A stretch of DNA of 64,000 nucleotides from Candidatus Aenigmatarchaeota archaeon (lineage in GTDB: Archaea; Aenigmatarchaeota; Aenigmatarchaeia; CG10238-14; SCSR01). How positions within the stretch are numbered: the stretch's first letter is position 1; every line of letters starts with the position of its first letter. The position numbers and the translations under genes are program-made. Where the stretch lies: contig JACRAE010000005.1 in assembly GCA_016213525.1 (NCBI GenBank), positions 145,405 to 209,404 on the forward strand. The letters run 5' to 3'. The notes under the pieces were generated by a model, which saw nothing but the letters and a program-made list of their open reading frames with translations, made no database searches and was not told where the DNA came from. Below, piece after piece: positions 1-64,000 of this stretch.

Positions 1-14
1 TATAGTACCGATAT

Positions 15-26
15 GCTTATATATTG
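15..26 (+). promoter_or_regulatory. TATA-like box
   Basis: gcttatatattg, about 30 nt upstream of ATG 57. The same 12-mer occurs in reverse complement at 17261..17272. Confidence 0.45.
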
Positions 27-56
27 CCACTGCAGAGTAGTGAATTAGTGAACAAC

Positions 57-377
57 ATGGCAAAAGATTACGATCCTGCAGGCTCCATGAGGGACGAGCC
101 CTACGGCTTCGGGGCCAGAAGGCGCGACTCGCCAAGGTTCGACAAGTATTCATATGGCGACAATTATAGGCCCCCCGGTTTCTCCGGCGGGTCCGCGGAC
201 TACGCGAGCAAGGCGGATATCTGGGCGAAGAGGAGGATGGGCGAGGCGGGGTACGGCCTGACGTCCGCGTCGCTGAGCAGGGCGGAGCACAGCAGGGTCC
301 TGGACGAGGCCGCCGAGGACTCGAGGGTGATGGCGGACCACGAAAAGAGGAAGGGCCTAAGGTACGGGGGCGTGTGA
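57..377 (+). CDS. hypothetical protein
   Basis: Track ORF 24..377 opens on TTG. The first ATG (57) lies about 30 nt after TATA-like gcttatatattg (15-26). Natural-looking composition, no motif recognised. C-terminus ...RYGGV. Confidence 0.5.
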   Translation: MAKDYDPAGSMRDEPYGFGARRRDSPRFDKYSYGDNYRPPGFSGGSADYASKADIWAKRRMGEAGYGLTSASLSRAEHSRVLDEAAEDSRVMADHEKRKGLRYGGV

Positions 378-380
378 GAA

Positions 381-1031
381 ATGAGCATGCTAGAGCCCGT
401 CTACGAGAAGAATTTCTGGAAGGACATAAAGGCCGACATCATTAGATACGACGCGGCGAGGGGAATCGACCCCGAGAAGGAAGATTTCATGAGGGGAGGC
501 GACGAAATCAACAAACTGATATCGGGCAAGATTTCCAATGGAATCAGGATAGACTCCTCCGCGTGGGATTACGAGGCCAAAGGAGAGGACATCCTGCACG
601 ACATAAACTTCCTCAACCTCAAGGGCAGACTCGGCGACAGATACAAGTTCAGGATAGACTATGCGACTTATGACAGGCTGTCTCCCAGGGTGTCCGTGGA
701 ATACCAGTCTGCCATGGATAGGGACGGAAAAACAAGCCTATTCTGGGCCCTTTCCGGCGAGTACGGCAAAAGTTTCGGGGCATATCCCCGGATGGAAAAT
801 TTCGACATAGACAGAGTCCGCGGCTTCAACGTCAGCAACCTCGACAGCCTCGGTGCCATTTTTGGGTCCTATTATGATTTCACCCTGCATCCGAACGAAG
901 TAATGTTCGACTCAGACTCAGAAGAGGGCGGGAACACCACGCTCGTAAAGTTCACAGGGCGCAACAGGAAGGCCTACGGGAATCTGATGAGGAAGGTCGA
1001 GGAGTTCCTTCCAAGCCATGGGGGCGTCTGA
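381..1031 (+). CDS. hypothetical protein
   Basis: 216-aa ORF with ATG 3 nt after the previous stop (tight operon). No motif recognised. C-terminus ...SHGGV mirrors the upstream ORF. Confidence 0.55.
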   Translation: MSMLEPVYEKNFWKDIKADIIRYDAARGIDPEKEDFMRGGDEINKLISGKISNGIRIDSSAWDYEAKGEDILHDINFLNLKGRLGDRYKFRIDYATYDRLSPRVSVEYQSAMDRDGKTSLFWALSGEYGKSFGAYPRMENFDIDRVRGFNVSNLDSLGAIFGSYYDFTLHPNEVMFDSDSEEGGNTTLVKFTGRNRKAYGNLMRKVEEFLPSHGGV

Positions 1032-1034
1032 GAA

Positions 1035-1298
1035 ATGTCTTTCAAAATGGCGGAGGCGTACATCGAGAAGTTCGGGATGGCCGACGACAAGATGCTGTTC
1101 TACAAGATCGTGGACTACGTGGCGCTGTCCGTGTCGAAGAAGCACATAGACAGGAGCATGAGGCTGCCGGACATAACATACGGGAGGGAGATTGAGATTT
1201 TGGGACTGGTCGACCCCATGGGACTGGCGACGGAGAAAGGCGAGGCGCTGGTAAGGGAGGTCAACCCCGATTTGTACGAGATGTCGAAAGGACTGTGA
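1035..1298 (+). CDS. hypothetical protein
   Basis: 87-aa ORF with ATG 3 nt after the previous stop. No motif recognised. Confidence 0.5.
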   Translation: MSFKMAEAYIEKFGMADDKMLFYKIVDYVALSVSKKHIDRSMRLPDITYGREIEILGLVDPMGLATEKGEALVREVNPDLYEMSKGL

Positions 1299-1340
1299 GA
1301 GACAGGCCGTCGATGAAAAAGAATGTTATTTTATCCTATG

Positions 1341-1817
1341 CTATTTCGTCTCGTCGAGCAGCGCCCTCAGCAGGTCCGTGCGCGAGATTATGCCGAGCAG
1401 CTTCTCCTTCGCGTCCACTACCGGGAGCCTGTCTATCCTGTGCTTGTCGAGCAGCTCCGCCACTTCTATGAGCGTGGCGTCCGGTCCGACCGTGACCACC
1501 TCGTCGGTCATGAAGTCCTTCACCATGTTCTTAGAGACCTTCTTCACCTCGGCCAGGTAGCTCAGCTCGTCCTTGATCATCAGCGTCGTCATCAGCGTCA
1601 GGGACTGCTTCTCCATTCCGCCGAAGCCGGAGATGGACATCTTCAGGCACATGAACCTCACTATGTCGGATACGGTTATCATGCCGACGACCTTTCTTCC
1701 ATCTACGACCGGCGCGCCGGATATGCCCCTCTTCGAGAGGACCTCCGCGGCGTCGAATATGGAGTCGTGCGGGCCGAACGTCACCGGCTCCTTCCTCATG
1801 TAGTCCCTCGCGTGCAT
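1341..1817 (-). CDS. CBS-domain pair protein
   Basis: Two tandem CBS repeats: EPVTFGPHDSIFDAAEVLSKRGISGAPVVDGRKVVGMITVSDIV and EVVTVGPDATLIEVAELLDKHRIDRLPVVDAKEKLLGIISRTDLL. Confidence 0.85.
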   Translation of the reverse strand: MHARDYMRKEPVTFGPHDSIFDAAEVLSKRGISGAPVVDGRKVVGMITVSDIVRFMCLKMSISGFGGMEKQSLTLMTTLMIKDELSYLAEVKKVSKNMVKDFMTDEVVTVGPDATLIEVAELLDKHRIDRLPVVDAKEKLLGIISRTDLLRALLDETK

Positions 1818-1827
1818 GCTTGTCCCT

Positions 1828-2193
1828 CTAGCAGACTTTGCTCCCGGGGGTTATGTCCTTTTCGGGCTGCAAAAGAACTATCCCGTTCTCGTCCTCGGCG
1901 GCCATTATCATCGCCTGCGACTCGAGCCCCATTATCTTCCTCCTCTGCAGGTTCGTGACGAAGACGAACTTCTTCCCGACGACGTCCTCGGGCGAGTAGA
2001 ACTTCCTTATCCCGGAAAGCACCTGCCTCTCCTCCGTTCCGAAGTCCACAGTGAGCCTGAGCAGCTTCTCAGACTTCTCCAAAATTTCGGCGCTCTTCAC
2101 GAGCCCGACCTTCAGCTCGAGCTTGGCGAAGTCCGAGTACGTGGCCTCCGTTGGAATCTCTTCTTTCTTCTCTTCGACGGGCGCCTCTTCCAT
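1828..2193 (-). CDS. stand-alone tRNA-binding OB-fold protein (Trbp111/CsaA/MetRS C-terminal-domain type)
   Basis: FAKLELKVGLVKSAEILEKSEKLLRLTVDFGTEERQVLSGIRKFYSPEDVVGKKFVFVTNLQRRKIMGLESQAMIMAA matches the tRNA-binding domain pattern found at the C-terminus of long MetRS. Confidence 0.8.
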   Translation of the reverse strand: MEEAPVEEKKEEIPTEATYSDFAKLELKVGLVKSAEILEKSEKLLRLTVDFGTEERQVLSGIRKFYSPEDVVGKKFVFVTNLQRRKIMGLESQAMIMAAEDENGIVLLQPEKDITPGSKVC

Positions 2194-2233
2194 GCTTGGA
2201 TATTCTCCGCCCGCGCTTTAATGTTTTGCCGCG

Positions 2234-2923
2234 CTAGGCGAAGAGCATGATCAGGGCGAGGGCCGCCATGCCGAAGTCCTCGATGATTGTAATCTTCGTG
2301 AGCGGCACCTTCAGGAACGTCCCGAGGCACGCGCAGTAGAACTTCTCCTTCTTCAGCAGCTTTATCGCGACTCCTATCCCGCTGAAGCCCATGACCAGAA
2401 TCTCTGCCAAGAGAAGCGGAGCCGAAGTCGGATACAGAATCATCGCCAGCCCGAAGAAGAGCTCGATGAAGGGGTAGACATACCCGTACGCGAAGACCCT
2501 GCCCGCGAGCAGGTCGTAGGTGGAGTATCCTTCCGCGAAGCCCTTTAGGTCGATGAGCTTGAACCCCGCGAACACGACGAAGAACTCTATCATGAAGTAG
2601 GAGATCGTCGTCTGGGCCGCGAACCCACCGGAGACATGGTCCCTGACGGAGGCGACGACCGTGACCAAGAGTATCAGGCCGATGACCACGGCGAGGGGCG
2701 CGTACGCCTTCAGACCGGGTTTGGTTGGCGCGCCGCCCTCGAAGTGTGAAACGGAATTGTTTTTTGATTTCATGGCTGCAAACTTCCCGGGGCTCTTGCG
2801 GAAGGCCTCGCGGCAGTGGGAGCTGCAGAAGTAGTATGTTCTGCCTCTGTAGGACTCTCTAAGCTTGCTCCTGCCGACTTCCATCCCGCATACCGGGTCC
2901 TTTCCCATAATAGATACGCTCAT
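2234..2923 (-). CDS. YHS/TRASH metal-binding domain fused to MauE-like membrane domain
   Basis: Start taken at MSVSIMGKD (ATG 2923), which overlaps the upstream stop as ATGA. N-terminus DPVCGMEV...YYFCSSHCREAF (YHS/TRASH), then about 5 TM helices with a FYCACLGTFLKVPL motif (MauE-like). The track's longer ORF to 3064 overlaps the oxidase gene. Confidence 0.75.
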   Translation of the reverse strand: MSVSIMGKDPVCGMEVGRSKLRESYRGRTYYFCSSHCREAFRKSPGKFAAMKSKNNSVSHFEGGAPTKPGLKAYAPLAVVIGLILLVTVVASVRDHVSGGFAAQTTISYFMIEFFVVFAGFKLIDLKGFAEGYSTYDLLAGRVFAYGYVYPFIELFFGLAMILYPTSAPLLLAEILVMGFSGIGVAIKLLKKEKFYCACLGTFLKVPLTKITIIEDFGMAALALIMLFA

Positions 2924-4518
2924 GCGGACACCTTGAACGTCGCCATCATCCCCGACTCCATGTGCTCCGGTATGTGGCAGTGCACCAGCCAGTCGCCGGG
3001 GTTCTTGAAGTCCACGAGGAGGTCCACGTAGGAGCCCCTCTCCACCAGGACCGTGTCCTTCCACGCCAGATTGTTGTTCGGCGTCCCGTCCTTGTCCAGC
3101 ACGAGGAACCTCTGGCCGTGCAGGTGTATCGGGTGCTGCATGGGATGCGCCGAGTCCGGATTGTTGAAGATTCTTATCTTTCTCAAGTCGCCAACTTTGG
3201 CGTCATAGACTAGGTTGTCGTTCTCCTTCCCCGTTTTCGCGTCTCTTATAATCCACTTCGTGTTTTCGGTGTTCGACATAGAGTTCATCATAGCCATCTC
3301 ATCTTCCCATTCTATCGGTCCCGATTCTTCCTCCTCCATACTTCCGCCCATCATAGAGCCGTCCGGCATAATATGTCCCGCCGAGCCGCCGGACATTCTA
3401 CCCATCATACCTGACAGCCTCGACTCAAGGCTCATCTCGATGTCGGGCGCCCCATTCAAATAATCGCCGATGCTCGCAACCTCGCCCCTGATGTCCGGGG
3501 ACGGCGACAGCTCATGGACTGCCCTGCCCGCCTTTGTTTTGTCGGACACCACCACGCTCCCCATCACGTACTCCGACTCCGGCGTCCTGTGGAATATCCT
3601 GTACGTCCCCGGTCTGTCGAATAGGACCTCGACTATCCTCCTCTCGCTCGGCGCGATGACGAAGCTGTCTGCCACGGCGTCCCTCTCGTACCTACCCGAG
3701 TCGTCGCCGACCAGCGCCATCTCCTGGCCCTCTATCGAGACGTTGAAAACTCTGGTGTTCGCGGCGTTCGTGACGTAGAGCCTGACCTTCTCGCCCCTGC
3801 CCACGGAAAGCCCGTAGTCCTCCCTTCCGTTCGCAAGCATCACGTTTCCGAACCTTCCCATCAGCGCATAGCTGACATACTCGTCGGAGAAGAAGTCCAG
3901 GTCACCGTTCCTGATCCTGACGTCGTCTAGAATCATGGCCTCCTCAGAGTCCGCGCCGTTATAATAGTTCGGGTCCCGGGGCTCGACTATAATGTTCCCG
4001 TACAGCCCCATCTCCTGCTGGAAGTCCTCCCTGACGTGCGGGTGGTACCAGTAGACGCCGGCGTCCGGGAAGTCCAATACGTATGTGAATTTTTCACCGG
4101 GCCCCACCGCATCCTGCGTCACGCCCGGCACGCCGTCGAACTCGTTCCTCAGCCTGAGGCCGTGCCAGTGCACGGTCGTGTCGACGTCGAGCCCGTTCTT
4201 GAAGTTGACCGTGAGGGAGCTGCCCTGCCTCACCCTCAGCGTCGGCCCGGGGATCTGACCGTTGTAGCCGTACATCGAGATTTCATTTCCGGCTATGATT
4301 TTCTTCACCGGCAGCGCCTCCATCTCGAACGTCCCGCCGTCCGACAGCGCGTGCTCTTTCGTTTCCAGAGCGGCCGGCGCGTCGAGCGACCTCCCGAACG
4401 AGACCCCCCTCACCTCGTCGGGCGCCGGGTTTATGTCAGCCAGCAGAAAATAGGCCGAGACCGAGGCGGCCGCCAACAAACCCAGTAAAATGAAAATCCT
4501 AACGTCTCTTTTCTTCAC
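2920..4518 (-). CDS. multicopper oxidase (CueO/PcoA-like) with Met-rich insert
   Basis: Four Cu motifs: VHWHGLRL, YWYHPHV, HPIHLHG, HCHIPEHMESGMM. Met-rich segment MMGRMSGGSAGHIMPDGSMMGGSMEEEE..MAMMNSMSN. N-terminal hydrophobic signal/anchor. GTG start. Confidence 0.9.
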   Translation of the reverse strand: MKKRDVRIFILLGLLAAASVSAYFLLADINPAPDEVRGVSFGRSLDAPAALETKEHALSDGGTFEMEALPVKKIIAGNEISMYGYNGQIPGPTLRVRQGSSLTVNFKNGLDVDTTVHWHGLRLRNEFDGVPGVTQDAVGPGEKFTYVLDFPDAGVYWYHPHVREDFQQEMGLYGNIIVEPRDPNYYNGADSEEAMILDDVRIRNGDLDFFSDEYVSYALMGRFGNVMLANGREDYGLSVGRGEKVRLYVTNAANTRVFNVSIEGQEMALVGDDSGRYERDAVADSFVIAPSERRIVEVLFDRPGTYRIFHRTPESEYVMGSVVVSDKTKAGRAVHELSPSPDIRGEVASIGDYLNGAPDIEMSLESRLSGMMGRMSGGSAGHIMPDGSMMGGSMEEEESGPIEWEDEMAMMNSMSNTENTKWIIRDAKTGKENDNLVYDAKVGDLRKIRIFNNPDSAHPMQHPIHLHGQRFLVLDKDGTPNNNLAWKDTVLVERGSYVDLLVDFKNPGDWLVHCHIPEHMESGMMATFKVSA

Positions 4519-4568
4519 AACGAGATATTATTCCAACGTTAGTTATAGTTTGCGGTCCCGGACCCCCG

Positions 4569-4580
4569 TTTTAATATTTT
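4569..4580 (+). promoter_or_regulatory. TATA-like box
   Basis: ttttaatatttt, about 25 nt upstream of ATG 4599, in the divergent region shared with the copper operon. Confidence 0.45.
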
Positions 4581-4598
4581 GCCGCCCATAGTCTTGTG

Positions 4599-4895
4599 AT
4601 GTCGAACAGCGGCCAGAGGGCGAGCAGGAGGGAGGCGTGGGACTACCTGTGCCTTTACTTCAAGAATAATGCGAAGGGCAAGACGTACGCCCTGAGAGAG
4701 ACGCTCGCCTCCTACATAGCCAGGGAGTCGGGCATCCCGGCGCAGTCCGTAGGGACGTATCTGAGGTTCTTCAACGAGAGCAAGATGGTCGAGGTGTCCG
4801 GGGACAGGGTGTACCTGCCGAGGGACGTCGCGTTCGCCTTCAGCGTGACAGGCCACCTGCCGGGCTACAGCCGGGCCAAGAAGAGAAAGAGCTGA
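4599..4895 (+). CDS. small putative winged-helix DNA-binding protein
   Basis: 98-aa ORF divergent from the copper operon. ATG 4599 lies about 25 nt after TATA-like ttttaatatttt. The segment TYALRETLASYIARESGIPAQSVGTYLRFFNESKMVEVSGDRVYL resembles an HTH plus wing. Function is inferred only. Confidence 0.45.
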   Translation: MSNSGQRASRREAWDYLCLYFKNNAKGKTYALRETLASYIARESGIPAQSVGTYLRFFNESKMVEVSGDRVYLPRDVAFAFSVTGHLPGYSRAKKRKS

Positions 4896-4896
4896 C

Positions 4897-6366
4897 TCAT
4901 TTCACTTCTACCTTAACGAAGAGGTACCCGTTCTTCTTTATCCTAGATTTGAACGGCCTGTATTTCGCGTCCTTCAGCCTCTGCGGCTTGACGCCTAGCT
5001 GATCGAAGATGCGCCTCGACGTGGAGGGCATGAAGGGCTCTATCAGGATTGCGATGATGCGGATCCTCTCCATCAGGTTGTAGATGATGTTCCCGAGGTT
5101 CTTGCCCTCTGACTTCCACGGCTCTGTCCGGCTGATGTATTTGTTCGTGTCGCGGATGATCTGCCAGACCTCGTCCATCGCCTGGTTCAGCCTGTTACCG
5201 TCCATGTTCCTCTCTATCGATTTTATCTTCGGCGCGAGGTTCTCGAACGGCCTGCCCGCCACCTTGCCCTTGTACTTCTCCGCGAGGGTCAGCGCGCGGT
5301 ACACCAGGTTACCCAGGTCTGCGACGAGCTCGCCGTTTATCCTCTCGACGAGCTTCTTCTCGGAGAAGTCGCCGTCCTCGCCGAACGCCGCGTCCCTCAC
5401 GAGATAGTATCTGAACGAGTCCACCGAGTACTTGCCGACGACCTGGAGCGGGTCGACGACGTTTCCCACGGTCTTGGACATCTTCTGACCCTCGACGAGC
5501 CACCAGCCGTGCACGAGGACCTTGTTGGGCGGCTTGACGCCGACTGAAAATAGCATGGCGGGCCAGATGACGGAGTGGAACCAGTTGATCTCCTTCCCCA
5601 CGAGGTGCACGTCCGCCGGCCAGAACCTTTTGAACTTCGCGCTCTTCCTGCCGCCCAGCGCGGAGATGTAGTTCGTGAGCGCGTCGAACCAGACGTACGT
5701 CGTGTGTTCTTTGTCGAGAGGGAACGTTATGCCCCATCTCAGATTCTCCCGGCTGATGCTGAGGTCCTTCAGCCCGCCCTTCACGCGGTTCTTGATCTCG
5801 TCCGCCCTGTACGCGGGGGAGATGAAGCCCGGGTTCTGCTTGTAGAACTTCAGCAGCCTGTCCTGGTACTTCGAAAGGCGGAAGAAGTAGCTCTCCTCCA
5901 TCCTCATCTCGAGCCTCCTCTTGTGGTCCGGGCACTCGCCGTTCACCATCTCGCTCTCGGTCTTGAAGCTCTCGCAGCCGACGCAGTAGAATCCCTTGTA
6001 GTTCCCCTTGTAGACGTCGCCCTTCCTGTCCGCCGCCAAAATGAAGTCCTTCACCGTCCTCTTGTGCCTCGCCTCTGTCGTTCGGATGAAGTCGTCGTAG
6101 GATATGTCGAGCGTGTCCCACGCGTTCTTGAAAATCGCCGAAAGCTCGTCCACGAACTGCCTCGCGCCCTTGTCCATCACCTGTGCAGCTTCAAGGACCT
6201 TTTCACCGTGCTCGTCCGTGCCCGTCAAAAACAATACCTTCTCGCCCTTGAGCCTGTGCCAGCGCGCGATGACGTCGGCGATGACCGTGGTGTAGGCGTG
6301 GCCGAGGTGCGGGGGGCCGTTGAGGTAGTAGAGGGGGGTCGTTATGTAGAACCCTTTCTTCGCCAT
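4897..6366 (-). CDS. metG: methionyl-tRNA synthetase (short form, no C-terminal tRNA-binding domain)
   Basis: Class I motifs PPHLGHAYT (HIGH) and KMSKTVGN (KMSKS). Zn knuckle CVGCESF...CPDHK. 489 aa. Confidence 0.95.
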   Translation of the reverse strand: MAKKGFYITTPLYYLNGPPHLGHAYTTVIADVIARWHRLKGEKVLFLTGTDEHGEKVLEAAQVMDKGARQFVDELSAIFKNAWDTLDISYDDFIRTTEARHKRTVKDFILAADRKGDVYKGNYKGFYCVGCESFKTESEMVNGECPDHKRRLEMRMEESYFFRLSKYQDRLLKFYKQNPGFISPAYRADEIKNRVKGGLKDLSISRENLRWGITFPLDKEHTTYVWFDALTNYISALGGRKSAKFKRFWPADVHLVGKEINWFHSVIWPAMLFSVGVKPPNKVLVHGWWLVEGQKMSKTVGNVVDPLQVVGKYSVDSFRYYLVRDAAFGEDGDFSEKKLVERINGELVADLGNLVYRALTLAEKYKGKVAGRPFENLAPKIKSIERNMDGNRLNQAMDEVWQIIRDTNKYISRTEPWKSEGKNLGNIIYNLMERIRIIAILIEPFMPSTSRRIFDQLGVKPQRLKDAKYRPFKSRIKKNGYLFVKVEVK

Positions 6367-6447
6367 GCAATAGGATTGGGATGCCCCGATTTTAAGCGTT
6401 CCCCTGGCCCGACAAAGTCTTAAGCCGACCCGCGAGAATCAGATTTC

Positions 6448-7125
6448 ATGGAAGTGAAAGGTTTCCTCTTCGACTTCGACGAGACCGTCGTCTACTCCAA
6501 CATGGATCACGTCAGGTCCTACATAGACGCGGGCAAGAGGTTCGGGCTCAGGATAACGAAGAGGCAGATACTGGAGAGGTTCGGAAAGTCGGCGATAAAC
6601 ATACTCACGGAGATGTTCCCGGAGATGACCGACGAGGAGATCATAAAGATGAGGGACCTGAAGGAGAAGATCTACAGGCAGATCATATCGAAGAAGGACA
6701 TACAGACGATAGCCGGGACGGAGGAGCTGTTGAAGTTTTTGAGGAGGAACAACGTGAAGTGCGCCATCGTGTCCTCGGCGTCGATAAAGAACATAAAGAT
6801 CGGCCTGAGGGAGAACAAGCTGACGAGGTACTTCCAGGCGATAGTCGGCGTGGAGAACTCGAAGAGGCACAAGCCAAACCCGGACCCGGTCCTGAAGGCG
6901 GCGAAGATGCTCGGCCTCAAGCCGAAGGACTGCGTGATGATCGGCGACTCGAAGTACGACGTCATCGCCGGCAAGCGCGCCAAGGCCATCCCGCTGGGCC
7001 TCACCACAGGATACTACTCGGAGATGCAGCTGAAGTTCAACGGGGCGAAGGCGTGCTTCAGGGACAACGCCGAGGTCCTGTCGAGGCTGAGCCCGTCCAG
7101 GCATTCCGTTAAGCTGGACATCTGA
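6448..7125 (+). CDS. HAD-superfamily phosphatase (PGP/beta-PGM-like)
   Basis: Motif I FLFDFDETVV, motif II VSSAS, motif III/IV K....GDSKYDV. Confidence 0.8.
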   Translation: MEVKGFLFDFDETVVYSNMDHVRSYIDAGKRFGLRITKRQILERFGKSAINILTEMFPEMTDEEIIKMRDLKEKIYRQIISKKDIQTIAGTEELLKFLRRNNVKCAIVSSASIKNIKIGLRENKLTRYFQAIVGVENSKRHKPNPDPVLKAAKMLGLKPKDCVMIGDSKYDVIAGKRAKAIPLGLTTGYYSEMQLKFNGAKACFRDNAEVLSRLSPSRHSVKLDI

Positions 7126-7154
7126 CTCCTAACCAGGCGGGGAAGACGAGAAAT

Positions 7155-7481
7155 CTAGTTCCTTGAGATCGCGGCAAACTTAGGCGTGACCACGAGGTAG
7201 CCCTCCTCCGTGCCCGCTATGTCGAAGCCGAAGCTCGTGCATGACCTCTTCAGCTTCTGCACGGACGTCTGGAACTGGCCGAGGTCCTTCCTCTGCAGCT
7301 CCTTGGTCTTCAAAAACAGTATGTTGCCCTCGCGCACGAACTTTATGATGCGGTCTATGTCCGCCATTCCGCCGAGGTTCTCTATCCTGACCGTGACTCT
7401 CTCTGTCGGCTCGTCCGCGACCGGGAGCTCGACGTCCTGTTCGTCCTCTGCGATGAGCTTTCTGAGGAATTTCTTGATCAT
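7155..7481 (-). CDS. sepF: SepF-like (DUF552) cell-division protein, paralog 1
   Basis: VTVRIENLGGMADIDRIIKFVREGNILFLKTKELQRKDLGQFQTSVQKLKRSCTSFGFDIAGTEEGYLVVTP fits the SepF core pattern. Paralog of 39174..39545. Confidence 0.7.
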   Translation of the reverse strand: MIKKFLRKLIAEDEQDVELPVADEPTERVTVRIENLGGMADIDRIIKFVREGNILFLKTKELQRKDLGQFQTSVQKLKRSCTSFGFDIAGTEEGYLVVTPKFAAISRN

Positions 7482-7525
7482 GTGTTAAACCTAACCATTA
7501 TATGAAAATGCAGGAATTTAAACCA

Positions 7526-7999
7526 TTATATCGAGGGCCATCGCTCTTCAAAGGCGCCGTACTTGGGCACGTATCCCCTCATCCCGGCCACCGCCCTCTT
7601 CAGCATGCGCCCCATGTAGGCCGCCCCCTCGGACGAGTCCCTGTTGAGGTTGCGGTTTATGATGAAGTCGCTCATCTTGGACTCGATCATTCCCAGGTAG
7701 GTCCCCCTGGCCTCCCTCGGGAAGCTCAGCATCCTTATGGTCGCCTTGTTCCTCCAGTCCTCGCATATGCAGTCCACGACCCCCGCTATCGCCACCCTCC
7801 TGCTGTCGTACATCTCCTCGGACGGGTCCAGGTCGTCGTAGAGGTCGTCGAACGACAGCATGCTCTTCGGCTCGCCCTCGCGCACGTATCCCAGGTTCTG
7901 CTGCGATATCCTGTTAAAAAGACACTGGAGTATGTTCATGGAGTCTTCTGCCGCGCACTCGGCCTTCATCTCGGGCGTCTTGTAAACCTCGACCGACAT
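7526..7999 (-). CDS. hypothetical protein
   Basis: Start moved to ATG 7999 (MSVEVYKTPE). 157 aa, no motif recognised. The antisense ORF 7502..8068 is low-complexity. Confidence 0.5.
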   Translation of the reverse strand: MSVEVYKTPEMKAECAAEDSMNILQCLFNRISQQNLGYVREGEPKSMLSFDDLYDDLDPSEEMYDSRRVAIAGVVDCICEDWRNKATIRMLSFPREARGTYLGMIESKMSDFIINRNLNRDSSEGAAYMGRMLKRAVAGMRGYVPKYGAFEERWPSI

Positions 8000-8060
8000 A
8001 ATAAGTACGATGCATGCAAAAGGATTAAAGCGCCTTCGGGAGGCGCCGCCCACCCGGAAG

Positions 8061-8537
8061 TCACATGACTTCGCAGATGTCGGCGGCGTTCCTCAGGCTG
8101 GCGGAGAAGCCGGGCTCGGCTCCCACCAATATGACCTTCTTGCCGTACTCCTTCGCCTTCTGTATGACAGGCAGGAAGTCGGCGTCCCTGGTCGCGAGGG
8201 CAATGTAGTCGACGTCGTGCATCAGCGCGGCCTCTGTGGCTGCCACTGCTACGGAGACGTCTACGTCGTTCGCGTCGTCGCTCTCGACTGCCAAGATCAT
8301 CTCGACCTTGTAGCCTTCGTTGATTATGGCCTCGATGAGCTTCTCCGGGGCGAACTGGTTTATGAAGACCTTCGCCACAACGATTCTACCGTGCTGCTCG
8401 ACCCTCTTCTTAAGCTCGCGCAGGTCGATCATGAACTCCTTGCGGAGCATGTTCGGACCGTCGACGAAAAGGGAAACGGCACTGTCCTCTGGGGACCTGT
8501 TGCTAGGCCTCTTGGCCTTAGTCGCATATGTTTCCAT
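8061..8537 (-). CDS. NYN/LabA-like (PIN-related) domain protein
   Basis: SLFVDGPNM...VVAKVFIN...DDANDVDVSVAVAATEAALMHDVDYIALATRDADFLPVIQKAKEYGKKVILVG matches the NYN-domain acidic-residue layout. Confidence 0.7.
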   Translation of the reverse strand: METYATKAKRPSNRSPEDSAVSLFVDGPNMLRKEFMIDLRELKKRVEQHGRIVVAKVFINQFAPEKLIEAIINEGYKVEMILAVESDDANDVDVSVAVAATEAALMHDVDYIALATRDADFLPVIQKAKEYGKKVILVGAEPGFSASLRNAADICEVM

Positions 8538-8640
8538 TCAAATCACTCCTTCAATCTTGTTCGTATGCCTGCTTTTAAAGCCTTTCGCCACATCCTGGGA
8601 AAAGCCTTTATTAGAGAGAATCGAACTAAGATTGATTATC

Positions 8641-9414
8641 ATGACCCGCGTTATCGGAGTCATAGGCGGAAAGGGTGGAATAGGCAAGACCACGCTGGTC
8701 TCCAACCTGTCGTGCGCGCTCGCGGCCCTCGGGCAGAACGTCGTCGCGATAGACACGAACATGACCACCCCGAACCTTGGACTCCATCTGGGACTCCATT
8801 TGTCACCGCAATCCCTGCACGACGTGCTGAAGGGGAGGGCGAAGATGCACGAGGCGATGTACCCGCATCCGGGTGGGTTCAAGGTTGTGCCCGCGAGCAT
8901 GGCCGTCGACGACCTGCAGGGAGTGGACATAGGCAAGCTCCCGGCGGCGGTGATGACCCTCTACGGGAAGACAGACTTCGTCATTTTGGACTGCGGCGCG
9001 GGTCTGGGCAGGGAGGCGCTGTCGTCGATTAAGACTGCAGACGAGATACTCCTCATCACCAACCCGGACCTACCTTCAGTTGCAGATGCTCTGAAGACGG
9101 TGAAGATAGTCGAGGACAGCGAGAAGAAGATACTCGGCGTGGTCCTGAACAGGGTTCGCGGGAGCTCGCACGAGCTGACGGTAGAGCAGGTCGAGAAGAT
9201 GCTCGGCTACCGCGTCGTCTCGCAGGTGCCGGACGACAGGGTGGTGCCGAAGGCGATATCGATGAAGGTGCCCATCTTCCTGCACGACCCGCACTCGCCA
9301 GCGGCGGTTGAGTTCAACAGGCTCGCGCACATGCTCGTCGGCAAGCACTTCGCCCACAAGCCGAGGTCGAAGTTCGGCGTGATGGGCATGCTGATAAACT
9401 GGGTGTCGAGATAG
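8641..9414 (+). CDS. minD: MinD/ParA-family ATPase
   Basis: Deviant Walker A GGKGGIGKTT at the N-terminus (MTRVIGVIGGKGGIGKTTLVSNL), Walker B DFVILDCGAG. Start at ATG 8641. The track's extension to 8320 is antisense to the NYN gene. Confidence 0.9.
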   Translation: MTRVIGVIGGKGGIGKTTLVSNLSCALAALGQNVVAIDTNMTTPNLGLHLGLHLSPQSLHDVLKGRAKMHEAMYPHPGGFKVVPASMAVDDLQGVDIGKLPAAVMTLYGKTDFVILDCGAGLGREALSSIKTADEILLITNPDLPSVADALKTVKIVEDSEKKILGVVLNRVRGSSHELTVEQVEKMLGYRVVSQVPDDRVVPKAISMKVPIFLHDPHSPAAVEFNRLAHMLVGKHFAHKPRSKFGVMGMLINWVSR

Positions 9415-9423
9415 TTCTGAAAA

Positions 9424-11052
9424 TTAGATTCCCTCTAGGTCGAGCTCGAAAACCGTGGTCGGCATCCCTATCTCCCAGTTCTGCACGACCTTCGGGTGCA
9501 GCTCGCCGAACGTGCCGATGTACCTGTCCCCCATGTAGACGTCCACGCCCCTCCCGGGTATGTACATGGGACTGTCGCATTCCCTGAAAGAGCAGCCGCG
9601 ACCCATGCTCTTCATCATGCCGTCGAAGACGAAGTTCATCTCGCCGAATCCCGACTTGCTGTGGCACACCGCGCCCGCGACCCTCCTCTCGTTCCTCGCC
9701 CCGGTCTCCTCCGCCTTGTCCGGCAGGACCACGTCCCCGACCTCGAAGACGTTCTGCGGGTACTCGTTGTGCCTGTTCGCCGCGAGGAACTTCAGCATTC
9801 CCGGGACCAGAGAGGCGCGCGCGCAGCTGTAATCCGCGGACGACGGGTTCTCGAGCTCGACGACCTCCCTCCCGGAGAGCTCCATCTTTTCTATCTGGTC
9901 CGACGGGTTCGAAAGTGCGCTGCCGATTATCTCCTGGAAGCCGAACCCCACGAGGGAGATGCTCGCCTTCCTCGACATCCTCTCCACGTCCGTCTGCCTT
10001 CCCGTCGTGTGCACCGCCGGTATCTCTGGCTTGAAGTTGTTGTAGCCGTACGCTATCGCCACGTCCTCCACTATGTCGACCGGGTGCAGCACGTCGGCCC
10101 TGTAAGCGGGGACTATGACCTCCATCTTCTCGCCGCTGCCGAGCGTGTCGTATCCCATCCTGCTCAGAAGGGAAATTATTTCCTTGGACGAGAGCGACGT
10201 GCCGAGGGTCCTGTTCACCATCCCGGTCCCAATCTCCATCACTCCCTCCGACAGGTCCGGCGTGACCTCGCTCCTCCTCTCGTGCCTCATCTTCACGCCC
10301 TCGACCGGGAACCTCTCGCCGAAGTTGGAGATTAAAATCGCCATCACGTCCCTCACCGCCTGCTTGTCCGTCCCTGTGACTTCCACGAAGAGGTTCTTCG
10401 TCTTGTCCGTGACCGCCGTCCTCTGCGAGTTGAGGATCGGGGGGAAGCTGATTATCCCCGACTGATCGGTGAAAACGGGCCACATCTTCGAGCCTTTGAT
10501 TATGGGCCCGTACTCCTTTCCTTTCTCCGTATTTTCCAAAACTTCCGAGAGCTTCATTTCTTCCTTTTCTCCGAGCGCGGTCATCTTCTCGTTCCTCGAG
10601 ACGGACTGGTAGGTTATCTTTCCCTTGATCTTGTCGAGGTCGTGCACGCCGACCGCGACCTTCGCCCTCCTCCTTCCGATTGAAGACGAGAGGGACTCCT
10701 GTATCTGGATCATGCTCTCGAAGAAGTCCTTCATCTCGACCTTCCTCACCACGGCAGTGGAGACGTAGGGCCTCGATGAGACCGCGGTCATCCTCATCTC
10801 GACCTTTGGCTTCCCTATTTTATATTTCGTCAGGCCCTTCCTCGTGCCCATGTACGTCGACACGGAGCGCGCCAGGCCCTCGATGCCGAACAGGTCCGGC
10901 CTGTCCGCGGTGTGCTCTACAATTATTTCATTTCCTTCGAAGCCCTCCACGTTCGGCTTGACGAGCTGTATCGCCTCTGAAAGCTGCTCGTCGCTGAGCC
11001 TCTTCCCTATCAATTTCCTCAGCTGGACCTTGTCGTACCTTATCACCGGCAT
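9424..11052 (-). CDS. pheT: phenylalanyl-tRNA synthetase beta subunit (archaeal type)
   Basis: 542 aa. B3/4 and B5 region patterns (VGVHDLDKIKG, ISFPPILNS) and class II-like C-terminal fold. Sits directly downstream of pheS. Confidence 0.9.
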   Translation of the reverse strand: MPVIRYDKVQLRKLIGKRLSDEQLSEAIQLVKPNVEGFEGNEIIVEHTADRPDLFGIEGLARSVSTYMGTRKGLTKYKIGKPKVEMRMTAVSSRPYVSTAVVRKVEMKDFFESMIQIQESLSSSIGRRRAKVAVGVHDLDKIKGKITYQSVSRNEKMTALGEKEEMKLSEVLENTEKGKEYGPIIKGSKMWPVFTDQSGIISFPPILNSQRTAVTDKTKNLFVEVTGTDKQAVRDVMAILISNFGERFPVEGVKMRHERRSEVTPDLSEGVMEIGTGMVNRTLGTSLSSKEIISLLSRMGYDTLGSGEKMEVIVPAYRADVLHPVDIVEDVAIAYGYNNFKPEIPAVHTTGRQTDVERMSRKASISLVGFGFQEIIGSALSNPSDQIEKMELSGREVVELENPSSADYSCARASLVPGMLKFLAANRHNEYPQNVFEVGDVVLPDKAEETGARNERRVAGAVCHSKSGFGEMNFVFDGMMKSMGRGCSFRECDSPMYIPGRGVDVYMGDRYIGTFGELHPKVVQNWEIGMPTTVFELDLEGI

Positions 11053-11053
11053 G

Positions 11054-12316
11054 TCATTCCACCATCGACTTGTCGCGCAGCCACTGCACGTTCTCCGAAT
11101 ATATGTCGCGTATGTCGGAGGAGCCCATCCTGATCATCGCGAGCCTCCCGACGCCCATCCCGAACGCAAGCACGGGCAGCTCCACTCCGAGAGGAGCCGT
11201 TACCTCGGGCCTCATTATCCCCGCCCCGCCGCTCTCCACCCAGCCGAGGCCTGGTATGTTAGCGTAGATCTCGAGTGAGGGCTCGGTGAACGGGAAGTAC
11301 GAAGGCTTGAACCTCACGTCCTCCGCGCCGAACATCTTCCCGATCTCCCTCAGGTAGCCGAGGAGGTGGCGGAAGTTCAGGTTCTCACCGACAATTATCC
11401 CCTCGCACTGGTCGAAGTCCGTGAGGTGCTTGGCGTCGACGACGTCGTGCCTGAACACCCTGTCTATCGCGAAGACCTTGTAGGGGGCGCCCTCGGACCT
11501 CCTACTGGCCATCTCCCTGGCCGAAACGGCGGTGTTCTGCGACTTCATCACCAGCTTCCTGGCGACCTCTGCCCTCCACTTGCCCCATCCCCTGCTCCCT
11601 GTCGTCCAGCCGAACTCGTGGGTCGCCTTGACCCTGTCCCAGAGTCCCTGGTCCAAAATTTTAGAATCCGAATCGGACTTCACCGAGAGCGCGTCGTGCG
11701 TCCCCCTGCCAGGGTGGTCCTGCGGCATGAACAGCGCGTCGAAGTTCCAGAACTCGCTCTCGACGTACGGGCCCCTCGCCTCCTCGAAGCCCATGCCGAC
11801 CATCTTGTCCCGCAGGCTGTTGATGAGCTGCCTGTAGGGGTGCAGCTTGCCTTGGAACATCGCGCGGGGCTGCTGCCTGATCGACTTGTCGTACGGCGCG
11901 AAGCCCTTTGCCTGCTTCCACACCCCGGTCTTGATCATCTCCGGAGTGATTTGCACTATGTAGCCGCCCCTCACCCGCTTCTCCAGCGCCTCGACCTCGT
12001 GGCTCACCTTCTCCGCGAGCTTCCTCTCGACCAGGACCCTCGCCTCGTCGTCCGAGAGCGGCCTGCCGTCGGCGACCTTCCTCAAAATCTCCATCTCTGG
12101 GAACTTCCCCGCGCCCGCCGGGAATATCTTCCCCTCCCTGACCTCGACCATCCCCTTCGCTTTGGCCCATTGGATGGCGATGCCGAAGCCCTCCACGTTC
12201 TTCTGGGCGTCCTGGAAGGACACCGGGCCTTCGGAGAAGATCTTGGCGAGTCTCATCTCGGGCAGGCCTATCGCCAGGTACTTCCTCCCCTCCTCGGTGA
12301 GCCTGTAGTCGGACAT
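11054..12316 (-). CDS. pheS: phenylalanyl-tRNA synthetase alpha subunit
   Basis: Class II motifs: HPYRQLINSLRDKMVGMGFEE (motif 1 region), FMPQDHPGR, VFRHD...HLTDFDQCEG (motif 2), GAGIMRPEV..GMGVGRLAM (motif 3). Confidence 0.95.
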   Translation of the reverse strand: MSDYRLTEEGRKYLAIGLPEMRLAKIFSEGPVSFQDAQKNVEGFGIAIQWAKAKGMVEVREGKIFPAGAGKFPEMEILRKVADGRPLSDDEARVLVERKLAEKVSHEVEALEKRVRGGYIVQITPEMIKTGVWKQAKGFAPYDKSIRQQPRAMFQGKLHPYRQLINSLRDKMVGMGFEEARGPYVESEFWNFDALFMPQDHPGRGTHDALSVKSDSDSKILDQGLWDRVKATHEFGWTTGSRGWGKWRAEVARKLVMKSQNTAVSAREMASRRSEGAPYKVFAIDRVFRHDVVDAKHLTDFDQCEGIIVGENLNFRHLLGYLREIGKMFGAEDVRFKPSYFPFTEPSLEIYANIPGLGWVESGGAGIMRPEVTAPLGVELPVLAFGMGVGRLAMIRMGSSDIRDIYSENVQWLRDKSMVE

Positions 12317-12319
12317 ATG

Positions 12320-13039
12320 TCATCTCGCCATGTGCTTGTCGTACCACTTCAGGCTGAAGCTCCTGCCGGTCAGCATGAGCCTGAGCCAGGCCAGGAGGTA
12401 CCTGTCGGGCACCCTCATGCCCATCTTCTCCAGCCTTCTGTGCGACGTGAGGGCGATTGTGTTTGTGAGGAACTTCACCCTGCCCAGCTTGCCGATGCGC
12501 ATCGAGAGGTGGAAGTCCTCCAGGATGCCGACGTCGTCGCTGAAGCCGCCGACCTTCTCAAAGGCGTCCCTCCTGTAGGTGCAGAACATTCCCGCTATCT
12601 GGGGCTTCCTCAATATCGTCGAGACACGGGCCATGGAGTTGTAGAACATGTAGACGGAGACGTACCTTATGTCCGCGGATATAGGGAGCACCGGGCACGA
12701 CGCCCCCACAACGCCCCTCCTCTTGTACGCCTTCAGAATCTCCTCCAGGGTCTCGGGAAGGAGCATGGAGTCCGCGTCCAGGAAGACGAGCACGTCGGCC
12801 CTCGCAATCTTGGCGCCGACGTTCCTACCCTCGGCGACGCCGCACTTCCTCACGACCAGATGGTTGATGTACTTCCTCGCGACCTTGACGGTCCTGTCGG
12901 CCGAGCACGCGTCGACCAGGATGACCTCGATGTTCTTCACGGTCTGGTTCCTGACGGACCTGAGGCAGTGCTCTATGTTCTTCTCCTCGTTCCTGGTCGT
13001 GACTATGACGCTCGCTGCCGGCTTGCCCCACAAATTCAA
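12320..13039 (-). CDS. family-2 glycosyltransferase
   Basis: SVIVTTRNEEKNIEHCLRSVRNQT...EVILVDACSADRT...VFLDADS (GT-A DxD). TTG start overlaps the trpS stop (TTGA). Confidence 0.8.
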   Translation of the reverse strand: MNLWGKPAASVIVTTRNEEKNIEHCLRSVRNQTVKNIEVILVDACSADRTVKVARKYINHLVVRKCGVAEGRNVGAKIARADVLVFLDADSMLLPETLEEILKAYKRRGVVGASCPVLPISADIRYVSVYMFYNSMARVSTILRKPQIAGMFCTYRRDAFEKVGGFSDDVGILEDFHLSMRIGKLGRVKFLTNTIALTSHRRLEKMGMRVPDRYLLAWLRLMLTGRSFSLKWYDKHMAR

Positions 13040-14151
13040 TCCCTCAACATGAACTTCTCGGTCCTGCCCTTAGCCTTTCCCCTTGCCTTTTGGTGGGACT
13101 TCAGGAACGCGTTGAGCCTGTCCGCGAGGATTGTTTTTATCTCGCCGGTCAGCATCTTTCCCGAGGAGTAGTCGTCCCCGATCCTCTTCAGCTTCCTGTC
13201 GTCCTCCTCGAAGAACCTCATCCACTGGTAAGAGATGTCCTTCTCCAGATCGGCTCCAAGTTTCCTCTGCTCCTCCACCGTGTCCCTCCCGCCGGAGAAC
13301 GCGTACCTCATCACCTTCTTCTTCACCTCTTCCGGCGTGTCCGTCAAAAATATCGACGACCTCGGGTCGCTGGAGCTCATCTTCGCGTCCATGCCGAGCA
13401 GGCTGGGGAAGAACTTGCTGTGTATCTGCGCGGGCTTCGGGCAACCCATCTTCGCCGCCACGTCTCGGGCGGGCCTCCAGTAGTCGTCCTGGTCTATCGC
13501 GGCCGGCACCAGGCACTGCATGTCGCCCTTTCCGAGCTCCTTCGGCAGGAAGCACGGCGCCATCTGCATCGCCGGGAAGAAGGAGATGCCCATGTTGGAG
13601 CTGTCAGTGAAGCCGAAGACCGCCTTGTTCGTCGAGGTCGTGATGTTGCGCGCCACCTTTATCGCAATCTTGTACAGAGTCTTCGCGTACTCGGTGTTCA
13701 CGAAGATGTGCGTCCTCTTAGGGTCGAATCCCAGCGCTATGATGTCGGCGATGTTGTCGTACGCGAGCCTGTGCGTCTCCTCCAGGGAGAGGTCGCGCAT
13801 GAGGAACTTCTCGTCGTCCGTTATCTGGATGTAGAGGTCGACCTTGAACTTCTCCTGCAGCCACTTCGTGAACATCAGCGGCACCAGGTGGCCCATGTGC
13901 ATCCCCCCGGACGGCCCCCTGCCCGTGTATAAGAAAAACTTCTCCCCGTCCTCATATTTCTTCAGCACCACGTCCAGGTCCCTGTGCGAGAAGAACACCT
14001 GCCTTGTCAGGTACGGGTGCAGGTCCTTCGTGAGCCTCCTCATCCTCTCCAGCAGGGCCTGGTCGATCTTCTTCGTCCCGAACCTCTCGATGAGCTTGTT
14101 GTAGTCGACCTTTCCCGAGACCTCCCAGGGCGTGACCTTGAACTCGTCCAT
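13036..14151 (-). CDS. trpS: tryptophanyl-tRNA synthetase (archaeal/eukaryotic type)
   Basis: VTPWEVSGKVDYNKLIERFG, TGRGPSGGMHMGHLVP (HIGH-like), KMSSS (KMSKS-like). Confidence 0.95.
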   Translation of the reverse strand: MDEFKVTPWEVSGKVDYNKLIERFGTKKIDQALLERMRRLTKDLHPYLTRQVFFSHRDLDVVLKKYEDGEKFFLYTGRGPSGGMHMGHLVPLMFTKWLQEKFKVDLYIQITDDEKFLMRDLSLEETHRLAYDNIADIIALGFDPKRTHIFVNTEYAKTLYKIAIKVARNITTSTNKAVFGFTDSSNMGISFFPAMQMAPCFLPKELGKGDMQCLVPAAIDQDDYWRPARDVAAKMGCPKPAQIHSKFFPSLLGMDAKMSSSDPRSSIFLTDTPEEVKKKVMRYAFSGGRDTVEEQRKLGADLEKDISYQWMRFFEEDDRKLKRIGDDYSSGKMLTGEIKTILADRLNAFLKSHQKARGKAKGRTEKFMLRD

Positions 14152-14152
14152 A

Positions 14153-14164
14153 CCTTTAATTTCT
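14153..14164 (+). promoter_or_regulatory. TATA-like box (pilin promoter 12-mer)
   Basis: cctttaatttct, 22 nt before GTG 14187. Identical 12-mer at 21852..21863, 21 nt before ATG 21885. Confidence 0.5.
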
Positions 14165-14186
14165 GTTCCTACGTAATAATCTTTGA

Positions 14187-14588
14187 GTGTCCGCCTTGCA
14201 GAAGGGAATTTCCTACATCATAGCGAGCCTGATGGTCATTTTGATAGCGGTTGGGCTGTCGCTGGCGGTCTACTTCTACACGGACAAGTACGTCGGCAGG
14301 ACCATAGGCAAATCCGTGGAATTCCTGGACGCGGCCTGCAGCACGGCATCCGGATCGTACCTCGTCACGATAAGGAACACCGCGCTCTTCGAGCCCCTGC
14401 CCACGGGGGACATATCCCTGAACGTGGACGGCGTGCCCCAGATAGGTAACATGCAGTGGGACGTCCCCCGGATAGCCGAGAAGGGAGGGATAGGCGTGGG
14501 CACGATATCCGGCTCCGCCCCGGGGAACCACAGGATAAAGATAGTCAGCCCCGTCACGCAGCCTCAGGAGCTGGCAGTGGCGTGCTGA
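14187..14588 (+). CDS. type IV pilin-like protein (class III signal)
   Basis: N-terminus (GTG)SALQKG|ISYIIASLMVILIAVGLSLAVYFY: basic residue, Gly, then a roughly 22-residue hydrophobic helix. Last residue is Cys (..ELAVAC). The 12-mer cctttaatttct lies 22-23 nt upstream, as for pilin 21885. Confidence 0.75.
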   Translation: MSALQKGISYIIASLMVILIAVGLSLAVYFYTDKYVGRTIGKSVEFLDAACSTASGSYLVTIRNTALFEPLPTGDISLNVDGVPQIGNMQWDVPRIAEKGGIGVGTISGSAPGNHRIKIVSPVTQPQELAVAC

Positions 14589-14627
14589 CCCAATCACCGT
14601 AAATACTTCCGCCGCGACTTCTGATTC

Positions 14628-15023
14628 ATGGAAATGGAGTACACGCTCGAGCTCCCGAAGAAGTTCGCCGGGGACGAGATAGCGGAGATAATCGGCGAGG
14701 CAGCGTCCAGCATAAAGTGGAGGTACGAGGAGATACCGTGCTTCTCCGTCACCAGGGCCTCGCAGGGTCCGAAGATTGAGAGCTACGGCATAAGGGTCCA
14801 TAAGGGGGGAGTTTTGTCCAGGATCAGGGACAGGCACATAGTTTTCCAGGTCTCGTCGAACGACGAGGGGTACCACGACTACCCGGAGGACAGGATAAGG
14901 GGCGACGGGGTGTACTCCGCCCTCGTGATGTACGGGTACAGGATCAGCATGGACGACCTCGCGAGGTTCGTGGGCAGCTTCGACTCCATAGTCGAGGAGA
15001 AGATGGAGAACTCCCTGAAATGA
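14628..15023 (+). CDS. hypothetical protein
   Basis: 131-aa ORF with balanced composition. The longer antisense ORF 14169..15074 is R/P/G/H-rich junk. No motif recognised. Confidence 0.5.
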   Translation: MEMEYTLELPKKFAGDEIAEIIGEAASSIKWRYEEIPCFSVTRASQGPKIESYGIRVHKGGVLSRIRDRHIVFQVSSNDEGYHDYPEDRIRGDGVYSALVMYGYRISMDDLARFVGSFDSIVEEKMENSLK

Positions 15024-15035
15024 GGCTTCTGGAAA

Positions 15036-15045
15036 ACTTATAAAC
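15036..15045 (+). promoter_or_regulatory. TATA-like box
   Basis: acttataaac, about 28 nt upstream of the rps6e ATG 15068. Confidence 0.45.
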
Positions 15046-15067
15046 CTCCCATCCGTAAAGATATTCC

Positions 15068-15469
15068 ATGGCAAACTTCAAGTTCGTCGTCAGCGAGCCC
15101 CAGACCAGGAAGTCCTACCAGATAGAGGTGGACCAGGGAAGGGGCGCCGGAGTGATAGGCAAGAAGCTCGGCGAGGAGTTCGACGGCGACATCATAGGCC
15201 TGACGGGGTACAAGCTCCAGATTACGGGCGGGTCCGACAAGGACGGGTTCCCGATGATAAAGGGGGAATCGGGGCCAGGGAAGAGGAGGGTACTGCTTAT
15301 AGCCGCGCCGGGGTTCCACCCGACGATACAGGGCCAGAGGAAGAGGAAGTCCGTGCGCGGGGACACCATCTCCGAGGACACGATGCAGATCAACACGAAG
15401 GTCGTGAAGGCCGGCACCCAGACTCTTGAGGAGCTCGCGCCAAAGAAAGCCGAAGGCGAGAAGAAGTAG
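15068..15469 (+). CDS. rps6e: 30S ribosomal protein S6e
   Basis: MANFKFVVSEPQTRKSYQIEVD...GYKLQITGGSDKDGFPM...RKRKSVRG. Confidence 0.92.
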   Translation: MANFKFVVSEPQTRKSYQIEVDQGRGAGVIGKKLGEEFDGDIIGLTGYKLQITGGSDKDGFPMIKGESGPGKRRVLLIAAPGFHPTIQGQRKRKSVRGDTISEDTMQINTKVVKAGTQTLEELAPKKAEGEKK

Positions 15470-15486
15470 ATTCCGCCCCCAAAACG

Positions 15487-15498
15487 TTTTATTTAAAA
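15487..15498 (+). promoter_or_regulatory. TATA-like box
   Basis: ttttatttaaaa, about 28 nt upstream of the aIF2-gamma ATG 15520. Confidence 0.5.
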
Positions 15499-15519
15499 CT
15501 CCCGCGACAATAGACTTAC

Positions 15520-16743
15520 ATGGCATCGCAGGCGACGAAGACGAAGGAGCTCGACCCCAGGCTCATACCCGAGGCGAACATAGGACTCGTCGGTCACGTC
15601 GCGCACGGGAAGACCACTCTGACGAGGGCTTTGACAGGCAAGCTGACGCTCACCCACTCGGAGGAATTGAAGAGGGGAATCACGATAAGGCTCGGATACG
15701 CCGACGCGACGATTTTCAAGAAGAAGGGCGGCGGCCTCACGACGGACCCGAAGGAGGGAGCAGAGCCGCTGAGGACGATAAGCTTCGTCGACGCCCCGGG
15801 GCACGAGACCCTGATGGCGACGGTCCTGAGCGGCGCGAGCCTCATGGACGGGGCTATATTAATGGTGTCGGCGGTGGAGAAGTGCCCGCAGCCGCAGACG
15901 AGGGAGCACCTCGCGGCATTGGAGGTCGTCGGGATAAAGAGCGTCGTCGTCGTGCAGAACAAGGTCGACCTGGTCACGCCCGAGAGGGCCATGGAGAGCT
16001 ACAACGAGATCAAGTCGTTTTTGAAGGGCAGCATAATCGAGGACGCCCCTGTCATACCCGTCTCGGCTCAGCACGGCGTCAACGTGGACGTGGTGCTGGA
16101 GGCGCTGGAGAAGTTCGTGCCCACGCCGAAGAGGTCGGAGGTGAAGGAGCCCAGGATGCTCGTCGCGAGGAGCTTCGACATCAACAAGCCGGGCGCGGAG
16201 ATAAGGAAGCTGGCGGGCGGCGTTCTGGGCGGCTCGATAATCCAGGGCGAGTTCAAGGTCGGGGACGAGATTGAGATCAGGCCGGGCGTGAAGATGGGCG
16301 AGAAGTACAGGAGCCTGAAGTCCACAATCACGGGGCTGCACAAGGCGGGCTTCAAGCTCGAGTCGACGGGGCCGGGCGGTCTGATGGGCCTGATGACGGA
16401 CCTCGACCCGTACCTCACGAAGTCCGACTCCCTTGTGGGGAACATGATAGGCTACCCGGGAAAGCTACCTGACGCCAGGGACGTGCTGTCGCTGAAGGTC
16501 ACGATGATCAAGAGGGTTGTCGGGGCGGAGGACTTCGCCGGGACGAAGCCGATGAAGGTCGGGGACAACCTGCTCCTGAACGTCGGCACCGCTAGGTCCG
16601 TCGGGGAGATATCGAACATCAAGAAGGACAACGTCGACATGAGGCTCAAGATACCGCTCGTCGCGGACAAGGGCTCCAGGGTCGTGATATCCAGGATGCT
16701 CGGCGGCCGATGGAGGCTAGTCGGGTACGGCACGATAGCCTGA
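15520..16743 (+). CDS. eif2g: translation initiation factor aIF2 gamma subunit
   Basis: GTPase motifs GHVAHGKTTL, DAPGHE, NKVD, SAQ, followed by domain II/III. Confidence 0.95.
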   Translation: MASQATKTKELDPRLIPEANIGLVGHVAHGKTTLTRALTGKLTLTHSEELKRGITIRLGYADATIFKKKGGGLTTDPKEGAEPLRTISFVDAPGHETLMATVLSGASLMDGAILMVSAVEKCPQPQTREHLAALEVVGIKSVVVVQNKVDLVTPERAMESYNEIKSFLKGSIIEDAPVIPVSAQHGVNVDVVLEALEKFVPTPKRSEVKEPRMLVARSFDINKPGAEIRKLAGGVLGGSIIQGEFKVGDEIEIRPGVKMGEKYRSLKSTITGLHKAGFKLESTGPGGLMGLMTDLDPYLTKSDSLVGNMIGYPGKLPDARDVLSLKVTMIKRVVGAEDFAGTKPMKVGDNLLLNVGTARSVGEISNIKKDNVDMRLKIPLVADKGSRVVISRMLGGRWRLVGYGTIA

Positions 16744-16797
16744 TTAGAAAATTCTGACTTTTAGGGAATGGTGCCGCCTAAATCTTAACCCGAGGAA

Positions 16798-17232
16798 TCA
16801 GCAGGAGACCGGAATCTGGTTCGCCTTGCCCGTCGGGCCTATGACCTTCATCCTGTGGGTCGTGCCCGGGACGCAGTTGACCTGGCCCGCGACCCCCGTG
16901 TTGGAGCACGCGATGCTGGCGAGCGACGTGTTGTCAAAAGTGACTATCCCCTTCCCGAGGAACTCGGAGTACTGGAGCCACGTCGGGGCGACCGGTATCT
17001 CGTCGACCCTGAAGGCTATCTCGCTGAGGCTGATGTTCTCGAACGAGTCGAGGTTCCTGACCGTTATGTAGTAGTTGCTGACCCCGGCGGCGCAGCTGGC
17101 GTCCGAGACCTCTATCTGCTTCGCAGTCTGCGTGGTGAAGAGGTTCTGTATGTAGCCGTACGCGGTTATCGCGAGGCCCACGGTTATCACGAGCATGAGC
17201 AGAGTCGCTATTACGGCAGATATTCCCTTCAT
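16798..17232 (-). CDS. type IV pilin-like protein (class III signal)
   Basis: MKG|ISAVIATLLMLVITVGLAITAYGY. Four Cys. Last residue is Cys (..QIPVSC). Confidence 0.8.
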   Translation of the reverse strand: MKGISAVIATLLMLVITVGLAITAYGYIQNLFTTQTAKQIEVSDASCAAGVSNYYITVRNLDSFENISLSEIAFRVDEIPVAPTWLQYSEFLGKGIVTFDNTSLASIACSNTGVAGQVNCVPGTTHRMKVIGPTGKANQIPVSC

Positions 17233-17260
17233 CTTAATCCTTACAGTAAATTGTCGGGGA

Positions 17261-17272
17261 CAATATATAAGC
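17261..17272. promoter_or_regulatory. bidirectional TATA-like element
   Basis: caatatataagc is centred 29 nt from PIN ATG 17295 and 34 nt from pilin ATG 17232 on the opposite strand. Confidence 0.45.
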
Positions 17273-17294
17273 GCTTCGAACCCAAATCAGAAGC

Positions 17295-17657
17295 ATGAGG
17301 GTTCTCATGGACACGAACTTCATAATGGACTGCTTCCGCTACAGGGTTGACATGGCCGCGGTCTTCGACTTCTTCCCGGGGGCGAGGCTGGCGACGATAC
17401 CGCAGGTCGTCTCGGAGCTCAGGATGCTGGCCTCGAGGAAGTCCACGCACGGCAGGTACGCCAAGGTGGCGATGAGCCTGATAGACGGGATAGAGATACT
17501 AGAGGCTGCCCAGGGAAAGGCGGACGACGTCCTCGTGGACATGGCTAGCAAGGCCAACGTGGTGGCGACGAACGACGAGGTCCTGAGGAAGAGGATAACG
17601 AAAAGGGGCCTGAAAACTATTTATCTCCGCGCGAAGAAGCAATTAGCTGTCAGCTGA
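17295..17657 (+). CDS. PIN-domain protein (Fcf1/Utp24-like, conserved neighbour of aIF2-gamma)
   Basis: MRVLMDTNFIM...TIPQVVSEL...VVATNDEVLRKR gives the PIN acidic residues D6/E/D/N-D. 120 aa. Confidence 0.75.
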   Translation: MRVLMDTNFIMDCFRYRVDMAAVFDFFPGARLATIPQVVSELRMLASRKSTHGRYAKVAMSLIDGIEILEAAQGKADDVLVDMASKANVVATNDEVLRKRITKRGLKTIYLRAKKQLAVS

Positions 17658-17675
17658 CATCGGTGAAAATTCATT

Positions 17676-18197
17676 ATGGACCTCTGGAAAGACCTCAAGC
17701 CCGGCAAGAACCCCCCCGAGGAGGTGGACGTGGTGGTCGAGATTCCGAAGGGCTCTAGGAACAAGTTCGAGATAGACAAGGAGACCGGCCTGATCAAGCT
17801 GGACAGGGTGCTCCACAGGCCGTTCAGGTACGAGTGGGACTACGGCTTCATACCCCAGACGCTGGCCGACGACGGGGACCCGCTGGACGGGGTCATAATC
17901 GTGGACCAGCCGAGCTTCCCGGGGGCCGTGATTCCGTGCAGGCCGATAGGCGTGATGCACATGATAGACCAGGGGGAGGGCGACGACAAGATAGTATGCG
18001 TGCCCGCGGACGACCCGGACTCGAAGGCGGTCAAGTCCCTGTCCAAGGCGCAGGAGTCGAGGATGAGGAAGTGGTTCGAGGGGTACAAGAGGAAGGAGAA
18101 GAAGAAGGTCGAGATTACGGGCTTCGAGGACGCCGCCGCCGCGAGAAGGTATATAAAGAATGCGATTGAACTCTACAAGAAGAAGGTAAAGGGATAG
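17676..18197 (+). CDS. ppa: inorganic pyrophosphatase (family I)
   Basis: VVVEIPKGSRNKFEIDKETGLIKLDRVL..YGFIPQTLADDGDPLDGVII..DDKIVCVP. Confidence 0.93.
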   Translation: MDLWKDLKPGKNPPEEVDVVVEIPKGSRNKFEIDKETGLIKLDRVLHRPFRYEWDYGFIPQTLADDGDPLDGVIIVDQPSFPGAVIPCRPIGVMHMIDQGEGDDKIVCVPADDPDSKAVKSLSKAQESRMRKWFEGYKRKEKKKVEITGFEDAAAARRYIKNAIELYKKKVKG

Positions 18198-18202
18198 CCG
18201 TT

Positions 18203-18760
18203 ATGTACAAAATTGTAACCATCGAGGACAAGATCCGCGTCGGGCCGGAGAAGCTCACGCTGCCGAAGAAGGCCGCGGTCATGGAGTCGATAGCGGACAA
18301 GTACGAGAGCGTGCTCGAGCCGAAGATAGGCGTCGTCCTGGCCGTCGTCGGGGTCGACAAGGTCGGCGAGGGCAAGATATTCGCCGGCGACGCCGGCGTG
18401 CACTACATGACGACCTTCAAGATTTTGGCCTACAAGCCCGAGCTGCAGGAGACGGTCTACGGCGAGGTCATAGATAACACGGAGTTCGGCGCGTTCGTGA
18501 GGATGGGCCCCATGGACGGGCTCGTGCACATATCGCAGTTGATGGACGACTACGTCAGCTATGACAACAAGAGCTCGATGTTCCTCGGGAAGGAGTCCAA
18601 GCGCACGTTGAAGAAGGGCGACAAGGTGCGCGCGAGGATAATCTCGATCTCGTTCACGGACCAGCAGAAGATCGGCCTCACGATGAGGCAGGCCGGCCTG
18701 GGATGCGTGAACTGGATCAACGAGGACAGGAACAAGAGGGCGAAGGAGTCGAAGAAGTGA
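18203..18760 (+). CDS. rpoE: RNA polymerase subunit Rpo7 (RpoE')
   Basis: N-terminal Rpb7 fold followed by an S1 domain (GEVIDNTEFGAFVRMGPMDGLVHISQLMDD). Confidence 0.9.
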   Translation: MYKIVTIEDKIRVGPEKLTLPKKAAVMESIADKYESVLEPKIGVVLAVVGVDKVGEGKIFAGDAGVHYMTTFKILAYKPELQETVYGEVIDNTEFGAFVRMGPMDGLVHISQLMDDYVSYDNKSSMFLGKESKRTLKKGDKVRARIISISFTDQQKIGLTMRQAGLGCVNWINEDRNKRAKESKK

Positions 18761-18948
18761 TGTCGAAGAAGATGCAGGTCTGCAGGAACTGCAAGCGCTT
18801 CACGATGGAGAACGTCTGCCCGGTGTGCAAGTCGAGCAACATGTCCTCGAGCTGGAAGGGGGTCGTAGTTATAATGGACACGCAGAGCGAGACCGCCCTG
18901 AAGCTCAACATAACCGAGCCGGGAAGGTACGCCCTCTACGTCGGGTAG
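18760..18948 (+). CDS. spt4: transcription elongation factor Spt4 (RpoE'')
   Basis: MSKKMQVCRNCKRFTMENVCPVCKSSNMSSSWKGVVVIMD...GRYALYV is a Zn ribbon plus Spt4 core. The ATG overlaps the rpoE stop (TGATG). Confidence 0.88.
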   Translation: MSKKMQVCRNCKRFTMENVCPVCKSSNMSSSWKGVVVIMDTQSETALKLNITEPGRYALYVG

Positions 18949-18999
18949 GCTCCTAGGCAGGCTTAATAATGCTTTGGTACAATGTAATTTAGTGGTTTT

Positions 19000-19275
19000 A
19001 TGCAGGCAACAATAATCGAAGAGAAGGTCAATCCCTTCTTCAAGAGGAAGGAGCTCACGGTCCTCCTCAAGCACGAGGCTGTAGCCACCCCGTCGAAGGC
19101 CGAGCTGACGAAGATGCTCGCGGCGACGCAGGGCGTGCAGGAGTCGCAGGTCATCATAGAGTACATATTCACGAAGAAGGGGATATGCGAGTCCCTCGCG
19201 AAGGTGATGATTTTGAACGAGGCGCCGGCGCAGCCGGTAGAGGCCAGCAAGGAGGCTGTCGCAAGTGAAGCATAA
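19000..19275 (+). CDS. rps24e: 30S ribosomal protein S24e
   Basis: IIEEKVNPFFKRKELTVLLKHEAVATPSKAELTKMLAA... Confidence 0.88.
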   Translation: MQATIIEEKVNPFFKRKELTVLLKHEAVATPSKAELTKMLAATQGVQESQVIIEYIFTKKGICESLAKVMILNEAPAQPVEASKEAVASEA

Positions 19276-19411
19276 GCCCGTCAAGGCTAGCGCCAAGGTC
19301 GGCGCGAAGACCTGCCAGAGGTGCGGCGACGGCACGTACATGGCCCACCACAAGAAGGGCGGCAAGCCGAGGCACTACTGCGGCAAGTGCCACATGACCG
19401 TCTTCGAGTGA
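19265..19411 (+). CDS. rps27ae: 30S ribosomal protein S27ae (eS31)
   Basis: Not in the ORF track (48 aa). GTG start overlaps the S24e end by 11 nt. Translation (M)KHKPVKASAKVGAKTCQRCGDGTYMAHHKKGGKPRHYCGKCHMTVFE contains a C-x2-C...C-x2-C ribbon. The S24e-S27ae order is conserved in archaea. Confidence 0.75.
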   Translation: MKHKPVKASAKVGAKTCQRCGDGTYMAHHKKGGKPRHYCGKCHMTVFE

Positions 19412-19414
19412 TCC

Positions 19415-19912
19415 TCAGTCCCTGGCGTCCTTCCAGTGCGTGTGGTACATCCTGTCGAGCAGGGAGTATGTCTTCATCTTGTCGGCGGACTCCACCTTGA
19501 GCTGGGCGTTCCCGTACCAGGACCTCGGGTTCGGGACCTGCAGTATCTTTCCCCTTATTTTTTTCGGGGCGCCGTCGACCAGCTGCTTGTAGCCGTACTC
19601 GATCGCGGACCTGAGGTACGCCGCCGGGTCTATCACGGTAGCAGACTCCGTCTCGATGAACGACGCCTCTTCGACGTACCGTTTTCCGTCCCCGATGGGA
19701 GACGGGTCCACGGAGACCAGCTCGAACTGCTTTCCCGCCTTCATCGTCCCGGTGTCGCGGTATGTTATGAGAGGCTCCTCGAGTATCCGGCCGTCCCTTT
19801 CTTTGACGCGCCTCTGCACGATCTCCAGCTCAATGTCCCGGCCGAGGAACTTCCTCTCGAGCCTCTCGTGCCTGATCCTGTCGTAGACGCTGGCCAATCC
19901 CGGATCTTCCAT
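19415..19912 (-). CDS. hypothetical protein
   Basis: 165-aa ORF with balanced composition. The antisense 353-aa ORF is low-complexity. No motif recognised. Confidence 0.5.
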   Translation of the reverse strand: MEDPGLASVYDRIRHERLERKFLGRDIELEIVQRRVKERDGRILEEPLITYRDTGTMKAGKQFELVSVDPSPIGDGKRYVEEASFIETESATVIDPAAYLRSAIEYGYKQLVDGAPKKIRGKILQVPNPRSWYGNAQLKVESADKMKTYSLLDRMYHTHWKDARD

Positions 19913-19924
19913 AAAGAATATTTC

Positions 19925-20602
19925 TCAAATCAGCTTCAGGGCTTCCATCATCCTGGAGACCTCGAAGCCCGTCGTCGTTATCCCCGCGACGACGCCGTTC
20001 CCGTTCGCGATCGCGCAGCTGCCTATGAAGGGCGAGCCGAAGTTCGCGGTCCCTATGTCCGTCTCCACCTTGAGTATGTCCTGCACCGTGTCGAGCTCCT
20101 CCTCGCTGGCGTCCCTGTGCAGCACGCATCCCCTGTTAGTCGCTATGCCGCACGAGCCGACGCTCTCCAGCCCGGCCACAGTCTGGTAGTCGCACTCGAC
20201 GCCCAGGCAGTCCTTGACGACCGCGAGGTCCTCCCTGCTCAGGACCCTGCTCAGCACCGCCCCCCGGTCGTTGCACAAAATGACGTTCCCTATCGCCGTG
20301 AAGTCCGAGTCGACCACCCCCACGTTCATCCCCGTGGATTTGACGGCCCTCCTTATCGCCGCGACCTCCGAGTCGAGGGCTATGTTGGGCAAAAGTATGC
20401 CGTTGGAGTTCATCGCGCAGAATATGCCGACCAGTTCGGAGTTGGCCACGCCCGCCCTCACCGCCTTCACGCCCAGAGCCTCTGCGGCCAGTGCTAGGCT
20501 CTTGTCCTCCATCTGCTGGCCCGCAAGCAGGAGCTTGTCGGACGCCTTCATGAATAGCCCTATGTTCGGGTCGCCTAGAAAATCGGTCTGAACTGCCTTC
20601 AC
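19925..20602 (-). CDS. eif6: translation initiation factor aIF6
   Basis: Pentein repeats (GDPNIGLF, NSELVGIF, NSNGILLP, TAIGNVILCND, GSCGIATNRG, GSPFIGSCAIANGNG). Start set at GTG 20602, 5 nt after the L31e stop. The track's longer ORF overlaps L31e. Confidence 0.88.
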   Translation of the reverse strand: MKAVQTDFLGDPNIGLFMKASDKLLLAGQQMEDKSLALAAEALGVKAVRAGVANSELVGIFCAMNSNGILLPNIALDSEVAAIRRAVKSTGMNVGVVDSDFTAIGNVILCNDRGAVLSRVLSREDLAVVKDCLGVECDYQTVAGLESVGSCGIATNRGCVLHRDASEEELDTVQDILKVETDIGTANFGSPFIGSCAIANGNGVVAGITTTGFEVSRMMEALKLI

Positions 20603-20607
20603 GGGAC

Positions 20608-20862
20608 TCAGCCCACGTACTCTGTCTGGACCGAGCCGTCGTCCATCTTCTTGATCTTGAGCCTGTACCTCAGCTGCGGCCACTTCCCGCCCCTCTTCCA
20701 CATGAGGGCGTTCGTGACCTGGTCTATCTTGACCTTCCCGTTGTCGGAGTGCTTGGCGACGTCCCTTCTCAGTATGGACATGGCGTCCTTGCTCCTCCTC
20801 CACTTCGGAGTCTTGATCGCGTCCTTCCTTATGTTGAACACGAGTATTTTGTCTTCTGCCAT
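20608..20862 (-). CDS. rpl31e: 50S ribosomal protein L31e
   Basis: ILVFNIRKDAIKTPKWRRSKDAMSILRRDVAKH...ALMWKRGGKWP..RYRLKI. Confidence 0.9.
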   Translation of the reverse strand: MAEDKILVFNIRKDAIKTPKWRRSKDAMSILRRDVAKHSDNGKVKIDQVTNALMWKRGGKWPQLRYRLKIKKMDDGSVQTEYVG

Positions 20863-20882
20863 GCCGATAACTTGTCCGCGAA

Positions 20883-20893
20883 ACTATATAAAT
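20883..20893 (+). promoter_or_regulatory. TATA-like box
   Basis: actatataaat, about 35 nt upstream of pilin ATG 20923. Confidence 0.45.
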
Positions 20894-20922
20894 CGTCTTT
20901 CCCCATCTTAGTAACGAGAGAA

Positions 20923-21336
20923 ATGAAAGGACTCAGCCCGATTGTAGCAACGATAGTTCTTATCGCGTTCGCCGTCGCCGTCGGCGGCCTGGTGGCGCTC
21001 TGGCTGACCAATTTTGCGACCAGCACGACCGAGTACACGAGCGAGCAGGGCGACAAGCTCACCGCCTGCGCCGGCACGAGGCTCAAGTTCGACAACGTCG
21101 GCTCGTCCAGCATAATCTACTCCAACCCGACGGTCAAGCTGATAACCAACATAACCGTCTATGACATGAACGGGAGGAATCTCACGTTCAACGCCACCAG
21201 CATGGCGTCCGGCCAGGTGGCGAACATAACCTGGGCGAGGGGCAGCAACACGTCCGTCTTCATGCGCGGCGTGTGCGAGGACTCGATAGTCGTCGAGGGC
21301 AACTGCAAGACCGGCCAGGTCTGCTGGGGCGAGTGA
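20923..21336 (+). CDS. type IV pilin-like protein (class III signal)
   Basis: MKG|LSPIVATIVLIAFAVAVGGLVALWLTNF. ATG about 35 nt after actatataaat. C-terminal Cys cluster NCKTGQVCWGE. Confidence 0.85.
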   Translation: MKGLSPIVATIVLIAFAVAVGGLVALWLTNFATSTTEYTSEQGDKLTACAGTRLKFDNVGSSSIIYSNPTVKLITNITVYDMNGRNLTFNATSMASGQVANITWARGSNTSVFMRGVCEDSIVVEGNCKTGQVCWGE

Positions 21337-21343
21337 TTTTGAG

Positions 21344-21820
21344 ATGAAGGGAATAAGCCCGTTCGTCGCAGCCATCCTCCTTATAGCCCTCACAGTCGCG
21401 GTCGGCGGCCTCCTCGCGGTGTGGTTCTCCACGCTCACGAGCAGCCAGACTCAGACCGTCTCTGCCACGTCCGAGCAGCTAGCCAAGTGCGCCTCCAGTT
21501 CCCTTACGATAAACGAGGTCAGGTACTCCTCAACGGGGGCTTCAAGGCTGGTCAACGTCACGACGTCCTCGAGCGGGTCGCAGTACCTGAAGAACATAAC
21601 GATATCAATATCCGGCGGCGGCGCGACGTCGAACAGCATAAAATATTATAACGCAAGCGGCGACGACCTTGCCCCAGGAGGCGTGTTCGCGGCTTCGATT
21701 AACACCACAGGCGGCGCCCTCGTCCCGCCTGAGATAGTCTCCGCCAGCGGAATCTGCCAGGGACAGTACGCGGTCTCCGTCAGCTGCAAGGCCGGCGAGG
21801 CCTGCATGAAGCCCTCCTAG
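21344..21820 (+). CDS. type IV pilin-like protein (class III signal)
   Basis: MKG|ISPFVAAILLIALTVAVGGLLAVWFSTL, 7 nt after the previous stop. C-terminal Cys cluster VSCKAGEACMKPS. Confidence 0.85.
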   Translation: MKGISPFVAAILLIALTVAVGGLLAVWFSTLTSSQTQTVSATSEQLAKCASSSLTINEVRYSSTGASRLVNVTTSSSGSQYLKNITISISGGGATSNSIKYYNASGDDLAPGGVFAASINTTGGALVPPEIVSASGICQGQYAVSVSCKAGEACMKPS

Positions 21821-21851
21821 TCTCGGCTCTGCCCCGGTCTTTCGTCCGTCG

Positions 21852-21863
21852 CCTTTAATTTCT
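21852..21863 (+). promoter_or_regulatory. TATA-like box (pilin promoter 12-mer)
   Basis: cctttaatttct, 21 nt before ATG 21885. Identical to 14153..14164. Confidence 0.5.
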
Positions 21864-21884
21864 CCAGAAGCGAATTATTCTTCG

Positions 21885-22298
21885 ATGAAAGGAGTAAGCC
21901 CGATTATAGCCACGGTCATCGTGGTAGGTTTCGCGGTCGCCATAGGCGCGTCGGTCAGCATCTGGGGGACCGGATTCATATCCGGCCAGACGCAGACTAT
22001 CGAGGAGAGCTTCGAGGAGCAGGTCGACTGCAGCTCCGCCACGATGGTCCTCAACAAGGTGACGTGCAACGAGGACGGGTCTTTGCTGGGAATGTGGCAC
22101 TTCGAGGAGAACGGGGGCAGCGTCGCCAGGGACTCCAGCCAGAACGGGAGGCAGATCAACCTCACCTCTCCTTCGTGGGTCTCTGGCAAGAGCGGCCGCG
22201 CCCTCGACTTCACCGGGTCGAACTACGGCGCCGTCAACGGCTCCGAGTCGCTGAACCCGGCGAAGTTCACCATAGAGGCGTGGGTGTACAAGCCGTGA
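21885..22298 (+). CDS. type IV pilin-like protein ending in an orphan N-terminal LamG fragment
   Basis: MKG|VSPIIATVIVVGFAVAIGASVSIW. The C-terminal 75 aa LLGMWHFEENGGSVARDSSQNGRQ..GRALDFTGSNY...AKFTIEAWVYKP are colinear with the first third of the LamG modules of the giants and stop abruptly. The stop overlaps the next start (TGATG). Confidence 0.75.
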   Translation: MKGVSPIIATVIVVGFAVAIGASVSIWGTGFISGQTQTIEESFEEQVDCSSATMVLNKVTCNEDGSLLGMWHFEENGGSVARDSSQNGRQINLTSPSWVSGKSGRALDFTGSNYGAVNGSESLNPAKFTIEAWVYKP

Positions 22299-24550
22299 TG
22301 AAGGCAATCTTGTTTTTGTCCTTCATAGTGGCGTTCGTGTTCTCAATCGGAGAGGCAAGTGCTCTGATAACGGTTTGCGCCTCGGGCTGCGATGCGACCT
22401 CGGTTGCAGTCGGGCTCAGCATTGCCGCCGCAAACGAGGAGGTTAGGATTATAGACTCGGGCTACTACAACGAGGGACCAACCGTCTCGAGCAACAAGTT
22501 CCTCACGTCGAACTCCTCCGTCAGACCCACGATATGGTCCAACTCTGCCACATGTTGCAACATAGCGACCGCGAGCGGTATGATTGTATCGGGGAGCAAC
22601 GTGGTGATTAGGAACATAAGGATAGTAAAGAACAACAGCAACCCATTCTCGTCTGGAATGTCTATAGGCAGCGGGACCAATATCACAATAGAGAACACCG
22701 TCATAGAGGACCCAAGCTGGTGGGGGGTCTATGTGGGGTCCCCTAATCGTCTCAATTTCATAAACAACACCGTCTTGAGCGGGCTTAGCTCCTACGGAGC
22801 CGAGTTCAATGGAGTCTCTGACGGCTGGATACAGAACAACAGCAACATATCCAACAACGTATTTTCAGGTAGCGGCCAGAACGGATACAAGAATAACTTG
22901 ATTATGGGAAGTAACAACACCGTGAGCGGGAATATTTTTAACTGTGATGTAGAATGTTTGCATGTAAATGGGACGTCTAGCAATAACAACAGCATAAACA
23001 ACAACACCTTCCTTATGAGCCCAACAGGATATTCCAACATAGCCCTTAATATTCACGGCGCCGGCGTAAACAACGTCGTGGCATACAACAACTTTAGCGT
23101 GGTCGGTTCCGGGTCGAGTTCGACCTACGGAAACGCCATAAAACTGTCCTGGACGAACCACACACAAGTCTACGGCAACACGATATATGTCGCCGCGCAC
23201 TACGTCTATAACATAAATTGGTTGAAGGGAATATACCTATATCGGACGTTCTACAGCAACCTATCGTCAAACAACATATATATCACAGGCGACGCCTTTA
23301 CAACCCCAACCTACCTTAACTCCAACGGTTGGGGAATATATGACCAAGAATCATCGAACAACATCTATTCCAACAACATCGTAGCCGTCAACGGCACTGG
23401 AGACGACTATGGTATATACCTATATTCATCCAACAACTCGGTTCACATAAATGACTCCATGTTCACCAACAGCAGCCGCAGCCACGCACTCATAATACGC
23501 TATTCGACTAACAACACGTTCTACGACTCTGTTATAAATTCGACCACGGATCCAGATGTGAACGTCGGATACGGGAACGGTACAACGTATTTGGTCAACG
23601 TCACCATGAACAAGTCAGACATAAATTTCTCGTCCCAATATGAGGGGGACAGGGTCTATGTACAGTACTACGTGAACGCAAGGGCTACCGACAACTCAGC
23701 CGCGCCGATGAGTGGAATCGTGATATACGGGAACGACTCCTCATCTGTCCAAGATTACGACAACCCAACGAGCAACTTCTCCGCCACCACGAACTCCACC
23801 GGCTACATGCCACAGCAGATCCTTACCCAGTTTATGGCGAACGGAACTTACAGACTCGGAAGCTACCTGCAGTTCAGCAACTATACCATAGTCGCACGGG
23901 GCGAGACATTCTCTGCATCATCCCAATTGAACCTAACCCAGAACTCGTTCGTCGGTCTGGCAATAGCCAGACTCGTGTCAATTTTCTCGAAGGGATCCGA
24001 TTCGTACGGGATTATGGCGGGGGACACCGGTGACGCGGTCTATGGATTCGTGAACTCTCAGAACGCGTCGTCTACTTTATCAAGCGGCTGGAGCCATGTG
24101 GTCATGACTTTCGATTCGGGCACAATCAGGCTGTACGTCAACGGTCAGCTAGCCGGAACTGGCAGCACCTCCGCCACGCCCGCGGCTAGCAGCAGGAGCA
24201 TCATAATCGGCAACGGCACGGACCTCGTAATCGACGAGGTGACGTTCCGCTCGGGCGTCCTATCGCAGGGCGCCATCGAGCAGCACTACCAGGTCGGACC
24301 GGGCCTCAAGGCGATAGTGTCCGCGGTCGGCGGGGGCAGCTTCGGCAGGAACTTCAACATATCTGCCTCGACGGGCGACGGCTCGTTCTCTAACAGGCAT
24401 GTAACGGCGGCGGACCTCCTCGCAGGCACGACGCAGTCCGTCAACCTGCCGAACGCGACGGGGGTCCCCACCGCCGTGGTCGTGACCAGCAACTCCTGCA
24501 ACCAGGTGCTGACCGCGACGAAGGCGCAGCTGAGCGGGGTCTACTGCTAG
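22298..24550 (+). CDS. secreted parallel beta-helix (PbH1/NosD-like) protein with C-terminal LamG-like module and Cys-terminated cap
   Basis: Start at ATG 22298 (Sec signal MKAILFLSFIVAFVFSIGEASA). Repeats of the type N.I....G.DYGIYLYSSNNS. C-terminus WSHVVMTFDSGTIRLYVNGQLAG...IDEVTFRSGVLSQGAIEQHY. Ends ..QLSGVYC. Confidence 0.85.
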   Translation: MKAILFLSFIVAFVFSIGEASALITVCASGCDATSVAVGLSIAAANEEVRIIDSGYYNEGPTVSSNKFLTSNSSVRPTIWSNSATCCNIATASGMIVSGSNVVIRNIRIVKNNSNPFSSGMSIGSGTNITIENTVIEDPSWWGVYVGSPNRLNFINNTVLSGLSSYGAEFNGVSDGWIQNNSNISNNVFSGSGQNGYKNNLIMGSNNTVSGNIFNCDVECLHVNGTSSNNNSINNNTFLMSPTGYSNIALNIHGAGVNNVVAYNNFSVVGSGSSSTYGNAIKLSWTNHTQVYGNTIYVAAHYVYNINWLKGIYLYRTFYSNLSSNNIYITGDAFTTPTYLNSNGWGIYDQESSNNIYSNNIVAVNGTGDDYGIYLYSSNNSVHINDSMFTNSSRSHALIIRYSTNNTFYDSVINSTTDPDVNVGYGNGTTYLVNVTMNKSDINFSSQYEGDRVYVQYYVNARATDNSAAPMSGIVIYGNDSSSVQDYDNPTSNFSATTNSTGYMPQQILTQFMANGTYRLGSYLQFSNYTIVARGETFSASSQLNLTQNSFVGLAIARLVSIFSKGSDSYGIMAGDTGDAVYGFVNSQNASSTLSSGWSHVVMTFDSGTIRLYVNGQLAGTGSTSATPAASSRSIIIGNGTDLVIDEVTFRSGVLSQGAIEQHYQVGPGLKAIVSAVGGGSFGRNFNISASTGDGSFSNRHVTAADLLAGTTQSVNLPNATGVPTAVVVTSNSCNQVLTATKAQLSGVYC
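24086..24550. repeat. inverted-repeat arm A (3' end of beta-helix gene 22298..24550)
   Basis: The reverse complement of 33328..33792 aligns without gaps. The terminal 281 nt (24270..24550) differ at only about 8 positions by eye. Identity is lower upstream. Confidence 0.85.
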
Positions 24551-24585
24551 TCAAATTTATTTCAAAAAACTTCAGACTGTCGGGA

Positions 24586-24753
24586 CTATACCCTCAGCCT
24601 GGACCTTCTCCAGCGCTTCATCTGGCCTATGCTAATCCTGCGGGAGCGGGCGCGCTTCAGGCCGAACTTCTTGATGTCCGCCCACCTCGGCGCGTTCCTC
24701 ACCTTTCCGATCTTTACGAGCTTGACCTTCTTCGATATGTGGTTTATCGCCAT
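24586..24753 (-). CDS. rpl39e: 50S ribosomal protein L39e
   Basis: Not in the ORF track (55 aa). Translation MAINHISKKVKLVKIGKVRNAPRWADIKKFGLKRARSRRISIGQMKRWRRSRLRV fits the L39e pattern K.K.L.K....N...P.W....K........R.WRR..L. Confidence 0.7.
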   Translation of the reverse strand: MAINHISKKVKLVKIGKVRNAPRWADIKKFGLKRARSRRISIGQMKRWRRSRLRV

Positions 24754-24759
24754 GTCAAA

Positions 24760-25524
24760 TCACTCCAGCAGCTTCCTGAGCTCCCTCGACTTCTCCATCG
24801 CGAGCTCCATCATGCCCGGTATCTCGCCGATCATGATTCCCTTGCTGCCCTGCTTCTGAAGGGCGCATATCTTGTCGTCCTCCCTCACCGATATGGAGAT
24901 CCTCGAGTCTATCGAGCCCTCCTCCAGCTTGGTCGGGTCCAGCACGACGTTCGAGCCGACCTTGCAGACCGAGACGTTTATCGGCGTGTGCACGACGGGC
25001 AGGTCGGCGACGTAGTCGTTCCTTACAATCTCCATCTTCTCCAAATCCACGCGCGGAATCTTCGTGGTCTTCAACGCGGCTATCGCCCCGAGCGCGGAGG
25101 CGTCCATCAAGTTCCCGTCGTGGTTGATTATGTGTATGTCGACGTTGACCACCCAGACGTTCTTCTCGTCTATCACGAGCTTCCCAACGTCTATGCAGTG
25201 CGACTCCCTGATTCCCCTGTCGACCACCCTCGCCAGCTCTATCGACTCCGGGCTCGGCGGGCCGGACTCGAAGTCAGGCGAGGACATCGGGGTGAACTCG
25301 GCGCCGCACATCAGGACTCCCTCGCCCATGGAGTCCGCATATGGCGTTCCCATGTTCATCTTGACGCCCACAATTACCTGAGTCTCTCCCATCTTCACGT
25401 ACGCCGAGCCCTCCGCCTTGTTTATCACGTTCGTCTTCAGTTCTATCTCCCTGAACTCGAGCAGCTTCCTGCCGTCGACCCTCATCCCCTTGTTGATCAG
25501 TTCAAGCGCGTATTTTTCCTGCAT
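24760..25524 (-). CDS. rrp42: exosome complex subunit Rrp42
   Basis: RNase PH-like fold (RVDGRKLLEFREIELKTNVINKAEGSAYVKMGETQVIVGVK). Directly downstream of rrp41. Confidence 0.9.
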   Translation of the reverse strand: MQEKYALELINKGMRVDGRKLLEFREIELKTNVINKAEGSAYVKMGETQVIVGVKMNMGTPYADSMGEGVLMCGAEFTPMSSPDFESGPPSPESIELARVVDRGIRESHCIDVGKLVIDEKNVWVVNVDIHIINHDGNLMDASALGAIAALKTTKIPRVDLEKMEIVRNDYVADLPVVHTPINVSVCKVGSNVVLDPTKLEEGSIDSRISISVREDDKICALQKQGSKGIMIGEIPGMMELAMEKSRELRKLLE

Positions 25525-25525
25525 C

Positions 25526-26251
25526 TTACTCTCCCCTCTTCACATAGAAGTCTCTTAGAGCCTTTTTCTGCTTTTCGAGTATCTGCCCGCAGGCGGTCTG
25601 GGCCATGTCGAGCAGCTTCTTGATCTCGTCCAGAGTGAGCTCTCCGTCCATTTGCAGCAGCGTCACTTCTCCGGTGTCGTGGACCATGGCGAATCCCATG
25701 TCTGCCTCGCCGAAGTTGTCCTCCTTCCCGTTGAGGTCCGTCACCAGCTCGCCGTCGGCCTTTCCGACCGAGACTGCGGTGACCATGTGGCTCATCGGTA
25801 TACCGGCCGCCACTAGGGCGAGCGAAACGGCATTTATCCCCGTGACCCTCGTGGAGCCGTCCGCCTGGATGACCTCCGCGAAGGCGTCGACCGTGACCTT
25901 CGGAAATTCCTGTAAAAACAAAACGGGCTCCAGCGCGTGCTTCATGACTTTGGATATCTCCTGGCTCCTCCTGTCCTGTCCCGGCTTCTTCCTGTCGTCG
26001 ACCGAGAACGGGGCCATGTTGTACCTCGTCCTCAGGATGCCCGTGTCGGACTCCTGCATGAACCTCGGGAAGAGCTCCCTCGGTCCATAGACGGACGCCA
26101 AAGCCACAGTGCTTCCGAATCCGACCTTGGCGGAGCCGTCGGCTGCGGGAATCACGTTGACTTCCATCGTAACCTCCCTGCACTGGTCGACGGTCCTTCC
26201 GTCGGTCCTCTTTCCGTCTACAATGAGCTTGATGTCACTCTTGTGTCCCAT
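25526..26251 (-). CDS. rrp41: exosome complex exonuclease Rrp41 (RNase PH)
   Basis: RTDGRTVDQCREVTMEVNVIPAADGSAKVGFGSTVALASVYGPRE...QADGSTRVTGINA. Confidence 0.92.
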   Translation of the reverse strand: MGHKSDIKLIVDGKRTDGRTVDQCREVTMEVNVIPAADGSAKVGFGSTVALASVYGPRELFPRFMQESDTGILRTRYNMAPFSVDDRKKPGQDRRSQEISKVMKHALEPVLFLQEFPKVTVDAFAEVIQADGSTRVTGINAVSLALVAAGIPMSHMVTAVSVGKADGELVTDLNGKEDNFGEADMGFAMVHDTGEVTLLQMDGELTLDEIKKLLDMAQTACGQILEKQKKALRDFYVKRGE

Positions 26252-26942
26252 TTATTTTACCTCCCACCATCTTCTCTATCTTCTCAGTGAGGCCCGGCAT
26301 GTGAGACTCCTTGTCTATCGTCAAGATTGCCTCCATCGCCAGAGCCTGGTTCTCGCCCTTTATCCAGACGTACCCGTTCTGGCCGGTCGAGATCTCCGTC
26401 CCTGTGCCCTCCTTGATAAGGTTGATCATGCTGCCGTTCTTCCCTATGATGCGCGGTATCTTGCTCGGGGTCACCTTGATTACGGTGCCGCCGTTGAGCT
26501 TGCGGGCCATCATGTCCCTCATCGAGCACTGGACTGACTTCGTCTTAGTGACGCGAGAAATTCTGCACGCGATTATGTCGCCGCGGTTGAAGAACTTCGT
26601 CAGGTCCGCCCTCGCGTCCACATATTCCTCCACTCCCTCTGAGAGCGGGAGGAATCCCATATAAGGAGAGTTGATGTCTATGAGCCAGCCCGAGATCTCC
26701 ACTTCCTTCACGACTCCTATGACCTTGTCGCTGAAGGCCGGTATGTACTTCCCGGAGAGCGGAACAACTGAAACCTCGTATATGCCGACCCTAGGCACCC
26801 CGACGACCTGCGAGTACGCCTTGTCGTCCTGTATGTAGACGCCCGCGTTAGTCTTCCTGCCTTTCAGGTCGTCTATGAACTCTCCCGGCAAAACTATCCT
26901 GGGAGCCTTCTTTTCCTGGACTTGATTTTCCATATCACTCAT
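26235..26942 (-). CDS. rrp4: exosome complex RNA-binding subunit Rrp4 (S1+KH)
   Basis: N-terminal domain, S1 (VIGVVKEVEISGWLIDINSPYMGFL) and KH (IPRIIGKNGSMINLIKEGTGTEI). Confidence 0.9.
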   Translation of the reverse strand: MSDMENQVQEKKAPRIVLPGEFIDDLKGRKTNAGVYIQDDKAYSQVVGVPRVGIYEVSVVPLSGKYIPAFSDKVIGVVKEVEISGWLIDINSPYMGFLPLSEGVEEYVDARADLTKFFNRGDIIACRISRVTKTKSVQCSMRDMMARKLNGGTVIKVTPSKIPRIIGKNGSMINLIKEGTGTEISTGQNGYVWIKGENQALAMEAILTIDKESHMPGLTEKIEKMVGGKINGTQE

Positions 26943-33792: not shown

Positions 33793-36474
33793 TGAATTCA
33801 GGGAACGGGACGCGTTGACCGAGTTCACCATCGCGTAGACGCTGCCGAGCTCCGTGTCCGTGGCGAGCTGGAAGGACTCCGAGCTCCTGCCGAAAATAGT
33901 GGTGGCGTATATCATGGCGCGCAGTAGGATGTCGACTGAGAGGTCGTCCGTCATGTACACAGCCGTCGAGTTGTCGACGTGTCCCGCCTTGGAGGCCGTT
34001 ACCGTGTAGTTGTTGAAGTAGAGGTAGCCCGAGGTGGAGTTGTGGGTGCCGTTGGCCATGAACTCCGAGAGGAGCTGCGTCGGTATCTGGCCCGTCGAGT
34101 TCGTGGCCGCGGAGAAGTTGGACGCCGGGTTCTCGACGTTGTCAACGGAATTGGTGTCGTTTCCGAACACGATTGCACCGTTCAGAGGGCCCGATGAATT
34201 CCTCGCGGTGACGTCAAGCCTGTGCTGGACGAAGAGCTTCGTCGCTACGGTGGCTCCGTTAGTTCCTATGTCGGATTCGTTGAAGCTCACGTTGACGAAG
34301 TAGTTGTTGTTTCCGGCTGTAGTTCCGACGAGGAACACGTCGTAGGCGGCGGGCGCGCTGATGTTCGAGTCGTAGAAAGTGTTGTTGTTCGACGTTTCTA
34401 TCTGGACGCCATAGCTCGACGTGCTGTTGGTGGTCACGTTGTTGGACCTCAACATGTTGGAGCTGGAACTTGAGCCAATCTCGATTCCGCTGCTGGCGGA
34501 TGTGGCGTTGACCGTGTAGACGACGTTGGATGAAACCGTGTTGGAGGAGCTCGCGGAAAGATATATGCCGGTCGAGCTGGTGGTGCCGCCAGTTGATATC
34601 GAATTCTGCGCCACGCCGTTCAGGGAACTGGATATTAGGTACACGCCGAAGTTTCCGGATGTCCCACTCGTCGATATTTTGTTGCCGGTAAGGTTGTTGC
34701 CGTTGGATCCGGATGGGAGATATATTCCAATGTTCGAGCTGCCCACGCCCCCGCTCGATATGTTGTTCCTGTTAGCGGTGCTGTAGGTGACAACGTTGAA
34801 AAATATACCCATATTGCCGCTTCCGGACGTGGAGTATGTGGATATCGTGTTCTCGCTCATGTTGTGACCGTTTCCTGAAATCAAAATTCCGTACTGGCTA
34901 CCGGCCCCGTTGCCATACGTAGATATCCTGTTGTTTGTCATTGTGGCGTTCGTCGTCGAGCTGCTTAGACTCATTCCGATATTTTGAGTGGATGTGCCCC
35001 CGGACCAAACGACGTTGCCGTCAATCGTGAGGTTGCCGCCCGCGCTTGTGTAAATTCCGTAGTTATCGCTGGTGCCGTCGGTCCATATGCTATTGTTTGA
35101 GATTGTGGTGTATGTCGGGCTTATCAGAACTATTCCGGGACCATATGCGCTGGTTGACGTTCCTATTATGTTCTGACTTATGGCGCTTTGGTACCCGGAG
35201 TACCAGAAAACGACCCCGCCGGCATAGGTGCCGTTACTGGTGTTGTTGAGCGTGTTGTTGGATACCGTCAGGTTGTAGGCGGAGACGTCCTTCGAATGTA
35301 TCGCCCCAATCTGACTGCCCGTGCCATTGTAGACGGCGTGGATGTTCCTCACGGTAGCGTTGCCGGCCGTCACGTTTATCGGAGCCTGGCTGGAGTTCGA
35401 CCATATGACAGGCCTCGTGCTGGTGTTCGACGTCAGGGTCAGCCCCGTGACGTTCACCACGACGTTCTCGTTGTACTGAGCCAAATCGTTAACAATTACC
35501 ACGGTTTGTCCGGAAGTCGCGTTGTTTATCGCATCCTGTATTATCGGATAGCAGATTCCGGTCTCGTTCACGCACACATTAGTTTCCATGACATATCTGA
35601 TAATAACAATTCCTGCAGCGCCGGCGCCGCCATTAAGTCTTGTTCCACCTGACACGCCCGCGCCTCCTCCGCCAGCACCAGGTGCAGTTCCCGCGCTGCC
35701 GCCAACACCTTGATTACCACCAGCACCGCCACCGCCACTGCCTCCGGCGCCGCCAGAACCGTCGGAACGGCCACCTCCTCCGCCTCCGCCAGCATATGTG
35801 ACTGAAATTCCTGAAATCGATGATGCTGTACCACTGCCTCCGGCGCCGCCATTTGGAACAGAACATGCAAATCCAGTAGATGAAGAGCCGCCGCCGGCGC
35901 CGCCAACACCTGAATTACCATTACATCCGCTGCTACCAGCATTTCCTTGCCCGCTTGTTCCTGCACCGCCGCTACCAGAACCGCTAAATGCACCGGCTCC
36001 GCCACCACCAGAACCACCGTCAGAACCTGATCCGCCAATATCCCCTCCTCCGCCTCCGCCACCACTGGATGTGATTGTATCAAATGTTGATGCAGAACCA
36101 TTTTCACCCTGTGAAGGGCTTACAAATCCATTGCCGCCGGCGCCGCCGGCGCCTACAGTTATTGGGTATGTTTGTGATGTGACAAAGAATCCGCTACCAG
36201 TCCTATAACCGCCTGCGCCACCACCTCCAGCACCATCCGCATTGAGTCCATTTCCGCCACCTCCACCACCACCACCAATGACAAGATATTCGACATCACC
36301 TCCTCCGGAAATCACATTGAAGGTCCCGTTCGAGGTGAAGGTGTGAATCGTCTTTCCACCAAAGTACGTGATCGTGCCGCCCATCGCCTTGATTGCATAT
36401 GCCTCTGAAATTAGGAAAGAAAACGCCACAGAAAACGACAGAACGATGGACAGAAAAATAAGCCCGTTTTTCAC
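33328..36474 (-). CDS. secreted 1,048-aa protein: Gly-rich module + parallel beta-helix + LamG-like module + Cys-terminated cap
   Basis: GTG start with Sec signal MKNGLIFLSIVLSFSVAFSFLISEAYA. TIHTFTSNGTFNVISGGGDVEYLVIGGGGGGGG...GIVIIRY. PbH1-type repeats (SDNYGIYTSAGGN...). C-terminal 155 aa nearly identical to 22298..24550. Ends ..QLSGVYC. Confidence 0.88.
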   Translation of the reverse strand: MKNGLIFLSIVLSFSVAFSFLISEAYAIKAMGGTITYFGGKTIHTFTSNGTFNVISGGGDVEYLVIGGGGGGGGNGLNADGAGGGGAGGYRTGSGFFVTSQTYPITVGAGGAGGNGFVSPSQGENGSASTFDTITSSGGGGGGGDIGGSGSDGGSGGGGAGAFSGSGSGGAGTSGQGNAGSSGCNGNSGVGGAGGGSSSTGFACSVPNGGAGGSGTASSISGISVTYAGGGGGGGRSDGSGGAGGSGGGGAGGNQGVGGSAGTAPGAGGGGAGVSGGTRLNGGAGAAGIVIIRYVMETNVCVNETGICYPIIQDAINNATSGQTVVIVNDLAQYNENVVVNVTGLTLTSNTSTRPVIWSNSSQAPINVTAGNATVRNIHAVYNGTGSQIGAIHSKDVSAYNLTVSNNTLNNTSNGTYAGGVVFWYSGYQSAISQNIIGTSTSAYGPGIVLISPTYTTISNNSIWTDGTSDNYGIYTSAGGNLTIDGNVVWSGGTSTQNIGMSLSSSTTNATMTNNRISTYGNGAGSQYGILISGNGHNMSENTISTYSTSGSGNMGIFFNVVTYSTANRNNISSGGVGSSNIGIYLPSGSNGNNLTGNKISTSGTSGNFGVYLISSSLNGVAQNSISTGGTTSSTGIYLSASSSNTVSSNVVYTVNATSASSGIEIGSSSSSNMLRSNNVTTNSTSSYGVQIETSNNNTFYDSNISAPAAYDVFLVGTTAGNNNYFVNVSFNESDIGTNGATVATKLFVQHRLDVTARNSSGPLNGAIVFGNDTNSVDNVENPASNFSAATNSTGQIPTQLLSEFMANGTHNSTSGYLYFNNYTVTASKAGHVDNSTAVYMTDDLSVDILLRAMIYATTIFGRSSESFQLATDTELGSVYAMVNSVNASRSLNSGWSHVAMTFDSGTIKLYVNGQLAGTASTSVTPAAGNRSLMLGNGTDLVIDEVAFRSGVLSQSAIEQHYQVGPGLKAIVSAVGGGSFGRNFNISASTSDGSFSNRHITAADLLAGTTQSVNLPNATGVPTAVVVTSNSCNQVLTATKAQLSGVYC

Positions 36475-36509
36475 ATTCTTATTTGGTGTTTGTCGGGTAA
36501 AAATCCGAG

Positions 36510-36519
36510 TTTTATATAT
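36510..36519 (+). promoter_or_regulatory. TATA-like box
   Basis: ttttatatat, about 26 nt upstream of FEN1 ATG 36540. Confidence 0.5.
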
Positions 36520-36539
36520 CGTGCGGCGGAAGAAGGATT

Positions 36540-37565
36540 ATGGGAGTCCAGATTTCAGGCATGGTCCAGGGGAAGGAGTTCGAGATGGCCGACCTGGCGG
36601 GCAAGAAGGTCGCCATAGACGCGTTCAACACCTGCTTCCAGTTCATATCGATTATCAGGGACCGCTTCACCGGCGAGCCGCTGAGGGACAGCCACGGCAA
36701 CGTGACCTCGCACCTCTCGGGGATAATGTACCGATTTTCAAGGATGCTCGAGGCGGGCGTGAGGCCTGTGATGGTGTTCGACGGCAAGCCGCCGGCGTTC
36801 AAGAGGGGCACGCAGATGGCGAGGGAGGAGAGGAAGCAGGCCGCCGAGAAGAAGTGGAAGGAGGCGGTGGAGAAGGGCGAGAACGGGTACAAGCACGCAC
36901 AGGCGACGTCCCGCTTCACCCCGCAGATGGTCGCGGACGCGAAGGAGATCCTCGGATACATGGGCGTCCCCGTGCTCCAGGCGCCGAGCGAGGGCGAGGC
37001 CACGTGCGCGGCGATGTGCAGGTCCGGGGTCGTCGACTTCGCCTCGAGCCAGGACTACGACTCCCTTCTGTTCGGCGCACCGAGGCTCCTGAGGAACGTC
37101 TCGGTCTCCGGCAAGAGGAAGCTGCCGAACCAGGAGGTGTGGGTGGAGGTGAGGCCGGAGATGCTCGAGCTCGAGTCCGTGCTGTCGGAGCTGGGGATTA
37201 CGAGGGAGCAGCTGGTCGTGATGGGGATGCTCATAGGGACGGACTACAACGACGGCGTCAAGGGAGTCGGGCCTAAGACGGCGCTGAAGCTCGTGAAGGA
37301 GCACGTGACGTTCGACGCGGTTGTCGAGAAGACGGAATGGAAGGAGGAGGCGGACCTGCAGCAGGTGTTCGACTTCTTCATGGACCCCGTAGTGCTGGAC
37401 AGGCCCGAGATAGAGTGGGGGAAGCCGCAGCCTGACAGGATAATGAGGTTCCTCGCGGACGAGCACGACTTCTCGAGGGAGAGGGTCGAGAAGGTCGTCG
37501 AGAAGATAATGCAGAACCGCTCGAAGGGGGCGCAGTCGAGCCTCGGCGGATGGCTGAAGAAGTAG
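36540..37565 (+). CDS. fen: flap endonuclease 1
   Basis: MGVQISG...GKKVAIDAFN (N domain), I domain SEGEATCAAM, H3TH GTDYN.GVKGVGPKTALKL. Confidence 0.95.
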   Translation: MGVQISGMVQGKEFEMADLAGKKVAIDAFNTCFQFISIIRDRFTGEPLRDSHGNVTSHLSGIMYRFSRMLEAGVRPVMVFDGKPPAFKRGTQMAREERKQAAEKKWKEAVEKGENGYKHAQATSRFTPQMVADAKEILGYMGVPVLQAPSEGEATCAAMCRSGVVDFASSQDYDSLLFGAPRLLRNVSVSGKRKLPNQEVWVEVRPEMLELESVLSELGITREQLVVMGMLIGTDYNDGVKGVGPKTALKLVKEHVTFDAVVEKTEWKEEADLQQVFDFFMDPVVLDRPEIEWGKPQPDRIMRFLADEHDFSRERVEKVVEKIMQNRSKGAQSSLGGWLKK

Positions 37566-37574
37566 CAGACCAAA

Positions 37575-37584
37575 GCAATAAATC
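37575..37584 (+). promoter_or_regulatory. TATA-like box
   Basis: gcaataaatc, about 27 nt upstream of GlyRS ATG 37606. Confidence 0.4.
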
Positions 37585-37605
37585 ATCCCGACCCGAATGT
37601 TTTTC

Positions 37606-39114
37606 ATGGACATAGCGAAGATGGACGAGTTCGCGAAGAAGAAGGGGTTCTTCTGGCCAAGCTCGGAGATGTACGGCGGGCTCGCGGGTTTCTACGATTA
37701 TGGCAGCAACGGGACGCTGCTGAAGAGGAAGTTCGAGAACGCGTGGAGGAGGTACTTCCTCGGCCTCAACGAGAACTTCTTCGAGATAGAGCCGAGCGAC
37801 ATAATGCACGAGAAGGTCTTCAAGGCGAGCGGGCACGTCGACGGTTTTGTGGACCCCGTTGCCAGGTGCTCGAAGTGCGGGACGCAGCACAGGGCGGACC
37901 ACATACTCGAGGACTTCCTGCACGAGAGCTTCGAGGGCATGACGCCGGAGCAGCTCAAGAAGGTCATAGACGAGAAGGGCGTGAAGTGCCCGAGCTGCAA
38001 GGGGGAGCTCAAAGAGGTCTACGTGCTGAACATGATGTTCCCCGTCGACGTCGGGAGCGGGAAGAGGGGGTATCTGAGGCCTGAAACGGCACAGGGTCCG
38101 TACGTCAACTTCCTGAGGCACTTCAACCTGCTGAGGAACAGGCTGCCGATAGGTTTGTCAGTGATAGGAAAGGCGTACAGGAACGAGATATCGCCGAGGA
38201 ACCTCACGACGAGGATGAGGGAGTTCACGCAGGCCGAGCTGCAGATATTCTTCGACCCGTCGCAGGTCGAGGAGCATCCGGGGTGGGGCGGGGTGAAGAA
38301 CTACAAGCTGAGGTTGTTCCCGGACAAGGAGAAGAAGATTGTGGAGGTGAAATGCGAGGACGCGCTGAGGATGGGGATTCCGAAGTTCTACGTCTGGCAC
38401 ATGGCGAAGGTGCAGCAATTTTATTTCGACGTCATGAAGGTCCCGAAGGACAGGTTCAGGTTCCGCGAGCTCTCGGCGGAGGAGAGGGCGTTCTACAACA
38501 AGGTCCACTGGGACATCGAGCTCGACCTGCCGAGCCTGGGCGGCTTCAGGGAGGTCGGTGGTGTGCACTACAGGACGGACCATGACCTGACGGGCCACCA
38601 GAGGTTGGCGAACCAGAAGCAGGAGGTCTTCTTCAACGAAAGGAGGTTCATGCCCCACATACTCGAGCTGTCCTTCGGGGTCGACAGGAACGTGTACGCG
38701 ATGATAGAGCTGAACTACGAGGAGGAGGGCGACAGGGCGGTGCTCCACCTGCCGGCGTCCGTGGCGCCGTTCCAGGTGGCGGTGTTCCCGCTGGTGAACA
38801 AGGACGGGCTCGACAAGGAGGCCAGGAAGGTCTTCGAGACTCTGAGGAGGGACTTCGACGCGGTCTTCGACCAGAGCGGCAGCATAGGGAAGATGTACTA
38901 CCGCGAAGATGAGAGGGGGACCTTCTACTGCGTGACGGTGGACTACGACGTGAAAAAGAGGAAGGACGTCACGGTGAGGGACAGGGACAGCAAGAGGCAG
39001 GTGCGCGTAAAGCTGAAGGACCTACCGAAGATTCTGAGGAAATTGATAGACGGGGAGATCAGGTTTGAGAAGGCCGGGAAGGCGATAAAGCCCGCCAAGC
39101 CCAAGAAGAAGTAG
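37606..39114 (+). CDS. glyS: glycyl-tRNA synthetase (archaeal/eukaryotic type)
   Basis: KKGFFWPSSEMYGGLAGFYDYG, RPETAQG, FRNEISPR, QAELQIF, GVDR. ATG 37606 was chosen because it has TATA spacing of about 27 nt. An in-frame ATG at 37597 is also possible. Confidence 0.93.
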   Translation: MDIAKMDEFAKKKGFFWPSSEMYGGLAGFYDYGSNGTLLKRKFENAWRRYFLGLNENFFEIEPSDIMHEKVFKASGHVDGFVDPVARCSKCGTQHRADHILEDFLHESFEGMTPEQLKKVIDEKGVKCPSCKGELKEVYVLNMMFPVDVGSGKRGYLRPETAQGPYVNFLRHFNLLRNRLPIGLSVIGKAYRNEISPRNLTTRMREFTQAELQIFFDPSQVEEHPGWGGVKNYKLRLFPDKEKKIVEVKCEDALRMGIPKFYVWHMAKVQQFYFDVMKVPKDRFRFRELSAEERAFYNKVHWDIELDLPSLGGFREVGGVHYRTDHDLTGHQRLANQKQEVFFNERRFMPHILELSFGVDRNVYAMIELNYEEEGDRAVLHLPASVAPFQVAVFPLVNKDGLDKEARKVFETLRRDFDAVFDQSGSIGKMYYREDERGTFYCVTVDYDVKKRKDVTVRDRDSKRQVRVKLKDLPKILRKLIDGEIRFEKAGKAIKPAKPKKK

Positions 39115-39173
39115 ATTTTTACCGCAACAATCGCTTCAATTTCCAGCTGGAAAAGCCCAATTTTCCGAGAAAC

Positions 39174-39545
39174 TTACATCGTCCTGCCGCGGTAAATCTG
39201 CGCGTACTGCGGGGTCACGACCAGGAAGTCCTCGTCGACTCCGACCATGTCGCCGTTCATCGCGGTGCACGTCTTCCTGAGCTTCTCGACGGACCTCTTG
39301 AGCTCGGCCATGTCCTTCGACCTCAGCTCCCTCACCCTCAGGAACACCACGTTGCCCTCCCTTAGCAGCTGCTGTATCCTGTCCGTGTCGTTGTAGTCTA
39401 TAAGAGTCTCTATCCTCACGCCGACCTTGCCGTCGCCGCCGACCATGTTCTCGCCCAGCTCGACGTACTCGTCAGCCGGGGCCTGCGGCTTCTGCTGGCC
39501 GTCCTTCTTTCCTGACATCATGTCCCTGAGCTTTCCGAAAACCAT
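39174..39545 (-). CDS. sepF: SepF-like (DUF552) cell-division protein, paralog 2
   Basis: VGVRIETLIDYNDTDRIQQLLREGNVVFLRVRELRSKDMAELKRSVEKLRKTCTAMNGDMVGVDEDFLVVTP is colinear with 7155..7481. Confidence 0.7.
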   Translation of the reverse strand: MVFGKLRDMMSGKKDGQQKPQAPADEYVELGENMVGGDGKVGVRIETLIDYNDTDRIQQLLREGNVVFLRVRELRSKDMAELKRSVEKLRKTCTAMNGDMVGVDEDFLVVTPQYAQIYRGRTM

Positions 39546-39618
39546 GTTGAATCAACTAAGGATAATGTTCGTGTCCTAAATTTAAATACCTGCTCAAAGC
39601 GGGCGTCCGGATGGAAGG

Positions 39619-39888
39619 TCAGTTCGTCATCTCTCTTCTGAGCTGCTCGAGCATGCTGACCACGTTCCAGATCTGGGTGCGCGTGTAGAGCGGCATGTTC
39701 GGGTCGTTCGTTATCTCGTCGAGGAGGTGTATGGCCGTCGATATCTTCAGCTCCGACGACTTCTCCGCGCTCGTGAGGGCGGACTTGGAGTCCTCGGCCG
39801 CCTTCCTTATGTTCTTCGGGACGGTCCTGTCGCCCACTATCGTCTCCAAAATAACGACTACCTGCCCTATGTTGGCGGCGCCCATCAT
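39619..39888 (-). CDS. UPF0147-family protein (conserved archaeal)
   Basis: TVPKNIRKAAEDSKSAL.......ISTAIHLLDEITNDPNMPLYTRTQIWNVVSMLE matches the UPF0147 signature. Its usual neighbour is prefoldin beta. Confidence 0.75.
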   Translation of the reverse strand: MMGAANIGQVVVILETIVGDRTVPKNIRKAAEDSKSALTSAEKSSELKISTAIHLLDEITNDPNMPLYTRTQIWNVVSMLEQLRREMTN

Positions 39889-39889
39889 A

Positions 39890-40237
39890 CTACTTCATCT
39901 CCTCCTTGAGCTTCTCCTGTATCTCCTTCAGCCTCTCGGTGATCTTCGCCTCGGTCTTCTCGTAGCTCCTCATCCTGATCGATATGGCCTCCTTCGTCTC
40001 CTTCAGGTCCGTCACTATGTCCTCGACGGGCTTGCTGACCATGACGGATCCGGTTATCTTGAACGCGGTCTTCTGCCCGCTCTTCTCGAGCTCCTCGACG
40101 GCCTTGTCTATCTCCAAGTCCTGCAGCTTCATGCTCTCCCTCTGCATCGCGACAGACTGCAGCTGCTGCTGGTACGCCTGGAACTCCAAAATCATCTGCT
40201 TCGTTTCGTCTGACATTTCTTTCATATCGTCCACCAA
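39890..40237 (-). CDS. pfdB: prefoldin beta subunit
   Basis: Coiled coil - beta hairpin - coiled coil: QMILEFQAYQQQLQSV...AFKITGSVMVSKP...ISIRMRSYEKTEAKITERLKEIQ. Confidence 0.88.
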   Translation of the reverse strand: MVDDMKEMSDETKQMILEFQAYQQQLQSVAMQRESMKLQDLEIDKAVEELEKSGQKTAFKITGSVMVSKPVEDIVTDLKETKEAISIRMRSYEKTEAKITERLKEIQEKLKEEMK

Positions 40238-40282
40238 ACTTTCGGCAATAAGAGTATTGGAGAAGCGAGTTATATATACCCT

Positions 40283-40510
40283 TCAGCCGACCTTCTTCTC
40301 TATTTCCTCGAGCGTCTGGACGAGCGAGATGTACGTGTTGACTATCGCTTTCATGTGGCCGACCTTCTCGCTCCTCACTCTCAGGGTAACGTAGCCCTTA
40401 CCGGGCCTCAGGCTGATGACGGAGTACTTGTCGCGCTTGATGTCCGGCTCGAGGCTCTTCACAACGAGGGCGGGCCTCCTGCACGGTATCTTCATCGTGA
40501 ATTCGAACAT
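40283..40510 (-). CDS. pcc1: KEOPS subunit Pcc1
   Basis: 75 aa. ALVVKSLEPDI.....VISLRPGKGYVTLRVRSEKVGHMKAIVNTYISLVQTLEEI fits the Pcc1/CTAG family pattern. Confidence 0.7.
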   Translation of the reverse strand: MFEFTMKIPCRRPALVVKSLEPDIKRDKYSVISLRPGKGYVTLRVRSEKVGHMKAIVNTYISLVQTLEEIEKKVG

Positions 40511-40561
40511 GAACTGATTTTCTCGAGGCGAAATATAACCTTTGTTTTGATAGTGGCGTCC

Positions 40562-40966
40562 TCACACGTCGGGATACATTTTAGAAAAAAACTCCGACAT
40601 TCCCGCTTCCCTCATATATTTCGTTTTTATCCATTCGACCTTCGATACGCCTTCTCCGCATTTCAAGTCCCCTGATTTCTTATGGCATACATAGAGATGG
40701 ACGAAGTAGTCGTTTTTCTCCGTCGGGCGGACCGCGCCCATATAATCGTTCACGGAGACCTCTATTCCAGTCTGTTTTTTTATTTTTTCGATAAGGCCAT
40801 TACTCATCGTTTCGGAAGTGTCTCTTTCCTCCTCCGTCAGGTCTCCGCCAGGAATCGACATTTGGCCTTTGTAAATCCCATCCTTTCTTACAATGCCCAA
40901 TATCATATCGGCATGGTCTATGTCGAGGACGTATCCAAAAACACCGGATTTTGCCTCAGATTCCAT
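40562..40966 (-). CDS. Nudix-fold protein with degenerate Nudix box
   Basis: GGDLTEEERDTSETMSNGLIEKIKKQTGI: the G-x5-E is kept but REUxEE is replaced by IEKIKK. The gene is visibly more AT-rich than its surroundings. Confidence 0.45.
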   Translation of the reverse strand: MESEAKSGVFGYVLDIDHADMILGIVRKDGIYKGQMSIPGGDLTEEERDTSETMSNGLIEKIKKQTGIEVSVNDYMGAVRPTEKNDYFVHLYVCHKKSGDLKCGEGVSKVEWIKTKYMREAGMSEFFSKMYPDV

Positions 40967-41005
40967 GTTCTAGGATTATTGTTGAAATATTAGTATGAGC
41001 GGAAA

Positions 41006-41134
41006 TTACCTTGCGACGACGCGCCTCGGCGTCTCGGGCCTCATCTTCGAGTATATCCTGAAGCCGCAGAACGGGCAGCGCACCTTGTCGTCGAGCGAGT
41101 CGATGACCTTCTTGCAGCTTATGCACTTGTACAT
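41006..41134 (-). CDS. rpoP: RNA polymerase subunit Rpo12 (RpoP)
   Basis: Not in the ORF track (42 aa). MYKCISCKKVIDSLDDKVRCPFCGFRIYSKMRPETPRRVVAR has a C-x2-C...C-x2-C ribbon. The ATG directly abuts the L37Ae stop. Confidence 0.8.
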   Translation of the reverse strand: MYKCISCKKVIDSLDDKVRCPFCGFRIYSKMRPETPRRVVAR

Positions 41135-41362
41135 TTACAGACCCCTCGTGACCGTCGTCCAAGCGCCGCCTGCGAACTTGGCGCCGCACTTCTTGCACTT
41201 CCAAATTCCGGCGACCACGCGGTCGACATAAGGCATATCGCACTTAGGGCATATATGCCTTTGCTTCTGCGTCCTCTCTATGTCGGAGACAAGCTGGCGC
41301 ACCTTCTTCCCGTACCTGGACCCGTAGCGGCCGGCCGACCCGATTTTCTTTTTGCTGCTCAT
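41135..41362 (-). CDS. rpl37ae: 50S ribosomal protein L37Ae (eL43)
   Basis: GSAGRYGSRYGKKVRQ...CPKC......VAGIWKCKKCGAKFAGGAW. Confidence 0.92.
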   Translation of the reverse strand: MSSKKKIGSAGRYGSRYGKKVRQLVSDIERTQKQRHICPKCDMPYVDRVVAGIWKCKKCGAKFAGGAWTTVTRGL

Positions 41363-41382
41363 AACGACTAACCTATCTTGTT

Positions 41383-41658
41383 TTACTTCCTAATTACCTT
41401 TATGCTTCCGGGCCTGCCGCCCCCGGATATGGTCTCGAGTATCATCTTCATCTGCTCCTCGGAGACCTCCGACTTTATCTTGCCCGACTTGTACAGGTCC
41501 ATCAGGTACAGCTCCAATTGGGCCGCTATGTCGGGCTTGACCATCCTGACCCTCGACAGCCTGTCGATGGCGCCCCGCGAGAGGATCTTCCTCATCATGG
41601 TCTTCTTCATCAGCTCGACCTGCTGAATCTCCTCGGGGGTCGGTTGGTGCTGCATCAC
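41383..41658 (-). CDS. PDCD5/TFAR19-like dsDNA-binding protein
   Basis: KKTMMRKILSRGAIDRLSRVRMVKPDIAAQLELYLMDLYKSGKI...VSEEQMKMILE. Confidence 0.8.
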   Translation of the reverse strand: MMQHQPTPEEIQQVELMKKTMMRKILSRGAIDRLSRVRMVKPDIAAQLELYLMDLYKSGKIKSEVSEEQMKMILETISGGGRPGSIKVIRK

Positions 41659-42083
41659 TGCTTGCTCACCGACTTAGCGGCGCCGTCGAAAAACTTCCTA
41701 CCCTTGGACGTTATCTTCCTGCCGCCCTTCGCGTCCTTCTCGACGAAGCCCGCGGCCTCCAGCTGCTGGAGTATCTTCCTTATCTGGTTGCCGCCGGCGA
41801 GCATGAAGTGCTTCGGCTTGTACCCCCACTTTATCGTCTTCCCATAATAAGTCCTCAGCCTCTGCACGCCCACGGGCCCCTCGAGGTATATCCTCCTCAT
41901 CACGGAAGCCGCCCTGGTGTGCCAGAAGTCCGGCTGCTGCGGCGGCCTCTCCCTGTGGGCGCCCGTCTTGACGAACTTCGCCCAAGCCACAGGCTGGATG
42001 AGCTCCTCCTTCTTCAGCTCCTGTGCGAGCTTCGGGATCAGCTTTGCCGGGCTTGCGAATTTGCCTGAAACCATGAAAATCAT
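41655..42083 (-). CDS. rps19e: 30S ribosomal protein S19e
   Basis: Start at MIFMVSGKF (ATG 42083, TAATG overlap with the upstream stop). WAKFVKTGAHRERPPQQPDFWHTRAASVMRRIYLEGPVGVQRLRTYYG. Confidence 0.9.
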   Translation of the reverse strand: MIFMVSGKFASPAKLIPKLAQELKKEELIQPVAWAKFVKTGAHRERPPQQPDFWHTRAASVMRRIYLEGPVGVQRLRTYYGKTIKWGYKPKHFMLAGGNQIRKILQQLEAAGFVEKDAKGGRKITSKGRKFFDGAAKSVSKQ

Positions 42084-42316
42084 TATGCCGTGACCAATAT
42101 ATAGACGACTGTGCTGGCTATGAGGACCAGGCCGGCTATGATGAGGACTATTATCAGCAGCGGGAAGCTGGGGCCGTTCAGGGTGTCGCACACGTCCGAC
42201 TGCTCTGTCTTGCACTTCTCCGCGTAGTCCGTTATCGTCCACAGGATGAACGCCAGGGCGCCCACGGCGATGAGCACGGTCACCGTCCCGATTGCCAATG
42301 CAGCCCCTCCCTTCAT
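42083..42316 (-). CDS. small two-TM membrane protein
   Basis: MKGGAALAIGTVTVLIAVGALAFILW...CKTEQSDVCD...LLIIVLIIAGLVLIASTVVYILV. The N-terminus resembles the MKG class-III leaders, but a second TM is present. Confidence 0.5.
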   Translation of the reverse strand: MKGGAALAIGTVTVLIAVGALAFILWTITDYAEKCKTEQSDVCDTLNGPSFPLLIIVLIIAGLVLIASTVVYILVTA

Positions 42317-42324
42317 CAATTTGA

Positions 42325-42636
42325 TCACTTGTAGCGTTTCCTGTAAGAATAGTTGCAGTTGGTGCATTTTATAGATACGGTCTTGGCCTCCTCGTCGAGG
42401 CGCGTCCGCTTAGTCTTGCCCGGTACGAGTACGGCGTTGCACTTCCTGCAGAAAAGGCCCTTCTCCTCGGCCGTGAGGCGCACGTTGTACCTGGTCCCTA
42501 TCTTCCTGGCGAGCTCGACGTACCTACTGCTCCTCTTCAGGTCTTCCCTCTGCTCCCTCGCGAGACCCAGCAAAATCTCTATCCTCTCCCTCGCGAGCCT
42601 CACCTGCCACTCCGGCCTCGCGCCCCTGGTCTGCAT
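42325..42636 (-). CDS. rnp4: RNase P protein component Rpp21 (Rnp4)
   Basis: Start at MQTRGARPEW (ATG 42636). ARERIEILLGLAREQ...SSRYVELARKIGTRYNVRL..EEKGLFCRKCNAVLVPG...IKCTNCNY (Zn ribbon). The first 37 codons overlap the tail of 42524..44497 in another frame. Confidence 0.8.
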   Translation of the reverse strand: MQTRGARPEWQVRLARERIEILLGLAREQREDLKRSSRYVELARKIGTRYNVRLTAEEKGLFCRKCNAVLVPGKTKRTRLDEEAKTVSIKCTNCNYSYRKRYK

Positions 42637-44497
42637 ATTCCTTAGTCTCCCTTTTTCTGAAGATAACCTTTCTCTTGATGTAGACAACAGACCCGGCAAT
42701 GGCGACCGAGACCAGGCCGAGGAATGTCGCCGGGTTCGGCGAGCCGTCCGCGGCCACGAGCATGCCTGTAACACCGCCCAGCGACTTGCCGTCGATGCCG
42801 AGGGCGAACAGTCCCGTTATGGGGTTGGACTGGGGCCGGGATGCCGGGGGAGAGAACGAGGCCGCGTCGGACGTCCTCCTGACCGGCTGCTCCACCTCCA
42901 CCGGCCCCTCTACCGGGGCGGCCTCTTCAATCGGCTGCTCGATCGCCACCTCCTCCTGAACGGGCTGCGCCTGCTGCGGGGCCGGGGACGCGGGACTCCT
43001 GGAAGACCTGCCGCCACCGCCGGAGGACGCGGCGGCCGGCGGAGGGGAGAGGGTCGCGGTCACAATGGAGACGTTCGACGCGGGGCTGAACGATACGGAG
43101 CCGGACAGGGCGCCGCTGGCCGAAGAGAAAAGGTAGGGGCCGAAGACGAGCCTGCCGGTGCTATTCGCCACATATTCGGTTATCGTCACGACGTCCGAGT
43201 CACCCCCTGAGCCTGAAGTCCCGCCGATGGACTGCGTCGGGTTGTCCGTCTGGGTCGTCTGGTTGCCGTCGGTCACGTTCAGGCTCGCCCCGGTGATGGG
43301 TTGGGAAGTCTGGTCGACCGATCTGAACGACATCTTCCTCTGGACGAATATCTTTCCGTCCGACCCGGCGGAGAAGGCTATGTCGCCCTCGTCGAGGCTC
43401 GAGTTCACAAAATAATTTCTGGTGGAGAAGCCGATGTTGTCGTCCTTGACGTCCGTCGACGAGGCCGCGCTTATCGCGGAGTCCCGGAAAGTGTTGTTCC
43501 CGCTGCTCGCCGTCAGGAATACGCCGTAGCCCGACGGCTGGAGGACGTTTATCGTTATCCGGGACAGCACGTTGTGGTTTGAGCCGTCGAAGAACATCCC
43601 GGATTCGGGACCGCCGTCCGCGTCTATTGTGTTGGACTGGATGCGGTTGCCGTCGCTCGTCCTAATCCTGATTCCGTGGTTCTCGCCGGACCCGGTCGAG
43701 TCGCCCGTGCGTATCGAGTTGCCGTCGACCGAGCTGGACGTGACGTCCACCATCGATATCCCGTAGTTGCCGTCGGTCCCGTTCGTGGTAACATTGTTCG
43801 AGGACACAGAGGCGCCTGAGAGGAGGTTCATGCCTATTCCGAAGTTCTCCGCCCCGCCGGACGTGCTGACGGCGTTGCCCTTGACTATGTTGTCGTTGCT
43901 GCCGTCGATGTATATCCCGTAGTTTGACTCGTCGCCGTCCGTGAATATGGCGTTGTTCTCCAGCGTATTGTTCGTCGACGAGAACTCGATGAACATCCCG
44001 TAGTTGGAGCTACCGGGCCCTCCCGTACGCACAGCGTTTGACGAGGCCGTGCAGGACGTCGAGGAGTAGAGGTGCAGCCCCCACCCGTTGTTGGTCGACA
44101 TCGTGTTCGTGAGCGTGTTGTTCCTGAGAGTGAAGTTAGTCACGGACGTCGCCTCCACGGCGGACGTGGAAGAGCCCGTGCCGTTGTAAATTACCGTGAA
44201 ACCCTCCAGGACGGAGTCGCCGGATACGACGCTGACCGTCGGGGATGCGGAGTCGGACCATATCGTGGCGTTGCCGGTTGACCTGAGGGCGACGCTCTTG
44301 TTCAGCAGGATCTGCCCCCCGTACTCGGCGGAGTCCGTCACGACGACCTCTCCCCCGGATGCGGCGTTGTTTATCGCCTCCTGTATCGAGGCGAAGTCGC
44401 AGCCGGACAGGCACACCGTGCTGGCCTGCGAGCCCGAGGAGAAGGCTATAAATGACAGTGAGAAGGCCAGACATGCCAAAAGCTCGTTTTTCCTCAT
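42524..44497 (-). CDS. secreted parallel beta-helix (PbH1/NosD-like) protein with P/A/S-rich stalk and C-terminal TM anchor
   Basis: Sec signal MRKNELLACLAFSLSFIAFSSGSQAS. STVCLSGCDFASIQEAINNA. Repeats ESNYGIYIDGSNDN, DGNYGISMVDV, GENHGIRIRTSDGN. Stalk PPPAAASSGGGGRSSRSPASPAPQQAQP. Anchor FLGLVSVAIAGSVVYIKRK. Confidence 0.85.
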   Translation of the reverse strand: MRKNELLACLAFSLSFIAFSSGSQASTVCLSGCDFASIQEAINNAASGGEVVVTDSAEYGGQILLNKSVALRSTGNATIWSDSASPTVSVVSGDSVLEGFTVIYNGTGSSTSAVEATSVTNFTLRNNTLTNTMSTNNGWGLHLYSSTSCTASSNAVRTGGPGSSNYGMFIEFSSTNNTLENNAIFTDGDESNYGIYIDGSNDNIVKGNAVSTSGGAENFGIGMNLLSGASVSSNNVTTNGTDGNYGISMVDVTSSSVDGNSIRTGDSTGSGENHGIRIRTSDGNRIQSNTIDADGGPESGMFFDGSNHNVLSRITINVLQPSGYGVFLTASSGNNTFRDSAISAASSTDVKDDNIGFSTRNYFVNSSLDEGDIAFSAGSDGKIFVQRKMSFRSVDQTSQPITGASLNVTDGNQTTQTDNPTQSIGGTSGSGGDSDVVTITEYVANSTGRLVFGPYLFSSASGALSGSVSFSPASNVSIVTATLSPPPAAASSGGGGRSSRSPASPAPQQAQPVQEEVAIEQPIEEAAPVEGPVEVEQPVRRTSDAASFSPPASRPQSNPITGLFALGIDGKSLGGVTGMLVAADGSPNPATFLGLVSVAIAGSVVYIKRKVIFRKRETKEYADQGREAGVAGEAREGEDRDFAGSREGAEGRPEEEQ

Positions 44498-44605
44498 ATT
44501 CCAGTCCCTAGCGCCCCGCGCGCATAGTACTGTTAGGGCAGGTCGGTTTTTTAAGCGTTTGCGGTCCTGTTATATAGGCGTCTTCCGTCCCAGAATAAAA
44601 TGCAG

Positions 44606-44679
44606 TGGGGTCGCCGTGATTTGAACACGGGTTTCGTGGCCCCAAACCACGAGGCCTAACCAAGCTAGCCGACGACCCC
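44606..44679 (-). tRNA. tRNA-Pro (anticodon UGG)
   Basis: Reverse complement GGGGTCG-TC-GGCTAGCTTGGTTAGGCC-T-CGTGG-TTTGGGG-CCACG-AAAC-CCGTG-TTCAAAT-CACGG-CGACCCC-A. Perfect 7-bp acceptor stem, anticodon loop TT-TGG-GG, T-loop TTCAAAT. No intron, CCA not encoded. Confidence 0.9.
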
Positions 44680-44754
44680 TCAGAAAAATATTGTCTTCGC
44701 CTGTTTAAGAAAACGTCCCCGCCGCGCGCCCGGGATACCGCACGCGCCGAAAAT

Positions 44755-45135
44755 TCACTTGAGAGGCTCCATGTAGAAGTGCTCGGTCCTGATGCCGCGC
44801 CCCCTGTAGGACATGACCTTCTCCGCATGCCTGAACTCGACCTCATGGAGCAGCTTAAGGTATCCCAGCTGGTACGCCTGTCCGGGCCTCATGCCCGTCG
44901 TGAACAGGTAGCCGGGGGCTCTCTCCATATCGCGGCACAGATCGTTCAGCGAGCAGTCCTTGCAGTCCTCCTCGGACGGCAGTATCCTAACCACGGTCGA
45001 GTCTGGCAGCCTGGCGTCCCTCATCCAGTTAGGACCGGCCTCCATATTCCCGGCGAGCTCCGAATAAAGGTCCATTGTCTGGTGGGACACGAGCCACTTT
45101 ACCTCGTTCAACGGCACCGCTATCTCCTCTGGCAT
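44755..45135 (-). CDS. hypothetical protein
   Basis: Start moved to ATG 45135 (MPEEIAVPLNE), because the track's longer ORF runs through the tRNA gene. 126 aa, C-x2-C-x6-C patch (CKDCSLNDLC). No family recognised. Confidence 0.5.
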   Translation of the reverse strand: MPEEIAVPLNEVKWLVSHQTMDLYSELAGNMEAGPNWMRDARLPDSTVVRILPSEEDCKDCSLNDLCRDMERAPGYLFTTGMRPGQAYQLGYLKLLHEVEFRHAEKVMSYRGRGIRTEHFYMEPLK

Positions 45136-45200
45136 GGTTAGGAATCCCCATTTCCAGTATTTATCCTGTTCGGACGGGATGCGTCCTAGAAGATGTGAAG

Positions 45201-45274
45201 TGGGCGAGGCGGGATTTGAACCCGCGTCTTGTCCACCCCAAGGACAAAGCCTAACCAAGCTAGCCGACTCTCCC
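45201..45274 (-). tRNA. tRNA-Pro (anticodon GGG)
   Basis: Reverse complement GGGAGAG-TC-GGCTAGCTTGGTTAGGC..TGTCC-TTGGGGT-GGACA-AGAC-GCGGG-TTCAAAT-CCCGC-CTCGCCC-A. Anticodon loop TT-GGG-GT. One A4:G69 mismatch in the acceptor stem. No intron, CCA not encoded. Confidence 0.85.
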
Positions 45275-45313
45275 AATTCAATATTAATTGTTGGCTTCAC
45301 AATCTTAATTAAC

Positions 45314-46585
45314 ATGTCCTATGAGACCATAGTCGGCAGGAGCAAGGACGACTTCGAGAAGTACCAGGCGCAGGGCACGGGATACGTCGGAAAGCACATC
45401 GTCGGCACGGGCGAGGACGCCCACATGACGACGAAGGTGATGTTCGACCTGCTGAGGCCCCATATGATACTTATCACCGGCAAGAGAGGCACGGGCAAAT
45501 CGTACCTCGGAGGCATCCTAGTCGAAGAGTTCTGCCAGCTCCCCGAGGAGACGAGGAAGAACATGGCGGTAGTTTTGATAGACACGATGGGCATATTCTG
45601 GAGCATGAAGTTCCCAAACGAGCAGCAGTTCCAGGACCTGGAGGGCTGGAAGCTGCAGCCTAAGGCGATGGACAACGTCAAGGTCTACGCGCCGCAGGCC
45701 CAGATGGCGGAGTTCGAGGCGTCCGGGATACCGGTCGACCACGGGTTCTCGATAGCGCCCTACGAGTTCAGCGCCGAGGACTGGCTCCTCGCGTTCAACC
45801 TCTCGAGGACGGACCCGGTCGGGATAGCCCTTGAGAAGAACATAAACCAGATGTTCGAGAAGGGCGACAAGTTCTCCATATCGGACATGATAACGAAAAT
45901 CAGGGACGACTCGGACACCTCGACGGACGTGAAGAACGCAGCCGAGAACCTCCTAACGGTGGCGAACCAGTGGGGGGTGTTCAGCGAGGAGGGCGCGAAC
46001 GTGGACTTCATGGTCCAGCCGGGCCAGGTCAGCGTGGTCGACGTCTCGAGGCTCAGGTCCTCGCAGGCGTGGAGCGTGAGGAACCTCCTTGTCGCGATCA
46101 TAGCGAGGAGGATATACCAGATGCGCCTCGTGGCGAGGAAGGAGGAGGAGATAGCGAAGATCACCGGCGAGCCCGTCAAGGACAAGAAGCCGCTCGTCTG
46201 GATGGTCATCGACGAGGCGCACAACTTCATACCCTCGGAGTACGACACCGTGTCCTCCGAGCCGCTGAAGGTGATATCGAAGCAGGGGAGGGAGCCGGGA
46301 GTCAGCCTGACCGTAATTACGCAGATGCCCAACAAGATACACCAGGACATACTCTCACAGACGGACGTCGTGTTCTCCTATCGCCTGACGTCGAGGGACG
46401 ACCTGGCCGCCCTGCATTCGGTGATGCAGACCTACCACTCCGACGACCTCTGGAAGTACATCAGCACGCTGCCGAGGTGGCCCGGGGCCGCGATAGTCCT
46501 GGACGACAACCTGGAGAAGATATTCACGGTCGCGATAAGGCCGAGGCTCTCGTGGCACGCGGGCGGCACCGCGGTCGTGATGTGA
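45314..46585 (+). CDS. HerA/FtsK-superfamily (DUF87-like) P-loop ATPase
   Basis: Start at ATG 45314 (MSYETIVG). Walker A ILITGKRGTGKSY, Walker B VWMVIDEAHNFIP, then LTVITQMPNKIHQDILSQTDVVFSYRLTS, typical of HerA-clade ATPases. No TM segment, no HAS barrel recognised. Confidence 0.8.
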   Translation: MSYETIVGRSKDDFEKYQAQGTGYVGKHIVGTGEDAHMTTKVMFDLLRPHMILITGKRGTGKSYLGGILVEEFCQLPEETRKNMAVVLIDTMGIFWSMKFPNEQQFQDLEGWKLQPKAMDNVKVYAPQAQMAEFEASGIPVDHGFSIAPYEFSAEDWLLAFNLSRTDPVGIALEKNINQMFEKGDKFSISDMITKIRDDSDTSTDVKNAAENLLTVANQWGVFSEEGANVDFMVQPGQVSVVDVSRLRSSQAWSVRNLLVAIIARRIYQMRLVARKEEEIAKITGEPVKDKKPLVWMVIDEAHNFIPSEYDTVSSEPLKVISKQGREPGVSLTVITQMPNKIHQDILSQTDVVFSYRLTSRDDLAALHSVMQTYHSDDLWKYISTLPRWPGAAIVLDDNLEKIFTVAIRPRLSWHAGGTAVVM

Positions 46586-47437
46586 TCAGCGGGCGTACGC
46601 CTTCAGCCTGTCTATGATCTCGTGCATCTTCATGTCGGTTATGTCGCCCTTGACGAAGCGGTAGTCCCTCCCGGCGAAGTGCACGTCCTCCCTCAGCCTC
46701 TTCACGGCCTTCTTGAGGTCGTCGTCCGCGCCGGACTCCATGAAGCCGCTGTAGTGGCTGTGGAACACCTCGATTATGTCGGACCCCATGAAGTAGTCCC
46801 TCTCCGACCCGAGGTCCATGAGGTCTATCATGAAGTCCTTGACGTGGTCCCTGTAGGCGGTCTTCGGCTCGATTATCGCCGCGGAGGCCGTCAATACAGG
46901 GTCCTTCTTTTCAGCCTTCGTTTTTTTGGCCCTCTCCATCTGTTCTTTCCAGTCGTTCATTTCGTCGCTGAGCCTGTAGCGCTTCGATATTTCGTCGACG
47001 AAAAAAATAGTCTTGCTCGGCAGGCTGGTCATTGCGACGTCGTTTTTCTTCTTCCTTATCCCGTATCTCGAGCGCAGGCTCTTCAGCTGCTGCCTCACTC
47101 CGGTGTCCTTGGTCAGGAAGTTCAGGTCGTTCATTATCGGAGTCAGCTTCTCGTTCAGGTACGACGGGTCCTCCTTCAGGTCGAACAGGTATTCCAGGAG
47201 GCTCCTGACCTCGGTCCTCATCCTGAGGGAGTAGTCCAGGCCGACGTCGTTCAGGATGAATTCGTAGTTCCCAAGCAGGAAGTCCGTCCCAGGAAAGTAG
47301 CGGGTGTTGTTCGCCAGGTGGGCGCCGTTGTCGTTTATCTTCTTCGGGTACTCCGATATTTTCTTCAGGCTGGAGAGCACGAAATTCCTGCCCTCGTCGT
47401 CCAAAGAAACCTTTGTCGGGGCGTATTCCTTCTCCAA
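46586..47437 (-). CDS. hypothetical protein
   Basis: 283-aa ORF, Lys/Asp/Glu-rich. Last gene of the minus-strand string that starts with the pilin-like ORF at 54999. Its stop codon abuts the HerA-like stop (tgatca). No motif recognised. Confidence 0.55.
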   Translation of the reverse strand: MEKEYAPTKVSLDDEGRNFVLSSLKKISEYPKKINDNGAHLANNTRYFPGTDFLLGNYEFILNDVGLDYSLRMRTEVRSLLEYLFDLKEDPSYLNEKLTPIMNDLNFLTKDTGVRQQLKSLRSRYGIRKKKNDVAMTSLPSKTIFFVDEISKRYRLSDEMNDWKEQMERAKKTKAEKKDPVLTASAAIIEPKTAYRDHVKDFMIDLMDLGSERDYFMGSDIIEVFHSHYSGFMESGADDDLKKAVKRLREDVHFAGRDYRFVKGDITDMKMHEIIDRLKAYAR

Positions 47438-47480
47438 TAGACCGCCTTAGGATACTATGGTGCGGAACGGATAAATATTT

Positions 47481-47699
47481 TCAGCCTTTGATCTTCGCCG
47501 CGGCTATGTGGGAGCACTCCCTGTTGGTCAATGCCGAGTATCGGCAGTCGCACGTCCACTCCGCCTTCCTCTTGTCGTATATCACGGAGTGCGTGTCCGT
47601 GTCGCCCTCGACGGAGAAGTGCGTCCTGTTCTGGGTGTCCATGACCTTCCTCACCTTCCCGCCGTCGACCAGGCGCTGCGCCTTGTTCGGGTCCCTCAT
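47481..47699 (-). CDS. SWIM-type zinc-finger mini-protein
   Basis: 72 aa. WTCDCRYSALTNRECSHIAA matches C-x-C-x(n)-C-x-H (SWIM). The ATG directly follows the stop codon of the giant ORF (0-nt spacer). Confidence 0.7.
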   Translation of the reverse strand: MRDPNKAQRLVDGGKVRKVMDTQNRTHFSVEGDTDTHSVIYDKRKAEWTCDCRYSALTNRECSHIAAAKIKG

Positions 47700-50600
47700 C
47701 TAGCAGCCCCTCACGCTCACCAGCGCCACCGTCCCCTGCCTCCCCGTCTTCTCTATGCATATCCTGTGGCTCCCCTTGCCGAACTTGTCGGTCCCGTTCA
47801 GCGCTATCCTGCCGTACTGCAGTTCCATGTGCAGCATGCCGTCGCCAGATATCAAATACGATCCAAAGGGCCTCGTCGGGAGCCCCAGGCGCGTCACCGC
47901 CTCGCTCTGGTTCGCCACCACCGCGCAGGACGCCGCCGAGAACGGCACCACTGACCTGAGGGCGCCGAGTGATGTGATGTTGAATCTGTACTCGGACGCC
48001 GCCGCGTCGTTGCACAGCGAGACGAAGCTGCCCTCGTCGCCGGAGTAGACTATACCGGAGGACCTTGTCGAGGAGAGCTCGGACTGGTCGTACGAGCAGG
48101 CGTAAAGGTAGGAAGTGTTCTGCCTGGTGTAGCAGGCCGATGCGGGAGACGTCGAAGTCGATACCGTTCCTTCGCTGGTGCCGTTGATGAATATCATGCG
48201 CATGTCATAGTCCGCGCCCTCGAAGGTGTTGTTGTGGTCCGTGAGGTTGAACGCTGCCGACTGCACGCCTTCTGCCGAGGCGACCCTGTGCCACTTTCCC
48301 CCGACTGTCCTGTTCGCGCCGCCGAGGTAGAGCTGGTAGACTTCGTCTGGAGAGAGGGTTCTGTTTGTTATAATTACTTCGTCTATGGAACCGTTGAAAT
48401 AGCGGCTTTGGCCGAAGGTGTCAGACCCTATTCTGACACCCTGGGAATTTAGTTGCGTGTTCGCTCCCGAAAGCGCTGGACTAGCCACTAAAGTACCATT
48501 CACATAGAAGAATGATGTTGTTGTGTTATATGACCAAGTAACATGGGTCCATACATTATTTGGAATTATGTAATTTGCTGATACGTCATTGCTGTAAAAT
48601 CCCGCAGAAAGTCCACTTACGCCATTATAGTTGGCATAGAGCCATCTTGACTGATTTGTGTTAGTAGACCCATAGACTACAATCGGTCCGTCTCCACTTC
48701 CCCTATAATAAATCCATGCTGCTATTGTGTGGGGAGAATTACCGAGAGGTAGAGAGCTTGGATTTAAGTTGTTTACATAGTCATTTGTACCGTCGAAGAA
48801 CATACATCTCCCAAAATTATTTTTACAAGACGAGTTGGTCATCCATATTGCACCATTGATTACGCCGCCACCGTTCCCAAGTCCACTTGAGTCCGTTACG
48901 TTCAACGTCGAGTTGTCGTTGAACCTATAGTGCAGCACGGTACCAGCAGGAGTGACCGGCTGCAGCGTGGTGTTCGAGTCCTCCACGCCAAAGTACCTGT
49001 ACGTCTTTCCAGATGCGGCGGTGCCGAAGTCGTCGTAGTACCTCGTGACTTCGCGCTGGTAGTGCTCGCGGATCTCGGTGTCTGTGAGGGCGCGAGGATA
49101 CAATCTTACTTCATCAATCGTGCCGTTCCAACTTCTCTCGTTGAACGGGGTCTGTGCCCCTATCTTTGTCGAATAGGAACCGCCGGTACATATCGTTCCT
49201 ATGGTACCGCCACCACCGGATTGTATCCCATTGATGTATATCTGGGCTTTGTTTCCCTTATGAGTCACGGCCACGTGATACCATGTATTGAGTGACAATG
49301 CGTCCACACCATCGACATTAGTCCAACCACTACCCACAACATAAAACCACGCCCTCAGCACGCCTGTACTAGTCGTTGTATACAGACCGTACCCGCAATT
49401 GTCAGCTACAGTGTTCTTTGTAAAAATTGCCTTTAAGCCTTGGCCAGCAGTCGGTATCTGATTAGGATTTACCCAGGCTTCTATGGTCAGATCACCGGAT
49501 ATGTCAAAAATCGAGCTACTCGAAAGATTGACGTTATTGAATCCACCGTCGAAGCTCATGCAGCTGCCGAACTTGCATGATGAGTTTGAAATCCAGGTCG
49601 CGTTCACGGTACCCGTGTTCCCGTTCCCGCTCGAGTCAGTCGCGTTCAGGCCGGAGCCCTCGTCGAGGCGCCAGATTCCAGAAGCGCCGCCGTCATAGTT
49701 GAAGAGCAGCGAGGAATCGTGCTGCGTGACTCCGGACAGCGGGTTCGTCGAGTTCCAGGAGGCAGGATACCTAATGATTACGATTCCAGAGCCTCCTGTA
49801 CCACCAACGCCTCCGGCACCGCTTGCGAATGAAGCACCGCCGCCTCCACCGCCCGTGTTGGCGGTGCCGTCTGCTCCATTGTTGTTTCCGCCACCCGCGC
49901 CGGCATTACCGCCTCCTCCCGACCCGCCCGAACCGGACGTGCCACCCGTCCAAGTTCCACCGCCGCCTCCACCAGCCCTGTACACCAAGGTGCCGTTTAT
50001 GCTGCTCGCCAGTCCAGACCCTCCATTACCGCCTACCGTATTGCTTGGCGCCGTCTGGCCTACTGCACCAGCCCCGCCACCACCGCCATGGGGATAATTG
50101 CCGCCACATGCCGAGTATCCCGTGCCACCACTGTTTCCCTGGCCAGGCGTCCCCGCCACTGGAGACAGGGCACACGCGCTCCCTCCTCCCGAACCTCCAT
50201 GGGACCCGATGCCGGGCCCTCCCGAAGTGTCTCCTCCCCCTCCTCCCTTAGATTCAATGGTGTCGAAACTTGAGTTGGTCCCGTTCAAACCTTCGTTGAC
50301 ACTATCCACGCCTCCTCCCCCACCAGCCCCGATTACTATCGGATATGACCTGGAGGTTACTCTGTGGCCCGTTCCTGCCAAATAACCCCCGGCACCACCA
50401 CCGCCCCCGTATTTTCCACCACCACCTCCCCCTCCCGCTATCACAAGATATTCAACATTACCCGAGCCGCTAGTCACGTTGAACGTCCCGTTCGATGTGA
50501 ACGTGTGTATCTTGTAGCCGTCCGCGTACGTGACGTTGCCGCCCGTTGCTATTATTCCAGGAAGGTCGTACCACGTCAGCGTGCTGTTCGCCACGGACTC

Positions 50601-53600
50601 GATCAGCTCGCTCGAAAACTGCGTGGCGTTGTTCTGAGGGTTGAAGTTCGTCGTGTTCATCCTGCCCATCGTGCCTAGCGAGAACATGAAGTTCTGGTTC
50701 ATTGTGGAGTTGAACGTGTAGTTGAAGCCGAAGAAGTCGGTATGGTTGGAGAAAATGTTGAAGCCGGATTGTGTCGTGTTGGACAGAGTTCTGAAAACAT
50801 TTCTGACATTCGTCGTGGCGAACAACACCTCCTCGTTGTCCGTCGCGTTGTTCTTGGTGAAGTATATCCCGGGCTTCTGCTGGTTTATGCCTGTGTGATA
50901 CAGCTGAAGAATCTCCGAATGATTAAGGGCACGCCTATAGATTCGGGCCTCGTCAATATACCCATTGAATACTGTGTCACCAATGACTGCGTCTTTGGAC
51001 GACGAGACATCATAAACACTTCCAGACGCCGTCTTGTCAAGTGTGCCGTTGATATAGAGCCTCATATTGCCCCCTTCCCTTACCCCCACAACATGACTCC
51101 AGGATCTGACCGGTATCTTAGAATTAGATTGAATCTCAAGGTAACCGACGTTTTCAGTGACGAAATCGATAGTCCCGTCGGTGCCCAGAAGTCTCATGTA
51201 CCATTGCGCATTCCCCCCGCCCGGGTTTCTCTCTCCAACAAAAAATGATCCGGAAACCATGGCGCGGGGATTTACCCACACTTCGGCTGTGAAGTCGCTT
51301 GTTCCGAGATTCAAATTATTGTTGTCTGGCAAAAATACGATATCATCGCTCCCGTCGAAGCTCAGGCAGGAGCTGAACTTACAAGAAGAATTGCTGACAC
51401 GGGTAACTCCACCACTAAGATATCCAGGATTCCTCAGACCCGAAGAATCAGTGACATTCGTTCCAAATCCCTCGTTGAAGTTCCAGTACCCGACCAGTCC
51501 TGGCTCGGCTGTGGTGACGGACGTGCGGTTCTCGGGGAGGGAGAATGGGATGGATATGTTGCCGGGGCCGCCTGGGATCGTGGTGCCGTCCCAGAACTGC
51601 ACGTCGTCTATCCTAACCATATTGTCGTTCGACACAGCCTGATAGAAGAACTTGCCGAACAGGTATCTAAGGTCCGAGAAATACGACTTCGACGAAAGGG
51701 ACGTTGTGGCGGTCTCTTCTAGGTTGGAGTACTCGTCCGTGTAGATTTTCACGTCGACCTTCGGGTCTGACGCCGTGTAGACTAATTCCACCCACCTCGT
51801 CGCCGTGAGGGGCTCCGCTCTGCTAATTCCCGTCGCGTACTCGTTGGTGTTCGTCCAGGTGAAAGCATACATGTTAGAGGTCGATCCCGCGGCGTGCGCC
51901 GCCACCGCGAAGTGTATGGAATCGGCGGTCGCGGACGGATTCTCGCCGGAAAGCGAAGTGGAGTCTGTAAGGCCGAACCTCGCCATGACCGCTTGGCCGC
52001 TGGCGTCGTTTATGTAGTTGTTCAACACGACTTTGAACCTCATCACCCATCCGATGTTGTTGTCGGCGTAGTTTCCGGATCCCAAGACCCGTTGAAGATC
52101 ATAGGTCACCCAGTTATCGTCACCACTCTGGTTGTTGTTCATGTTCAGCGTTCCGTTCGTTATCGTCATCTTTCCAGAAGTCCCCGACCAGCTCGAGTTC
52201 GCCGAAAAGTCGTCCTTGAACTTAGTCCCGCCCTTCGAGTCGACGAATACCCTGACGAATGGGTCGTGAGCGGTCATAAGGAAACTTACGTTGACGCCGG
52301 GTTTGGTCATGTTCATGTTGGGATTGAACGCGTACCTCCACTTGAACTCCTGCTTGTTCCTAGGGTCGAGCCAGTCGGGCACCCCAGCCGCTTTATATCT
52401 TATAATAACGATACCCGAACCTCCCGCTCCGCCCGCATTTGCCGGGCTGCCAGCAGATGCCCTGGCTCCTCCACCGCCCGAACCGGTGTTCGCTGTTCCA
52501 GCCGTTGCAACTGCATTTCCTATAGATCCCGCCCCGCCCCCTCCCGAGCCCCCGGTGCCGGCAGCGACCGTAGCGCCTCCCCCACCTCCGCCAGCCCTAG
52601 TGACTGTAGAGCCGTTTATTCTGGACGATAGTCCAGCCCCTCCAGCACCGCCGGTGGTCCCCGAGTTGTTGCCGCCCGCACCTCCAGCTCCACCACCACC
52701 GCCTCCGACGTCTGCAGCAGAGCTCGACCCACCAATATTTCCCTGTCCAGAAGTTCCAGCCGCCCCGCCAAGTAGCTCCGCCCCACCGCCGCCCGAGCCT
52801 CCAGTTGACGCATTTGTAGTTAAAGCTCCACCGGCACCGCCTCCAGTTGCCATAACTGTTGAAAAAATAGAATTTGTACCATTACCTCCAACGTCGAGAT
52901 TTCCTCCAGCACCGCCGCTTCCGACCGTTATGTTATAGAGCTGTGCCGATACCGAGAGTTCTCCCTCCCTGTAGCCACCGGCACCGCCTCCTCCACCGAC
53001 CCATCCACCGCCGCCTCCACCTCCTGCTATAACAAGGTACTCCACTGTGCCGTTTCCAGACGTGACGTTAAACGTCCCATTTGAGGTGAAAGTGTGTATC
53101 GTATAGCCTTCCGCGTAAGTTATGTTGCCGCCAGTCGCCACTATTTTTTCAGATCCCTTTTTCCACAGAATCCAGCCCTGTTGATTCCAGTCGTAGAAAT
53201 AGACCGTCTTGTTCTGGGTGCCGGAGCCGTACAATGAAATCAAATTCTGGCCGTCGACTTTAATCGCGTCGTCGAAGCTCGCGTTGAAGATTATTTTATT
53301 AGACGAGTTGTACACGGTCATGTTCCTCTCCGTCATGCCGACGCGGATGAAGTCGTTCGATATGTTGACCACGCCGTAGAGCGAGCCGTTCTCGTCCATC
53401 CAGTAGCTGCCTCCAGGGCGGGAGTCGCGCAGCCCGAACTCGAACCCGTCCGAGCCGGCGAGGGTGTAGTTGACTGTGGTGTGGGTGGAGTTAGAGGTGT
53501 AGTTCCACGAGCCCTGCCCTATGCCAAGGAGCTCCCTCACGTCCCTCAGGCTGCCGTCGGACGCGTTGTAGAGGACCGAGGACGCGCCTCCTATTTGGAA

Positions 53601-54497
53601 GACGGACGTGCTGGAGTTGCGGGTGTAGTTTGTGTTGTCGATGATTGAAGTGTAGTTCACAGACCCGCCTGGAATAGAACCGCCCGAATATGTGAAGCTG
53701 GTCTCATTGCCTGCAATCCTTATCACGTCGCCAGTGCTGTTGGGGCCTATCCTGTAGCCGTACGTCAGGGTCGTCTGGTTGCGGGTCGTGTTCCTGACGT
53801 CGACGAGAAGGAAGTCCGACGAGGCCCGGAGCGTGTAGAGGACCTCGTACTCCGCTCCTTGAGAGGAGCGGACGTGGGCAAGCACGCCGGTGCTGGTCAG
53901 GCCGCCGCCCTCGAACGCGAGTTTGGTGTAGCCGGTGCCCCACGACGTGTCCGAGGTGCCGTTCAGGGTGATTCCGAAGTTCGTCGGGACTATCGTTGTT
54001 TGGGGCTCGGTCTTCGACCTCACCGTCTTGACGAGGGTGCTGGTGTTTATCGACGCGAAGCTGCCCTCAGTCCCCACTTTCAAAAAGACGACTTCCATCA
54101 GCTCGTTCTCTAATTTTAGATGGGTCGAGTTCTGGCTCGCGGAAGCGATGCCGGTTATGGTGGTGATGAGGTTGCCTTCCCTGTTGAACGTCCCCTTCGC
54201 CAGCGCCCCGGTCTTTATCGGGAGCTCGAAGCTGAAGGAGTTCGAGTCGGAGTCGACCCTGTAGACGCCGTCGTTCACGTTGATCTGGGCCACCCTCAGC
54301 GTGCCTGTGCCCTCCGCGGCCACCTGGCGCACGAGGTTGTCTATAATCTCCATGTTCTGGCCGGCCTCGCCTATTATGCCGGTCTCCCTCGCCTCGTCAA
54401 GAACGGGCAGGCCGATTCCGAGGACGACCCCTATGCCCACGAAGACGATGAGGGTCACGAGGACGAAGCTTATGAGTTCTGACGCTCCTTTGGGCAC
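47700..54497 (-). CDS. giant (2,265 aa) class-III-signal surface protein: pilin-like N-terminus + 2 Gly-rich modules + 3 LamG-like modules + Cys-terminated cap
   Basis: GTG start. (M)PKG|ASELISFVLVTLIVFVGIGVVLGIGLP. LamG signatures (W.F.EG.G...DSSG..N.G...W.SNSSCKF.SC.SFDG; W.HV...; LYINGT/IYING; IDE[AV]R[IL]Y.RAL...EI..[LH]Y) three times. TIHTFTSNGTFNVTSG.G.VEYLVIAGGGGGGG...GSGIVIIRY twice. Ends ..VSVRGC. Confidence 0.9.
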   Translation of the reverse strand: MPKGASELISFVLVTLIVFVGIGVVLGIGLPVLDEARETGIIGEAGQNMEIIDNLVRQVAAEGTGTLRVAQINVNDGVYRVDSDSNSFSFELPIKTGALAKGTFNREGNLITTITGIASASQNSTHLKLENELMEVVFLKVGTEGSFASINTSTLVKTVRSKTEPQTTIVPTNFGITLNGTSDTSWGTGYTKLAFEGGGLTSTGVLAHVRSSQGAEYEVLYTLRASSDFLLVDVRNTTRNQTTLTYGYRIGPNSTGDVIRIAGNETSFTYSGGSIPGGSVNYTSIIDNTNYTRNSSTSVFQIGGASSVLYNASDGSLRDVRELLGIGQGSWNYTSNSTHTTVNYTLAGSDGFEFGLRDSRPGGSYWMDENGSLYGVVNISNDFIRVGMTERNMTVYNSSNKIIFNASFDDAIKVDGQNLISLYGSGTQNKTVYFYDWNQQGWILWKKGSEKIVATGGNITYAEGYTIHTFTSNGTFNVTSGNGTVEYLVIAGGGGGGGWVGGGGGAGGYREGELSVSAQLYNITVGSGGAGGNLDVGGNGTNSIFSTVMATGGGAGGALTTNASTGGSGGGGAELLGGAAGTSGQGNIGGSSSAADVGGGGGGAGGAGGNNSGTTGGAGGAGLSSRINGSTVTRAGGGGGGATVAAGTGGSGGGGAGSIGNAVATAGTANTGSGGGGARASAGSPANAGGAGGSGIVIIRYKAAGVPDWLDPRNKQEFKWRYAFNPNMNMTKPGVNVSFLMTAHDPFVRVFVDSKGGTKFKDDFSANSSWSGTSGKMTITNGTLNMNNNQSGDDNWVTYDLQRVLGSGNYADNNIGWVMRFKVVLNNYINDASGQAVMARFGLTDSTSLSGENPSATADSIHFAVAAHAAGSTSNMYAFTWTNTNEYATGISRAEPLTATRWVELVYTASDPKVDVKIYTDEYSNLEETATTSLSSKSYFSDLRYLFGKFFYQAVSNDNMVRIDDVQFWDGTTIPGGPGNISIPFSLPENRTSVTTAEPGLVGYWNFNEGFGTNVTDSSGLRNPGYLSGGVTRVSNSSCKFSSCLSFDGSDDIVFLPDNNNLNLGTSDFTAEVWVNPRAMVSGSFFVGERNPGGGNAQWYMRLLGTDGTIDFVTENVGYLEIQSNSKIPVRSWSHVVGVREGGNMRLYINGTLDKTASGSVYDVSSSKDAVIGDTVFNGYIDEARIYRRALNHSEILQLYHTGINQQKPGIYFTKNNATDNEEVLFATTNVRNVFRTLSNTTQSGFNIFSNHTDFFGFNYTFNSTMNQNFMFSLGTMGRMNTTNFNPQNNATQFSSELIESVANSTLTWYDLPGIIATGGNVTYADGYKIHTFTSNGTFNVTSGSGNVEYLVIAGGGGGGGKYGGGGGAGGYLAGTGHRVTSRSYPIVIGAGGGGGVDSVNEGLNGTNSSFDTIESKGGGGGDTSGGPGIGSHGGSGGGSACALSPVAGTPGQGNSGGTGYSACGGNYPHGGGGGAGAVGQTAPSNTVGGNGGSGLASSINGTLVYRAGGGGGGTWTGGTSGSGGSGGGGNAGAGGGNNNGADGTANTGGGGGGASFASGAGGVGGTGGSGIVIIRYPASWNSTNPLSGVTQHDSSLLFNYDGGASGIWRLDEGSGLNATDSSGNGNTGTVNATWISNSSCKFGSCMSFDGGFNNVNLSSSSIFDISGDLTIEAWVNPNQIPTAGQGLKAIFTKNTVADNCGYGLYTTTSTGVLRAWFYVVGSGWTNVDGVDALSLNTWYHVAVTHKGNKAQIYINGIQSGGGGTIGTICTGGSYSTKIGAQTPFNERSWNGTIDEVRLYPRALTDTEIREHYQREVTRYYDDFGTAASGKTYRYFGVEDSNTTLQPVTPAGTVLHYRFNDNSTLNVTDSSGLGNGGGVINGAIWMTNSSCKNNFGRCMFFDGTNDYVNNLNPSSLPLGNSPHTIAAWIYYRGSGDGPIVVYGSTNTNQSRWLYANYNGVSGLSAGFYSNDVSANYIIPNNVWTHVTWSYNTTTSFFYVNGTLVASPALSGANTQLNSQGVRIGSDTFGQSRYFNGSIDEVIITNRTLSPDEVYQLYLGGANRTVGGKWHRVASAEGVQSAAFNLTDHNNTFEGADYDMRMIFINGTSEGTVSTSTSPASACYTRQNTSYLYACSYDQSELSSTRSSGIVYSGDEGSFVSLCNDAAASEYRFNITSLGALRSVVPFSAASCAVVANQSEAVTRLGLPTRPFGSYLISGDGMLHMELQYGRIALNGTDKFGKGSHRICIEKTGRQGTVALVSVRGC
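48900..49100. repeat. direct-repeat block shared by the two giant genes (copy 1)
   Basis: Aligns with 59537..59737 (offset 10,637). Includes an identical run of about 50 nt, gtgacttcgcgctggtagtgctcgcggatctcggtgtctgtgagggcgcg. Confidence 0.8.
53266..53580. repeat. direct-repeat block shared by the two giant genes (copy 1)
   Basis: Aligns with 63687..64000 at a constant offset of 10,421 nt. I estimate roughly 90% identity by eye. Confidence 0.8.
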
Positions 54498-54521
54498 ATT
54501 CTAATCTCGTGGCGGGGTGGC

Positions 54522-54535
54522 TTATTGCTTTCCCA
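54522..54535 (-). promoter_or_regulatory. BRE/TATA-like 14-mer upstream of giant-1
   Basis: Minus-strand gggaaagcaataag, 24 nt before GTG 54497. Identical 14-mer at 55023..55036. Confidence 0.5.
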
Positions 54536-54543
54536 TCGCCGGG

Positions 54544-54999
54544 TCAGCACGCGGTGGCGTTGACCGAGACGTGGGTGCCGTTCCAGCCGGCCTTTTCGAG
54601 GCAGACCCTCTGGAGCCCCTGTCCGAGCCGAAGGTCCCCAGAGACCGATATGTTGGAATAGGTCAGGTTGAGCCTGATTTTCCCGTTGACAATCAAGCTG
54701 CTGCCCTCGAGGAAGCCCTCCGGAGCCTCTGACCTGTATTCCACCCTCCCGTCGGCGATTCTGTAGCTCCCCCCGCTCACCTGCAAGGCGACCTCCCTCA
54801 CGCTTCCCTCTCCCCCCGATGCGGTGTCGCGGATTGCATTGTCCAAAATCAGCATGCTTCTTTGAGCATCGCCCAGCTCGGCTGACGCCCTTGAGTGATC
54901 GAGTGCAGGCAGACCGAACATCAAGACGGCGGAGACGCCGGCGACGCTGATCAAAACGACTATGACGGACGATATCATCGAGGACGTTCCCTTTCCCAT
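54544..54999 (-). CDS. type IV pilin-like protein; minimal scaffold homologous to the termini of the giant ORFs
   Basis: MGKG|TSSMISSVIVVLISVAGVSAVLMFGLPALD... aligns with the giant-1 N-terminus (GLPVLDEAR..MEIIDNLVRQVAAEGTGTLR). C-terminus RVCLEKAGWNGTHVSVNATAC aligns with both giant C-termini. Confidence 0.8.
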   Translation of the reverse strand: MGKGTSSMISSVIVVLISVAGVSAVLMFGLPALDHSRASAELGDAQRSMLILDNAIRDTASGGEGSVREVALQVSGGSYRIADGRVEYRSEAPEGFLEGSSLIVNGKIRLNLTYSNISVSGDLRLGQGLQRVCLEKAGWNGTHVSVNATAC

Positions 55000-55022
55000 G
55001 CTACTAGTTCCGCGGCTCCCGC

Positions 55023-55036
55023 CTTATTGCTTTCCC
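55023..55036 (-). promoter_or_regulatory. BRE/TATA-like 14-mer upstream of the 151-aa pilin-like gene
   Basis: Minus-strand gggaaagcaataag, 23 nt before ATG 54999. Confidence 0.5.
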
Positions 55037-55049
55037 TCCCGTCAGGCAA

Positions 55050-55060
55050 CAATTTAAATC
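55050..55060 (+). promoter_or_regulatory. TATA-like box
   Basis: caatttaaatc, about 28 nt upstream of dph2 ATG 55082. Confidence 0.45.
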
Positions 55061-55081
55061 CCCTTCTGTCATTCTATTGGT

Positions 55082-56038
55082 ATGCAGCTGTCGGAAGTCG
55101 TGAAGGACATGAAGAAGAGGGGCTACAGGCGCGCCTTCGTCCAGTACCCGGAGGGGATAAAGAGGAGGATGCCCGCCTTCGCGGAGGAGCTCGAGAAGGC
55201 CGGGATAGAGGCCGTCCTCTGCCTGGAATACACTTATGGGGCGTGCGACCTGCGCGAGTACGAGGCCGGCCTGATGAAATGCGATGCGCTTTTGCACGTC
55301 GGTCACGAGGACTTCGGGGTGAAGGCAAAGATGCCCGTTTATTATGTGGACTGGTTCATAGAGGCCGACCCCACGATCTGCCTGGAGAAGAACTTCGCCC
55401 AGCTCAAGCCGTACAAGACGATAGGTCTGGTGACGAGCGTCCAGTTCGTCCACATGATGAAGCCCGTCCGCGAGTGGCTAGAGGCGCACGGGAAGAGGGT
55501 GATGAGCAGCAGGCACCAGCAGTACGAGGGCCAGATGCTCGGGTGCAGGGTGCAGGCCGGGAAGAAGATAGAGGACGACGTCGACTGCTTCCTGTGCGTG
55601 GGCGCGGGCAAGTTCTACGGCCTCGGCCTGGCGCTGGAGACGGACAAGCCGATGCTGAACCTCGACATAGAGATGAACAAGATACACGACATGGAGGACG
55701 TCAAGAGGAGGATAATGAAGGTGACCGCGTGGAACCTCTCCGCCGTGAAGGACGCGAAGAAGGTCGGCCTTCTCGTCACTTGGAAGAGGGGCCAGATGTT
55801 CGGCTCGCCCTACGTCATAAAGAAGCTGCTGGAGAAGAAGGGCAAGCAGGTCTTCGTGTTCGCGTTCGACGAGCTCTCCATACCGAAGCTGGAGGGCCTG
55901 AAGGTCGACGCCATGATATCGTTCGGCTGCCCCAGGATATCGACGGACGACCTGGACAAGTACAAGGTCCCGTTCATCAACTTCACGGAGCTGATCAAGG
56001 ACGGCTACCTGAAAATCCCGGCCCTGAAAAACATTTAA
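55082..56038 (+). CDS. dph2: diphthamide synthesis enzyme Dph2 (2-(3-amino-3-carboxypropyl)histidine synthase)
   Basis: RAFVQYPEGIKRRMPAFAEELEKAGIEAVL...YGACD...DALLHVGH...FLCVGAGKFY...ISFGCPRIS. Confidence 0.88.
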   Translation: MQLSEVVKDMKKRGYRRAFVQYPEGIKRRMPAFAEELEKAGIEAVLCLEYTYGACDLREYEAGLMKCDALLHVGHEDFGVKAKMPVYYVDWFIEADPTICLEKNFAQLKPYKTIGLVTSVQFVHMMKPVREWLEAHGKRVMSSRHQQYEGQMLGCRVQAGKKIEDDVDCFLCVGAGKFYGLGLALETDKPMLNLDIEMNKIHDMEDVKRRIMKVTAWNLSAVKDAKKVGLLVTWKRGQMFGSPYVIKKLLEKKGKQVFVFAFDELSIPKLEGLKVDAMISFGCPRISTDDLDKYKVPFINFTELIKDGYLKIPALKNI

Positions 56039-56071
56039 ACACAACACGACCAATTATTCTAGTTGATTTTG

Positions 56072-56350
56072 ATGGATTTGAAAAAGGTCAAAGAGGACAA
56101 GGACACGCTCCTGTTGGAGATAGCCGGCGAGACCTTCACCGTGACGAACGCCCTGAAGGAGGAGCTGTGGAACGACAAGACGGTCTCCGAGGCCGCCCAG
56201 GTCCGCGAGCACCCCTACCTGTCCGAGCCGAAGGTCTTCGTGAAGACCGAGAAGGGCTCCCCCGTCGCGGCGCTCGAGAAGGCCGCCGAGAGGATATCCG
56301 CCAACGCGAAGGAGTTTCAGGCGGAGTTCAAGAAGGCCGCGAAGAAGTAG
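56072..56350 (+). CDS. rpoL: RNA polymerase subunit Rpo11 (RpoL)
   Basis: MDLKKVKEDKDTLLLEIAGETFTVTNALKEELWNDKTVSEAAQVREHPYLSEPKVFVKTEKGSP fits the Rpo11 pattern. The track ORF opens on TTG 56063. Start is ambiguous. Confidence 0.82.
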   Translation: MDLKKVKEDKDTLLLEIAGETFTVTNALKEELWNDKTVSEAAQVREHPYLSEPKVFVKTEKGSPVAALEKAAERISANAKEFQAEFKKAAKK

Positions 56351-56374
56351 CTCATTTTTCTAATACGCAATAAC

Positions 56375-56929
56375 TCAGCAGACTTTCTGACCCTTCTCCT
56401 TCAGGAGGGTCTCGTTGAAGTATATCGGCGCGCCCATCCTGAGGGCCAGAGCGGCCCCGTCGCTCGGCCTGGAGTCGAGGTTCAGGAGGACGTCCCCCTT
56501 CTTGAGGAGAGTCTGGCCGTAGAAGTTCTCGTCCCTGAGCTGCGTCACCTTCACCATCACCAGCTCCACACCGAGCTGCCCGAACGCGTCCCTCATCAGC
56601 TCGTGCGTGTTGGGCCTCGGCCCGGTGACGGAGTCGAGGGCGTTCTTTATCGACTCGGCCTGACCGACGTCCGTGCCCGCGACCAGCCTGTAGCACCCGC
56701 CGGTCATGGCGAGCACCCCCTTGCCGCCGATGACCTCCGCCTGCGGCCTAACCGTGACGAAGCCCTCCGTCGAGAGGTCGGAGATGCCGGCGTTCTCGAT
56801 CGTGTCCGGGCTCTCTATCTTCTCCATCTGCTCCAACAGGGCGGAGGCCGCCAGCGCAATCGATACCAGAGTCAAAATTATGAGCGCTTTCTCCCTCTTG
56901 TTTATGCGCGCGTCCTTCCCAGGCCTCAT
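56375..56929 (-). CDS. membrane-anchored bifunctional-nuclease-domain (DUF151/BFN) protein
   Basis: N-terminal TM ALIILTLVSIALAASALL, then GPRPNTHELMRDAF and LDSRPSDGAALALRMGAPIY (DUF151 hallmarks RP.THDL / D.RPSDA.ALA). Last residue is Cys (..GQKVC). Confidence 0.7.
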   Translation of the reverse strand: MRPGKDARINKREKALIILTLVSIALAASALLEQMEKIESPDTIENAGISDLSTEGFVTVRPQAEVIGGKGVLAMTGGCYRLVAGTDVGQAESIKNALDSVTGPRPNTHELMRDAFGQLGVELVMVKVTQLRDENFYGQTLLKKGDVLLNLDSRPSDGAALALRMGAPIYFNETLLKEKGQKVC

Positions 56930-56974
56930 GGTATTCAGTTTCCCCCTCCTCGGCTTAAAACTTTCCGTGGACGG

Positions 56975-59900
56975 TCAGCAGTTGGTGGCGTTGATCAGTA
57001 TCCTCGGCCCGTCCTGCCCTATCTTCTTGAAGCACGCCCTCTCCAGGCCCGGTCCCATCCTGAGGTCTCCCAATATCTTAATCCTGTCGTACTGCAGCAC
57101 CATCTGTAGGTTGGACGGCCCGCCCGCCAGATAGGAGCCGAACGATATCGCAGGGACGCCCTGGCTGAAGACGGTTCCCGTGCCATTGCCTATCGTGCCG
57201 CAGTCCCCGGTCGAGAACGGTATTATGGTCTTCAGCGGCCCGGCGGCGGTGAGGTTGAACTTGTACACCGCCCCCGTCTGGTTCCCGCCGACGCCCTCGA
57301 AGCATATCGAGGAGAAGTCCTGCGCCCTGCCGGCCCCGATTATGCCCGAAGCCTTGGCCTGGGAGAACTCGGAGTCGTCGTACGAGCAGGCGTACGGCCT
57401 GGTGACGTTCGTGATGTTGAAGCATCCCGGGCTCGGGGCGGCCGCCGAGATGGACGAATTCGAAGTCGAGCCGTTCACCGTCAGCGCGCGCATGTCGTAG
57501 TCCGCGCCCTCGAAGGTGCTGTTGTGGTCCGTCAGGTTGAACGAGACTGACTGTATCCCGTCGGCGGAGGCGACCCTATGGATGCGGCCGTATATCGACT
57601 CCGAGTCCTGCGTCTGGACGTACTCGTGCATCACCTCATCTGACGTGAGGGCGCGCTTCCAAACCTTGACGTTGTCCACCGTGCCGTTCAGGTATCCGTG
57701 GGTCGCGTCGTTGGGGCTGGACGACCTCGCCCCTATCGTGAATATGCCTGTGTCATCTTGTATCGTCCCGGAAAATGATGCAGATGAAACCCTGGTCCCG
57801 TTTACGTAGAGGGTGACGTTCTTGACGACGTCATCGACGACCAAAGTCGCATGTACCCATGTATCGAGAGGAAATATTGTTCCCGGACCGGAAGACACGG
57901 TTGTCTGGGTTGTGCTCCCATTATATATTATCCCTCTGATTGATGGAGTCGTCCCATCCCAGAAGAGCATGTACCCCTCGTAGTCCCCTGTCACGTCCTC
58001 CTTCCCGGCTATCCCTTGGTTGGCGTTGCCGGATATGTTCCCGAGCCTCTTCGTCCAGGCGGACACGGTCAGGCTCTTGTGGTTCAGGCTCGGGGAGTTC
58101 TCGACCTTCACGTAGTCGTCCATACCGTCGAACCTCAGCGCATTCCCCAGCTTGTCATCCGACCCATGGACTCCTCCCGTCAGGTTGCCGGTGTTACCGT
58201 TCCCGCTGGAATCCAGGGTGTAGTTGGAATAGATGAAAGTGGCGTTCGAGCTCCCCGCGTTGCTTCCGTCGTATATCCTCATGTTGTCTATGGTGGCGGT
58301 CAGCGTCCTCGATCCCGATCCTTCCTTTCCGTTTGCGTGCTGCAGGTACCTCAAGTTCTGTATCGTGGCAGGAACCGACCTGGTGACGGACCCGACCAGG
58401 GTGCTCCTCTGGGGATCGGAGAAGACGGACATTGCCATGGCGGTCGCGTTCAGCCTCTCCACGCGCATGTAGTATGTCGTACTGGAGCTCAGAGTGGTCC
58501 CAGTCACGATGGACGCGTCCGTCCCGTTGTCTATGTATTCCGGATGCATCCTGTTGCCGTCGGCCCCGTCGTATCCAAAGTTGACGCCGATTCCATCACC
58601 GCTCGCCGTGTCGTAGACATCCTGACTGTCGTTGGTAAGCCAGAACACCCTGTGGGACGGTATGTTGGACGCCGTCCACCTGAACTCGAAATTCGCCACC
58701 CATCTAGTGTTGCTGAGGTTCCGCCCCAGATCGTACCACACTCTGCTTTCGACGGCGTCCGCGCCGAAACCCGTCACCTGTCCGTTCGAGACCGCGACGC
58801 CGGACCCGACCTGCGTCCATCCCCCGGAAGAGGAGTAGTTGAAGCTGATGTCCGGGAGGTCCGCGTCGTTGAACTTCCACCATCCAACCAGGTCGCCGCC
58901 GTGCCTCTGGGCGCCGCCGAGGTAGAGCTGATAGACCTCGTCGGGGGACAGGCTCCTGTTCACTATGATTAAATCGTCAATCATCCCTCCTAGGAAGCCG
59001 GTGGACCGGGCCCTGCCCAGATCGAGGTTGTATGTCGGGCCCAAGGAGCTCGGATTGAAGCTGAGCTTGTCGTATGTCTCCATGTTGCCGCCGTCGAAGA
59101 ACACCCTGGCGTTGCCACGGGTCAGGTTGTTGTCGTATGTGACGGTGAGCATGTGCCATTTCTCATCGTCGGTTATCTTTCCGATTGACGTCACGTCGAG
59201 GAGTCCCTGCGCGCCGTTGCCGTTGGCTATTTCATAGTCTATCGTGCCGTCGGTGTTTGATTCCAGTCCTATTCCAACGTTCGCCCACGTGTCGTCTTTG
59301 TTGTCAAGTATGTAGTCCTTCGTCGCCCCTCTCTTCTTGAACCACGTGTTTATGGTGAACTTAGAGTTGCTCTTGTGCATCCATGCCCAGTTGCTGATGT
59401 TTCCCAGCTGGACATAGTCGTTAGAGTCGTCGAAGCTCATGCAGCCGCCGAAGCTGGCCATGCATGACGTATTTGAAATCCATGCCGCTCCATTTACAAC
59501 AGAGCCTGTAATATTGTTACCGGAAGCGTCCGTCGCGTTCAACGTCGAGTTGTCGTTGAACCTGTAGTGCAGCACCGTTCCCGCGGGCGTCACCGGCTGC
59601 AGCGTCGTGTTCGAGTCCTCCACGCCGAAGTAGCGGTAAGTCTTCCCGTAGGTGGCGGTGCCGAAATCGTCGTAGTATTTAGTGACTTCGCGCTGGTAGT
59701 GCTCGCGGATCTCGGTGTCTGTGAGGGCGCGGGGATAGATACGAACTTCGTCGAGATAGCCGTTGAAGAAGTTAGCAACTCCGCCTCTGGCGCCCATTAT
59801 CAAATTTGTCGGGTTCGGGTTTAAGGTGACAGACAATGCATACTGAGACTCCATAATACCATCGACATAAATTCGGCTAACGCTGCCGTCATATGTTCCT

Positions 59901-62900
59901 ACAACATGATGCCATATGTTGTCGTTGAACACCGTCCTAGTCTTCGGGGCGGCGTTTCCCTGCAGGGCAAAATATATCATATGGTCGTCTGACCCGGCGG
60001 TTCCGGCATGAGTAAGAGCGTAGCCGTTAGTGTTGTATCCTCCTTTGTCTATTATGCCGGCGTCAATTGACGGCGCTCCCGGACTCTTTATCCAGGCTTC
60101 CAAGGAGATCTTGTTATTGATGTTCAGGGACGTGCCGTTGCCGGCATTTATATAATCATTTGATCCATCGAAATAAATACAGCCGCCATATTTACAGGAA
60201 GAATTGCTAATCCAAGCAGGTCCGCTTAGAAGAGTTCCCGTGTTCCCGTTCCCGCTCGCGTCGGTCGCGTTCAGCCCGGAGCCCTCGTCGAAGCGCCAGA
60301 TTCCGGCAGCGCCGCCGTCGTACATGAAGAACGGTGTGGTAAAGGAAGTCGCTCCGTTAGTTTGGTTGACCGTGCCAAAGTTCGGATAGTTGTCTATAGT
60401 TGCGAGGTAGTCGGCGCGGATTTCGTCCTGTGATAACGCACGGGAATATGCCTTAAGGTTGTCTATCATGCCGTTGAAGAATACCGAGCCCCCAGATGTG
60501 GATCCTACTCTGAACTTACATGTCTGGTTGCAATTGATGTTGTTTATCGTGCCTACTATCGTGTCTGTGCTGGTGCTTTCTACCCCGTCTACGTACAGGC
60601 TCATGCTGTCTTTACCGTATCCGGTCGGAGTTCTCCTCGCCACACCAACCGCATGGTGCCAGTTTCCATCAGCGTAATTCGCAGACGTGTCTCTCTGGTG
60701 ATAATTAGAGTTGTCTCCGCCTTGGACAAGCCAGCTGACATGACCCCCAGAAGTAATTAGAAGCTGGTAGCCAGCGTTGTTGTCTATGTTCTTGCTGACT
60801 AGGGTTCCGGCCGAGGTCACGGTCGTCCTGAACCACACTTCCATGGTGAAGTCCTGTGTCATGTTGAGTGCGAGCGTGTTGTTGACCTCAATGTAGTCGT
60901 TCGAGCCGTCAAAGCTTATGCAGCTGCCGAAGTTGTTCTTACACGACGAGTTCGTTATCCATGTAGGACTGCTTGTGAGTGTGGCGGTGTTGTTGTTCCC
61001 GGTAGAGTCATAGGCCGTCGTACCCCCACCCTCATTGAACCTCCACCACCCGACGAGCGAGCCGTCGAACAAATCGTAGTAGGTCATCGTCGAGTTCGCG
61101 ATGGACTCGATTAGCTCGTTGGAGAAAACAGAATAATTATTTTGAGGGTTGAAGACAGTTGTGTTCATCCTGCCCATAGTGCCGAGGGCGAACATGAAGT
61201 TCTGATTCATGGTGGAGTTGAACGTGTAGTTGAAGCCAAAGAAGTTGGTGTGGTTGGAGAATATCTGGAAGTTGGAGGCGGTCCCGACGTTGCTGTTGGC
61301 GGATGTCCTGTTCACGTTCTTGAAATTCGTCGTCGCGAACAGGACCTCCTCGTTGTCCGTAGCGTTGTTCTTCGTGAAGTAGACGCCGGGCTTCTGCTGG
61401 TTGAGACCCGTTAGATATAATTGTCGAATCTCCGATGGACTCAATGCACGGTTGTATACTCGGGCCTCGTCCAGTTCTCCCCGTAAAGAGGCTGCTGCGT
61501 CGTGACGGACCGCGAAAAGTATGTAATTTCCGTTGCTAGTGAAGCTTCCAGTCCTTGAAGTGGCCGCTTCCTCTATTCCGTCCACATAGACCCTCATCGT
61601 GGTCCCATCGTACGTGCCTACAACATGATGCCACGCGTTATCGTTGAAAAGGGTGTTGGTTGTCACGCTCGATCCCAGCGCCCCAAAGTATATTTTGTGG
61701 TCCGATGCGCCCGCGGTTCCGGCGTGAGAAAACCCTATTTCGCTGTTTCCACTGTACATTATAACAGTATCTAGACTATTTGCTCCCGGAGACTTGACCC
61801 AAATAGAGTAAGACGCGCTGTTCCTTCCAGACAATTCAAAGTTAATCCCCGTACCGTTGATGTAGTCTCCGGAGCCGTCGAAGCTCACGCAGCCTCCAAA
61901 TTTACAAGATGAATTTGAAACCCAGCTAGTTCCGCCATAGAGCCTCTCTGTGTTACCATTGCCGCTGGAGTCTGTTATGTTCGTTCCCCTGCCCTCGTTG
62001 AAGTTCCAGTATCCGACCAGCCCGGGCTCGGCCGTAGTGACGGAGGTGCGGTTCTCGGGGAGGGAGAACGAGATGGTCGTATTGGAATAGGAGCTTACGT
62101 TGCTCGTGTCCTCGTAGAACTCAAGATCGTCCACGTTGCCGCTCATCCAACCAGCCTGGCTCTGGACCACGTTCAAGATTTTGATGTACCTGAGGTCCCT
62201 TACGGTGGAAGGGACCGCGACGGTCGACCTTCCGAGAACCGTTCTGTACTTGTCAGAGAATAGGGTGAAAGTGAATGCGGTCGAGTTCTCTCTCTTCAGT
62301 TCCCACCAGTATTCCGTGTTGTCGACGAACGTGTAGAATATCTCGCCCAGCTGGCTGCCTGGAAGTGTCGAGTCGTCCACGATGAACGACCTGTAGCTGC
62401 GGCCGCCATTCCTGTCTATATAGAGGAACAAGCCGTCCTGGGTGGAGCTGGCGGACGTGTTGGTGCTGGAAATGCCTATGACTATGCCGGCTCCGACGCC
62501 CGCGGAGCTGGTCAGGAGGCCCGTCCTGAACCTCATCGTCCAGATGTTCCCGACGTTCCTCCCATAGTCGAAGTACATGTTGTCGTTTGTGCCGTCGTTC
62601 AGGCCCATGAAGTAGGCGGACTCTGTGCTCTTGTTGACTCGTATCTTGTTAGAATCGGCCGGTATCCATATGGAGTCTGCCTGAGATTGGCTGGAGTAGG
62701 ACGAAAAATCTTCTCTCAGGTTGGCTAGACTGTCGCCCGAGTCCACAAATATCCTCACGAATGGGTCGTGTGCCGTCATCAGGTAGGTGTAGTTGACGAC
62801 CGGGCTCCCTGCCCTCGAGAAGGAATATCTCCACTTGAACGCCTGTTTGTTCCTCGAATCGAGCCAGTCAGGTACGTTGCTGTCTCGATACTCTGCCAAT

Positions 62901-64000
62901 ATCTCATCGGGTGTGAGCGCCTTGTGCCAGACCTTCACGCCGTCCATCAGACCGTTGAAATTGTAGTATCCAGACCCTTCATTGCCCAAAATAAACGCGC
63001 CTAGAGACCCGCTACCCTGCGGCAGCTTGCTCCATTGGGCAGTTGGGTTGTTACCAGAGGTGCTCTTCGCGGTCTGGACAAGGTTGCCGTCTATGTACAG
63101 CTGCCTGGTCGCGTTGTCCTTGTAGACGACTGCGAGGTGCGTCCAGCTGTTGATGGTGGGTGTGTAGACGAAGGACTCATCGTTCTGGTACGAGCCATAG
63201 TATATCGTCGTCACGCCGGAGCTGCTGAACATACGAAGGTGGTACCCACTGTTGTACGCGCCCCATTCCTTCTGCATGATGTACGACCAATCGTTGCTCG
63301 GGAGCGCCCTCGGTTTTATCCACACGCCGATTGTCAACGGGTTGCTGGTCGAGTCCAGACTAGCGGAGTCCGGGGCCTTCACGCTGTTGCCGACGCCATC
63401 GAAGCTCAGGCAATACCCATAATTCTCCCTACAGGAGGAGTTCGTTATCCGCGTCACGTTGGTTACCGTGGCGGTGTTCGCGTTCCCGCTCGAATCCGTC
63501 GCGTTCCCACTGATTTCGTTGAACTTCCACCACAAACCTAGGTTCTCTCCGGCCACGGTCTTTGAATCGCCGTATCCCTTCTGCCAGGGGACCCATTTTT
63601 GCCCACTCCAGTCGTAGAAATATACGGTCTTGTTCTGCGTTCCCGCCCCATAAGTCGATATCATGTCTTGCCTGTCGACCTTCACAGCGTCGTCGAAGCT
63701 CGCGTTGAAGATTATTTTATTAGACGAGTTGTACACGGTCATGTTCCTCTCCGTCATCCCGACGCGGATGAAGTCGTTCGATATGTTCACGATGCCGTAT
63801 AGGGAGCCGTTCTCGTCCAGCCAATAGCTGCCGCCGGGTCTGCTGTCCCGTACGCCGAACTCATACCCGTCCGAGCCGGCGAGGGTGTAGTTGACGGTCG
63901 TGTGGGTGGAGTTCGAGGTGTAGTTCCACGAGCCCTGGCCTATGCCGAGGAGCTCCCTCACGTCCCTCAGGCTGCCGTCGGACGCGTTGTAAAGGACCGA
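56975..64000 (-). CDS. giant surface protein, paralog 2 (partial: 5' end beyond the window; at least 2,341 aa here) with at least 6 LamG-like modules and Cys-terminated cap
   Basis: The frame stays open to nt 64000 (SVLYNASDGSLRDVRELLGIG...). The track's M at 63961 is an internal GTG. Colinear with giant-1 residues from about 306 onward. Six W.F.E..G...D.SGN.NT modules. Ends ..ILINATNC. Confidence 0.9.
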   Translation of the reverse strand, partial: SVLYNASDGSLRDVRELLGIGQGSWNYTSNSTHTTVNYTLAGSDGYEFGVRDSRPGGSYWLDENGSLYGIVNISNDFIRVGMTERNMTVYNSSNKIIFNASFDDAVKVDRQDMISTYGAGTQNKTVYFYDWSGQKWVPWQKGYGDSKTVAGENLGLWWKFNEISGNATDSSGNANTATVTNVTRITNSSCRENYGYCLSFDGVGNSVKAPDSASLDSTSNPLTIGVWIKPRALPSNDWSYIMQKEWGAYNSGYHLRMFSSSGVTTIYYGSYQNDESFVYTPTINSWTHLAVVYKDNATRQLYIDGNLVQTAKSTSGNNPTAQWSKLPQGSGSLGAFILGNEGSGYYNFNGLMDGVKVWHKALTPDEILAEYRDSNVPDWLDSRNKQAFKWRYSFSRAGSPVVNYTYLMTAHDPFVRIFVDSGDSLANLREDFSSYSSQSQADSIWIPADSNKIRVNKSTESAYFMGLNDGTNDNMYFDYGRNVGNIWTMRFRTGLLTSSAGVGAGIVIGISSTNTSASSTQDGLFLYIDRNGGRSYRSFIVDDSTLPGSQLGEIFYTFVDNTEYWWELKRENSTAFTFTLFSDKYRTVLGRSTVAVPSTVRDLRYIKILNVVQSQAGWMSGNVDDLEFYEDTSNVSSYSNTTISFSLPENRTSVTTAEPGLVGYWNFNEGRGTNITDSSGNGNTERLYGGTSWVSNSSCKFGGCVSFDGSGDYINGTGINFELSGRNSASYSIWVKSPGANSLDTVIMYSGNSEIGFSHAGTAGASDHKIYFGALGSSVTTNTLFNDNAWHHVVGTYDGTTMRVYVDGIEEAATSRTGSFTSNGNYILFAVRHDAAASLRGELDEARVYNRALSPSEIRQLYLTGLNQQKPGVYFTKNNATDNEEVLFATTNFKNVNRTSANSNVGTASNFQIFSNHTNFFGFNYTFNSTMNQNFMFALGTMGRMNTTVFNPQNNYSVFSNELIESIANSTMTYYDLFDGSLVGWWRFNEGGGTTAYDSTGNNNTATLTSSPTWITNSSCKNNFGSCISFDGSNDYIEVNNTLALNMTQDFTMEVWFRTTVTSAGTLVSKNIDNNAGYQLLITSGGHVSWLVQGGDNSNYHQRDTSANYADGNWHHAVGVARRTPTGYGKDSMSLYVDGVESTSTDTIVGTINNINCNQTCKFRVGSTSGGSVFFNGMIDNLKAYSRALSQDEIRADYLATIDNYPNFGTVNQTNGATSFTTPFFMYDGGAAGIWRFDEGSGLNATDASGNGNTGTLLSGPAWISNSSCKYGGCIYFDGSNDYINAGNGTSLNINNKISLEAWIKSPGAPSIDAGIIDKGGYNTNGYALTHAGTAGSDDHMIYFALQGNAAPKTRTVFNDNIWHHVVGTYDGSVSRIYVDGIMESQYALSVTLNPNPTNLIMGARGGVANFFNGYLDEVRIYPRALTDTEIREHYQREVTKYYDDFGTATYGKTYRYFGVEDSNTTLQPVTPAGTVLHYRFNDNSTLNATDASGNNITGSVVNGAAWISNTSCMASFGGCMSFDDSNDYVQLGNISNWAWMHKSNSKFTINTWFKKRGATKDYILDNKDDTWANVGIGLESNTDGTIDYEIANGNGAQGLLDVTSIGKITDDEKWHMLTVTYDNNLTRGNARVFFDGGNMETYDKLSFNPSSLGPTYNLDLGRARSTGFLGGMIDDLIIVNRSLSPDEVYQLYLGGAQRHGGDLVGWWKFNDADLPDISFNYSSSGGWTQVGSGVAVSNGQVTGFGADAVESRVWYDLGRNLSNTRWVANFEFRWTASNIPSHRVFWLTNDSQDVYDTASGDGIGVNFGYDGADGNRMHPEYIDNGTDASIVTGTTLSSSTTYYMRVERLNATAMAMSVFSDPQRSTLVGSVTRSVPATIQNLRYLQHANGKEGSGSRTLTATIDNMRIYDGSNAGSSNATFIYSNYTLDSSGNGNTGNLTGGVHGSDDKLGNALRFDGMDDYVKVENSPSLNHKSLTVSAWTKRLGNISGNANQGIAGKEDVTGDYEGYMLFWDGTTPSIRGIIYNGSTTQTTVSSGPGTIFPLDTWVHATLVVDDVVKNVTLYVNGTRVSSASFSGTIQDDTGIFTIGARSSSPNDATHGYLNGTVDNVKVWKRALTSDEVMHEYVQTQDSESIYGRIHRVASADGIQSVSFNLTDHNSTFEGADYDMRALTVNGSTSNSSISAAAPSPGCFNITNVTRPYACSYDDSEFSQAKASGIIGAGRAQDFSSICFEGVGGNQTGAVYKFNLTAAGPLKTIIPFSTGDCGTIGNGTGTVFSQGVPAISFGSYLAGGPSNLQMVLQYDRIKILGDLRMGPGLERACFKKIGQDGPRILINATNC
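59537..59737. repeat. direct-repeat block shared by the two giant genes (copy 2)
   Basis: Partner of 48900..49100. Confidence 0.8.
63687..64000. repeat. direct-repeat block shared by the two giant genes (copy 2)
   Basis: Partner of 53266..53580. The similarity runs to the window edge. Confidence 0.8.

What the first reader, a model, noticed from the sequence alone, without database searches (positions are those of the whole stretch)
14187..56975. C-terminal cysteine as the very last residue of eight secreted/membrane proteins (terminal disulfide staple?)
Seen:
- These proteins end exactly in Cys: 14187..14588 (..ELAVAC), 16798..17232 (..QIPVSC), 22298..24550 and 33328..36474 (..LSGVYC), giant-1 (..VSVRGC), 54544..54999 (..VNATAC), giant-2 (..INATNC) and the DUF151 protein (..GQKVC).
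- Two further pilins end with Cys pairs a few residues from the end (NCKTGQVCWGE, VSCKAGEACMKPS).
- In most of these a partner Cys lies 15-21 residues upstream (R[VIA]C[LIF][EK]K.G..G......... C; SNSCNQVLTATKAQLSGVYC).
- The small pilins also share a Cys about 20-25 residues after the hydrophobic helix (D[AK][AL][ST][AC]C[AS]).
- None of the cytoplasmic housekeeping proteins in the window ends in Cys.

Established knowledge: bacterial type IVa pilins carry a C-terminal disulfide-bonded loop (D-region).

Inference: an analogous terminal disulfide, or some other chemistry at a free C-terminal Cys, may be a family hallmark here.
Basis: partly seen in the sequence, partly recalled or inferred. Interest (0 to 1): 0.6.

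Follow-up and report, generated by a model that had tools for sequence, protein, structure and literature searches.

The report
Disulfide-stapled C-termini of archaeal surface proteins
In a tiny groundwater archaeon of the Aenigmatarchaeota type, pilus subunits and giant surface proteins end exactly in a conserved cysteine with a conserved partner cysteine, most likely a disulfide bond pinning down the chain end; this is a tidy variant of a stabilising trick already seen in pili.

Summary
All eight exported proteins do end in Cys. One sub-claim is wrong: a cytoplasmic tRNA-binding protein (1828..2193) also ends in Cys.

The enrichment is real: 8 of 13 exported proteins against 1 of 51 others (Fisher p = 2e-6). 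The eight fall into four unrelated families.

- **Small Ig-like pilins:** the terminal Cys is one of three invariant columns in 29 sequences, and the orthologous gene in Aenigmatarchaeota MAGs keeps it last or near-last. Its likely partner is the Cys after the helix (about residue 47), not one 15-21 residues upstream.
- **DUF7289-like module (54544 and the giants):** of 103 representatives, 51 have both Cys, 52 have neither and none has one. This is a single evolutionary event followed by strict retention.
- **Beta-helix/LamG proteins:** 11 of 11 homologues end C-x15-C-COOH.
- **BFN nuclease:** only one close relative was found.

Exported proteins carry even Cys counts. A relative encodes exported thioredoxin/CcdA proteins.

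The best reading is intramolecular disulfides stapling the last strand. Cys-Cys distances could not be measured because no model coordinates are returned.

The closest solved precedent is the Pyrobaculum arsenaticum pilin disulfide. This is a new variant of a known kind, of moderate interest.

The parts
16798..17232 (-). Family a small archaeal type IV pilin-like protein (144 aa). It has four Cys: C47 (17092-17094), C109, C120 and the terminal C144 (16801-16803).
   Evidence: The class III-type N-terminus is MKGISAVIATLL. The AF2 model has pLDDT 85.8, with a helix at 3-35 followed by a beta-sandwich; C47 lies in the first strand and C144 follows the last strand. Foldseek matches archaellins and archaeal T4P pilins at E = 8.5e-6. 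C144 is invariant and C47 is conserved in at least 90% of 29 sequences.
14187..14588 (+). Family a paralogue (133 aa). It has only two Cys: C51 (14337-14339) and the terminal C133 (14583-14585).
   Evidence: Translation. The syntenic orthologues end ..QELAVAC in L025 and ..QELVAVC in L028.
20923..21336 (+). Pilin (137 aa) with four Cys: C49, C118, C128 and C134. The last Cys lies 3 residues from the end (..CWGE).
   Evidence: The orthologues end ..CWE in L025 and ..CWK in L028.
21344..21820 (+). Pilin (158 aa) with four Cys: C49, C138, C148 and C154. The last Cys lies 4 residues from the end (..CMKPS).
   Evidence: There are weak Arch_flagellin and Pilin_N hits. The motif C-x9-CK[SA]G.PCM.. 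is conserved in the Aenigmatarchaeota loci L013, L014 and L019.
22298..24550 (+). Family c Sec-signal beta-helix plus LamG surface protein (750 aa). Its terminal pair is C734 (24497-24499) and C750 (24545-24547).
   Evidence: Pfam gives Laminin_G_3 and Beta_helix. All 11 homologues (43-100% identity over the tail) end ..SC-x15-C-COOH.
33328..36474 (-). Family c paralogue (1048 aa) with Gly_rich_2, NosD and LamG domains. Its terminal pair is C1032 and C1048.
54544..54999 (-). Family b 151-aa DUF7289 pilin-like protein. It has only two Cys: C133 (54601-54603) and the terminal C151 (54547-54549).
   Evidence: PF23960 scores 32.4 bits against a cut-off of 27. The AF2 model has pLDDT 94.4, with a helix at 4-61. 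The last hairpin is E128-139 and E144-150, with C133 inside the first of these strands and C151 just after the second.
47700..54497 (-). Giant-1 (2265 aa) with a pilin-like N-terminus, LamG and Gly-rich arrays, and the family b C-terminal hairpin. Its terminal pair is C2247 and C2265.
   Evidence: All 16 Cys occur as sequence-local pairs.
56975..64000 (-). Giant-2, whose 5' end runs off the window. It carries the same C-terminal hairpin, with the partner Cys at 57032-57034 and the terminal Cys at 56978-56980.
   Evidence: The representative P0043 (2661 aa) has the same tail.
56375..56929 (-). BFN/DUF151 nuclease-domain protein (184 aa) held by a membrane anchor or signal peptide. It has only two Cys: C79 and the terminal C184.
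   Evidence: PF02577 scores 80.7 bits. The N-terminal hydrophobic segment scores h = 2.52. The single relative found, L023 (80% identity), keeps both Cys.
1828..2193 (-). Cytoplasmic tRNA_bind protein (121 aa) that also ends in Cys. It serves as the background example.
   Evidence: PF01588 scores 94.7 bits. The relative ends ..GSKIC. The Aenigmatarchaeota homologue in L008 ends ..GERVY.

Best explanation
The terminal cysteines are each one half of a conserved intramolecular disulfide. The bond staples the very end of the chain, the last beta-strand, onto the folded extracellular domain of exported proteins. The organism is an Aenigmatarchaeota-like DPANN archaeon from groundwater.

Three geometries are used.
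- **Small Ig-like pilins.** The Cys at the end of the first strand after the N-terminal helix (about residue 47-51) bonds to the last residue. This closes the whole globular domain into a covalent loop, a first-to-last-strand clamp.
- **DUF7289-like pilin module** (the 151-aa protein and both giants). The pair bridges the two strands of the final beta-hairpin (C-x13-17-C-COOH).
- **Beta-helix/LamG surface proteins.** A C-x15-C-COOH pair closes the tail.

The BFN nuclease (C79...C184) probably does the same.

Shown here: the conservation, the pairing statistics and the secondary-structure context. Inferred: that the bond forms, and that it serves mechanical, thermal or exoprotease stability of filaments and adhesins. 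The chain ends at the Cys because residues beyond the staple would be a loose, cleavable tail.
For: **Conservation**
- Family a: C144 is one of only 3 invariant columns in 29 sequences at 29-94% identity, and C47 is conserved in at least 90%. Of the 28 database homologues, 25 end exactly in Cys; the other 3 have the Cys 1-3 residues from the end.
- The 131-aa members of family a have only these two Cys.
- In 22 named Aenigmatarchaeota MAG loci, the syntenic orthologue keeps Cys 46/47 plus a last, penultimate or near-last Cys. Cys counts there are always 2, 4 or 6.
- Family b: among 103 representatives clustered at 50% identity or less that have an alignable tail, 51 have both Cys, 52 have neither and 0 have one. 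Of the 51, 48 end exactly at Cys. Indels are confined to the loop between the two Cys.
- Family c: 11 of 11 homologues keep both Cys.
- Orthologues in two relatives (GC 47% and 45%) keep every terminal Cys.

**Parity and pairing**
- In Aenigmatarchaeota loci, proteins with an N-terminal hydrophobic segment have even:odd Cys counts of 55:14, against 109:123 for the rest (Fisher p = 1e-6).
- In the window, the soluble exported proteins have even Cys counts as translated. The exception is the multicopper oxidase, which has one Cys. The NosD-like protein at 42524 has 4, one of them inside its signal peptide.
- An even-Cys bias is an accepted predictor of disulfide formation (PMC2823432).
- All Cys in the giants come as neighbouring pairs.

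**Structure and context**
- The AF2 models are confident (pLDDT 85.8 and 94.4). They place the Cys at the end of the first strand and after the last strand in family a, and on the two strands of the final hairpin in family b.
- A close relative encodes membrane-anchored thioredoxin-fold proteins (CPLC, CINC) and a CcdA/DsbD_TM protein. The window encodes a secreted multicopper oxidase, which implies contact with O2.
- Solved precedent: the P. arsenaticum pilin has a Cys80-Cys139 disulfide in its C-terminal extension (PMC7347861).
Against: - No Cys-Cys distance could be measured, because structure prediction returns no coordinates.
- Taken at face value, the DSSP register of the 54544 model puts C133 opposite residue 150. 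C151 would then be diagonal rather than directly across (inference).
- The both-or-neither pattern in family b needs only one change on the tree. It is therefore one event plus long retention, not repeated independent co-gain or co-loss.
- The thiol-redox operon was found in a relative, not in the window's own genome. CcdA-type systems are usually reductive or isomerising, and no oxidase (DsbA/DsbB/VKOR) was identified.
- Groundwater DPANN archaea often live in low-oxygen water, where disulfides may be less stable.
- BFN conservation rests on a single relative at 80% identity.
Confidence: 0.7

Rival explanations
1. The pairs form intermolecular disulfides. The terminal Cys of one subunit would bond to the partner Cys of the neighbouring subunit, or of another surface or host protein. 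This would covalently cross-link the filament or tether the giants.
For: Conservation and both-or-neither occurrence fit this as well as an intramolecular bond. A last-residue Cys is sterically free. In 2-Cys pilins a head-to-tail chain is formally possible.
Against: - In families b and c the two Cys are only 14-18 residues apart. In the 54544 model they sit on adjacent strands of one hairpin, which is the usual setting for an intramolecular bond.
- The same motif occurs in a Sec-signal beta-helix protein and a BFN nuclease, which are not filament subunits.
- The solved archaeal and bacterial pilin disulfides are intramolecular (PMC7347861).
Confidence: 0.13
2. The terminal Cys carries a free thiol used for other chemistry. 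Candidates are metal or sulfur binding together with the partner Cys and the free carboxylate, a SoxY-like carrier arm, or an enzymatic modification that needs a C-terminal Cys, such as AviCys-type oxidative decarboxylation.
For: Ending exactly at Cys in four unrelated folds is unusual, and a plain disulfide does not require it. Weak Ig-fold Foldseek matches to SoxYZ appear at E about 7e-3. The habitat may be reducing (groundwater).
Against: - A partner Cys is always present and total Cys counts are even.
- There is no Gly-rich swinging arm like the GGCGG of SoxY (from my own knowledge).
- The residues before the Cys differ between families (VSC, VAC, VYC, TAC, TNC, RGC, KVC), so there is no common recognition motif.
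- In Aenigmatarchaeota orthologues the Cys is often penultimate or 3-6 residues from the end. The exact terminus is therefore not obligatory.
- No modifying enzyme gene was seen in the window.
Confidence: 0.07
3. The pattern is chance plus paralogy: eight hits that are really a few duplicated genes, or gene-call or truncation artefacts.
For: The eight collapse to four families. The LSGVYC tails are near-identical copies, and the giants and 54544 share one module. One cytoplasmic protein also ends in Cys.
Against: After collapsing to families the enrichment is still p = 1.3e-4. The terminal Cys is conserved in homologues down to about 30-40% identity and in syntenic orthologues across a phylum. 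Stop codons vary, and homologues stop at the same place.
Confidence: 0.02

Closest known systems
Pyrobaculum arsenaticum type IV pilin with the intramolecular disulfide Cys80-Cys139 (cryo-EM; PMC7347861)
   Same: It is an archaeal T4P pilin with an N-terminal helix and an Ig-like beta domain. Its C-terminal segment is tied to the globular domain by one disulfide, which the authors interpret as stabilising.
   Different: In Pyrobaculum the Cys sits inside a 15-residue C-terminal extension and bonds to a mid-domain Cys. Here the Cys is the last residue, and in the small pilins it most likely bonds to the first strand just after the helix. There is no detectable sequence relationship. The Pyrobaculum host is a hyperthermophile, whereas this organism comes from groundwater.
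D-region disulfide loop of bacterial type IVa/IVb pilins (e.g. PAK pilin, gonococcal PilE, TcpA), from established knowledge
   Same: A conserved Cys pair near the C-terminus of a type IV pilin staples the last strand or segment and is needed for stable subunits.
   Different: The bacterial globular domain is an alpha-beta roll, not an Ig-like sandwich. The bacterial Cys is not the terminal residue. The feature is analogous, not homologous, beyond the N-terminal helix.
Pfam DUF7289 (PF23960), archaeal pilin-like proteins of unknown function
   Same: The 54544 protein passes the family threshold. It has a long N-terminal helix and a beta-sheet finished by a C-terminal hairpin.
   Different: Only one half of the wider family (51 of 103 representatives) carries the Cys pair and ends at Cys. 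The sister half has L/I/V at the partner site and runs 1-4 residues further. The giants carry about 2000 residues of LamG and Gly-rich modules between the ends.
Disulfide-rich exported proteomes with an even-Cys bias (Mallick 2002; Dutton 2008; Daniels 2010, PMC2823432)
   Same: Exported proteins here show the even-Cys bias that predicts oxidative folding outside the cytoplasm.
   Different: Those studies did not cover DPANN archaea and did not report a preference for Cys as the last residue.

Membership tests
Archaeal type IV pilin-like proteins (class III signal peptide; Pfam Pilin_N PF07790) | An N-terminal short charged leader ending K/R-G or K/R-A, followed by a hydrophobic helix of about 20 residues or more | tested here: met
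   Read directly from the sequences MKG|ISAVIATLLMLVITVGLAITAY, QKG|ISYIIASL.., MKG|LSPIVATIVL.. and MKG|ISPFVAAILL... The N-terminal hydrophobicity score is 2.7-3.1.
Archaeal type IV pilin-like proteins (class III signal peptide; Pfam Pilin_N PF07790) | A Pfam Pilin_N match above the gathering score | tested here: not met
   The scores are 19.1 and 17.2 bits against a cut-off of 25.2, and three of the pilins have no hit at all. The sequences are divergent.
Archaeal type IV pilin-like proteins (class III signal peptide; Pfam Pilin_N PF07790) | The pilin/archaellin fold: a long N-terminal helix plus an Ig-like beta-sandwich | tested here: met
   The AF2 model has pLDDT 85.8. Foldseek matches the Halobacterium archaellin (E = 8.5e-6), the Sulfolobus AAP pilin, the P. 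calidifontis pilus and FlaF/FlaG.
Archaeal type IV pilin-like proteins (class III signal peptide; Pfam Pilin_N PF07790) | A prepilin peptidase (Peptidase_A24) and an assembly ATPase/TadC in the same genome | tested here: inconclusive
   Peptidase_A24 was found on a close relative's contig at L032 18706-19578.
DUF7289 (PF23960) | A Pfam match above the gathering score of 27 bits | tested here: met
   54544..54999 scores 32.4 bits. Giant-1 scores only 21.8 bits, below the cut-off.
Disulfide-stapled pilins (the kind represented by P. arsenaticum Cys80-Cys139) | Two conserved Cys in the exported domain, one of them in the C-terminal segment | tested here: met
Disulfide-stapled pilins (the kind represented by P. 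arsenaticum Cys80-Cys139) | The Cys pair lies within bonding distance in the structure, or the bond is observed | not testable with these tools
   Structure prediction returns only pLDDT and secondary structure. The strand context is compatible with a bond, but no distance is available.
BFN_dom / DUF151 (PF02577) | A Pfam match above the gathering score | tested here: met
   80.7 bits against a cut-off of 27. The protein aligns to TM0160 (PDB 1SJ5) at E = 1.4e-8.
Sortase/archaeosortase-type C-terminal sorting signals (PGF-CTERM and the like) | A C-terminal motif followed by a TM helix and a basic tail | tested here: not met
   The proteins end directly at the Cys after a beta-strand, with no C-terminal hydrophobic segment.

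The most novel reading that the evidence does not exclude
Ending the chain exactly at a bonded Cys may be a lineage-wide design rule for the contact apparatus of these DPANN archaea, meaning the pilins, the giant LamG adhesins, the beta-helix proteins and an exported nuclease. It would have evolved convergently in at least four unrelated folds. Two drivers are possible: a specific pressure such as resistance to carboxypeptidases at the host interface, or recognition of a Cys-COOH terminus by a dedicated oxidoreductase or attachment system. In the second case the terminal Cys would be a functional tag rather than just a staple.
Probability: 0.12. Interest if true: 0.65.

Novelty: new variant of a known kind. 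Interest (0 to 1): 0.4.

Why it matters
DPANN archaea depend on physical contact with host cells, and almost nothing is known experimentally about their pili and giant surface proteins.

This work yields a conserved and easily testable covalent feature, found across Aenigmatarchaeota MAGs for the small pilin and clade-wide for the DUF7289-like module. The feature does three things.
- It marks which pilin-like genes are under strong structural constraint.
- It predicts that these organisms fold exported proteins oxidatively, even in groundwater.
- It gives construct-design rules for anyone trying to express or solve these proteins: keep the native C-terminus, avoid C-terminal tags, and use oxidising expression.

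It also gives a simple sequence signature (Cys about 12 residues after the helix, plus a C-terminal Cys) for recognising this pilin family, which Pfam Pilin_N misses. It does not reveal a new kind of biology.

Tried and rejected
  - As substitutes I surveyed the window itself, 22 Aenigmatarchaeota loci and 55 kb of a close relative's contig, reached by hopping with the look-up of encoding contigs.
Only a 6-kb Logan copy was available.
- Cys-Cys distances: no coordinates are exposed (one search shows no model files in /data).

**Searches that found little**
- More BFN relatives: the metagenome scan gave one locus, the viral-contig scan none, and the neighbouring contigs of P0031 were too short.
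- Taxonomy from the listing of cluster members gave no names. Placement rests instead on synteny and about 60% aIF2-gamma identity to named Aenigmatarchaeota MAGs.
- Foldseek of the 54544 model against the PDB gave no significant neighbour; the best hit was E = 0.027.
- A motif and TM screen of the Aenigmatarchaeota loci found no DsbA/VKOR-like oxidase.
- Literature searches found no description of terminal-Cys pilins in DPANN archaea.

**Readings considered and rejected**
- Stop-codon recoding or selenocysteine: rejected, because the stops are mixed TGA and TAG.
- Repeated co-gain and co-loss of the Cys pair as independent evidence: rejected, because the tree needs only one change.
- C-terminal sorting signals, a SoxY-like carrier arm and AviCys-type modification were considered from my own knowledge. 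I rejected them as the leading explanation, because a partner Cys is always present and the families share no motif.

Full report
**1. Observation**

- ..ELAVAC at 14187..14588(+)
- ..QIPVSC at 16798..17232(-)
- ..LSGVYC at 22298..24550(+) and 33328..36474(-)
- ..VSVRGC at 47700..54497(-)
- ..VNATAC at 54544..54999(-)
- ..INATNC at 56975..>64000(-)
- ..GQKVC at 56375..56929(-)

Each Cys codon (always TGC) is followed directly by a stop. Over the nine genes that end in Cys, six stops are TGA and three are TAG. This matches the window's overall usage (37 TGA, 18 TAG, 9 TAA), so nothing suggests recoding or read-through. The two near-terminal cases (..NCKTGQVCWGE..VSCKAGEACMKPS) and the Cys shortly after the helix in all five small pilins are also as described.

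The window has 57% GC and many spurious long ORFs, so I built a codon-usage-based gene list of 64 genes. That list shows one error in the finding. The cytoplasmic tRNA_bind protein at 1828..2193(-) also ends in Cys..PGSKVC.

Cys makes up 0.81% of window residues.
- Nine terminal Cys among about 65 proteins gives a binomial p of 3e-9.
- Collapsing paralogues to five families out of about 60 gives p = 1.3e-4.
- Exported proteins against the rest is 8/13 against 1/51, Fisher p = 2.4e-6.

**2. What the proteins are**

Pfam, AlphaFold2 and Foldseek results sort the eight into four unrelated families.
- **Family a.** These are small archaeal type IV pilin-like proteins at 14187 and 16798. The pilins at 20923 and 21344 have the same cysteine layout, with a Cys about 49 and a near-terminal Cys. 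The 16798 model (pLDDT 85.8) is a helix at 3-35 plus an Ig-like sandwich. It matches archaellins, the Sulfolobus AAP and Pyrobaculum pilins, and FlaF/FlaG (E down to 8.5e-6).
- **Family b.** This is a DUF7289-like pilin module. It is present alone in the 151-aa protein at 54544 (PF23960, 32.4 bits). It also forms the N- and C-terminal ends of both giants, which carry LamG and Gly-rich arrays. The 54544 model is very confident (pLDDT 94.4) but has no significant PDB neighbour.
- **Family c.** These are Sec-signal beta-helix/NosD plus LamG surface proteins at 22298 and 33328.
- **BFN.** This is a nuclease domain (PF02577, 80.7 bits) behind one N-terminal hydrophobic segment.

The sample is a groundwater metagenome. 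The small-pilin family is found in 22 genome loci, 19 of them titled Candidatus Aenigmatarchaeota and 3 titled 'uncultured archaeon'. The pilin sits in the same housekeeping neighbourhood (PIN_9, pyrophosphatase, Rpb7 | pilin | aIF2-gamma, S6e) in the window, in two closer relatives and in those MAGs. aIF2-gamma is about 60% identical to the named MAGs. The organism is therefore an Aenigmatarchaeota-like DPANN archaeon.

**3. Is the terminal Cys conserved?**

*Family a.* Of 28 database homologues (31-94% identity), 25 end exactly in Cys. The other three have the Cys 1-3 residues from the end. In the 29-sequence alignment the terminal Cys is one of only three invariant columns, and Cys47 is conserved in at least 90%. 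In the 131-aa members these are the only two cysteines.

Among the 17 pilin-sized complete orthologues in the MAG loci, a Cys at 46-48 is always present. A second Cys is the last residue in 8, penultimate in 6 and 3-6 residues from the end in 3. Total Cys counts are 2, 4 or 6. Three longer proteins are not counted here: L017 and L021 with Cys-rich tails, and L020.

*Family b.* A full phmmer scan of 1.84 billion representatives gave 220 hits. I aligned the last 60 residues of the retrieved set with jackhmmer, and 103 have the C-terminal hairpin module. Of these, 51 have both Cys, 52 have neither and none has only one. Among the 51, 48 end exactly at the Cys. The Cys-less ones have L/I/V at the partner site and run 1-4 residues further. 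Length differences between members fall in the loop between the two Cys.

A tree built with the Cys masked shows that the label needs only one change, with branch support of 80. This is one ancient gain or loss of both Cys, followed by strict retention of both across a very diverse clade. It is not many independent events.

*Family c.* All 11 homologues (43-100% identity over the last 190 residues) end ..[GS][VS]YC, with the partner 16 residues upstream.

*BFN.* Only one relative could be reached. It is 80% identical and keeps both Cys, so this case is weakly tested.

*Relatives.* Orthologues in the relatives with 47% and 45% GC retain every terminal Cys..LPVSC..ELAVAC..TLTVSC..ELVAVC and ..EGVYC.

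*Cytoplasmic case.* The tRNA_bind terminal Cys is shared with the close relative, but the equivalent residue is Tyr in an Aenigmatarchaeota homologue. I treat it as background.

**4. Evidence that the Cys are disulfide-bonded**

- In 399 ORFs from the Aenigmatarchaeota loci, proteins with an N-terminal hydrophobic segment have even:odd Cys counts of 55:14. The rest have 109:123 (Fisher p = 1e-6).
- In the same ORFs, last-residue Cys occurs in 10/89 against 1/310, and Cys within the last five residues in 32/89 against 8/310. The loci were chosen through the pilin, which inflates the first class. Other families contribute as well, for example the ..CMK pilins and a 207-aa protein with 10 Cys that ends ..EYSC.
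- In the window, the soluble exported proteins have even Cys counts as translated. The exception is the multicopper oxidase, which has one Cys. The NosD-like protein at 42524 has 4, one of them inside its signal peptide.
- An even-Cys bias in exported proteins is the accepted genomic predictor of disulfide formation (PMC2823432).
- In the giants every Cys has a neighbour 4-34 residues away. The LamG modules begin SNSSCKxxxC, and the terminal pair is 18 residues apart.
- In 55 kb of a close relative's contig, terminal Cys occurs in the two pilins and the tRNA_bind orthologue only (3 of 66 proteins). Polytopic membrane proteins and redox proteins do not end in Cys. The feature therefore belongs to pilin-type and surface proteins, not to everything exported.
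- The same contig encodes a cluster of extracytoplasmic thiol-redox proteins: a TM-anchored thioredoxin with CPLC, CcdA/DsbD_TM, a TM-anchored redoxin with CINC, and a DUF3179 protein with CPLC. It also encodes a Peptidase_A24 prepilin peptidase.
- The window encodes a secreted multicopper oxidase, which implies contact with oxygen.

**5. Geometry**

The structure tool gives only secondary structure.
- In the 16798 model, C47 is the penultimate residue of the first strand (E40-48) and C144 follows the last strand (E137-143). Both lie at the C-terminal ends of their strands. That would fit a parallel first-to-last-strand pairing, as in Ig-like folds, but this is inference.
- In the 54544 model, C133 lies in strand E128-139 and C151 follows strand E144-150 of the final hairpin. 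A literal reading of the register puts C133 opposite residue 150, with C151 diagonal. That is compatible with a bond to a free terminal residue, but it is not proof.
- No distances could be measured.

**6. Explanation and rivals**

I commit to intramolecular disulfides that staple the chain end (confidence 0.7).
- In the small pilins it is a first-to-last-strand clamp.
- In the DUF7289-like module and the family c tail it is a hairpin staple.

The likely function is resistance to mechanical load, heat and exoproteases in filaments and adhesins that must hold a host cell.

The rivals are intermolecular cross-links (0.13), free-thiol, metal or other chemistry (0.07), and chance or paralogy (0.02).

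In the small pilins the partner is the post-helix Cys, not one 15-21 residues upstream. And one cytoplasmic protein also ends in Cys.

**7. Comparison with what is known**

- The closest solved case is the P. arsenaticum pilin. Its C-terminal extension is tied to the domain by Cys80-Cys139 (PMC7347861).
- Conserved cysteines in Thermoproteales T4P components were noted by Makarova et al. (PMC4858521).
- Bacterial type IV pilins have the D-region disulfide (established knowledge).
- I found no description of terminal-Cys pilins in DPANN archaea.
- Earlier AI notes from this scan report disulfide-clamped pilins in other DPANN genomes. These notes are leads, not support.

What appears to be new:
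- the Cys is exactly the last residue in four unrelated exported families of one genome;
- the small-pilin pair is conserved, at a fixed genomic position, across the Aenigmatarchaeota MAGs sampled;
- the DUF7289-like family splits cleanly into a Cys-pair clade and a Cys-less clade.

**8. Verdict**

This is a real, conserved feature. It is a new variant of a known stabilising device, of moderate interest (0.4). The geometry and the own-genome survey remain to be done.

Noticed in passing
window 1828-2193 (-); L029 12755-13132: A cytoplasmic tRNA_bind (Trbp111/CsaA-like) protein ends in Cys (..PGSKVC). Its orthologue in a close relative ends ..PGSKIC, whereas an Aenigmatarchaeota homologue (L008) ends ..GERVY.
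   Followed up: partly
window 14187-17232; L025, L028, L001-L022: The small pilin genes sit inside a conserved block of translation and housekeeping genes (TyrRS/TrpRS, S6e, aIF2-gamma | pilin | PIN_9, pyrophosphatase, Rpb7, Spt4, S24e, eIF6). The arrangement holds across the window, two relatives and named Aenigmatarchaeota MAGs. This is unusual for pilins, which normally sit in pilus operons.
   Followed up: partly
window 21885-22298 (+) and 22298-24550 (+); L028 3398-3811 and 324-3401: The third pilin ends in an N-terminal LamG fragment (..EAWVYKP) and overlaps the start of the beta-helix/LamG gene by ATGA. A relative with 45% GC has the same arrangement (..EMWVYRP, 4-nt overlap). It is therefore conserved and not a recent pseudogene, and a programmed frameshift or split gene is conceivable.
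   Followed up: partly
L029 15484-19018 (relative's contig, next to the CBS and tRNA_bind genes): An operon of extracytoplasmic thiol-redox proteins lies here: a TM-anchored redoxin (CINC), CcdA/DsbD_TM, a TM-anchored thioredoxin (CPLC) and a DUF3179 protein (CPLC). The window's equivalent flank (1-1300) holds other genes. Whether the window's own genome has this operon is unknown.
   Followed up: partly
window 2920-4518 (-): A three-domain multicopper oxidase with an N-terminal signal-like segment sits in a DPANN-type genome. It implies exposure to oxygen or extracellular metal or phenol oxidation.
   Followed up: no
window 47700-54497 and 56975-64000 (-): Every LamG module of the giants begins with a conserved Cys pair, [ST]N[ST]SC-x4-C or -x6-C followed by xSFDG. 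All 16 and 18 Cys in the two giants occur as neighbouring pairs.
   Followed up: partly
window 54544-54999 (-): The 151-aa DUF7289 protein gives a very confident AF2 model (pLDDT 94.4) with a 58-residue helix plus a beta-sheet. It has no significant structural neighbour in the PDB (best Foldseek E = 0.027).
   Followed up: partly
L017 2721-4555; L021 9998-11779: Some Aenigmatarchaeota have, at the orthologous site, a longer pilin with a Thr-rich linker and a Cys-rich tail (12-16 Cys). It is followed by a 207-aa protein with 10 Cys that ends ..EYSC or ..EFSC.
   Followed up: no
window 33328-36474 (-): The public gene call for this protein (P0033, 753 aa) starts at an internal Met. It omits the signal peptide and the Gly_rich_2 domain that the 1048-aa ORF contains.
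   Followed up: no

What the first reader, a model, noticed from the sequence alone, without database searches (positions are those of the whole stretch)
47700..64000. Two tandem giant pilin-signal + LamG-array proteins: candidate undescribed archaeal adhesion / host-contact surface system
Seen in the sequence:
- Two co-directional minus-strand ORFs take up about 13.8 kb of the last 16.3 kb. One is 47700..54497 (2,265 aa, complete). The other is 56975..64000 (at least 2,341 aa). Its frame runs off the window, and colinearity with giant-1 predicts about 300 more N-terminal residues.
- Giant-1 does not start with a Sec signal. It starts with PKG|ASELISFVLVTLIVFVGIGVVLGIGLP: a very short basic leader, a Gly, then a helix of about 22 hydrophobic residues. 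The five small pilin-like ORFs here (MKG|[ILV]SP...) have the same layout.
- The body is modular, with four module types. (a) LamG/ConA-like modules of about 190 aa, three in giant-1 and six in giant-2, with the recurring string W.F[ND]E..G....D[SA]SGNGN.G......W[IV]SNSSCK...C.SFDG..DY and later W.HV..., .[LI]Y[IV][ND]G and IDE[VA]R[IVL]Y.RAL[ST]..EI...Y. (b) Gly-rich modules, in giant-1 only. (c) A second module of about 230 aa ending RYL....(20)..[IV]D[DN][VLM].[FI][WY][DE][GD]. (d) A shared C-terminal cap ending in Cys.

Established knowledge: LamG_3-type domains are carbohydrate/protein-binding jelly rolls. Class III signals direct proteins to the prepilin peptidase and type IV filament pathway.

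Inference: these are filament-tip or surface-tethered adhesins of a kind I cannot match to a described family. The compact gene organisation and split genes would fit a small-genome, possibly host-associated archaeon, where such proteins could mediate cell-cell contact.
Basis: partly seen in the sequence, partly recalled or inferred. Interest (0 to 1): 0.9.

Follow-up and report, generated by a model that had tools for sequence, protein, structure and literature searches.

The report
Giant pilin-like LamG adhesins, DPANN archaeon
Two huge surface proteins of an uncultured Aenigmarchaeota (DPANN) archaeon start like a pilus subunit and carry long arrays of sugar-binding LamG modules, so they are most likely pilus-displayed adhesins: an oversized version of a known design, not a new kind of system.

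Summary
Giant-1 (47700..54497, minus strand, 2,265 aa) and giant-2 (56975..>64000; 2,661 aa in the NCBI record) are real, distinct paralogues. They carry 3 and 6 Pfam Laminin_G_3 domains. Giant-1 also has two Gly_rich_2 domains. Both share an unassigned ~220-aa module and a ~200-aa Cys-rich C-terminal cap.

Both start with a short basic leader, KG, then a hydrophobic helix. The first 240 residues of giant-1 fold with high confidence (pLDDT 93.7) into a 59-residue N-terminal helix plus a beta domain. This N-domain defines a family of about 818 cluster representatives. Most members are ~240 aa; a size ladder (151, 421, 627, 1,084...3,085 aa) leads up to the giants.

In four related genomes the syntenic gene ends a type IV pilus operon: ATPase, two platform genes, two pilins, four small pilin-like genes. 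It is followed by the same BFN-RpoL-Dph2 genes seen in the window (a fifth locus keeps only the last small gene and the right-hand part).

Best reading: giant modular minor-pilin-type adhesins. Not shown: signal cleavage, filament incorporation, ligand, and the pilus operon in this genome itself.

The concept is already published: LamG proteins linked to pilus loci in DPANN, and bacterial modular pilins with lectin modules. I rate it a new variant of a known kind, with moderate interest.

The parts
47700..54497 (-). Giant-1, 2,265 aa (NCBI 'LamG domain-containing protein', P0001)
54312..54497 (-). Giant-1 class-III-like leader (MPKG|A) plus a long N-terminal alpha helix (aa 4-62 in the model)
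53778..54497 (-). Giant-1 pilin-like N-domain, aa 1-240. It is only weakly DUF7289-like by Pfam (22-24 bits, below the cutoff of 27). The AF2 model has pLDDT 93.7.
53157..53777 (-). Giant-1 N-domain extension, aa 241-447. Its tail is 88% nt identical to giant-2 (63607..64000).
52386..53144 (-). Gly_rich_2 #1 (aa 452-704). It occupies the backbone slot that holds LamG #1 in giant-2.
51579..52313 (-). Module c (aa 729-973). No family could be assigned.
50889..51506 (-). Laminin_G_3 #1 (aa 998-1203)
50562..50885 (-). Conserved ~100-aa linker module e (aa 1205-1312)
49758..50555 (-). Gly_rich_2 #2 (aa 1315-1580). It occupies the slot that holds LamG #3 in giant-2.
49053..49694 (-). Laminin_G_3 #2 (aa 1602-1815)
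48318..48950 (-). Laminin_G_3 #3 (aa 1850-2060)
47703..48302 (-). Cys-rich C-terminal cap (aa 2066-2265), shared by 10 proteins
54544..54999 (-). 151-aa mini paralogue (HY833_02905). Its N-terminus aligns to giant-1 aa 1-100 and its C-terminus to the last 54 aa of the cap. DUF7289 score 32.4 bits, above the cutoff of 27.
56975..64000 (-). Giant-2 (aa 321-2661 of P0002, HY833_02925). Its N-terminus lies beyond the window.
62882..63550 (-). Giant-2 Laminin_G_3 #1
62102..62815 (-). Giant-2 module c #1
61406..62029 (-). Giant-2 Laminin_G_3 #2
60401..61066 (-). Giant-2 Laminin_G_3 #3
59690..60319 (-). Giant-2 Laminin_G_3 #4
58913..59587 (-). Giant-2 Laminin_G_3 #5
58259..58873 (-). Giant-2 module c #2
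57614..58267 (-). Giant-2 Laminin_G_3 #6
56978..57592 (-). Giant-2 Cys-rich cap
55082..56929 (.). Housekeeping genes between the giants: Dph2 55082..56038 (+), RpoL 56063..56350 (+), BFN nuclease 56375..56929 (-). They serve as the synteny anchor to the pilus operons of relatives.

Best explanation
The two giants are oversized modular minor-pilin-type adhesins of a type IV pilus (type IV filament) system in a DPANN (Aenigmarchaeota) archaeon.

Proposed mechanism:
1. The short basic leader ending in KG is removed by a prepilin (class III) peptidase (inferred).
2. The ~59-residue N-terminal helix holds the protein in the membrane.
3. The helix is then built into the filament by the ATPase and the two platform proteins, together with four small pilin-like proteins encoded just upstream. 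The likely position is the tip, because a 250-290 kDa ectodomain cannot be packed along the shaft (inferred).
4. The ectodomain is a string of ConA-like LamG modules, Gly-rich modules and unassigned modules. It is heavily N-glycosylated and probably disulfide-bonded. It binds glycans or glycoproteins on a host cell or a surface (inferred from the domain family).
5. Conserved junction sequences flank fast-diverging or exchanged module cores. This lets paralogues and relatives carry different module sets on one backbone.
For: N-terminus:
- Giant-1 reads MPKG|ASELISFVLVTLIVFVGIGVV and giant-2 reads MKG|ASALVSAVLVMLISVVAVS.
- 84 of 150 family representatives have [KR]G followed by a hydrophobic stretch. 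The commonest +1..+3 residues are VSP/ISP/LSP, as in archaeal pilins.

Structure: AF2 on giant-1 aa 1-240 with 93 family members gave pLDDT 93.7 and pTM 0.77. The model has one helix (aa 4-62) followed by a beta domain.

Family:
- An HMM of the N-domain finds 818 cluster representatives. Most are 225-260 aa stand-alone proteins, with a size ladder of 421, 627, 1,084...3,085 aa.
- The 151-aa neighbour aligns to giant-1's first 100 residues and to the last 54 residues of its cap.

Operon linkage in relatives:
- L002, L010+L004, L011 and L016 show T2SSE ATPase, T2SSF x2, two pilins, four small pilin-like genes and an N-domain adhesin, followed by BFN, RpoL and Dph2. L017 keeps the last small pilin-like gene, the adhesin and BFN-RpoL-Dph2, but its held flank shows no ATPase, platform or pilin genes.
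- The window has the same right-hand half.

Extracellular location:
- The giants carry 77 and 72 N-x-S/T sequons (3.1-3.4 per 100 aa, twice what composition predicts). Cytoplasmic proteins here have 0.9 or fewer per 100 aa. The giants have 16-18 Cys.

Adhesin modules:
- Laminin_G_3 x3 and x6.
- Other family members carry DUF2341 or a sialidase-like CBM on the same N-domain.

Modularity:
- Nucleotide identity between the giants is limited to junction pieces at 76-90%, while LamG cores are 30-49% identical.
- Gly-rich modules in giant-1 sit where LamG modules sit in giant-2.
- LamG modules are nested inside the N-domain in P0005, P0006 and P0007.

Precedents: PMC9934059, PMC4858521, PMC5498576 and bioRxiv 10.64898/2026.04.22.720090.
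Against: - No TIGR02537 or PF07790 match for the giants or the 151-aa protein.
- Giant-1 reaches only 22-24 bits on DUF7289, against a cutoff of 27, and only over about 80 N-terminal positions.
- Foldseek against the PDB gives no pilin match. The best hits are beta-sandwich domains of alpha-mannosidase and YidC P1 at E >= 1.6e-3 and TM 0.32-0.36.
- Giant-1 has Glu at +3 and fails the strict FlaFind-type motif as I remember it.
- The pilus ATPase and platform genes and a prepilin peptidase were not found in the window. The rest of this organism's contig could not be retrieved.
- In L006 no pilus genes lie in the 10 kb upstream of a family member.
- There is no expression, cleavage, localisation or binding data.
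Confidence: 0.6

Rival explanations
1. Surface-tethered adhesins that use the class-III route but are not part of a long filament. The N-terminal helix, cleaved or not, keeps the protein anchored in the membrane or in a short pseudopilus-like stub. The model is the Sulfolobus bindosome, whose sugar-binding proteins carry class III signals. The LamG array then reaches out from the cell surface.
For: - The N-terminus and LamG evidence is the same as for the main explanation.
- The very large ectodomain makes passage and packing in a filament questionable.
- The second-site copies (giant-1, the 151-aa protein, the 421-aa protein in L011) lie apart from the operon, behind Dph2.
- The bindosome is listed among archaeal type IV filament systems. 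That its binding proteins carry class III signals is from my own knowledge.
Against: - The stand-alone ~240-aa family members and the first-site giants sit at the end of a minor-pilin gene set directly behind the ATPase and platform genes in four genomes. This is typical of filament components.
- No substrate-binding-protein or ABC-transporter genes are adjacent.
Confidence: 0.25
2. Ordinary signal-anchored cell-envelope or S-layer-associated glycoproteins. The pilin-like N-terminus is only a transmembrane anchor and has no link to a pilus machinery. The synteny with the pilus operon is a conserved neighbourhood without functional meaning.
For: - There is no match to curated archaeal pilin N-terminal models and no pilin hit by Foldseek.
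- The same genome has other large surface proteins that share Gly_rich_2, LamG-like and Cys-ending modules but carry Sec-type signals (33328..36474, 22298..24550).
Against: - 84 of 150 family members have the KG + hydrophobic layout with archaeal-pilin-like +1..+3 residues.
- The position after four small pilin-like genes is conserved in four genomes, partly in a fifth.
- The predicted helix is 59 residues, far longer than a membrane anchor needs.
Confidence: 0.1
3. Secreted or surface polysaccharide-degrading enzymes. The ConA-like modules would act as glucanase-type catalytic domains rather than binding modules.
For: [quoted passage not shown] There were faint hits to 3-keto-disaccharide hydrolase and sialidase N-terminal domains.
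Against: - No glycoside hydrolase catalytic family was detected in either giant.
- The sialidase and pentaxin hits overlap LamG modules and have zero stretches passing on their own.
- Repeated arrays of 3-6 similar modules are typical of binding, not catalysis (inference).
Confidence: 0.05

Closest known systems
Streptococcus sanguinis modular minor pilins PilC (ConA-like lectin module) and PilB (vWA module)
   Same: A class III signal and pilin moiety with an adhesive module grafted on. [quoted passage not shown]
   Different: PilC is bacterial, 52.8 kDa, and has one lectin module at the C-terminus. The giants are archaeal, about 250-290 kDa, with 3-6 LamG modules plus other modules and a separate C-terminal cap. 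No sequence homology of the pilin part was shown here, and nothing is experimentally tested.
Archaeal type IV filament 'system 1' / Epd-type loci with large ConA-like (DUF2341) adhesins and class-III-signal carbohydrate-binding proteins
   Same: One ATPase, two platform genes, several minor pilins, and a large adhesin predicted at the pilus tip. These loci are reported in methanogens, Thermococcales and DPANN (PMC4858521; bioRxiv 10.64898/2026.04.22.720090). Relatives of the giants with the same N-domain carry DUF2341.
   Different: DUF2341 was not detected in the two giants. I did not test which system class the relatives' ATPase belongs to. The multi-LamG arrays of 2,000-3,000 aa are not described in the passages of those papers that I read.
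LamG-domain surface proteins of DPANN archaea (Mancarchaeum Mia14, Nanohaloarchaeota, Undinarchaeota)
   Same: An expanded set of LamG or ConA-like surface proteins proposed to mediate host contact. Some in Mia14 are linked to type IV pili loci (PMC5498576). Nanohaloarchaeal proteins have up to five LamG domains (PMC10266531). See also PMC7414124.
   Different: The passages I read do not mention a pilin-like N-domain family, a cap, a size ladder or junction-conserved module exchange.
PilY1/PilC tip adhesins of bacterial type IVa pili
   Same: A very large adhesin displayed at the pilus tip through a minor-pilin initiation complex.
   Different: PilY1/PilC is a non-pilin protein docked onto minor pilins. 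The giants carry their own pilin-like N-terminus.
Nanohaloarchaeal giant 'SPEARE' proteins
   Same: Giant surface proteins of DPANN archaea implicated in host interaction.
   Different: SPEARE proteins have a Sec signal, Ig-like or fibronectin arrays and a VirB4/TraG-like ATPase domain, and are 8,880-9,409 aa. None of these features is present in the giants.

Membership tests
Archaeal type IV pilin-like (class III signal) proteins | Short charged leader ending in Gly/Ala at -1, directly followed by about 20 hydrophobic residues | tested here: met
   MPKG|ASELISFVLVTLIVFVGIGVVLGIGLP in giant-1 and MKG|ASALVSAVLVMLISVVAVSVVIAIGLP in giant-2. 84 of 150 family representatives show the same layout.
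Archaeal type IV pilin-like (class III signal) proteins | Match to curated N-terminal models (TIGR02537 arch_flag_Nterm, PF07790 Pilin_N) | tested here: not met
   No hit for the giant-1 N-domain or the 151-aa protein at E <= 1. Four of the five small pilins in the window pass TIGR02537.
Archaeal type IV pilin-like (class III signal) proteins | Long N-terminal alpha helix followed by a beta-rich globular domain | tested here: met
   AF2 model of aa 1-240: pLDDT 93.7, helix aa 4-62, then 15 strands. No solved pilin was recovered by Foldseek.
Archaeal type IV pilin-like (class III signal) proteins | Positive call by a dedicated predictor (FlaFind/PilFind) | not testable with these tools
   I could only apply a regex of the FlaFind motif written from memory. 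Giant-2 and 4 other giants pass; giant-1 (Glu at +3) and the 151-aa protein fail.
Archaeal type IV pilin-like (class III signal) proteins | Encoded with, or dependent on, a T2SSE-type ATPase and a TadC/T2SSF platform | tested here: inconclusive
   Met by synteny in four relatives (L002, L010/L004, L011, L016); L017's held flank does not show the ATPase or platform genes. The corresponding stretch of this genome lies beyond the window end and could not be fetched.
Archaeal type IV pilin-like (class III signal) proteins | Leader cleaved by an A24 prepilin peptidase, and protein incorporated in a filament | not testable with these tools
   No peptidase gene in the window. No experimental data exist.
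Pfam DUF7289 (PF23960) | Score at or above the gathering cutoff (27 bits) | tested here: inconclusive
   The 151-aa protein scores 32.4 bits and passes. Giant-1 scores 21.8-24 bits and fails, matching only profile positions 2-80 of 238. A typical 238-aa member of the HMM-defined family (P0113) also gets no DUF7289 hit. The DPANN family is therefore only distantly related to the Pfam model.
Pfam Laminin_G_3 (PF13385) | Domain score above the cutoff (27.6 bits) | tested here: met
   240.9 bits with 3 stretches in giant-1; 446.6 bits with 6 stretches in giant-2.
Pfam Gly_rich_2 (PF21722) | Domain score above the cutoff (24.3 bits) | tested here: met
   144.1 bits with 2 stretches in giant-1; none in giant-2.
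Modular pilins (S. sanguinis PilC type) | Class III signal and pilin moiety with a grafted ConA-like lectin module | tested here: met
   The architecture is met. This is a resemblance of design, not shown homology.
Modular pilins (S. sanguinis PilC type) | Demonstrated glycan binding and pilus association | not testable with these tools
PilY1-like / DUF2341 tip adhesins of archaeal pilus loci | Presence of DUF2341 (PF10102) | tested here: not met
   Absent from both giants and from module c. Present in family members P0118 and P0226.
Nanohaloarchaeal SPEARE-type giants | Sec signal, Ig-like arrays, VirB4/TraG-like ATPase domain | tested here: not met
   None of these was detected. Features were taken from PMC10266531.

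The most novel reading that the evidence does not exclude
The conserved junction sequences around fast-diverging module cores, together with the Gly-rich-for-LamG swaps at fixed backbone slots, would mark a cassette-exchange platform. In this reading, DPANN archaea re-tool a pilus-tip adhesin by recombination between paralogues (two giants plus mini copies per genome) to track changing host surface glycans. This would be a programmable host-range determinant for archaeal episymbionts.
Probability: 0.2. Interest if true: 0.7.

Novelty: new variant of a known kind. Interest (0 to 1): 0.45.

Why it matters
How DPANN archaea recognise and hold on to their hosts is largely unknown. These genes give a concrete, testable candidate: a pilus-linked adhesin whose pilin-like platform is conserved across about 800 sequence clusters while its binding modules vary from none to more than six. 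If the display route and ligands were confirmed, module content could be read from metagenomes as a proxy for host or surface specificity. The design would also extend the 'modular pilin' principle from small bacterial proteins to 300-kDa archaeal ones. As it stands, the finding is a well-supported annotation that refines published ideas, not a new kind of system.

Tried and rejected
- AF2 on the 370-aa N-domain with only 6 sequences failed (pLDDT 38.4), so I discarded it. The 94-sequence alignment of aa 1-240 worked.
- Foldseek against the PDB gave no significant or pilin match. A profile search of the PDB gave only an E 0.29 hit of the helix to an archaeal 'flagellin', 8fk7.
- Module c has no Pfam or PDB sequence match. 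An iterated HMM drifted onto LamG, but the non-iterated HMM hits only its 8 seeds. hhalign against LamG gives 27% probability over the last 75 columns. I therefore could not show that it is a divergent LamG.
- The cap and linker module e have no Pfam hit.
- Extending this organism's contig failed by four routes. Exact-protein look-ups found only a 6.1-kb Logan contig or nothing. The genome collection lacks this genome. An exact 51-mer found nothing in the JGI metagenomes. The top 120 ATPase homologues included none from a 253,546-bp contig.
- A search for homologues of the 151-aa protein returned only 3 sequences.
- A literature search for 'DUF7289' returned nothing.
- Assembly duplication was considered and rejected.
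- SPEARE-type identity was rejected.
Full report
**1. What is in the sequence**

Giant-1 (47700..54497, minus strand, 2,265 aa, GTG start) and giant-2 (56975..64000, minus strand, open at the window end) are present as described.

Real genes in this window have GC3 of about 0.8-0.9, while giant-1 has 0.66. The overall GC content dips inside both giants.

Giant-1 is identical to an NCBI protein named 'MAG: LamG domain-containing protein [Candidatus Aenigmarchaeota archaeon]' on a 253,546-bp contig. Giant-2 is the 2,661-aa 'hypothetical protein HY833_02925' of the same contig. Its missing N-terminus reads ...MKG|ASALVSAVLVMLISVVAVS....

**2. Modules**

- Pfam finds Laminin_G_3 three times in giant-1 (E 7e-72) and six times in giant-2 (E 3e-135). 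It finds Gly_rich_2 twice, in giant-1 only.
- Home-made HMMs give the full maps listed under 'parts'.
- Module c occurs once in giant-1 and twice in giant-2. The linker module e (~100 aa) and the Cys-rich cap (~200 aa) each occur once per protein. None of the three has a Pfam match, and module c, the only one searched against the PDB, has no sequence match there either.
- Module c aligns only weakly to the C-terminal half of LamG (hhalign 27%), so its fold stays open.
- The two giants are colinear paralogues. Giant-1's LamG #1, #2 and #3 correspond to giant-2's #2, #4 and #5. The two Gly-rich modules of giant-1 sit in the slots occupied by LamG #1 and #3 in giant-2. Giant-2 also has an extra module c plus LamG before the cap.
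- Nucleotide identity between the genes is limited to junction and linker pieces (76-90% over 70-400 nt). LamG cores are only 30-49% identical in protein, even between positional equivalents.
- This rules out an assembly duplication. A Logan assembly (L001) reproduces window 53615..59711 at 100% identity. It breaks at the repeated junctions, so module order across them deserves long-read confirmation.

**3. The N-terminus and its family**

Both giants and the 151-aa ORF just upstream of giant-1 (54544..54999) start with a short basic leader, KG, and a hydrophobic stretch.

The five small pilin ORFs of the window have the same layout. Four of them pass the curated archaeal pilin N-terminal model TIGR02537. 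The giants and the 151-aa protein do not. They touch only Pfam DUF7289, at 32.4 bits for the 151-aa protein (passes the cutoff of 27) and 22-24 bits for giant-1 (fails).

The 151-aa protein aligns to giant-1's residues 1-100 and again to the last 54 residues of its cap. It looks like the giant with everything in between left out.

An HMM of the first 370 residues of six giants, run against 1.84 billion cluster representatives, finds 818 members (460 at E <= 1e-10). Most are 225-260 aa stand-alone proteins covering profile positions 1-237. A ladder of larger members follows:
- 421 aa: N-domain plus cap, no LamG;
- 627 aa: one LamG;
- 862-1,708 aa;
- 2,012-3,085 aa.

Some members carry DUF2341 or a sialidase-like CBM instead of, or beside, LamG. 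In three giants a LamG module is nested inside the N-domain itself.

With 93 of the ~240-aa members as an alignment, AlphaFold2 models giant-1 residues 1-240 at pLDDT 93.7 and pTM 0.77. The model has one continuous helix (residues 4-62) followed by a beta domain. That is the general shape of a type IV pilin.

Foldseek finds no solved pilin. It gives only weak similarity of the beta domain to sandwich domains of alpha-mannosidases and YidC (E >= 1.6e-3).

**4. Genomic context**

The window itself holds no pilus ATPase, platform protein or prepilin peptidase.

In relatives the picture is consistent. Four contigs (L002, L010 with L004, L011, L016) show this order:
1. T2SSE ATPase (with a PilB3_N domain in one contig);
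2. two T2SSF platform genes;
3. two classic pilins on the opposite strand;
4. four small pilin-like genes (the first weakly DUF7266);
5. an N-domain adhesin;
6. BFN nuclease, RpoL and Dph2.

A fifth contig, L017, keeps the last small pilin-like gene, the adhesins and BFN-RpoL-Dph2, but its upstream flank shows no ATPase, platform or pilin genes.

Behind Dph2, L004, L011 and a short JGI contig (L013) hold a second family member: a 3,085-aa giant in L004, a 421-aa protein in L011, and a cut-off one in L013. In L016 and L017 the extra ~240-aa member lies before BFN instead, and none was detected behind Dph2 in L002. The window has the 151-aa protein plus giant-1 at that site. A small SWIM protein follows in five loci.

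The window matches this layout from giant-2 rightwards, down to the 72-aa SWIM protein, a 283-aa protein and a DUF87 ATPase that is 85% identical to the one in L011. By synteny the pilus operon should lie just beyond coordinate 64000. I could not retrieve that stretch, so this step is inferred.

**5. Location and function**

The giants carry 77 and 72 N-glycosylation sequons, about twice what their composition predicts. Cytoplasmic proteins of the window have almost none. The giants also have 16-18 cysteines. This fits extracellular, glycosylated, probably disulfide-bonded proteins.

LamG/ConA-like modules are binding modules for carbohydrates or proteins (established knowledge of the family). 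No catalytic family was found.

The most likely mechanism is display of the array by the pilus machinery through the pilin-like N-domain, probably at the tip together with the four small pilin-like proteins. The array would mediate attachment to a host cell or a surface.

What is shown and what is not:
- Shown: architecture, family, predicted fold of the N-domain, synteny in relatives, and sequon bias.
- Inferred: leader cleavage, filament incorporation, tip position, ligand, and presence of the operon in this genome.

**6. Comparison with what is known**

- Golyshina et al. 2017 reported an expansion of LamG proteins in a DPANN archaeon, noted that they are abundant across DPANN, that some are linked to type IV pili loci, and proposed host interaction.
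- Makarova et al. 2016 modelled large DUF2341 proteins of archaeal pilus loci as PilY1-like tip adhesins.
- A 2026 preprint describes 'system 1' loci (one ATPase, two platform genes) in methanogens, Thermococcales and DPANN. [quoted passage not shown]
- In bacteria, S. sanguinis PilC is a characterised modular pilin with a ConA-like lectin module at the pilus tip.
- Nanohaloarchaeal papers describe surface proteins with up to five LamG domains, and the unrelated SPEARE giants.

No paper found here describes this N-domain family, the cap, the size ladder or the junction-conserved module exchange. 'DUF7289' returns no paper. All close homologues are unnamed metagenomic proteins.

**7. Verdict**

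The adhesin and pilin-signal reading is supported as the best explanation, with confidence about 0.6 for pilus display and higher for an extracellular adhesin. The claim of an undescribed system is not supported. This is a new, extreme variant of a known kind: modular, pilus-linked ConA-like adhesins. Interest is moderate (0.45).

Noticed in passing
window 22298..24550 (+) and 33328..36474 (-): Two Sec-signal surface proteins (750 and 1,048 aa) with beta-helix/NosD repeats and a partial Laminin_G_3. The longer one also has a Gly_rich_2 domain. Their C-terminal 463 nt are 92% identical (24086..24548 vs 33330..33792) and both end in Cys. Modules are thus shared between pilin-type and Sec-type surface proteins of this genome.
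   Followed up: partly
window 20926..22298 (+), 14187..14588 (+), 16798..17232 (-): Five classic archaeal pilin genes, four of which pass TIGR02537. Three are in tandem directly upstream of the beta-helix surface protein at 22298..24550, far from the giants.
   Followed up: partly
window 47481..47699 (-), 46586..47437 (-), 45134..46585 (+): A 72-aa SWIM zinc-finger protein follows giant-1 and is conserved at the matching place in five related loci. In L011, as in the window, a ~280-aa protein of unknown function and a DUF87/HerA-type ATPase (85% identical in L011) lie next to it. Any functional link to the adhesins is unknown.
   Followed up: partly
window 53615 and 59711 (ends of L001): An independent short-read assembly of run SRR12113407 breaks inside both giants, at or next to the 88%-identical junction repeats (53186..53579 / 63607..64000 and 48891..49100 / 59528..59737). 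These repeats are the weak points of the assembly.
   Followed up: partly
L004 7505..8017; L012 539..991: Small 'N-terminus plus cap-end' paralogues like the 151-aa ORF recur. There is a 170-aa one after the first giant in L004. There is also a 67%-identical 151-aa one directly upstream of a giant-1-like gene start in a JGI metagenome contig.
   Followed up: partly
window 44605..44679 (-) and 45200..45274 (-): ARAGORN calls two tRNA-Pro genes (anticodons TGG and GGG) about 500 nt apart. Only the second reaches the Rfam tRNA gathering score.
   Followed up: no
window 2920..4518 (-): A 532-aa ORF with an N-terminal hydrophobic segment. By eye it has multicopper-oxidase-like His motifs (HWHG, HPHV, HCHIPEH). 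I did not run it against Pfam.
   Followed up: no
window 42524..44497 (-): A 657-aa Sec-signal NosD/beta-helix surface protein. It has a Pro/Ala/Glu-rich stalk and a C-terminal hydrophobic segment that may be a membrane anchor.
   Followed up: no

Follow-up and report, generated by a model that had tools for sequence, protein, structure and literature searches.

Short tracts of gene conversion among conserved junction modules in giant paralogous surface-protein genes of a small-genome archaeon

Introduction

Gene conversion between archaeal paralogs is exemplified by the chaperonin genes of crenarchaea, and in bacteria cassette-based recombination underlies surface variation at Neisseria pilE/pilS, Borrelia vlsE, the Mycoplasma MgPa repeats and Treponema tprK. 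Ectopic conversion has also been described between the mtrA paralogs of methanogens (PMC4632066). Large surface proteins with LamG domains are reported for DPANN archaea, including the laminin-G proteins of nanohaloarchaea and those of the ARMAN-type Mia14 (PMC7443923, PMC5498576).

Here we describe two giant genes, g1 and g2, in a 64,000-nt stretch of DNA (the window) from a groundwater archaeon, most likely of the DPANN group, with a genome of 0.66 Mb, together with a third paralog, g3, on another contig (C5:58605-65744).

47700..54497, minus strand: giant gene 1 (g1), 2265 aa, from its ORF, translation and Pfam matches
56975..64000, minus strand: giant gene 2 (g2), cut by the window end, from its ORF and Pfam matches

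Like the DPANN LamG proteins, the products of these genes are large, secreted or surface-located, carry concanavalin-A-like LamG domains and belong to a small-genome, presumably host-attached archaeon. The g1/g2/g3 family differs from them in joining a pilin-type signal and a DUF7289-like N-domain to fixed junction modules, and in being very rare. In common with other cases of interparalog conversion, old paralogs here share a short tract that is near-identical even at silent sites, the trees of tract and flanks disagree, and a RadA protein is present. Unlike those cases, exchange here was confined to very short, discontinuous tracts (~100-200 nt) among three copies of multi-kilobase modular surface-protein genes, and most of the identity blocks between g1 and g2 are not conversion tracts. 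The likeness to systems of the pilE/pilS type lies in conserved segments beside variable ones in a surface-exposed protein, and in DNA transfer between copies by homologous recombination. However, there is no expression site served by silent, truncated and promoterless donors, each of g1, g2 and g3 being a complete ORF; the exchanged tract of g1 and g2 lies in a conserved rather than a variable module; and no within-population variants were seen among the contigs of one sequencing run.

Results

Architecture of the three giant genes

The full g2 product has 2646 aa, with its start at the window-equivalent position 64915 (C3:210319). Each of the three genes is a complete ORF of 2,265-2,646 aa with its own start codon and N-terminal hydrophobic segment; g1 and g2 are direct repeats 10.4 kb apart and g3 is unlinked. 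The N-terminus of g1 consists of a pilin-like signal and a domain with a weak Pfam match to DUF7289 (21.8-24 bits, the gathering cut-off being 27 bits), and the remainder of the protein includes two Gly_rich_2 cassettes, three Laminin_G_3 domains and a C-terminal domain with a terminal Cys. An adjoining ORF of 151 aa matched DUF7289 at 32.4 bits, above the cut-off. Pfam searches of g2 identified at least six Laminin_G_3 domains and no Gly_rich_2. The C-terminal domain is common to g1 and g2, at 35-40% protein identity, and both termini of g3 are different.

These genes are old paralogs that belong to a rare archaeal family of modular surface proteins. The family plan appears to begin with a pilin-type signal and an N-domain, behind which short conserved junction modules alternate with variable cassettes of LamG, Gly-rich or unassigned type. 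Only seven full-length family proteins were found among 5.8 billion protein clusters, with four loci in 185,579 species genomes and five in JGI metagenome contigs. Across these collections and the genomes of 30 relatives, no close ortholog above ~65% protein identity was identified.

Identity blocks between g1 and g2

An earlier note on this DNA had listed five matches between g1 and g2 as near-identical blocks and had read the patchwork as the result of repeated recombination or gene conversion between paralogs. BLASTN and a repeat search recovered all five matches with their coordinates and offsets, far beyond chance, and an identical run that had been put at about 50 nt was exact (49045-49094 = 59682-59731). 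The description as near-identical was true of the first block alone, the remaining blocks being 72-90% identical. That first match, reported as 53266..53580 = 63687..64000, was real and proved to extend beyond the window end, to 53644 = 64065. Four blocks were additional to those in the note (52236-52382, 49609-49705, 48316-48386 and 48072-48104). The blocks are listed below with g1 coordinates before those of g2.

53186-54188 = 63607-64609: block A, offset 10421, 74.9% identity over 1026 nt (BLASTN); its 379-nt core, 53266-53644, is 92.9% identical, with 27 differences
52236..52382 = 62738-62875, minus strand: block B, motif VPDWLDPRNKQ.FKWRY...LMTAHDPFVR.FVDS, 72% nucleotide identity, dS 1.67; motif also in the outside homologs P0005, P0007 and P0008
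51457..51553 = 61980-62076, minus strand: block C, motif SLPENRTSVTTAEPGLVGYWNFNEG, offset 10523, 87.6% nucleotide identity, E 9e-30, dS ~0.95
50566..50954 = 61074-61471, minus strand: block D, motif INQQKPG.YFTKNNATDNEEVLFATTN ... MNQNFMF.LGTMGRMNTT, offset ~10508, 76.1% nucleotide identity, E 5e-78, dS ~1.2; module kept throughout the g1/g2/g3 protein family
49609..49705 = 60234-60330, minus strand: block E, motif YDGGA.GIWR.DEGSGLNATD.SGNGNTG at a LamG domain start, 89.7% nucleotide identity, dS 1.3
48891..49127 = 59528-59764, minus strand: block F, motif YPRALTDTEIREHYQREV..YYDDFGTA..GKTYRYFGVEDSNTTLQP, offset 10637, 85-89% nucleotide identity, dS 0.67; BLASTN match 48891-49100 = 59528-59737 at 88.6%, E 8e-75
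48316..48386 = 58911-58981, minus strand: block G, motif SLSPDEVYQLYLGG, 80% nucleotide identity, dS 1.35
48198-48290 = 57488-57580, minus strand: block H, motif HRVASA.G.QS..FNLTDHN.TFEGADYDMR, offset 9290, 84.9% identity, E 7e-25
48072-48104 = 57362-57394, minus strand: YACSYD island, grouped with block H (48072..48290), 91% identity

The changing offsets had also been taken as a recombination signature. They arise from cassettes that are not homologous between the two genes and from an insertion, and not from conversion as such.

52410..53153, minus strand: Gly_rich_2 cassette 1 of g1; the g2 counterpart at this junction is a Laminin_G_3 cassette, 62888-63574
49767..50561, minus strand: Gly_rich_2 cassette 2 of g1; the g2 counterpart at this junction is a Laminin_G_3 cassette, 60398-61069
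57581..58910, minus strand: g2-specific segment of 1,330 nt between blocks H and G, with an extra unassigned module and LamG; the g1 counterpart is 25 nt

The offset shifts are thus explained by the exchange of Gly_rich_2 for Laminin_G_3 cassettes and by a net insertion of 1,305 nt in g2, the g2-specific segment between blocks H and G being responsible for the jump from 10595 to 9290. Across g1, g2 and g3, three cassette types were found at the same junctions.

A conversion tract at 53266-53644

The core of block A (A1) could be divided into two patches that g1 shares with g2, on either side of a patch in which g1 is closer to g3.

53444..53644 = 63865-64065, minus strand: conversion patch T1, 96.5% identity (7 of 201 nt differ), dS 0.14
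53367..53443, minus strand: middle patch of 77 nt, g1-g2 identity only 75% with dS 1.21; g1-g3 dS 0.46
53266..53366 = 63687-63787, minus strand: conversion patch T2, 99% identity (1 of 101 nt differs), dS 0.06; includes the longest exact g1-g2 repeat (71 nt)

In patch T1, g3 was the outlier, with 70 informative sites uniting g1 and g2 and three uniting g1 and g3; in the middle patch the balance was reversed, at 3 and 12, respectively. By Fisher's test the switch was significant at p=9e-10 with all sites counted, and at 5e-4 when the count was limited to silent sites. The dS of the whole tract was 0.27, compared to 1.19 for the N-domain on one flank and saturation in the other (A2) and in the LamG domains. 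A maximal-segment permutation of silent sites returned one significant segment, 53268-53642, in which 99 of 116 codons were identical (P=0.0002).

Phylogenetic analyses indicated that the tract has a different history from the ends of the genes. At both ends, N-terminal and C-terminal, g1 and g2 each pair with homologs from other organisms: the N-domain tree grouped g1 with P0006 (98/97) and g2 with P0005 (98/96), and AU tests rejected a g1+g2 grouping for both the N-domain (p=0.002) and the C-terminal domain (p=0.0009). In the tract tree, g1 grouped with g2 (95/97), and AU tests rejected g2+P0005 (p=0.0021) and g1+P0006 (p=0.0017). The p-values of the Fisher and AU tests err on the optimistic side because both the breakpoints and the tested clades were picked after the data had been viewed. 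The trees contain three paralogs and four distant outgroups, the nearest homologs being at most 65% identical. A recent duplication of the whole gene followed by fast divergence was rejected by the terminal-domain trees and the saturated dS.

Together, the dS values, the permutation, the tree incongruence and the three-way mosaic support the recombination proposed in the earlier note for 53266-53644, where copying between g1 and g2 took place; they do not make it the main cause of the patchwork. Sequence comparison hints that g2 may have been the donor, since the tract is more similar to P0005, the relative in the g2 lineage (64%), than to P0006, the relative in the g1 lineage (55%).

Conserved modules and probable exchange in the other blocks

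The motifs of blocks B-H were found in P0005-P0008 and in the G004 protein, homologs that come from other genera and organisms. When silent sites were tested against a codon-usage baseline, blocks B and G, A2 and LamG were at baseline, blocks C, D, E and H had a modest excess, and the excess was clear in block F (0.74 vs 0.45, P=7e-7); the value for A1 was 0.85 vs 0.42 (P=4e-21). Block H and the C-terminal islands are short stretches of silent-site identity within the C-terminal domain, which is itself only 35-40% identical in protein: of their 37 identical residues, 33 had the same codon, with 17.8 expected (P=2e-7).

Block F also had three-way patchiness (P=0.002). The labels of the closest pair were clustered outside block A when counted per site (P=0.0002); this test was redone per codon because multi-base codon changes inflated it, and the clustering was then P=0.003, and with the conservative labels of silent codons it was marginal (P=0.049). 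AU tests on the trees of blocks D and F rejected no grouping, including those of the orthology type, and the topologies were without resolution. These data indicated that the blocks other than A are conserved modules under purifying selection. Older or shorter exchange is likely to have affected blocks F and H, and we consider the older event in block F probable because its silent-site excess is accompanied by three-way patchiness.

Assembly check

The independent Logan assembly recovered every copy-specific piece with 0 differences and at an even depth of 20-30x. The g1 and g2 versions of the tract each had unitigs of their own at single depth, whereas the unitig of the 71-mer that they share had double depth. 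At positions 53571 and 53588 the sole unitig, also at double depth, has the letters of g2. The de Bruijn contigs of this assembly end exactly at the shared blocks, and the linkage of pieces across those blocks comes from the original assembly alone, the independent data being contigs and not reads. The copy-specific DNA has been confirmed, which lessens the risk of chimerism raised in the earlier note, although some of that risk persists for the linkage. The longest repeat, at 71 nt, is probably below the read length, for which we assumed a value.

The organism was absent from the sister runs X2 and X3; the search for variants covered the one run that contains it, X1. No structural variants or hybrid contigs were seen in the contigs of that run, which is weak evidence because contigs drop rare variants. 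All apparent hybrid joints were discarded, as either they arose where g1 blocks cross-matched the contigs of g2 and g3 or one of their sides was <30 nt long; closer inspection showed the g2 contig only.

Discussion

The pattern of blocks is probably explained by three layers: purifying selection, cassette differences and short patches of conversion. The reading of the earlier note, taken as pervasive and possibly ongoing gene conversion behind all the blocks, is in our judgment unlikely, also in the form in which the junctions would be sites of surface-varying cassette shuffling, although several observations speak for it. The paralogs within the genome are 73-96% alike in amino acids over blocks A1, C, D, E and F, against 48-81% to outside homologs, and this despite the pairing of the g1 and g2 terminal domains with outside homologs. 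The silent-site excess in blocks F, H, D and E, the clustered labels per site and per codon, and the three cassette types at the same junctions point in the same direction. However, none of blocks B, C, D, E and G has a dS below 0.95, B, G and A2 have no more silent-site identity than chance predicts, the trees of D and F are compatible with orthology-type groupings, and, more weakly, one run had no structural variant or hybrid contig. Selection is sufficient for the blocks because they are conserved motifs in other genera.

It would be an opposite error, and we regard it as very improbable, to attribute every block including 53266-53644 to protein or nucleotide constraint acting since an ancient duplication. 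Most blocks do fit pure constraint, with their cross-genus motifs and saturated silent sites, but the patches with dS 0.06-0.14 between saturated flanks do not, nor do the AU rejections in both directions and the abrupt switch of informative sites among three copies. Constraint at the nucleotide level is unlikely because g3 lacks the silent-site identity of the tract. That a chimeric or collapsed assembly over shared blocks gave a false mosaic is scarcely credible: contigs do break at the shared blocks, linkage is from the original assembly and the two g2 letters have double depth, but the copy-specific pieces had no differences at 20-30x, the tract versions were at single depth with the 71-mer at double, the longest exact repeat is only 71 nt and both ORFs run unbroken for 2,265 and 2,646 codons. 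A gene interior of recent common ancestry with terminal domains swapped by recombination is an equivalent description of the same data.

In the three-layer account, the junction modules are kept similar at the protein level while their silent sites are at or near saturation, and their 72-88% nucleotide identity follows from protein-level purifying selection alone; such selection on these modules is evident in the data. The cassettes between junctions are either non-homologous or homologous and saturated, giving the divergent spacers and shifting offsets, and the cassette differences behind both were directly observed. Superimposed on the first layer would be a few putatively non-reciprocal patches of homologous recombination of ~30-200 nt, of which block A, with two g1-g2 patches around one g1-g3-like patch, is the clearest case. 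We infer that these patches arose by RadA-dependent strand invasion seeded in conserved junction DNA, with the direct repeats g1 and g2 and the unlinked g3 as candidate partners. The genome has a RadA/Rad51 family match (C2:22899-23600, 303 bits, E=3.6e-91). Experiments in Sulfolobus are reported to have produced discontinuous, short recombination tracts, and the g1/g2 tract is similar.

Gene conversion in surface-protein families is a familiar evolutionary route, of which g1 and g2 are a fresh instance. As the process is textbook, the value of this case is mainly descriptive, in a small and clean case, patchy across three copies, from a very rare family, and in an analysis that tells true conversion tracts apart from the look-alike conservation of modules. 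Annotators should expect the short-read assembly graphs of such genes to fragment at each junction module. It is a doubtful proposition that the junction modules, beyond a role as structural spacers, may be fixed recombination sites at which short tracts and whole cassettes, LamG and Gly-rich ones among them, have been swapped repeatedly among the three genes; if true, this would be contact-surface diversification in a genome-reduced, presumably host-attached archaeon, and an archaeal counterpart to the bacterial systems of cassette variation. The findings at g1 and g2 place homologous recombination between paralogs at work in a 0.66-Mb archaeal genome, shaping its largest surface proteins, which are the molecules likeliest to contact a host.

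Giant genes and their genomic setting

The organism, recovered from a groundwater metagenome, is presumably an archaeon of DPANN type and has a reduced genome (662 kb in 7 contigs, 89% complete), in which the window occupies C3:145405-209404. A tblastn search of this genome with the giant gene g1 identified a third paralog, g3, on another contig, in addition to g1 and its neighbor g2.

47700-54497, minus: g1, ORF of 2265 aa
56975 to beyond the window end, minus: g2, ORF; 2646 aa when extended on the contig, with its start at window-equivalent 64915
C5:58605-65744, outside the window: g3, 2379 aa
54544-54999, minus: 151-aa ORF adjoining g1 upstream
56375-56929, minus: 184-aa protein between g1 and g2, same strand, bifunctional nuclease domain (BFN_dom, E=9e-23)
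45134-46585, plus: HerA/DUF87 ATPase, 483 aa, downstream of g1
42524-44497, minus: NosD-type beta-helix protein, 657 aa, downstream of g1
44601-44673 and 45196-45268: 73-nt direct repeat (75% identity), by sequence inspection looking like a tRNA gene pair

Both g1 and g2 have a hydrophobic, pilin-like N-terminus with a weak DUF7289 match and arrays of Laminin_G_3 domains, with two Gly_rich_2 domains additionally in g1. The termini of g3 were unlike these, the N-terminus being a hydrophobic anchor without the pilin-like domain and the C-terminal region giving a weak match to the Ig-like Big_13, and all three proteins have the short conserved junction modules in common. The 151-aa ORF matched DUF7289 at 32.4 bits, over the Pfam cut-off, aligned with the N-terminal ~150 aa and final ~50 aa of g1, and resembles a minimal, cassette-free version of the giants.

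The family (g1-g3, P0005-P0008 and L017-L026) is extremely rare. Among 5.8 billion protein clusters, only P0005, P0006, P0007 and P0008 were recovered as full-length outside relatives, giving seven full-length proteins in all, and the same giant family was found at 4 loci among 185,579 species genomes and on 5 short metagenome contigs.

Blocks shared by g1 and g2

BLASTN of g1 against g2 recovered all five blocks of the earlier note with their shifting offsets (E-values 7e-25 down to 0), placed the 50-nt exact run at 49045-49094 = 59682-59731, and added four blocks absent from that list. The description "near-identical" applied to the first block only, 53266-53644 = 63687-64065 (92.9% identity, 27 differences in 379 nt), of which just the in-window portion had been noted; the identities of the others were 72-90%. 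Silent sites were compared segment by segment.

Silent-site comparison of g1 and g2. dS, Nei-Gojobori distance in a codon alignment built from collinear BLASTP segments; then the share of identical residues with identical codons, observed/expected from the genes' own codon usage. A1 is the conversion tract, A2 a flank of it; n.s., at baseline, not significant.
N-domain: dS 1.19
A1 (53265-53642): dS 0.27; 0.85/0.42, P=4e-21
A2: dS saturated; n.s.
B: dS 1.67; n.s.
C: dS 0.95; 0.54/0.41, P=0.05
D: dS 1.20; 0.63/0.48, P=0.002
E: dS 1.31; 0.64/0.43, P=0.006
F: dS 0.67; 0.74/0.45, P=7e-7
G: dS 1.35; n.s.
H: 0.69/0.46, P=0.015
C-terminal aa 2086-2173: 0.89/0.48, P=2e-7
Three aligned LamG domains and unassigned module: dS saturated; n.s.

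A conversion tract with a three-way mosaic

A maximal-segment permutation of the Sawyer type, applied to silent sites, identified a sole significant fragment, 53268-53642 (99 of 116 codons identical, P=0.0002); the runner-up fragments were not significant against the conserved-block background. The N-domain tree (aa 3-270) joined g1 to P0006 (98/97) and g2 to P0005 (98/96), and AU tests rejected a g1+g2 grouping for the N-domain (p=0.002) and for the C-terminal domain (p=0.0009, with the caveat that the alignment includes a non-homologous g3 row). The tree of the adjacent 86 tract residues, in contrast, contained a g1+g2 clade (95/97), with g2+P0005 (p=0.0021) and g1+P0006 (p=0.0017) both rejected. 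Such conflict is what gene conversion or recombination between paralogs typically leaves behind, and it indicated that g1 and g2 are old lineages between which this piece was exchanged later.

The tract itself was composed of three sub-patches:

53444-53644 (T1): 96.5% identity, dS 0.14
53367-53443 (middle patch, 77 nt): 75% identity, dS 1.21
53266-53366 (T2): 99% identity, dS 0.06

Within the middle patch g1 was closest to g3 (dS 0.46) and g2 was the outlier (dS 1.2-1.3 to both); g3 takes part in a three-way mosaic of block A. Informative sites uniting g1 with g2 versus g1 with g3 numbered 70 versus 3 in T1 and 3 versus 12 in the middle patch. Fisher's test of this switch gave p=9e-10 with all sites included and 5e-4 with silent sites alone, values that are optimistic because the breakpoints were picked after inspection of the data, although the effect is large.

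The earlier note had also raised the risk of assembly chimerism. We compared the region with Logan contigs from the single public run in which the organism is present. Every copy-specific piece was matched without a difference (0), and depth was even at 20-30x. In the tract, the g1-specific and g2-specific unitigs were each at single depth and the longest exact repeat, 71 nt, was at double depth; the assembler therefore did not create the near-identity by duplicating sequence. The risk was reduced but not removed: the contigs cover the pieces between the shared blocks and break exactly at those blocks, as is unavoidable in a k=31 graph, and the order of the pieces across them is that of the original assembly. 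At 53571 and 53588 the sole Logan unitig, at approximately double depth, has the g2 letters (A, T), and the g1 letters (G, C) were not seen; this discrepancy may represent assembler bubble popping or two miscalled g1 bases.

Junction modules and cassettes

The motifs of the blocks recurred in outside homologs, one of which belongs to a different genus within the same taxonomic family; among these motifs are:

VPDWLDPRNKQ.FKW
LMTAHDPFVR.FVD
SLPENRTSVTTA
INQQKPG.YFT
YDGGA.GIW..DEG
YYDDFGTA..GKTYRYFGVEDSNT.LQP
EVYQLYLGG
HR..S.DG

Purifying selection thus acts on these blocks as junction modules common to the whole family, and it explains why they are alike at nucleotide level even where silent sites have reached saturation. 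Between them lie variable cassettes, which at two junctions were non-homologous and of unequal length:

Junction 1: g1 Gly_rich_2, 52410-53153; g2 Laminin_G_3, 62888-63574
Junction 2: g1 Gly_rich_2, 49767-50561; g2 Laminin_G_3, 60398-61069

The other g1/g2 spacers were homologous LamG or unassigned modules (23-40% protein identity), g3 had still other cassettes at the same junctions, and the offset change from 10595 to 9290 corresponded to an additional 1,305-nt unit that g2 carries between blocks G and H. Two other large ORFs, of 1069 and 1277 aa, also contain Gly_rich_2-like modules, at 35578-36492 (C3:180982-181896) and C4:44841-45584, which share 53-57% identity with the g1 modules; this cassette type is thus not confined to the three giants.

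Within A1, C, D, E and F, g1, g2 and g3 resembled one another more closely than any of them resembled an outside homolog. Outside block A, closest-pair identity clustered along the sequence (P=0.0002 per site, 0.003 per codon, 0.049 for silent codons), driven chiefly by block F (P=0.002). Trees of D and F gave no resolution, and AU tests of them rejected no grouping. The C-terminal domains (47979-48242) share only 35-55% protein identity, with identical codons at 33 of 37 identical residues; these cluster in FNLTDHN.TFEGADYDMR and YACSYD.SE.S, next to codons that differ at 2-3 bases. Such islands could represent micro-conversion or an unexplained nucleotide-level constraint. Older or very short exchanges are probable in F and the H/C-terminal islands, and none could be demonstrated in B, C, D, E or G. 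Together, these data confirmed the earlier observation in part and supported its interpretation in part: there is one clear conversion tract (by dS, permutation and trees) and a few probable ones, but most of the block pattern is module conservation and cassette replacement rather than gene conversion.

Mechanism and relation to known systems

The genome encodes RadA. We infer that RadA-dependent invasion, seeded in the homology of the junction modules, would allow exchange between the direct-repeat genes g1 and g2, 10.4 kb apart, and the unlinked g3, with short, discontinuous, non-reciprocal patches as the expected outcome. The tract was closer to the g2-lineage P0005 (64%) than to the g1-lineage P0006 (55%), a sequence comparison that hints at a donor of g2 type.

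LamG-rich surface proteins of DPANN archaea have been described before (PMC7443923, PMC5498576). Programmed cassette variation is defined by silent donors, whereas g1, g2 and g3 are all complete genes; the locus therefore lacks this defining feature. Interparalog gene conversion is well known, archaea included (PMC4632066), and the locus adds a new instance of it, within a protein family that is itself rare.

What the first reader, a model, noticed from the sequence alone, without database searches (positions are those of the whole stretch)
49711..53145. Module swapping at fixed junctions: both Gly-rich modules of giant-1 are positionally replaced by LamG modules in giant-2
Seen:
- Site 1. Both proteins share the flanks ...NKTVYFYDW..Q.W..W.KG and VPDWLD[PS]RNKQ.FKWRY. 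Between them giant-1 carries a Gly-rich module (about 52384..53145) and giant-2 carries a LamG module (about 62879..63560, GENLGLWWKFNEISGNATDSSGNANT...).
- Site 2. Between T[LM]T[WY]YDL and [FM][NY]YDGGA[SA]GIWR[LF]DEGSGLNATD, giant-1 carries the second Gly-rich module (about 49711..50575) and giant-2 carries a LamG module (about 60331..61075).

Inference: the loci behave like cassette slots, with discrete domains exchanged inside a conserved framework.
Basis: partly seen in the sequence, partly recalled or inferred. Interest (0 to 1): 0.6.

Follow-up and report, generated by a model that had tools for sequence, protein, structure and literature searches.

The report
Domain slots in giant archaeal pilin-adhesins
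Two (in the genome, three) giant pilus-linked surface proteins of a tiny symbiotic archaeon share a conserved backbone with fixed insertion points that hold different whole binding domains, or none in relatives, so the cell has evolved new attachment proteins by swapping modules.

Summary
In giant-1, two Gly_rich_2 modules sit between the same conserved flanks that hold two Laminin_G_3 modules in giant-2.

The slot reading holds and extends.
- A third paralogue on another contig carries Gly-rich in slot 1 and a third module type ("X") in slot 2.
- Among about 20 Aenigmatarchaeota relatives, slot 1 is empty in 14, LamG in 5 and Gly-rich in 2. Slot 2 is empty, LamG, Gly-rich or X.
- At least three further junctions behave the same way.

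The proteins look like type IV pilin-like adhesins: they have a KG|A/T-S signal and sit at the end of a T2SSE/T2SSF operon. An AlphaFold model of moderate confidence places every slot in a loop of one all-beta framework.

Silent sites are saturated in the modules but not in the framework. Different framework pieces group the paralogues differently. This indicates old recombination between paralogues.

I found no sign of a programmed cassette system. There are no silent copies, no reverse transcriptase and no inverted repeats, and the flanks are only 72-90% identical.

Gly_rich_2 occurs in 1 of 61 genomes of the GTDB family and resembles phage tail-fibre tips, so it is probably the newcomer.

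This is a new variant of modular pilins and domain-shuffled adhesins.

The parts
47700..54497 (-). giant-1 (G1), 2265 aa. Order: pilin-like N-domain, F1, Gly_rich_2, F2, X module, F3, LamG-A, F4, Gly_rich_2, F5, LamG-B, F6, LamG-C, F7, C-domain ending in Cys.
56975..64000 (-). giant-2 (G2). Its 5' end lies beyond the window; the full gene is G000:C3:202382-210373, about 2646 aa. It has the same framework with LamG in slots 1 and 2, plus an extra X module and LamG-D before the C-domain.
52386..53153 (-). G1 slot-1 occupant: Gly_rich_2 module (aa 449-704)
49767..50561 (-). G1 slot-2 occupant: Gly_rich_2 module (aa 1313-1577)
62876..63574 (-). G2 slot-1 occupant: Laminin_G_3 module
60389..61069 (-). 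G2 slot-2 occupant: Laminin_G_3 module
53154..53630 (-). G1 framework piece F1, the left flank of slot 1 (...NKTVYFYDWNQQGWILWKKG). The G2 counterpart is 63575..64000.
52233..52385 (-). G1 framework piece F2, the right flank of slot 1 (GVPDWLDPRNKQEFKWRY...LMTAHDPFVRVFVDS). The G2 counterpart is 62735..62875.
51543..52232 (-). G1 X module. It has no Pfam match and belongs to its own family, which also occupies slot 2 of G3 and a third site in G2.
50562..50942 (-). G1 framework piece F4, the left flank of slot 2 (...ELIESVANSTLTWYDL). The G2 counterpart is 61070..61459.
49548..49766 (-). G1 framework piece F5, the right flank of slot 2 (linker, then FNYDGGASGIWRLDEGSGLNATD and the start of LamG-B). 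The G2 counterpart is 60167..60388.
54544..54999 (-). 151-aa pilin-like protein. It carries only the N-terminal and C-terminal parts of the giants' scaffold. It matches DUF7289 at 32.4 bits, above the 27-bit cut-off.

Best explanation
G1, G2 and a third paralogue G3 (contig C5) are members of an Aenigmatarchaeota (DPANN) family of giant surface proteins. Most members are mounted on an archaeal type IV pilin-like scaffold.

Between the scaffold's N- and C-terminal parts lies a conserved framework that is discontinuous in the sequence (pieces F1-F7). Its junctions are permissive loops or linkers that hold one whole autonomous binding domain or nothing. The occupants are LamG lectin-like domains, a phage-tail-fibre-like TNF/glycine-rich tip (Gly_rich_2), and an uncharacterised 'X' module.

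Occupancy has changed repeatedly by insertion, deletion and replacement. The paralogues have also recombined with each other across the conserved framework DNA. The result is several adhesins with one chassis and different ligand-binding sets, presumably for attachment to host cells.

Shown here: homology of the flanks; complete domains in the slots; many occupancy states across relatives; the pilus-operon context; mosaic histories.

Inferred: pilin processing and display; binding function; the framework folding as one beta-supersandwich; homologous recombination through framework blocks as the exchange mechanism.
For: Architecture and flanks.

Third paralogue: G3 has Gly-rich in slot 1 and an X module in slot 2.

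Relatives and census. Slot 1 is empty in 14, LamG in 5 and Gly-rich in 2. Slot 2 is empty in 6, LamG in 6-7, Gly-rich in 2 and X in 1. Three more polymorphic junctions exist (inside F1, after F2, after F3).

Pilus context:
- The N-termini read KG|A/T-S followed by a hydrophobic helix, and there is a DUF7289 match.
- G2 and its orthologue P0006 end a T2SSE - T2SSF - T2SSF - small-pilin operon.
- The genome encodes a prepilin peptidase.

Structure: an AF2 model of a member with all slots empty is all-beta (pLDDT 67, pTM 0.68). Every slot maps to a loop, and the slot-1 loop has pLDDT below 50. Foldseek matches the beta-supersandwich domains of GH94/GH65 enzymes and PL17/PL33 lyases.

Mosaic history:
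- N- and C-domain trees pair G1 with the array-less 421-aa P6b and G2 with P0006 (99% and 95%). The framework tree gives ((G1,G2)99,G3)100 with P0006 outside.
- Fourfold sites at identical residues differ at 0.41-0.48 in the framework. In same-position modules they differ at 0.66-0.73, which is saturation (Fisher p 2e-4 to 5e-5).
- F1 and F6 pair G1 with G2 (499 and 500 of 500 bootstraps), whereas F4 pairs G1 with G3 (453 of 500).

Gly module:
- It occurs in 1 of 61 genomes of the GTDB family, in 5 copies.
- The G1 slot-2 copy is sister to the G3 slot-1 copy (93%).
- It matches phrog_2295 at E 9e-59.
- Its model best matches the cyanophage Pam3 tail-fibre tip 7ypx (E 1.3e-4, TM 0.43-0.46). In Pam3 that tip is the proposed receptor-binding part (PMC9608196).
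Against: No function has been tested.

Both structure models are only moderately confident, being built from 13-row and 5-row alignments. The Foldseek TM-scores for the framework are low (0.26-0.36), so 'one supersandwich with nested domains' is tentative.

G1's own DUF7289 match is below the Pfam cut-off (21.8 against 27 bits).

G3 and several relatives carry the same array on a different, non-pilin N-terminus, so the array is not strictly a pilin feature.

The LamG tree does not resolve where G2's slot-1 module came from (support 10-44%). Replacement and independent insertion at slot 1 therefore cannot be told apart.

Chance-aligned residues in the divergent modules inflate their silent-site divergence somewhat. 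Selection on silent sites in the framework is not excluded.
Confidence: 0.75

Rival explanations
1. An active, programmed cassette or antigenic-variation system. The conserved framework blocks would serve as recombination sites through which modules are exchanged at high frequency within a population, as in Neisseria pilE/pilS or Mycoplasma MgPa.
For: Conserved DNA blocks flank each slot, and homology stops at the module edge. Framework pieces have discordant histories. Exact runs of up to 71 nt occur between G1 and G2.
Against: - The flanks are only 72-90% identical at DNA level, and third positions differ at 0.28-0.60.
- All three copies are full-length genes with their own starts. No truncated silent donors were found.
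- The contigs of the source run show one dominant arrangement at even depth.
- The region has no inverted repeats.
- The same module type sits in slots with unrelated flanks, which flank homology cannot explain.
Confidence: 0.07
2. Differential loss. The ancestor carried tandem modules (LamG plus Gly-rich, and so on) at each junction, and each paralogue simply lost different ones. No insertion or replacement ever occurred.
For: Deletion is easy, and many relatives have empty slots.
Against: - No member among about 20 has two modules in slot 1 or slot 2.
- Gly_rich_2 is absent from 60 of 61 genomes of the GTDB family, including both same-genus genomes. It cannot have been in the family's ancestor.
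- G3 keeps the empty-slot linker NNTHG directly after its Gly module. That is what insertion into an empty loop would leave.
Confidence: 0.08
3. Assembly artefact. The MAG assembler joined reads of different paralogues or strains through the conserved framework repeats, creating false mosaics.
For: The genome is a metagenome bin with three paralogues sharing blocks that contain exact runs of up to 71 nt.
Against: Contigs from a different assembler (k=31) run through each module and both of its junctions with 0-1 mismatches and even depth of 20-35. The same kinds of architecture recur in independent metagenomes from other studies.
Confidence: 0.03

Closest known systems
Modular type IV pilins of bacteria (Streptococcus sanguinis PilB with a vWA module and PilC with a ConA-like lectin module; GspK with a domain inserted in the pilin beta-sheet), PMC8179133 and PMC9934059
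   Same: A pilin-type N-terminus carries grafted ligand-binding modules. PF13385 (Laminin_G_3) is among the commonest grafted modules. The genes lie in a type IV pilus locus, and the expected role is a tip adhesin.
   Different: These proteins are archaeal and match DUF7289 rather than the bacterial IPR012902 motif. They reach about 2650 aa with up to about 10 modules. The array sits inside the scaffold, before a C-terminal Cys-loop domain, rather than being appended. The modules hang on a conserved intermediate framework with fixed, polymorphic slots. No filament incorporation has been shown.
LamG-like protein expansions linked to type IV pili loci in DPANN archaea (Mia14 / 'ARMAN-2', PMC5498576)
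   Same: A DPANN symbiont, LamG jelly-roll proteins next to type IV pilus genes, and a proposed role in host contact.
   Different: That work reports the expansion only. It does not describe a shared framework, slot polymorphism, Gly_rich_2 modules or recombination between paralogues.
Phage tail-fibre receptor-binding tips with a TNF-like plus glycine-rich domain (Pam3 gp24, PDB 7ypx; S16 gp38) and the ALK/LTK ligand-binding domain, PMC9608196
   Same: The Gly_rich_2 module model best matches the Pam3 gp24 fibre tip and PHROG families. Like phage receptor-binding proteins, it behaves as a swappable specificity module.
   Different: Here it is embedded as an internal module of a cellular archaeal protein. 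The glycine-rich half of the model has low confidence. Trimerisation and any chaperone requirement are unknown.
Pilin antigenic variation by gene conversion (Neisseria pilE/pilS); comparison made from general knowledge
   Same: A pilus-associated protein with conserved segments flanking variable cassettes, and signs of gene conversion between copies.
   Different: There are no silent cassettes. Whole domains of 230-270 aa are exchanged rather than minicassettes. The flanks are 10-28% diverged, so the events are ancient rather than ongoing.

Membership tests
Laminin_G_3 (PF13385) | Profile match above the gathering score over the full domain | tested here: met
   G2 scores E 3.2e-135 with six stretches, and G1 scores E 7.1e-72 with three, matching profile positions 1-150 of 151. 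The slot-1 and slot-2 occupants of G2 match my own LamG HMM over positions 1-171 of 172.
Gly_rich_2 (PF21722) | Profile match above the gathering score over the full domain | tested here: met
   G1 scores E 8.8e-42 with two stretches over positions 1-225 of 226. A six-frame search gives 84.7 and 88.9 bits against a 24.3-bit cut-off.
Type IV pilin-like protein (archaeal; modular pilin) | Class III signal peptide: a short charged leader, a cleavage motif, then a hydrophobic helix of about 20 residues | tested here: inconclusive
   The sequences read M(P)KG|ASEL..., MKG|ASAL... and MGKG|TSSM..., each followed by about 22 hydrophobic residues. DUF7289 passes the cut-off for the 151-aa protein (32.4 bits) but not for G1 (21.8 against 27). 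Cleavage has not been shown.
Type IV pilin-like protein (archaeal; modular pilin) | Encoded with the assembly ATPase and platform protein, with a prepilin peptidase in the genome | tested here: met
   T2SSE (E 2.8e-30) and two T2SSF proteins lie directly upstream of G2, with small pilin-like genes between them. The order is the same around P0006. Peptidase_A24 scores 41.7 bits at C3:111896-112234.
Type IV pilin-like protein (archaeal; modular pilin) | Incorporation into a filament and surface display | not testable with these tools
   This needs microscopy or proteomics of the organism.
Programmed cassette / antigenic-variation locus | Silent partial donor copies and near-identical flanks that allow frequent conversion | tested here: not met
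   The genome holds three full-length genes and no partial copies. The flanks are 72-90% identical and the longest exact run is 71 nt. The source run shows one arrangement.
Diversity-generating retroelement target | A reverse transcriptase and a template repeat near the variable gene | tested here: not met
   The genome has no RVT_1 match. The repeats in the locus are only the framework blocks.

The most novel reading that the evidence does not exclude
The conserved framework would be a dedicated domain-display hub. It would be one beta-supersandwich whose four or more surface loops each accept a whole binding domain. Its conserved DNA would act as homology anchors that let paralogous adhesin genes trade receptor-binding modules, including a tail-fibre tip captured from a virus. 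This would be a slow, germ-line cassette system by which ultrasmall symbiotic archaea retarget attachment to hosts.
Probability: 0.3. Interest if true: 0.75.

Novelty: new variant of a known kind. Interest (0 to 1): 0.5.

Why it matters
DPANN archaea depend on physical attachment to host cells, but the molecules that mediate and specify that contact are largely unknown. This family offers concrete candidates. These are pilus-operon adhesins whose binding modules (lectin-like LamG, phage-fibre-like glycine-rich tips, an unknown X fold) have been exchanged on a constant chassis.

The family is also a clean natural example of domain insertion at fixed permissive sites. Empty, single-occupant and alternative-occupant states are all preserved in relatives, which is useful for studying how multidomain proteins evolve and for designing display scaffolds.

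The apparent capture of a viral receptor-binding tip by a cellular adhesin is a testable link between virus and symbiont attachment strategies.

Tried and rejected
- A word-based protein search on framework piece F4 found only one relative outside the genome. The census therefore had to come from pattern scans of genome and metagenome contigs.
- A first alignment for folding, built from short framework fragments (A2), misplaced the F3/F4 fragments onto F1/F2. I discarded it and used A3, built from long contiguous stretches.
- tblastn of the Gly module against phage records gave nothing, probably because of low-complexity masking. A sequence search of the PDB also gave nothing. The phage link rests on the PHROG profiles and the fold match.
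- Recent gene conversion was considered and rejected. There are no near-identical blocks, and the most similar framework pieces still differ at 14-15% of all positions and about 30% of third positions.
- DGR and invertible-element mechanisms were rejected.
- The LamG module tree was too poorly supported to decide the origin of G2's slot-1 LamG.
- The X modules and G1's F2-X region have no Pfam match.
Full report
**Observation.** The window carries two giant minus-strand genes. Giant-1 (G1) is 47700..54497, 2265 aa. Giant-2 (G2) is 56975..>64000 and continues beyond the window; in the genome it is about 2646 aa. Pfam finds two full-length Gly_rich_2 domains and three Laminin_G_3 domains in G1. 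It finds six Laminin_G_3 domains and no Gly_rich_2 in G2. BLASTP aligns the regions on both sides of each Gly-rich module of G1 with the regions on both sides of a LamG module of G2 (E 8e-115, 3e-95, 4e-76). The 142 residues upstream of site 1 are 89% identical.

- G1 slot 1: 52386..53153
- G1 slot 2: 49767..50561
- G2 slot 1: 62876..63574
- G2 slot 2: 60389..61069

At DNA level, direct-repeat blocks of 76-87% identity flank both slots. The F1 block begins exactly at the module edge, 53153 in G1 and 63574 in G2. Contigs made by another assembler from the source run (a groundwater metagenome) pass through each module and both of its junctions at even depth. The arrangement is therefore not a chimera.

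**A third paralogue and the framework.** The genome is 662 kb in 7 contigs. It holds a third giant, G3, at C5:58581-65741 (2379 aa). Self-built HMMs give these orders:
- G1: N-domain | F1 | Gly | F2 | X | F3 | LamG-A | F4 | Gly | F5 | LamG-B | F6 | LamG-C | F7 | C-domain
- G2: the same with LamG in both slots, plus an extra X and LamG-D before F7
- G3: Gly in slot 1 and, in slot 2, a module that is neither LamG nor Gly

An HMM of the X modules identifies the G3 slot-2 module as X-type (E 5.5e-33). It also finds the extra X in G2 (E 4.5e-28). Each of the three module families therefore occurs at several positions. In a three-way alignment the framework pieces are 70-92% identical. Modules at the same position are 19-40% identical.

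**Relatives.** Record titles place the family in Candidatus Aenigmatarchaeota. I gathered about 20 family members from three sources:
- a protein search (P0006)
- genomes of the same GTDB family
- pattern scans of genome and metagenome contigs

Slot 1 lies between [FY][FY][FY]DW...W..W and [VM]PDW[LT]D. It is empty in 14 members, with a conserved ~10-residue linker ending N-[SA]-T-H-G. It holds LamG in 5 and Gly-rich in 2 (G1, G3).

Slot 2 lies between ANST[LM]T.YD[LMI] and .NYDGGA. It is empty in 6, LamG in 6-7, Gly-rich in 2 (G1 and metagenome contig L032) and X in 1 (G3).

Three further junctions are also polymorphic:
- Inside F1: LamG in two members, and a large DUF2341-like/repeat insert in one.
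- After F2: X, LamG, an ALK-like glycine-rich domain, DUF2341-like, other jelly rolls, or nothing.
- After F3: LamG or nothing.

One member (first unit of the L023 ORF) has every slot between F1 and F4 empty. No member has two modules in slot 1 or slot 2.

**What the proteins are.** The N-termini read KG|A/T-S followed by a hydrophobic helix. A 151-aa neighbour (54544..54999) consists of only the giants' N- and C-terminal parts. It matches DUF7289 above the cut-off, and all these proteins end in Cys. From my own knowledge of archaeal pilus loci I take DUF7289 to mark pilin-like proteins.

G2 follows a T2SSE ATPase, two T2SSF platform genes and small pilin-like genes. P0006 sits in the same gene order in an independent JGI metagenome contig. 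A prepilin peptidase is present in the genome. This fits the 'modular pilin' concept established in bacteria, where PF13385 is a frequent grafted module (PMC8179133). It also fits the reported linkage of LamG proteins to type IV pilus loci in DPANN (PMC5498576). G3 and several relatives carry the same array on a different, non-pilin N-terminus.

**Structure.** AlphaFold2 on the bare framework (L023:7436-8509, 13-row alignment A3) gives an all-beta model with pLDDT 66.9 and pTM 0.68. All slot positions fall in predicted loops, and the slot-1 loop has pLDDT below 50. Foldseek hits cover 260-330 of 358 residues on the beta-supersandwich domains of GH94/GH65 phosphorylases and PL17/PL33 lyases (E 6e-6 to 1e-3). 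TM-scores are only 0.26-0.36. Reading the slots as loops of one large sandwich, that is nested domain insertion, is therefore plausible but tentative.

The Gly module matches phrog_2295 (E 9e-59) and a tail-category PHROG. Its model has a confident N-terminal ~110-residue sandwich and a low-confidence glycine-rich half. It best matches the cyanophage Pam3 tail-fibre protein (7ypx, E 1.3e-4, TM 0.43-0.46), then a Bxb1 tail-tip protein, then weakly LTK/ALK. In Pam3 this TNF-like plus glycine-rich tip is the proposed receptor-binding part (PMC9608196).

**History.** Gly_rich_2 is present in only 1 of 61 genomes of the GTDB family, this one, in 5 copies. The copies are 57-63% identical. The G1 slot-2 copy is sister to the G3 slot-1 copy (93%), so a module has moved between slots with unrelated flanks. 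G3 keeps the empty-slot linker NNTHG right after its Gly module, as expected for insertion into an empty loop. LamG modules at positions B and C cluster by position across genera and form a stable core. Slot-1 LamGs of three relatives also cluster (97%). G2's slot-1 LamG is unresolved.

N- and C-domain trees pair G1 with a 421-aa, array-less protein that occupies G1's syntenic position beside P0006. They pair G2 with P0006 (99% and 95%). The framework tree instead gives ((G1,G2)99,G3)100 with P0006 outside. The central array and the scaffold ends therefore have different histories.

Fourfold-degenerate sites at identical residues differ at 0.41-0.48 in the framework. In same-position modules they differ at 0.66-0.73, which equals the random expectation (Fisher p 2e-4, 5e-5, 4e-4). 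Chance-aligned residues could explain only part of this gap. F1 and F6 pair G1 with G2 (499 and 500 of 500 bootstraps), but F4 pairs G1 with G3 (453 of 500). Together these results indicate recombination among the paralogues with breakpoints across the slots.

The events are old. The most similar framework blocks still differ at 14-15% of positions, the longest exact run is 71 nt, and there are no near-identical blocks.

**Mechanisms excluded.** The genome has no reverse transcriptase. The locus has no inverted repeats. There are no silent partial copies. The source run shows one dominant arrangement. I found no support for a programmed cassette system.

**Verdict.** The 'slots in a conserved framework' reading is supported and broadened. 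Two corrections apply. The glycine-rich modules are probably the newcomers. At slot 1 the two states may be separate insertions into an empty loop rather than a replacement. The case is a new variant of known things (modular pilins, domain-shuffled adhesins, swappable phage receptor-binding tips), with an unusually clear set of intermediate states.

Noticed in passing
window 51545..52331: One Logan contig of the source run joins 51545 to 52331, skipping 785 nt that correspond to the G1 X module (aa 723-985). The skip is not a multiple of three, and the shorter side is only 30 nt. The two positions share no k-mers within G1. It may be a graph artefact at the 35-nt exact repeat shared with G3, or a minor variant.
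   Followed up: partly
G000:C2:97136-124363 (outside the window): An open frame of 9076 aa, by far the largest in this 662-kb genome. I did not examine it.
   Followed up: no
L023:6734-11944 (CAZYHQ010000002.1): One ORF holds two complete framework units in tandem. The second is preceded by a repeat of the non-pilin N-terminal region. The ORF is either a fusion of two giants or an internal duplication of the whole array. Its first unit has every slot between F1 and F4 empty.
   Followed up: partly
G000:C5:58581-65741 (G3); also L031, L036, L021: The same framework array is mounted on a different N-terminus: a signal-anchor helix plus a Cys-containing region (HGGNGS.GY...C.G..CNFT). In G3 the C-terminus is also different (Big_13-like, no terminal Cys). 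The array itself therefore behaves as a transferable unit between anchor types.
   Followed up: partly
L029:16621-17886 and window 54544..54999; L017:13790-15685: The scaffold exists in a graded series of sizes: 151 aa (ends only), 421 aa (full N- and C-domains, no array), 632 aa (one LamG), 1572 aa, and then 2000-2650 aa.
   Followed up: partly
L032:3-2858 (Ga0207952_1006344): A close relative of G1-G3 (framework 77-90% identical) has Gly_rich_2 in slot 2. A second Gly_rich_2 ends about 24 residues before the last F1 strand, which is a further insertion position. The contig is cut at both ends.
   Followed up: partly
window 33328..36474 and G000:C4:41865-45695: Two other secreted proteins (1048 and 1274 aa) start with a Gly_rich_2 module directly after the signal sequence. 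These make up the remaining two of the five copies in the genome.
   Followed up: partly
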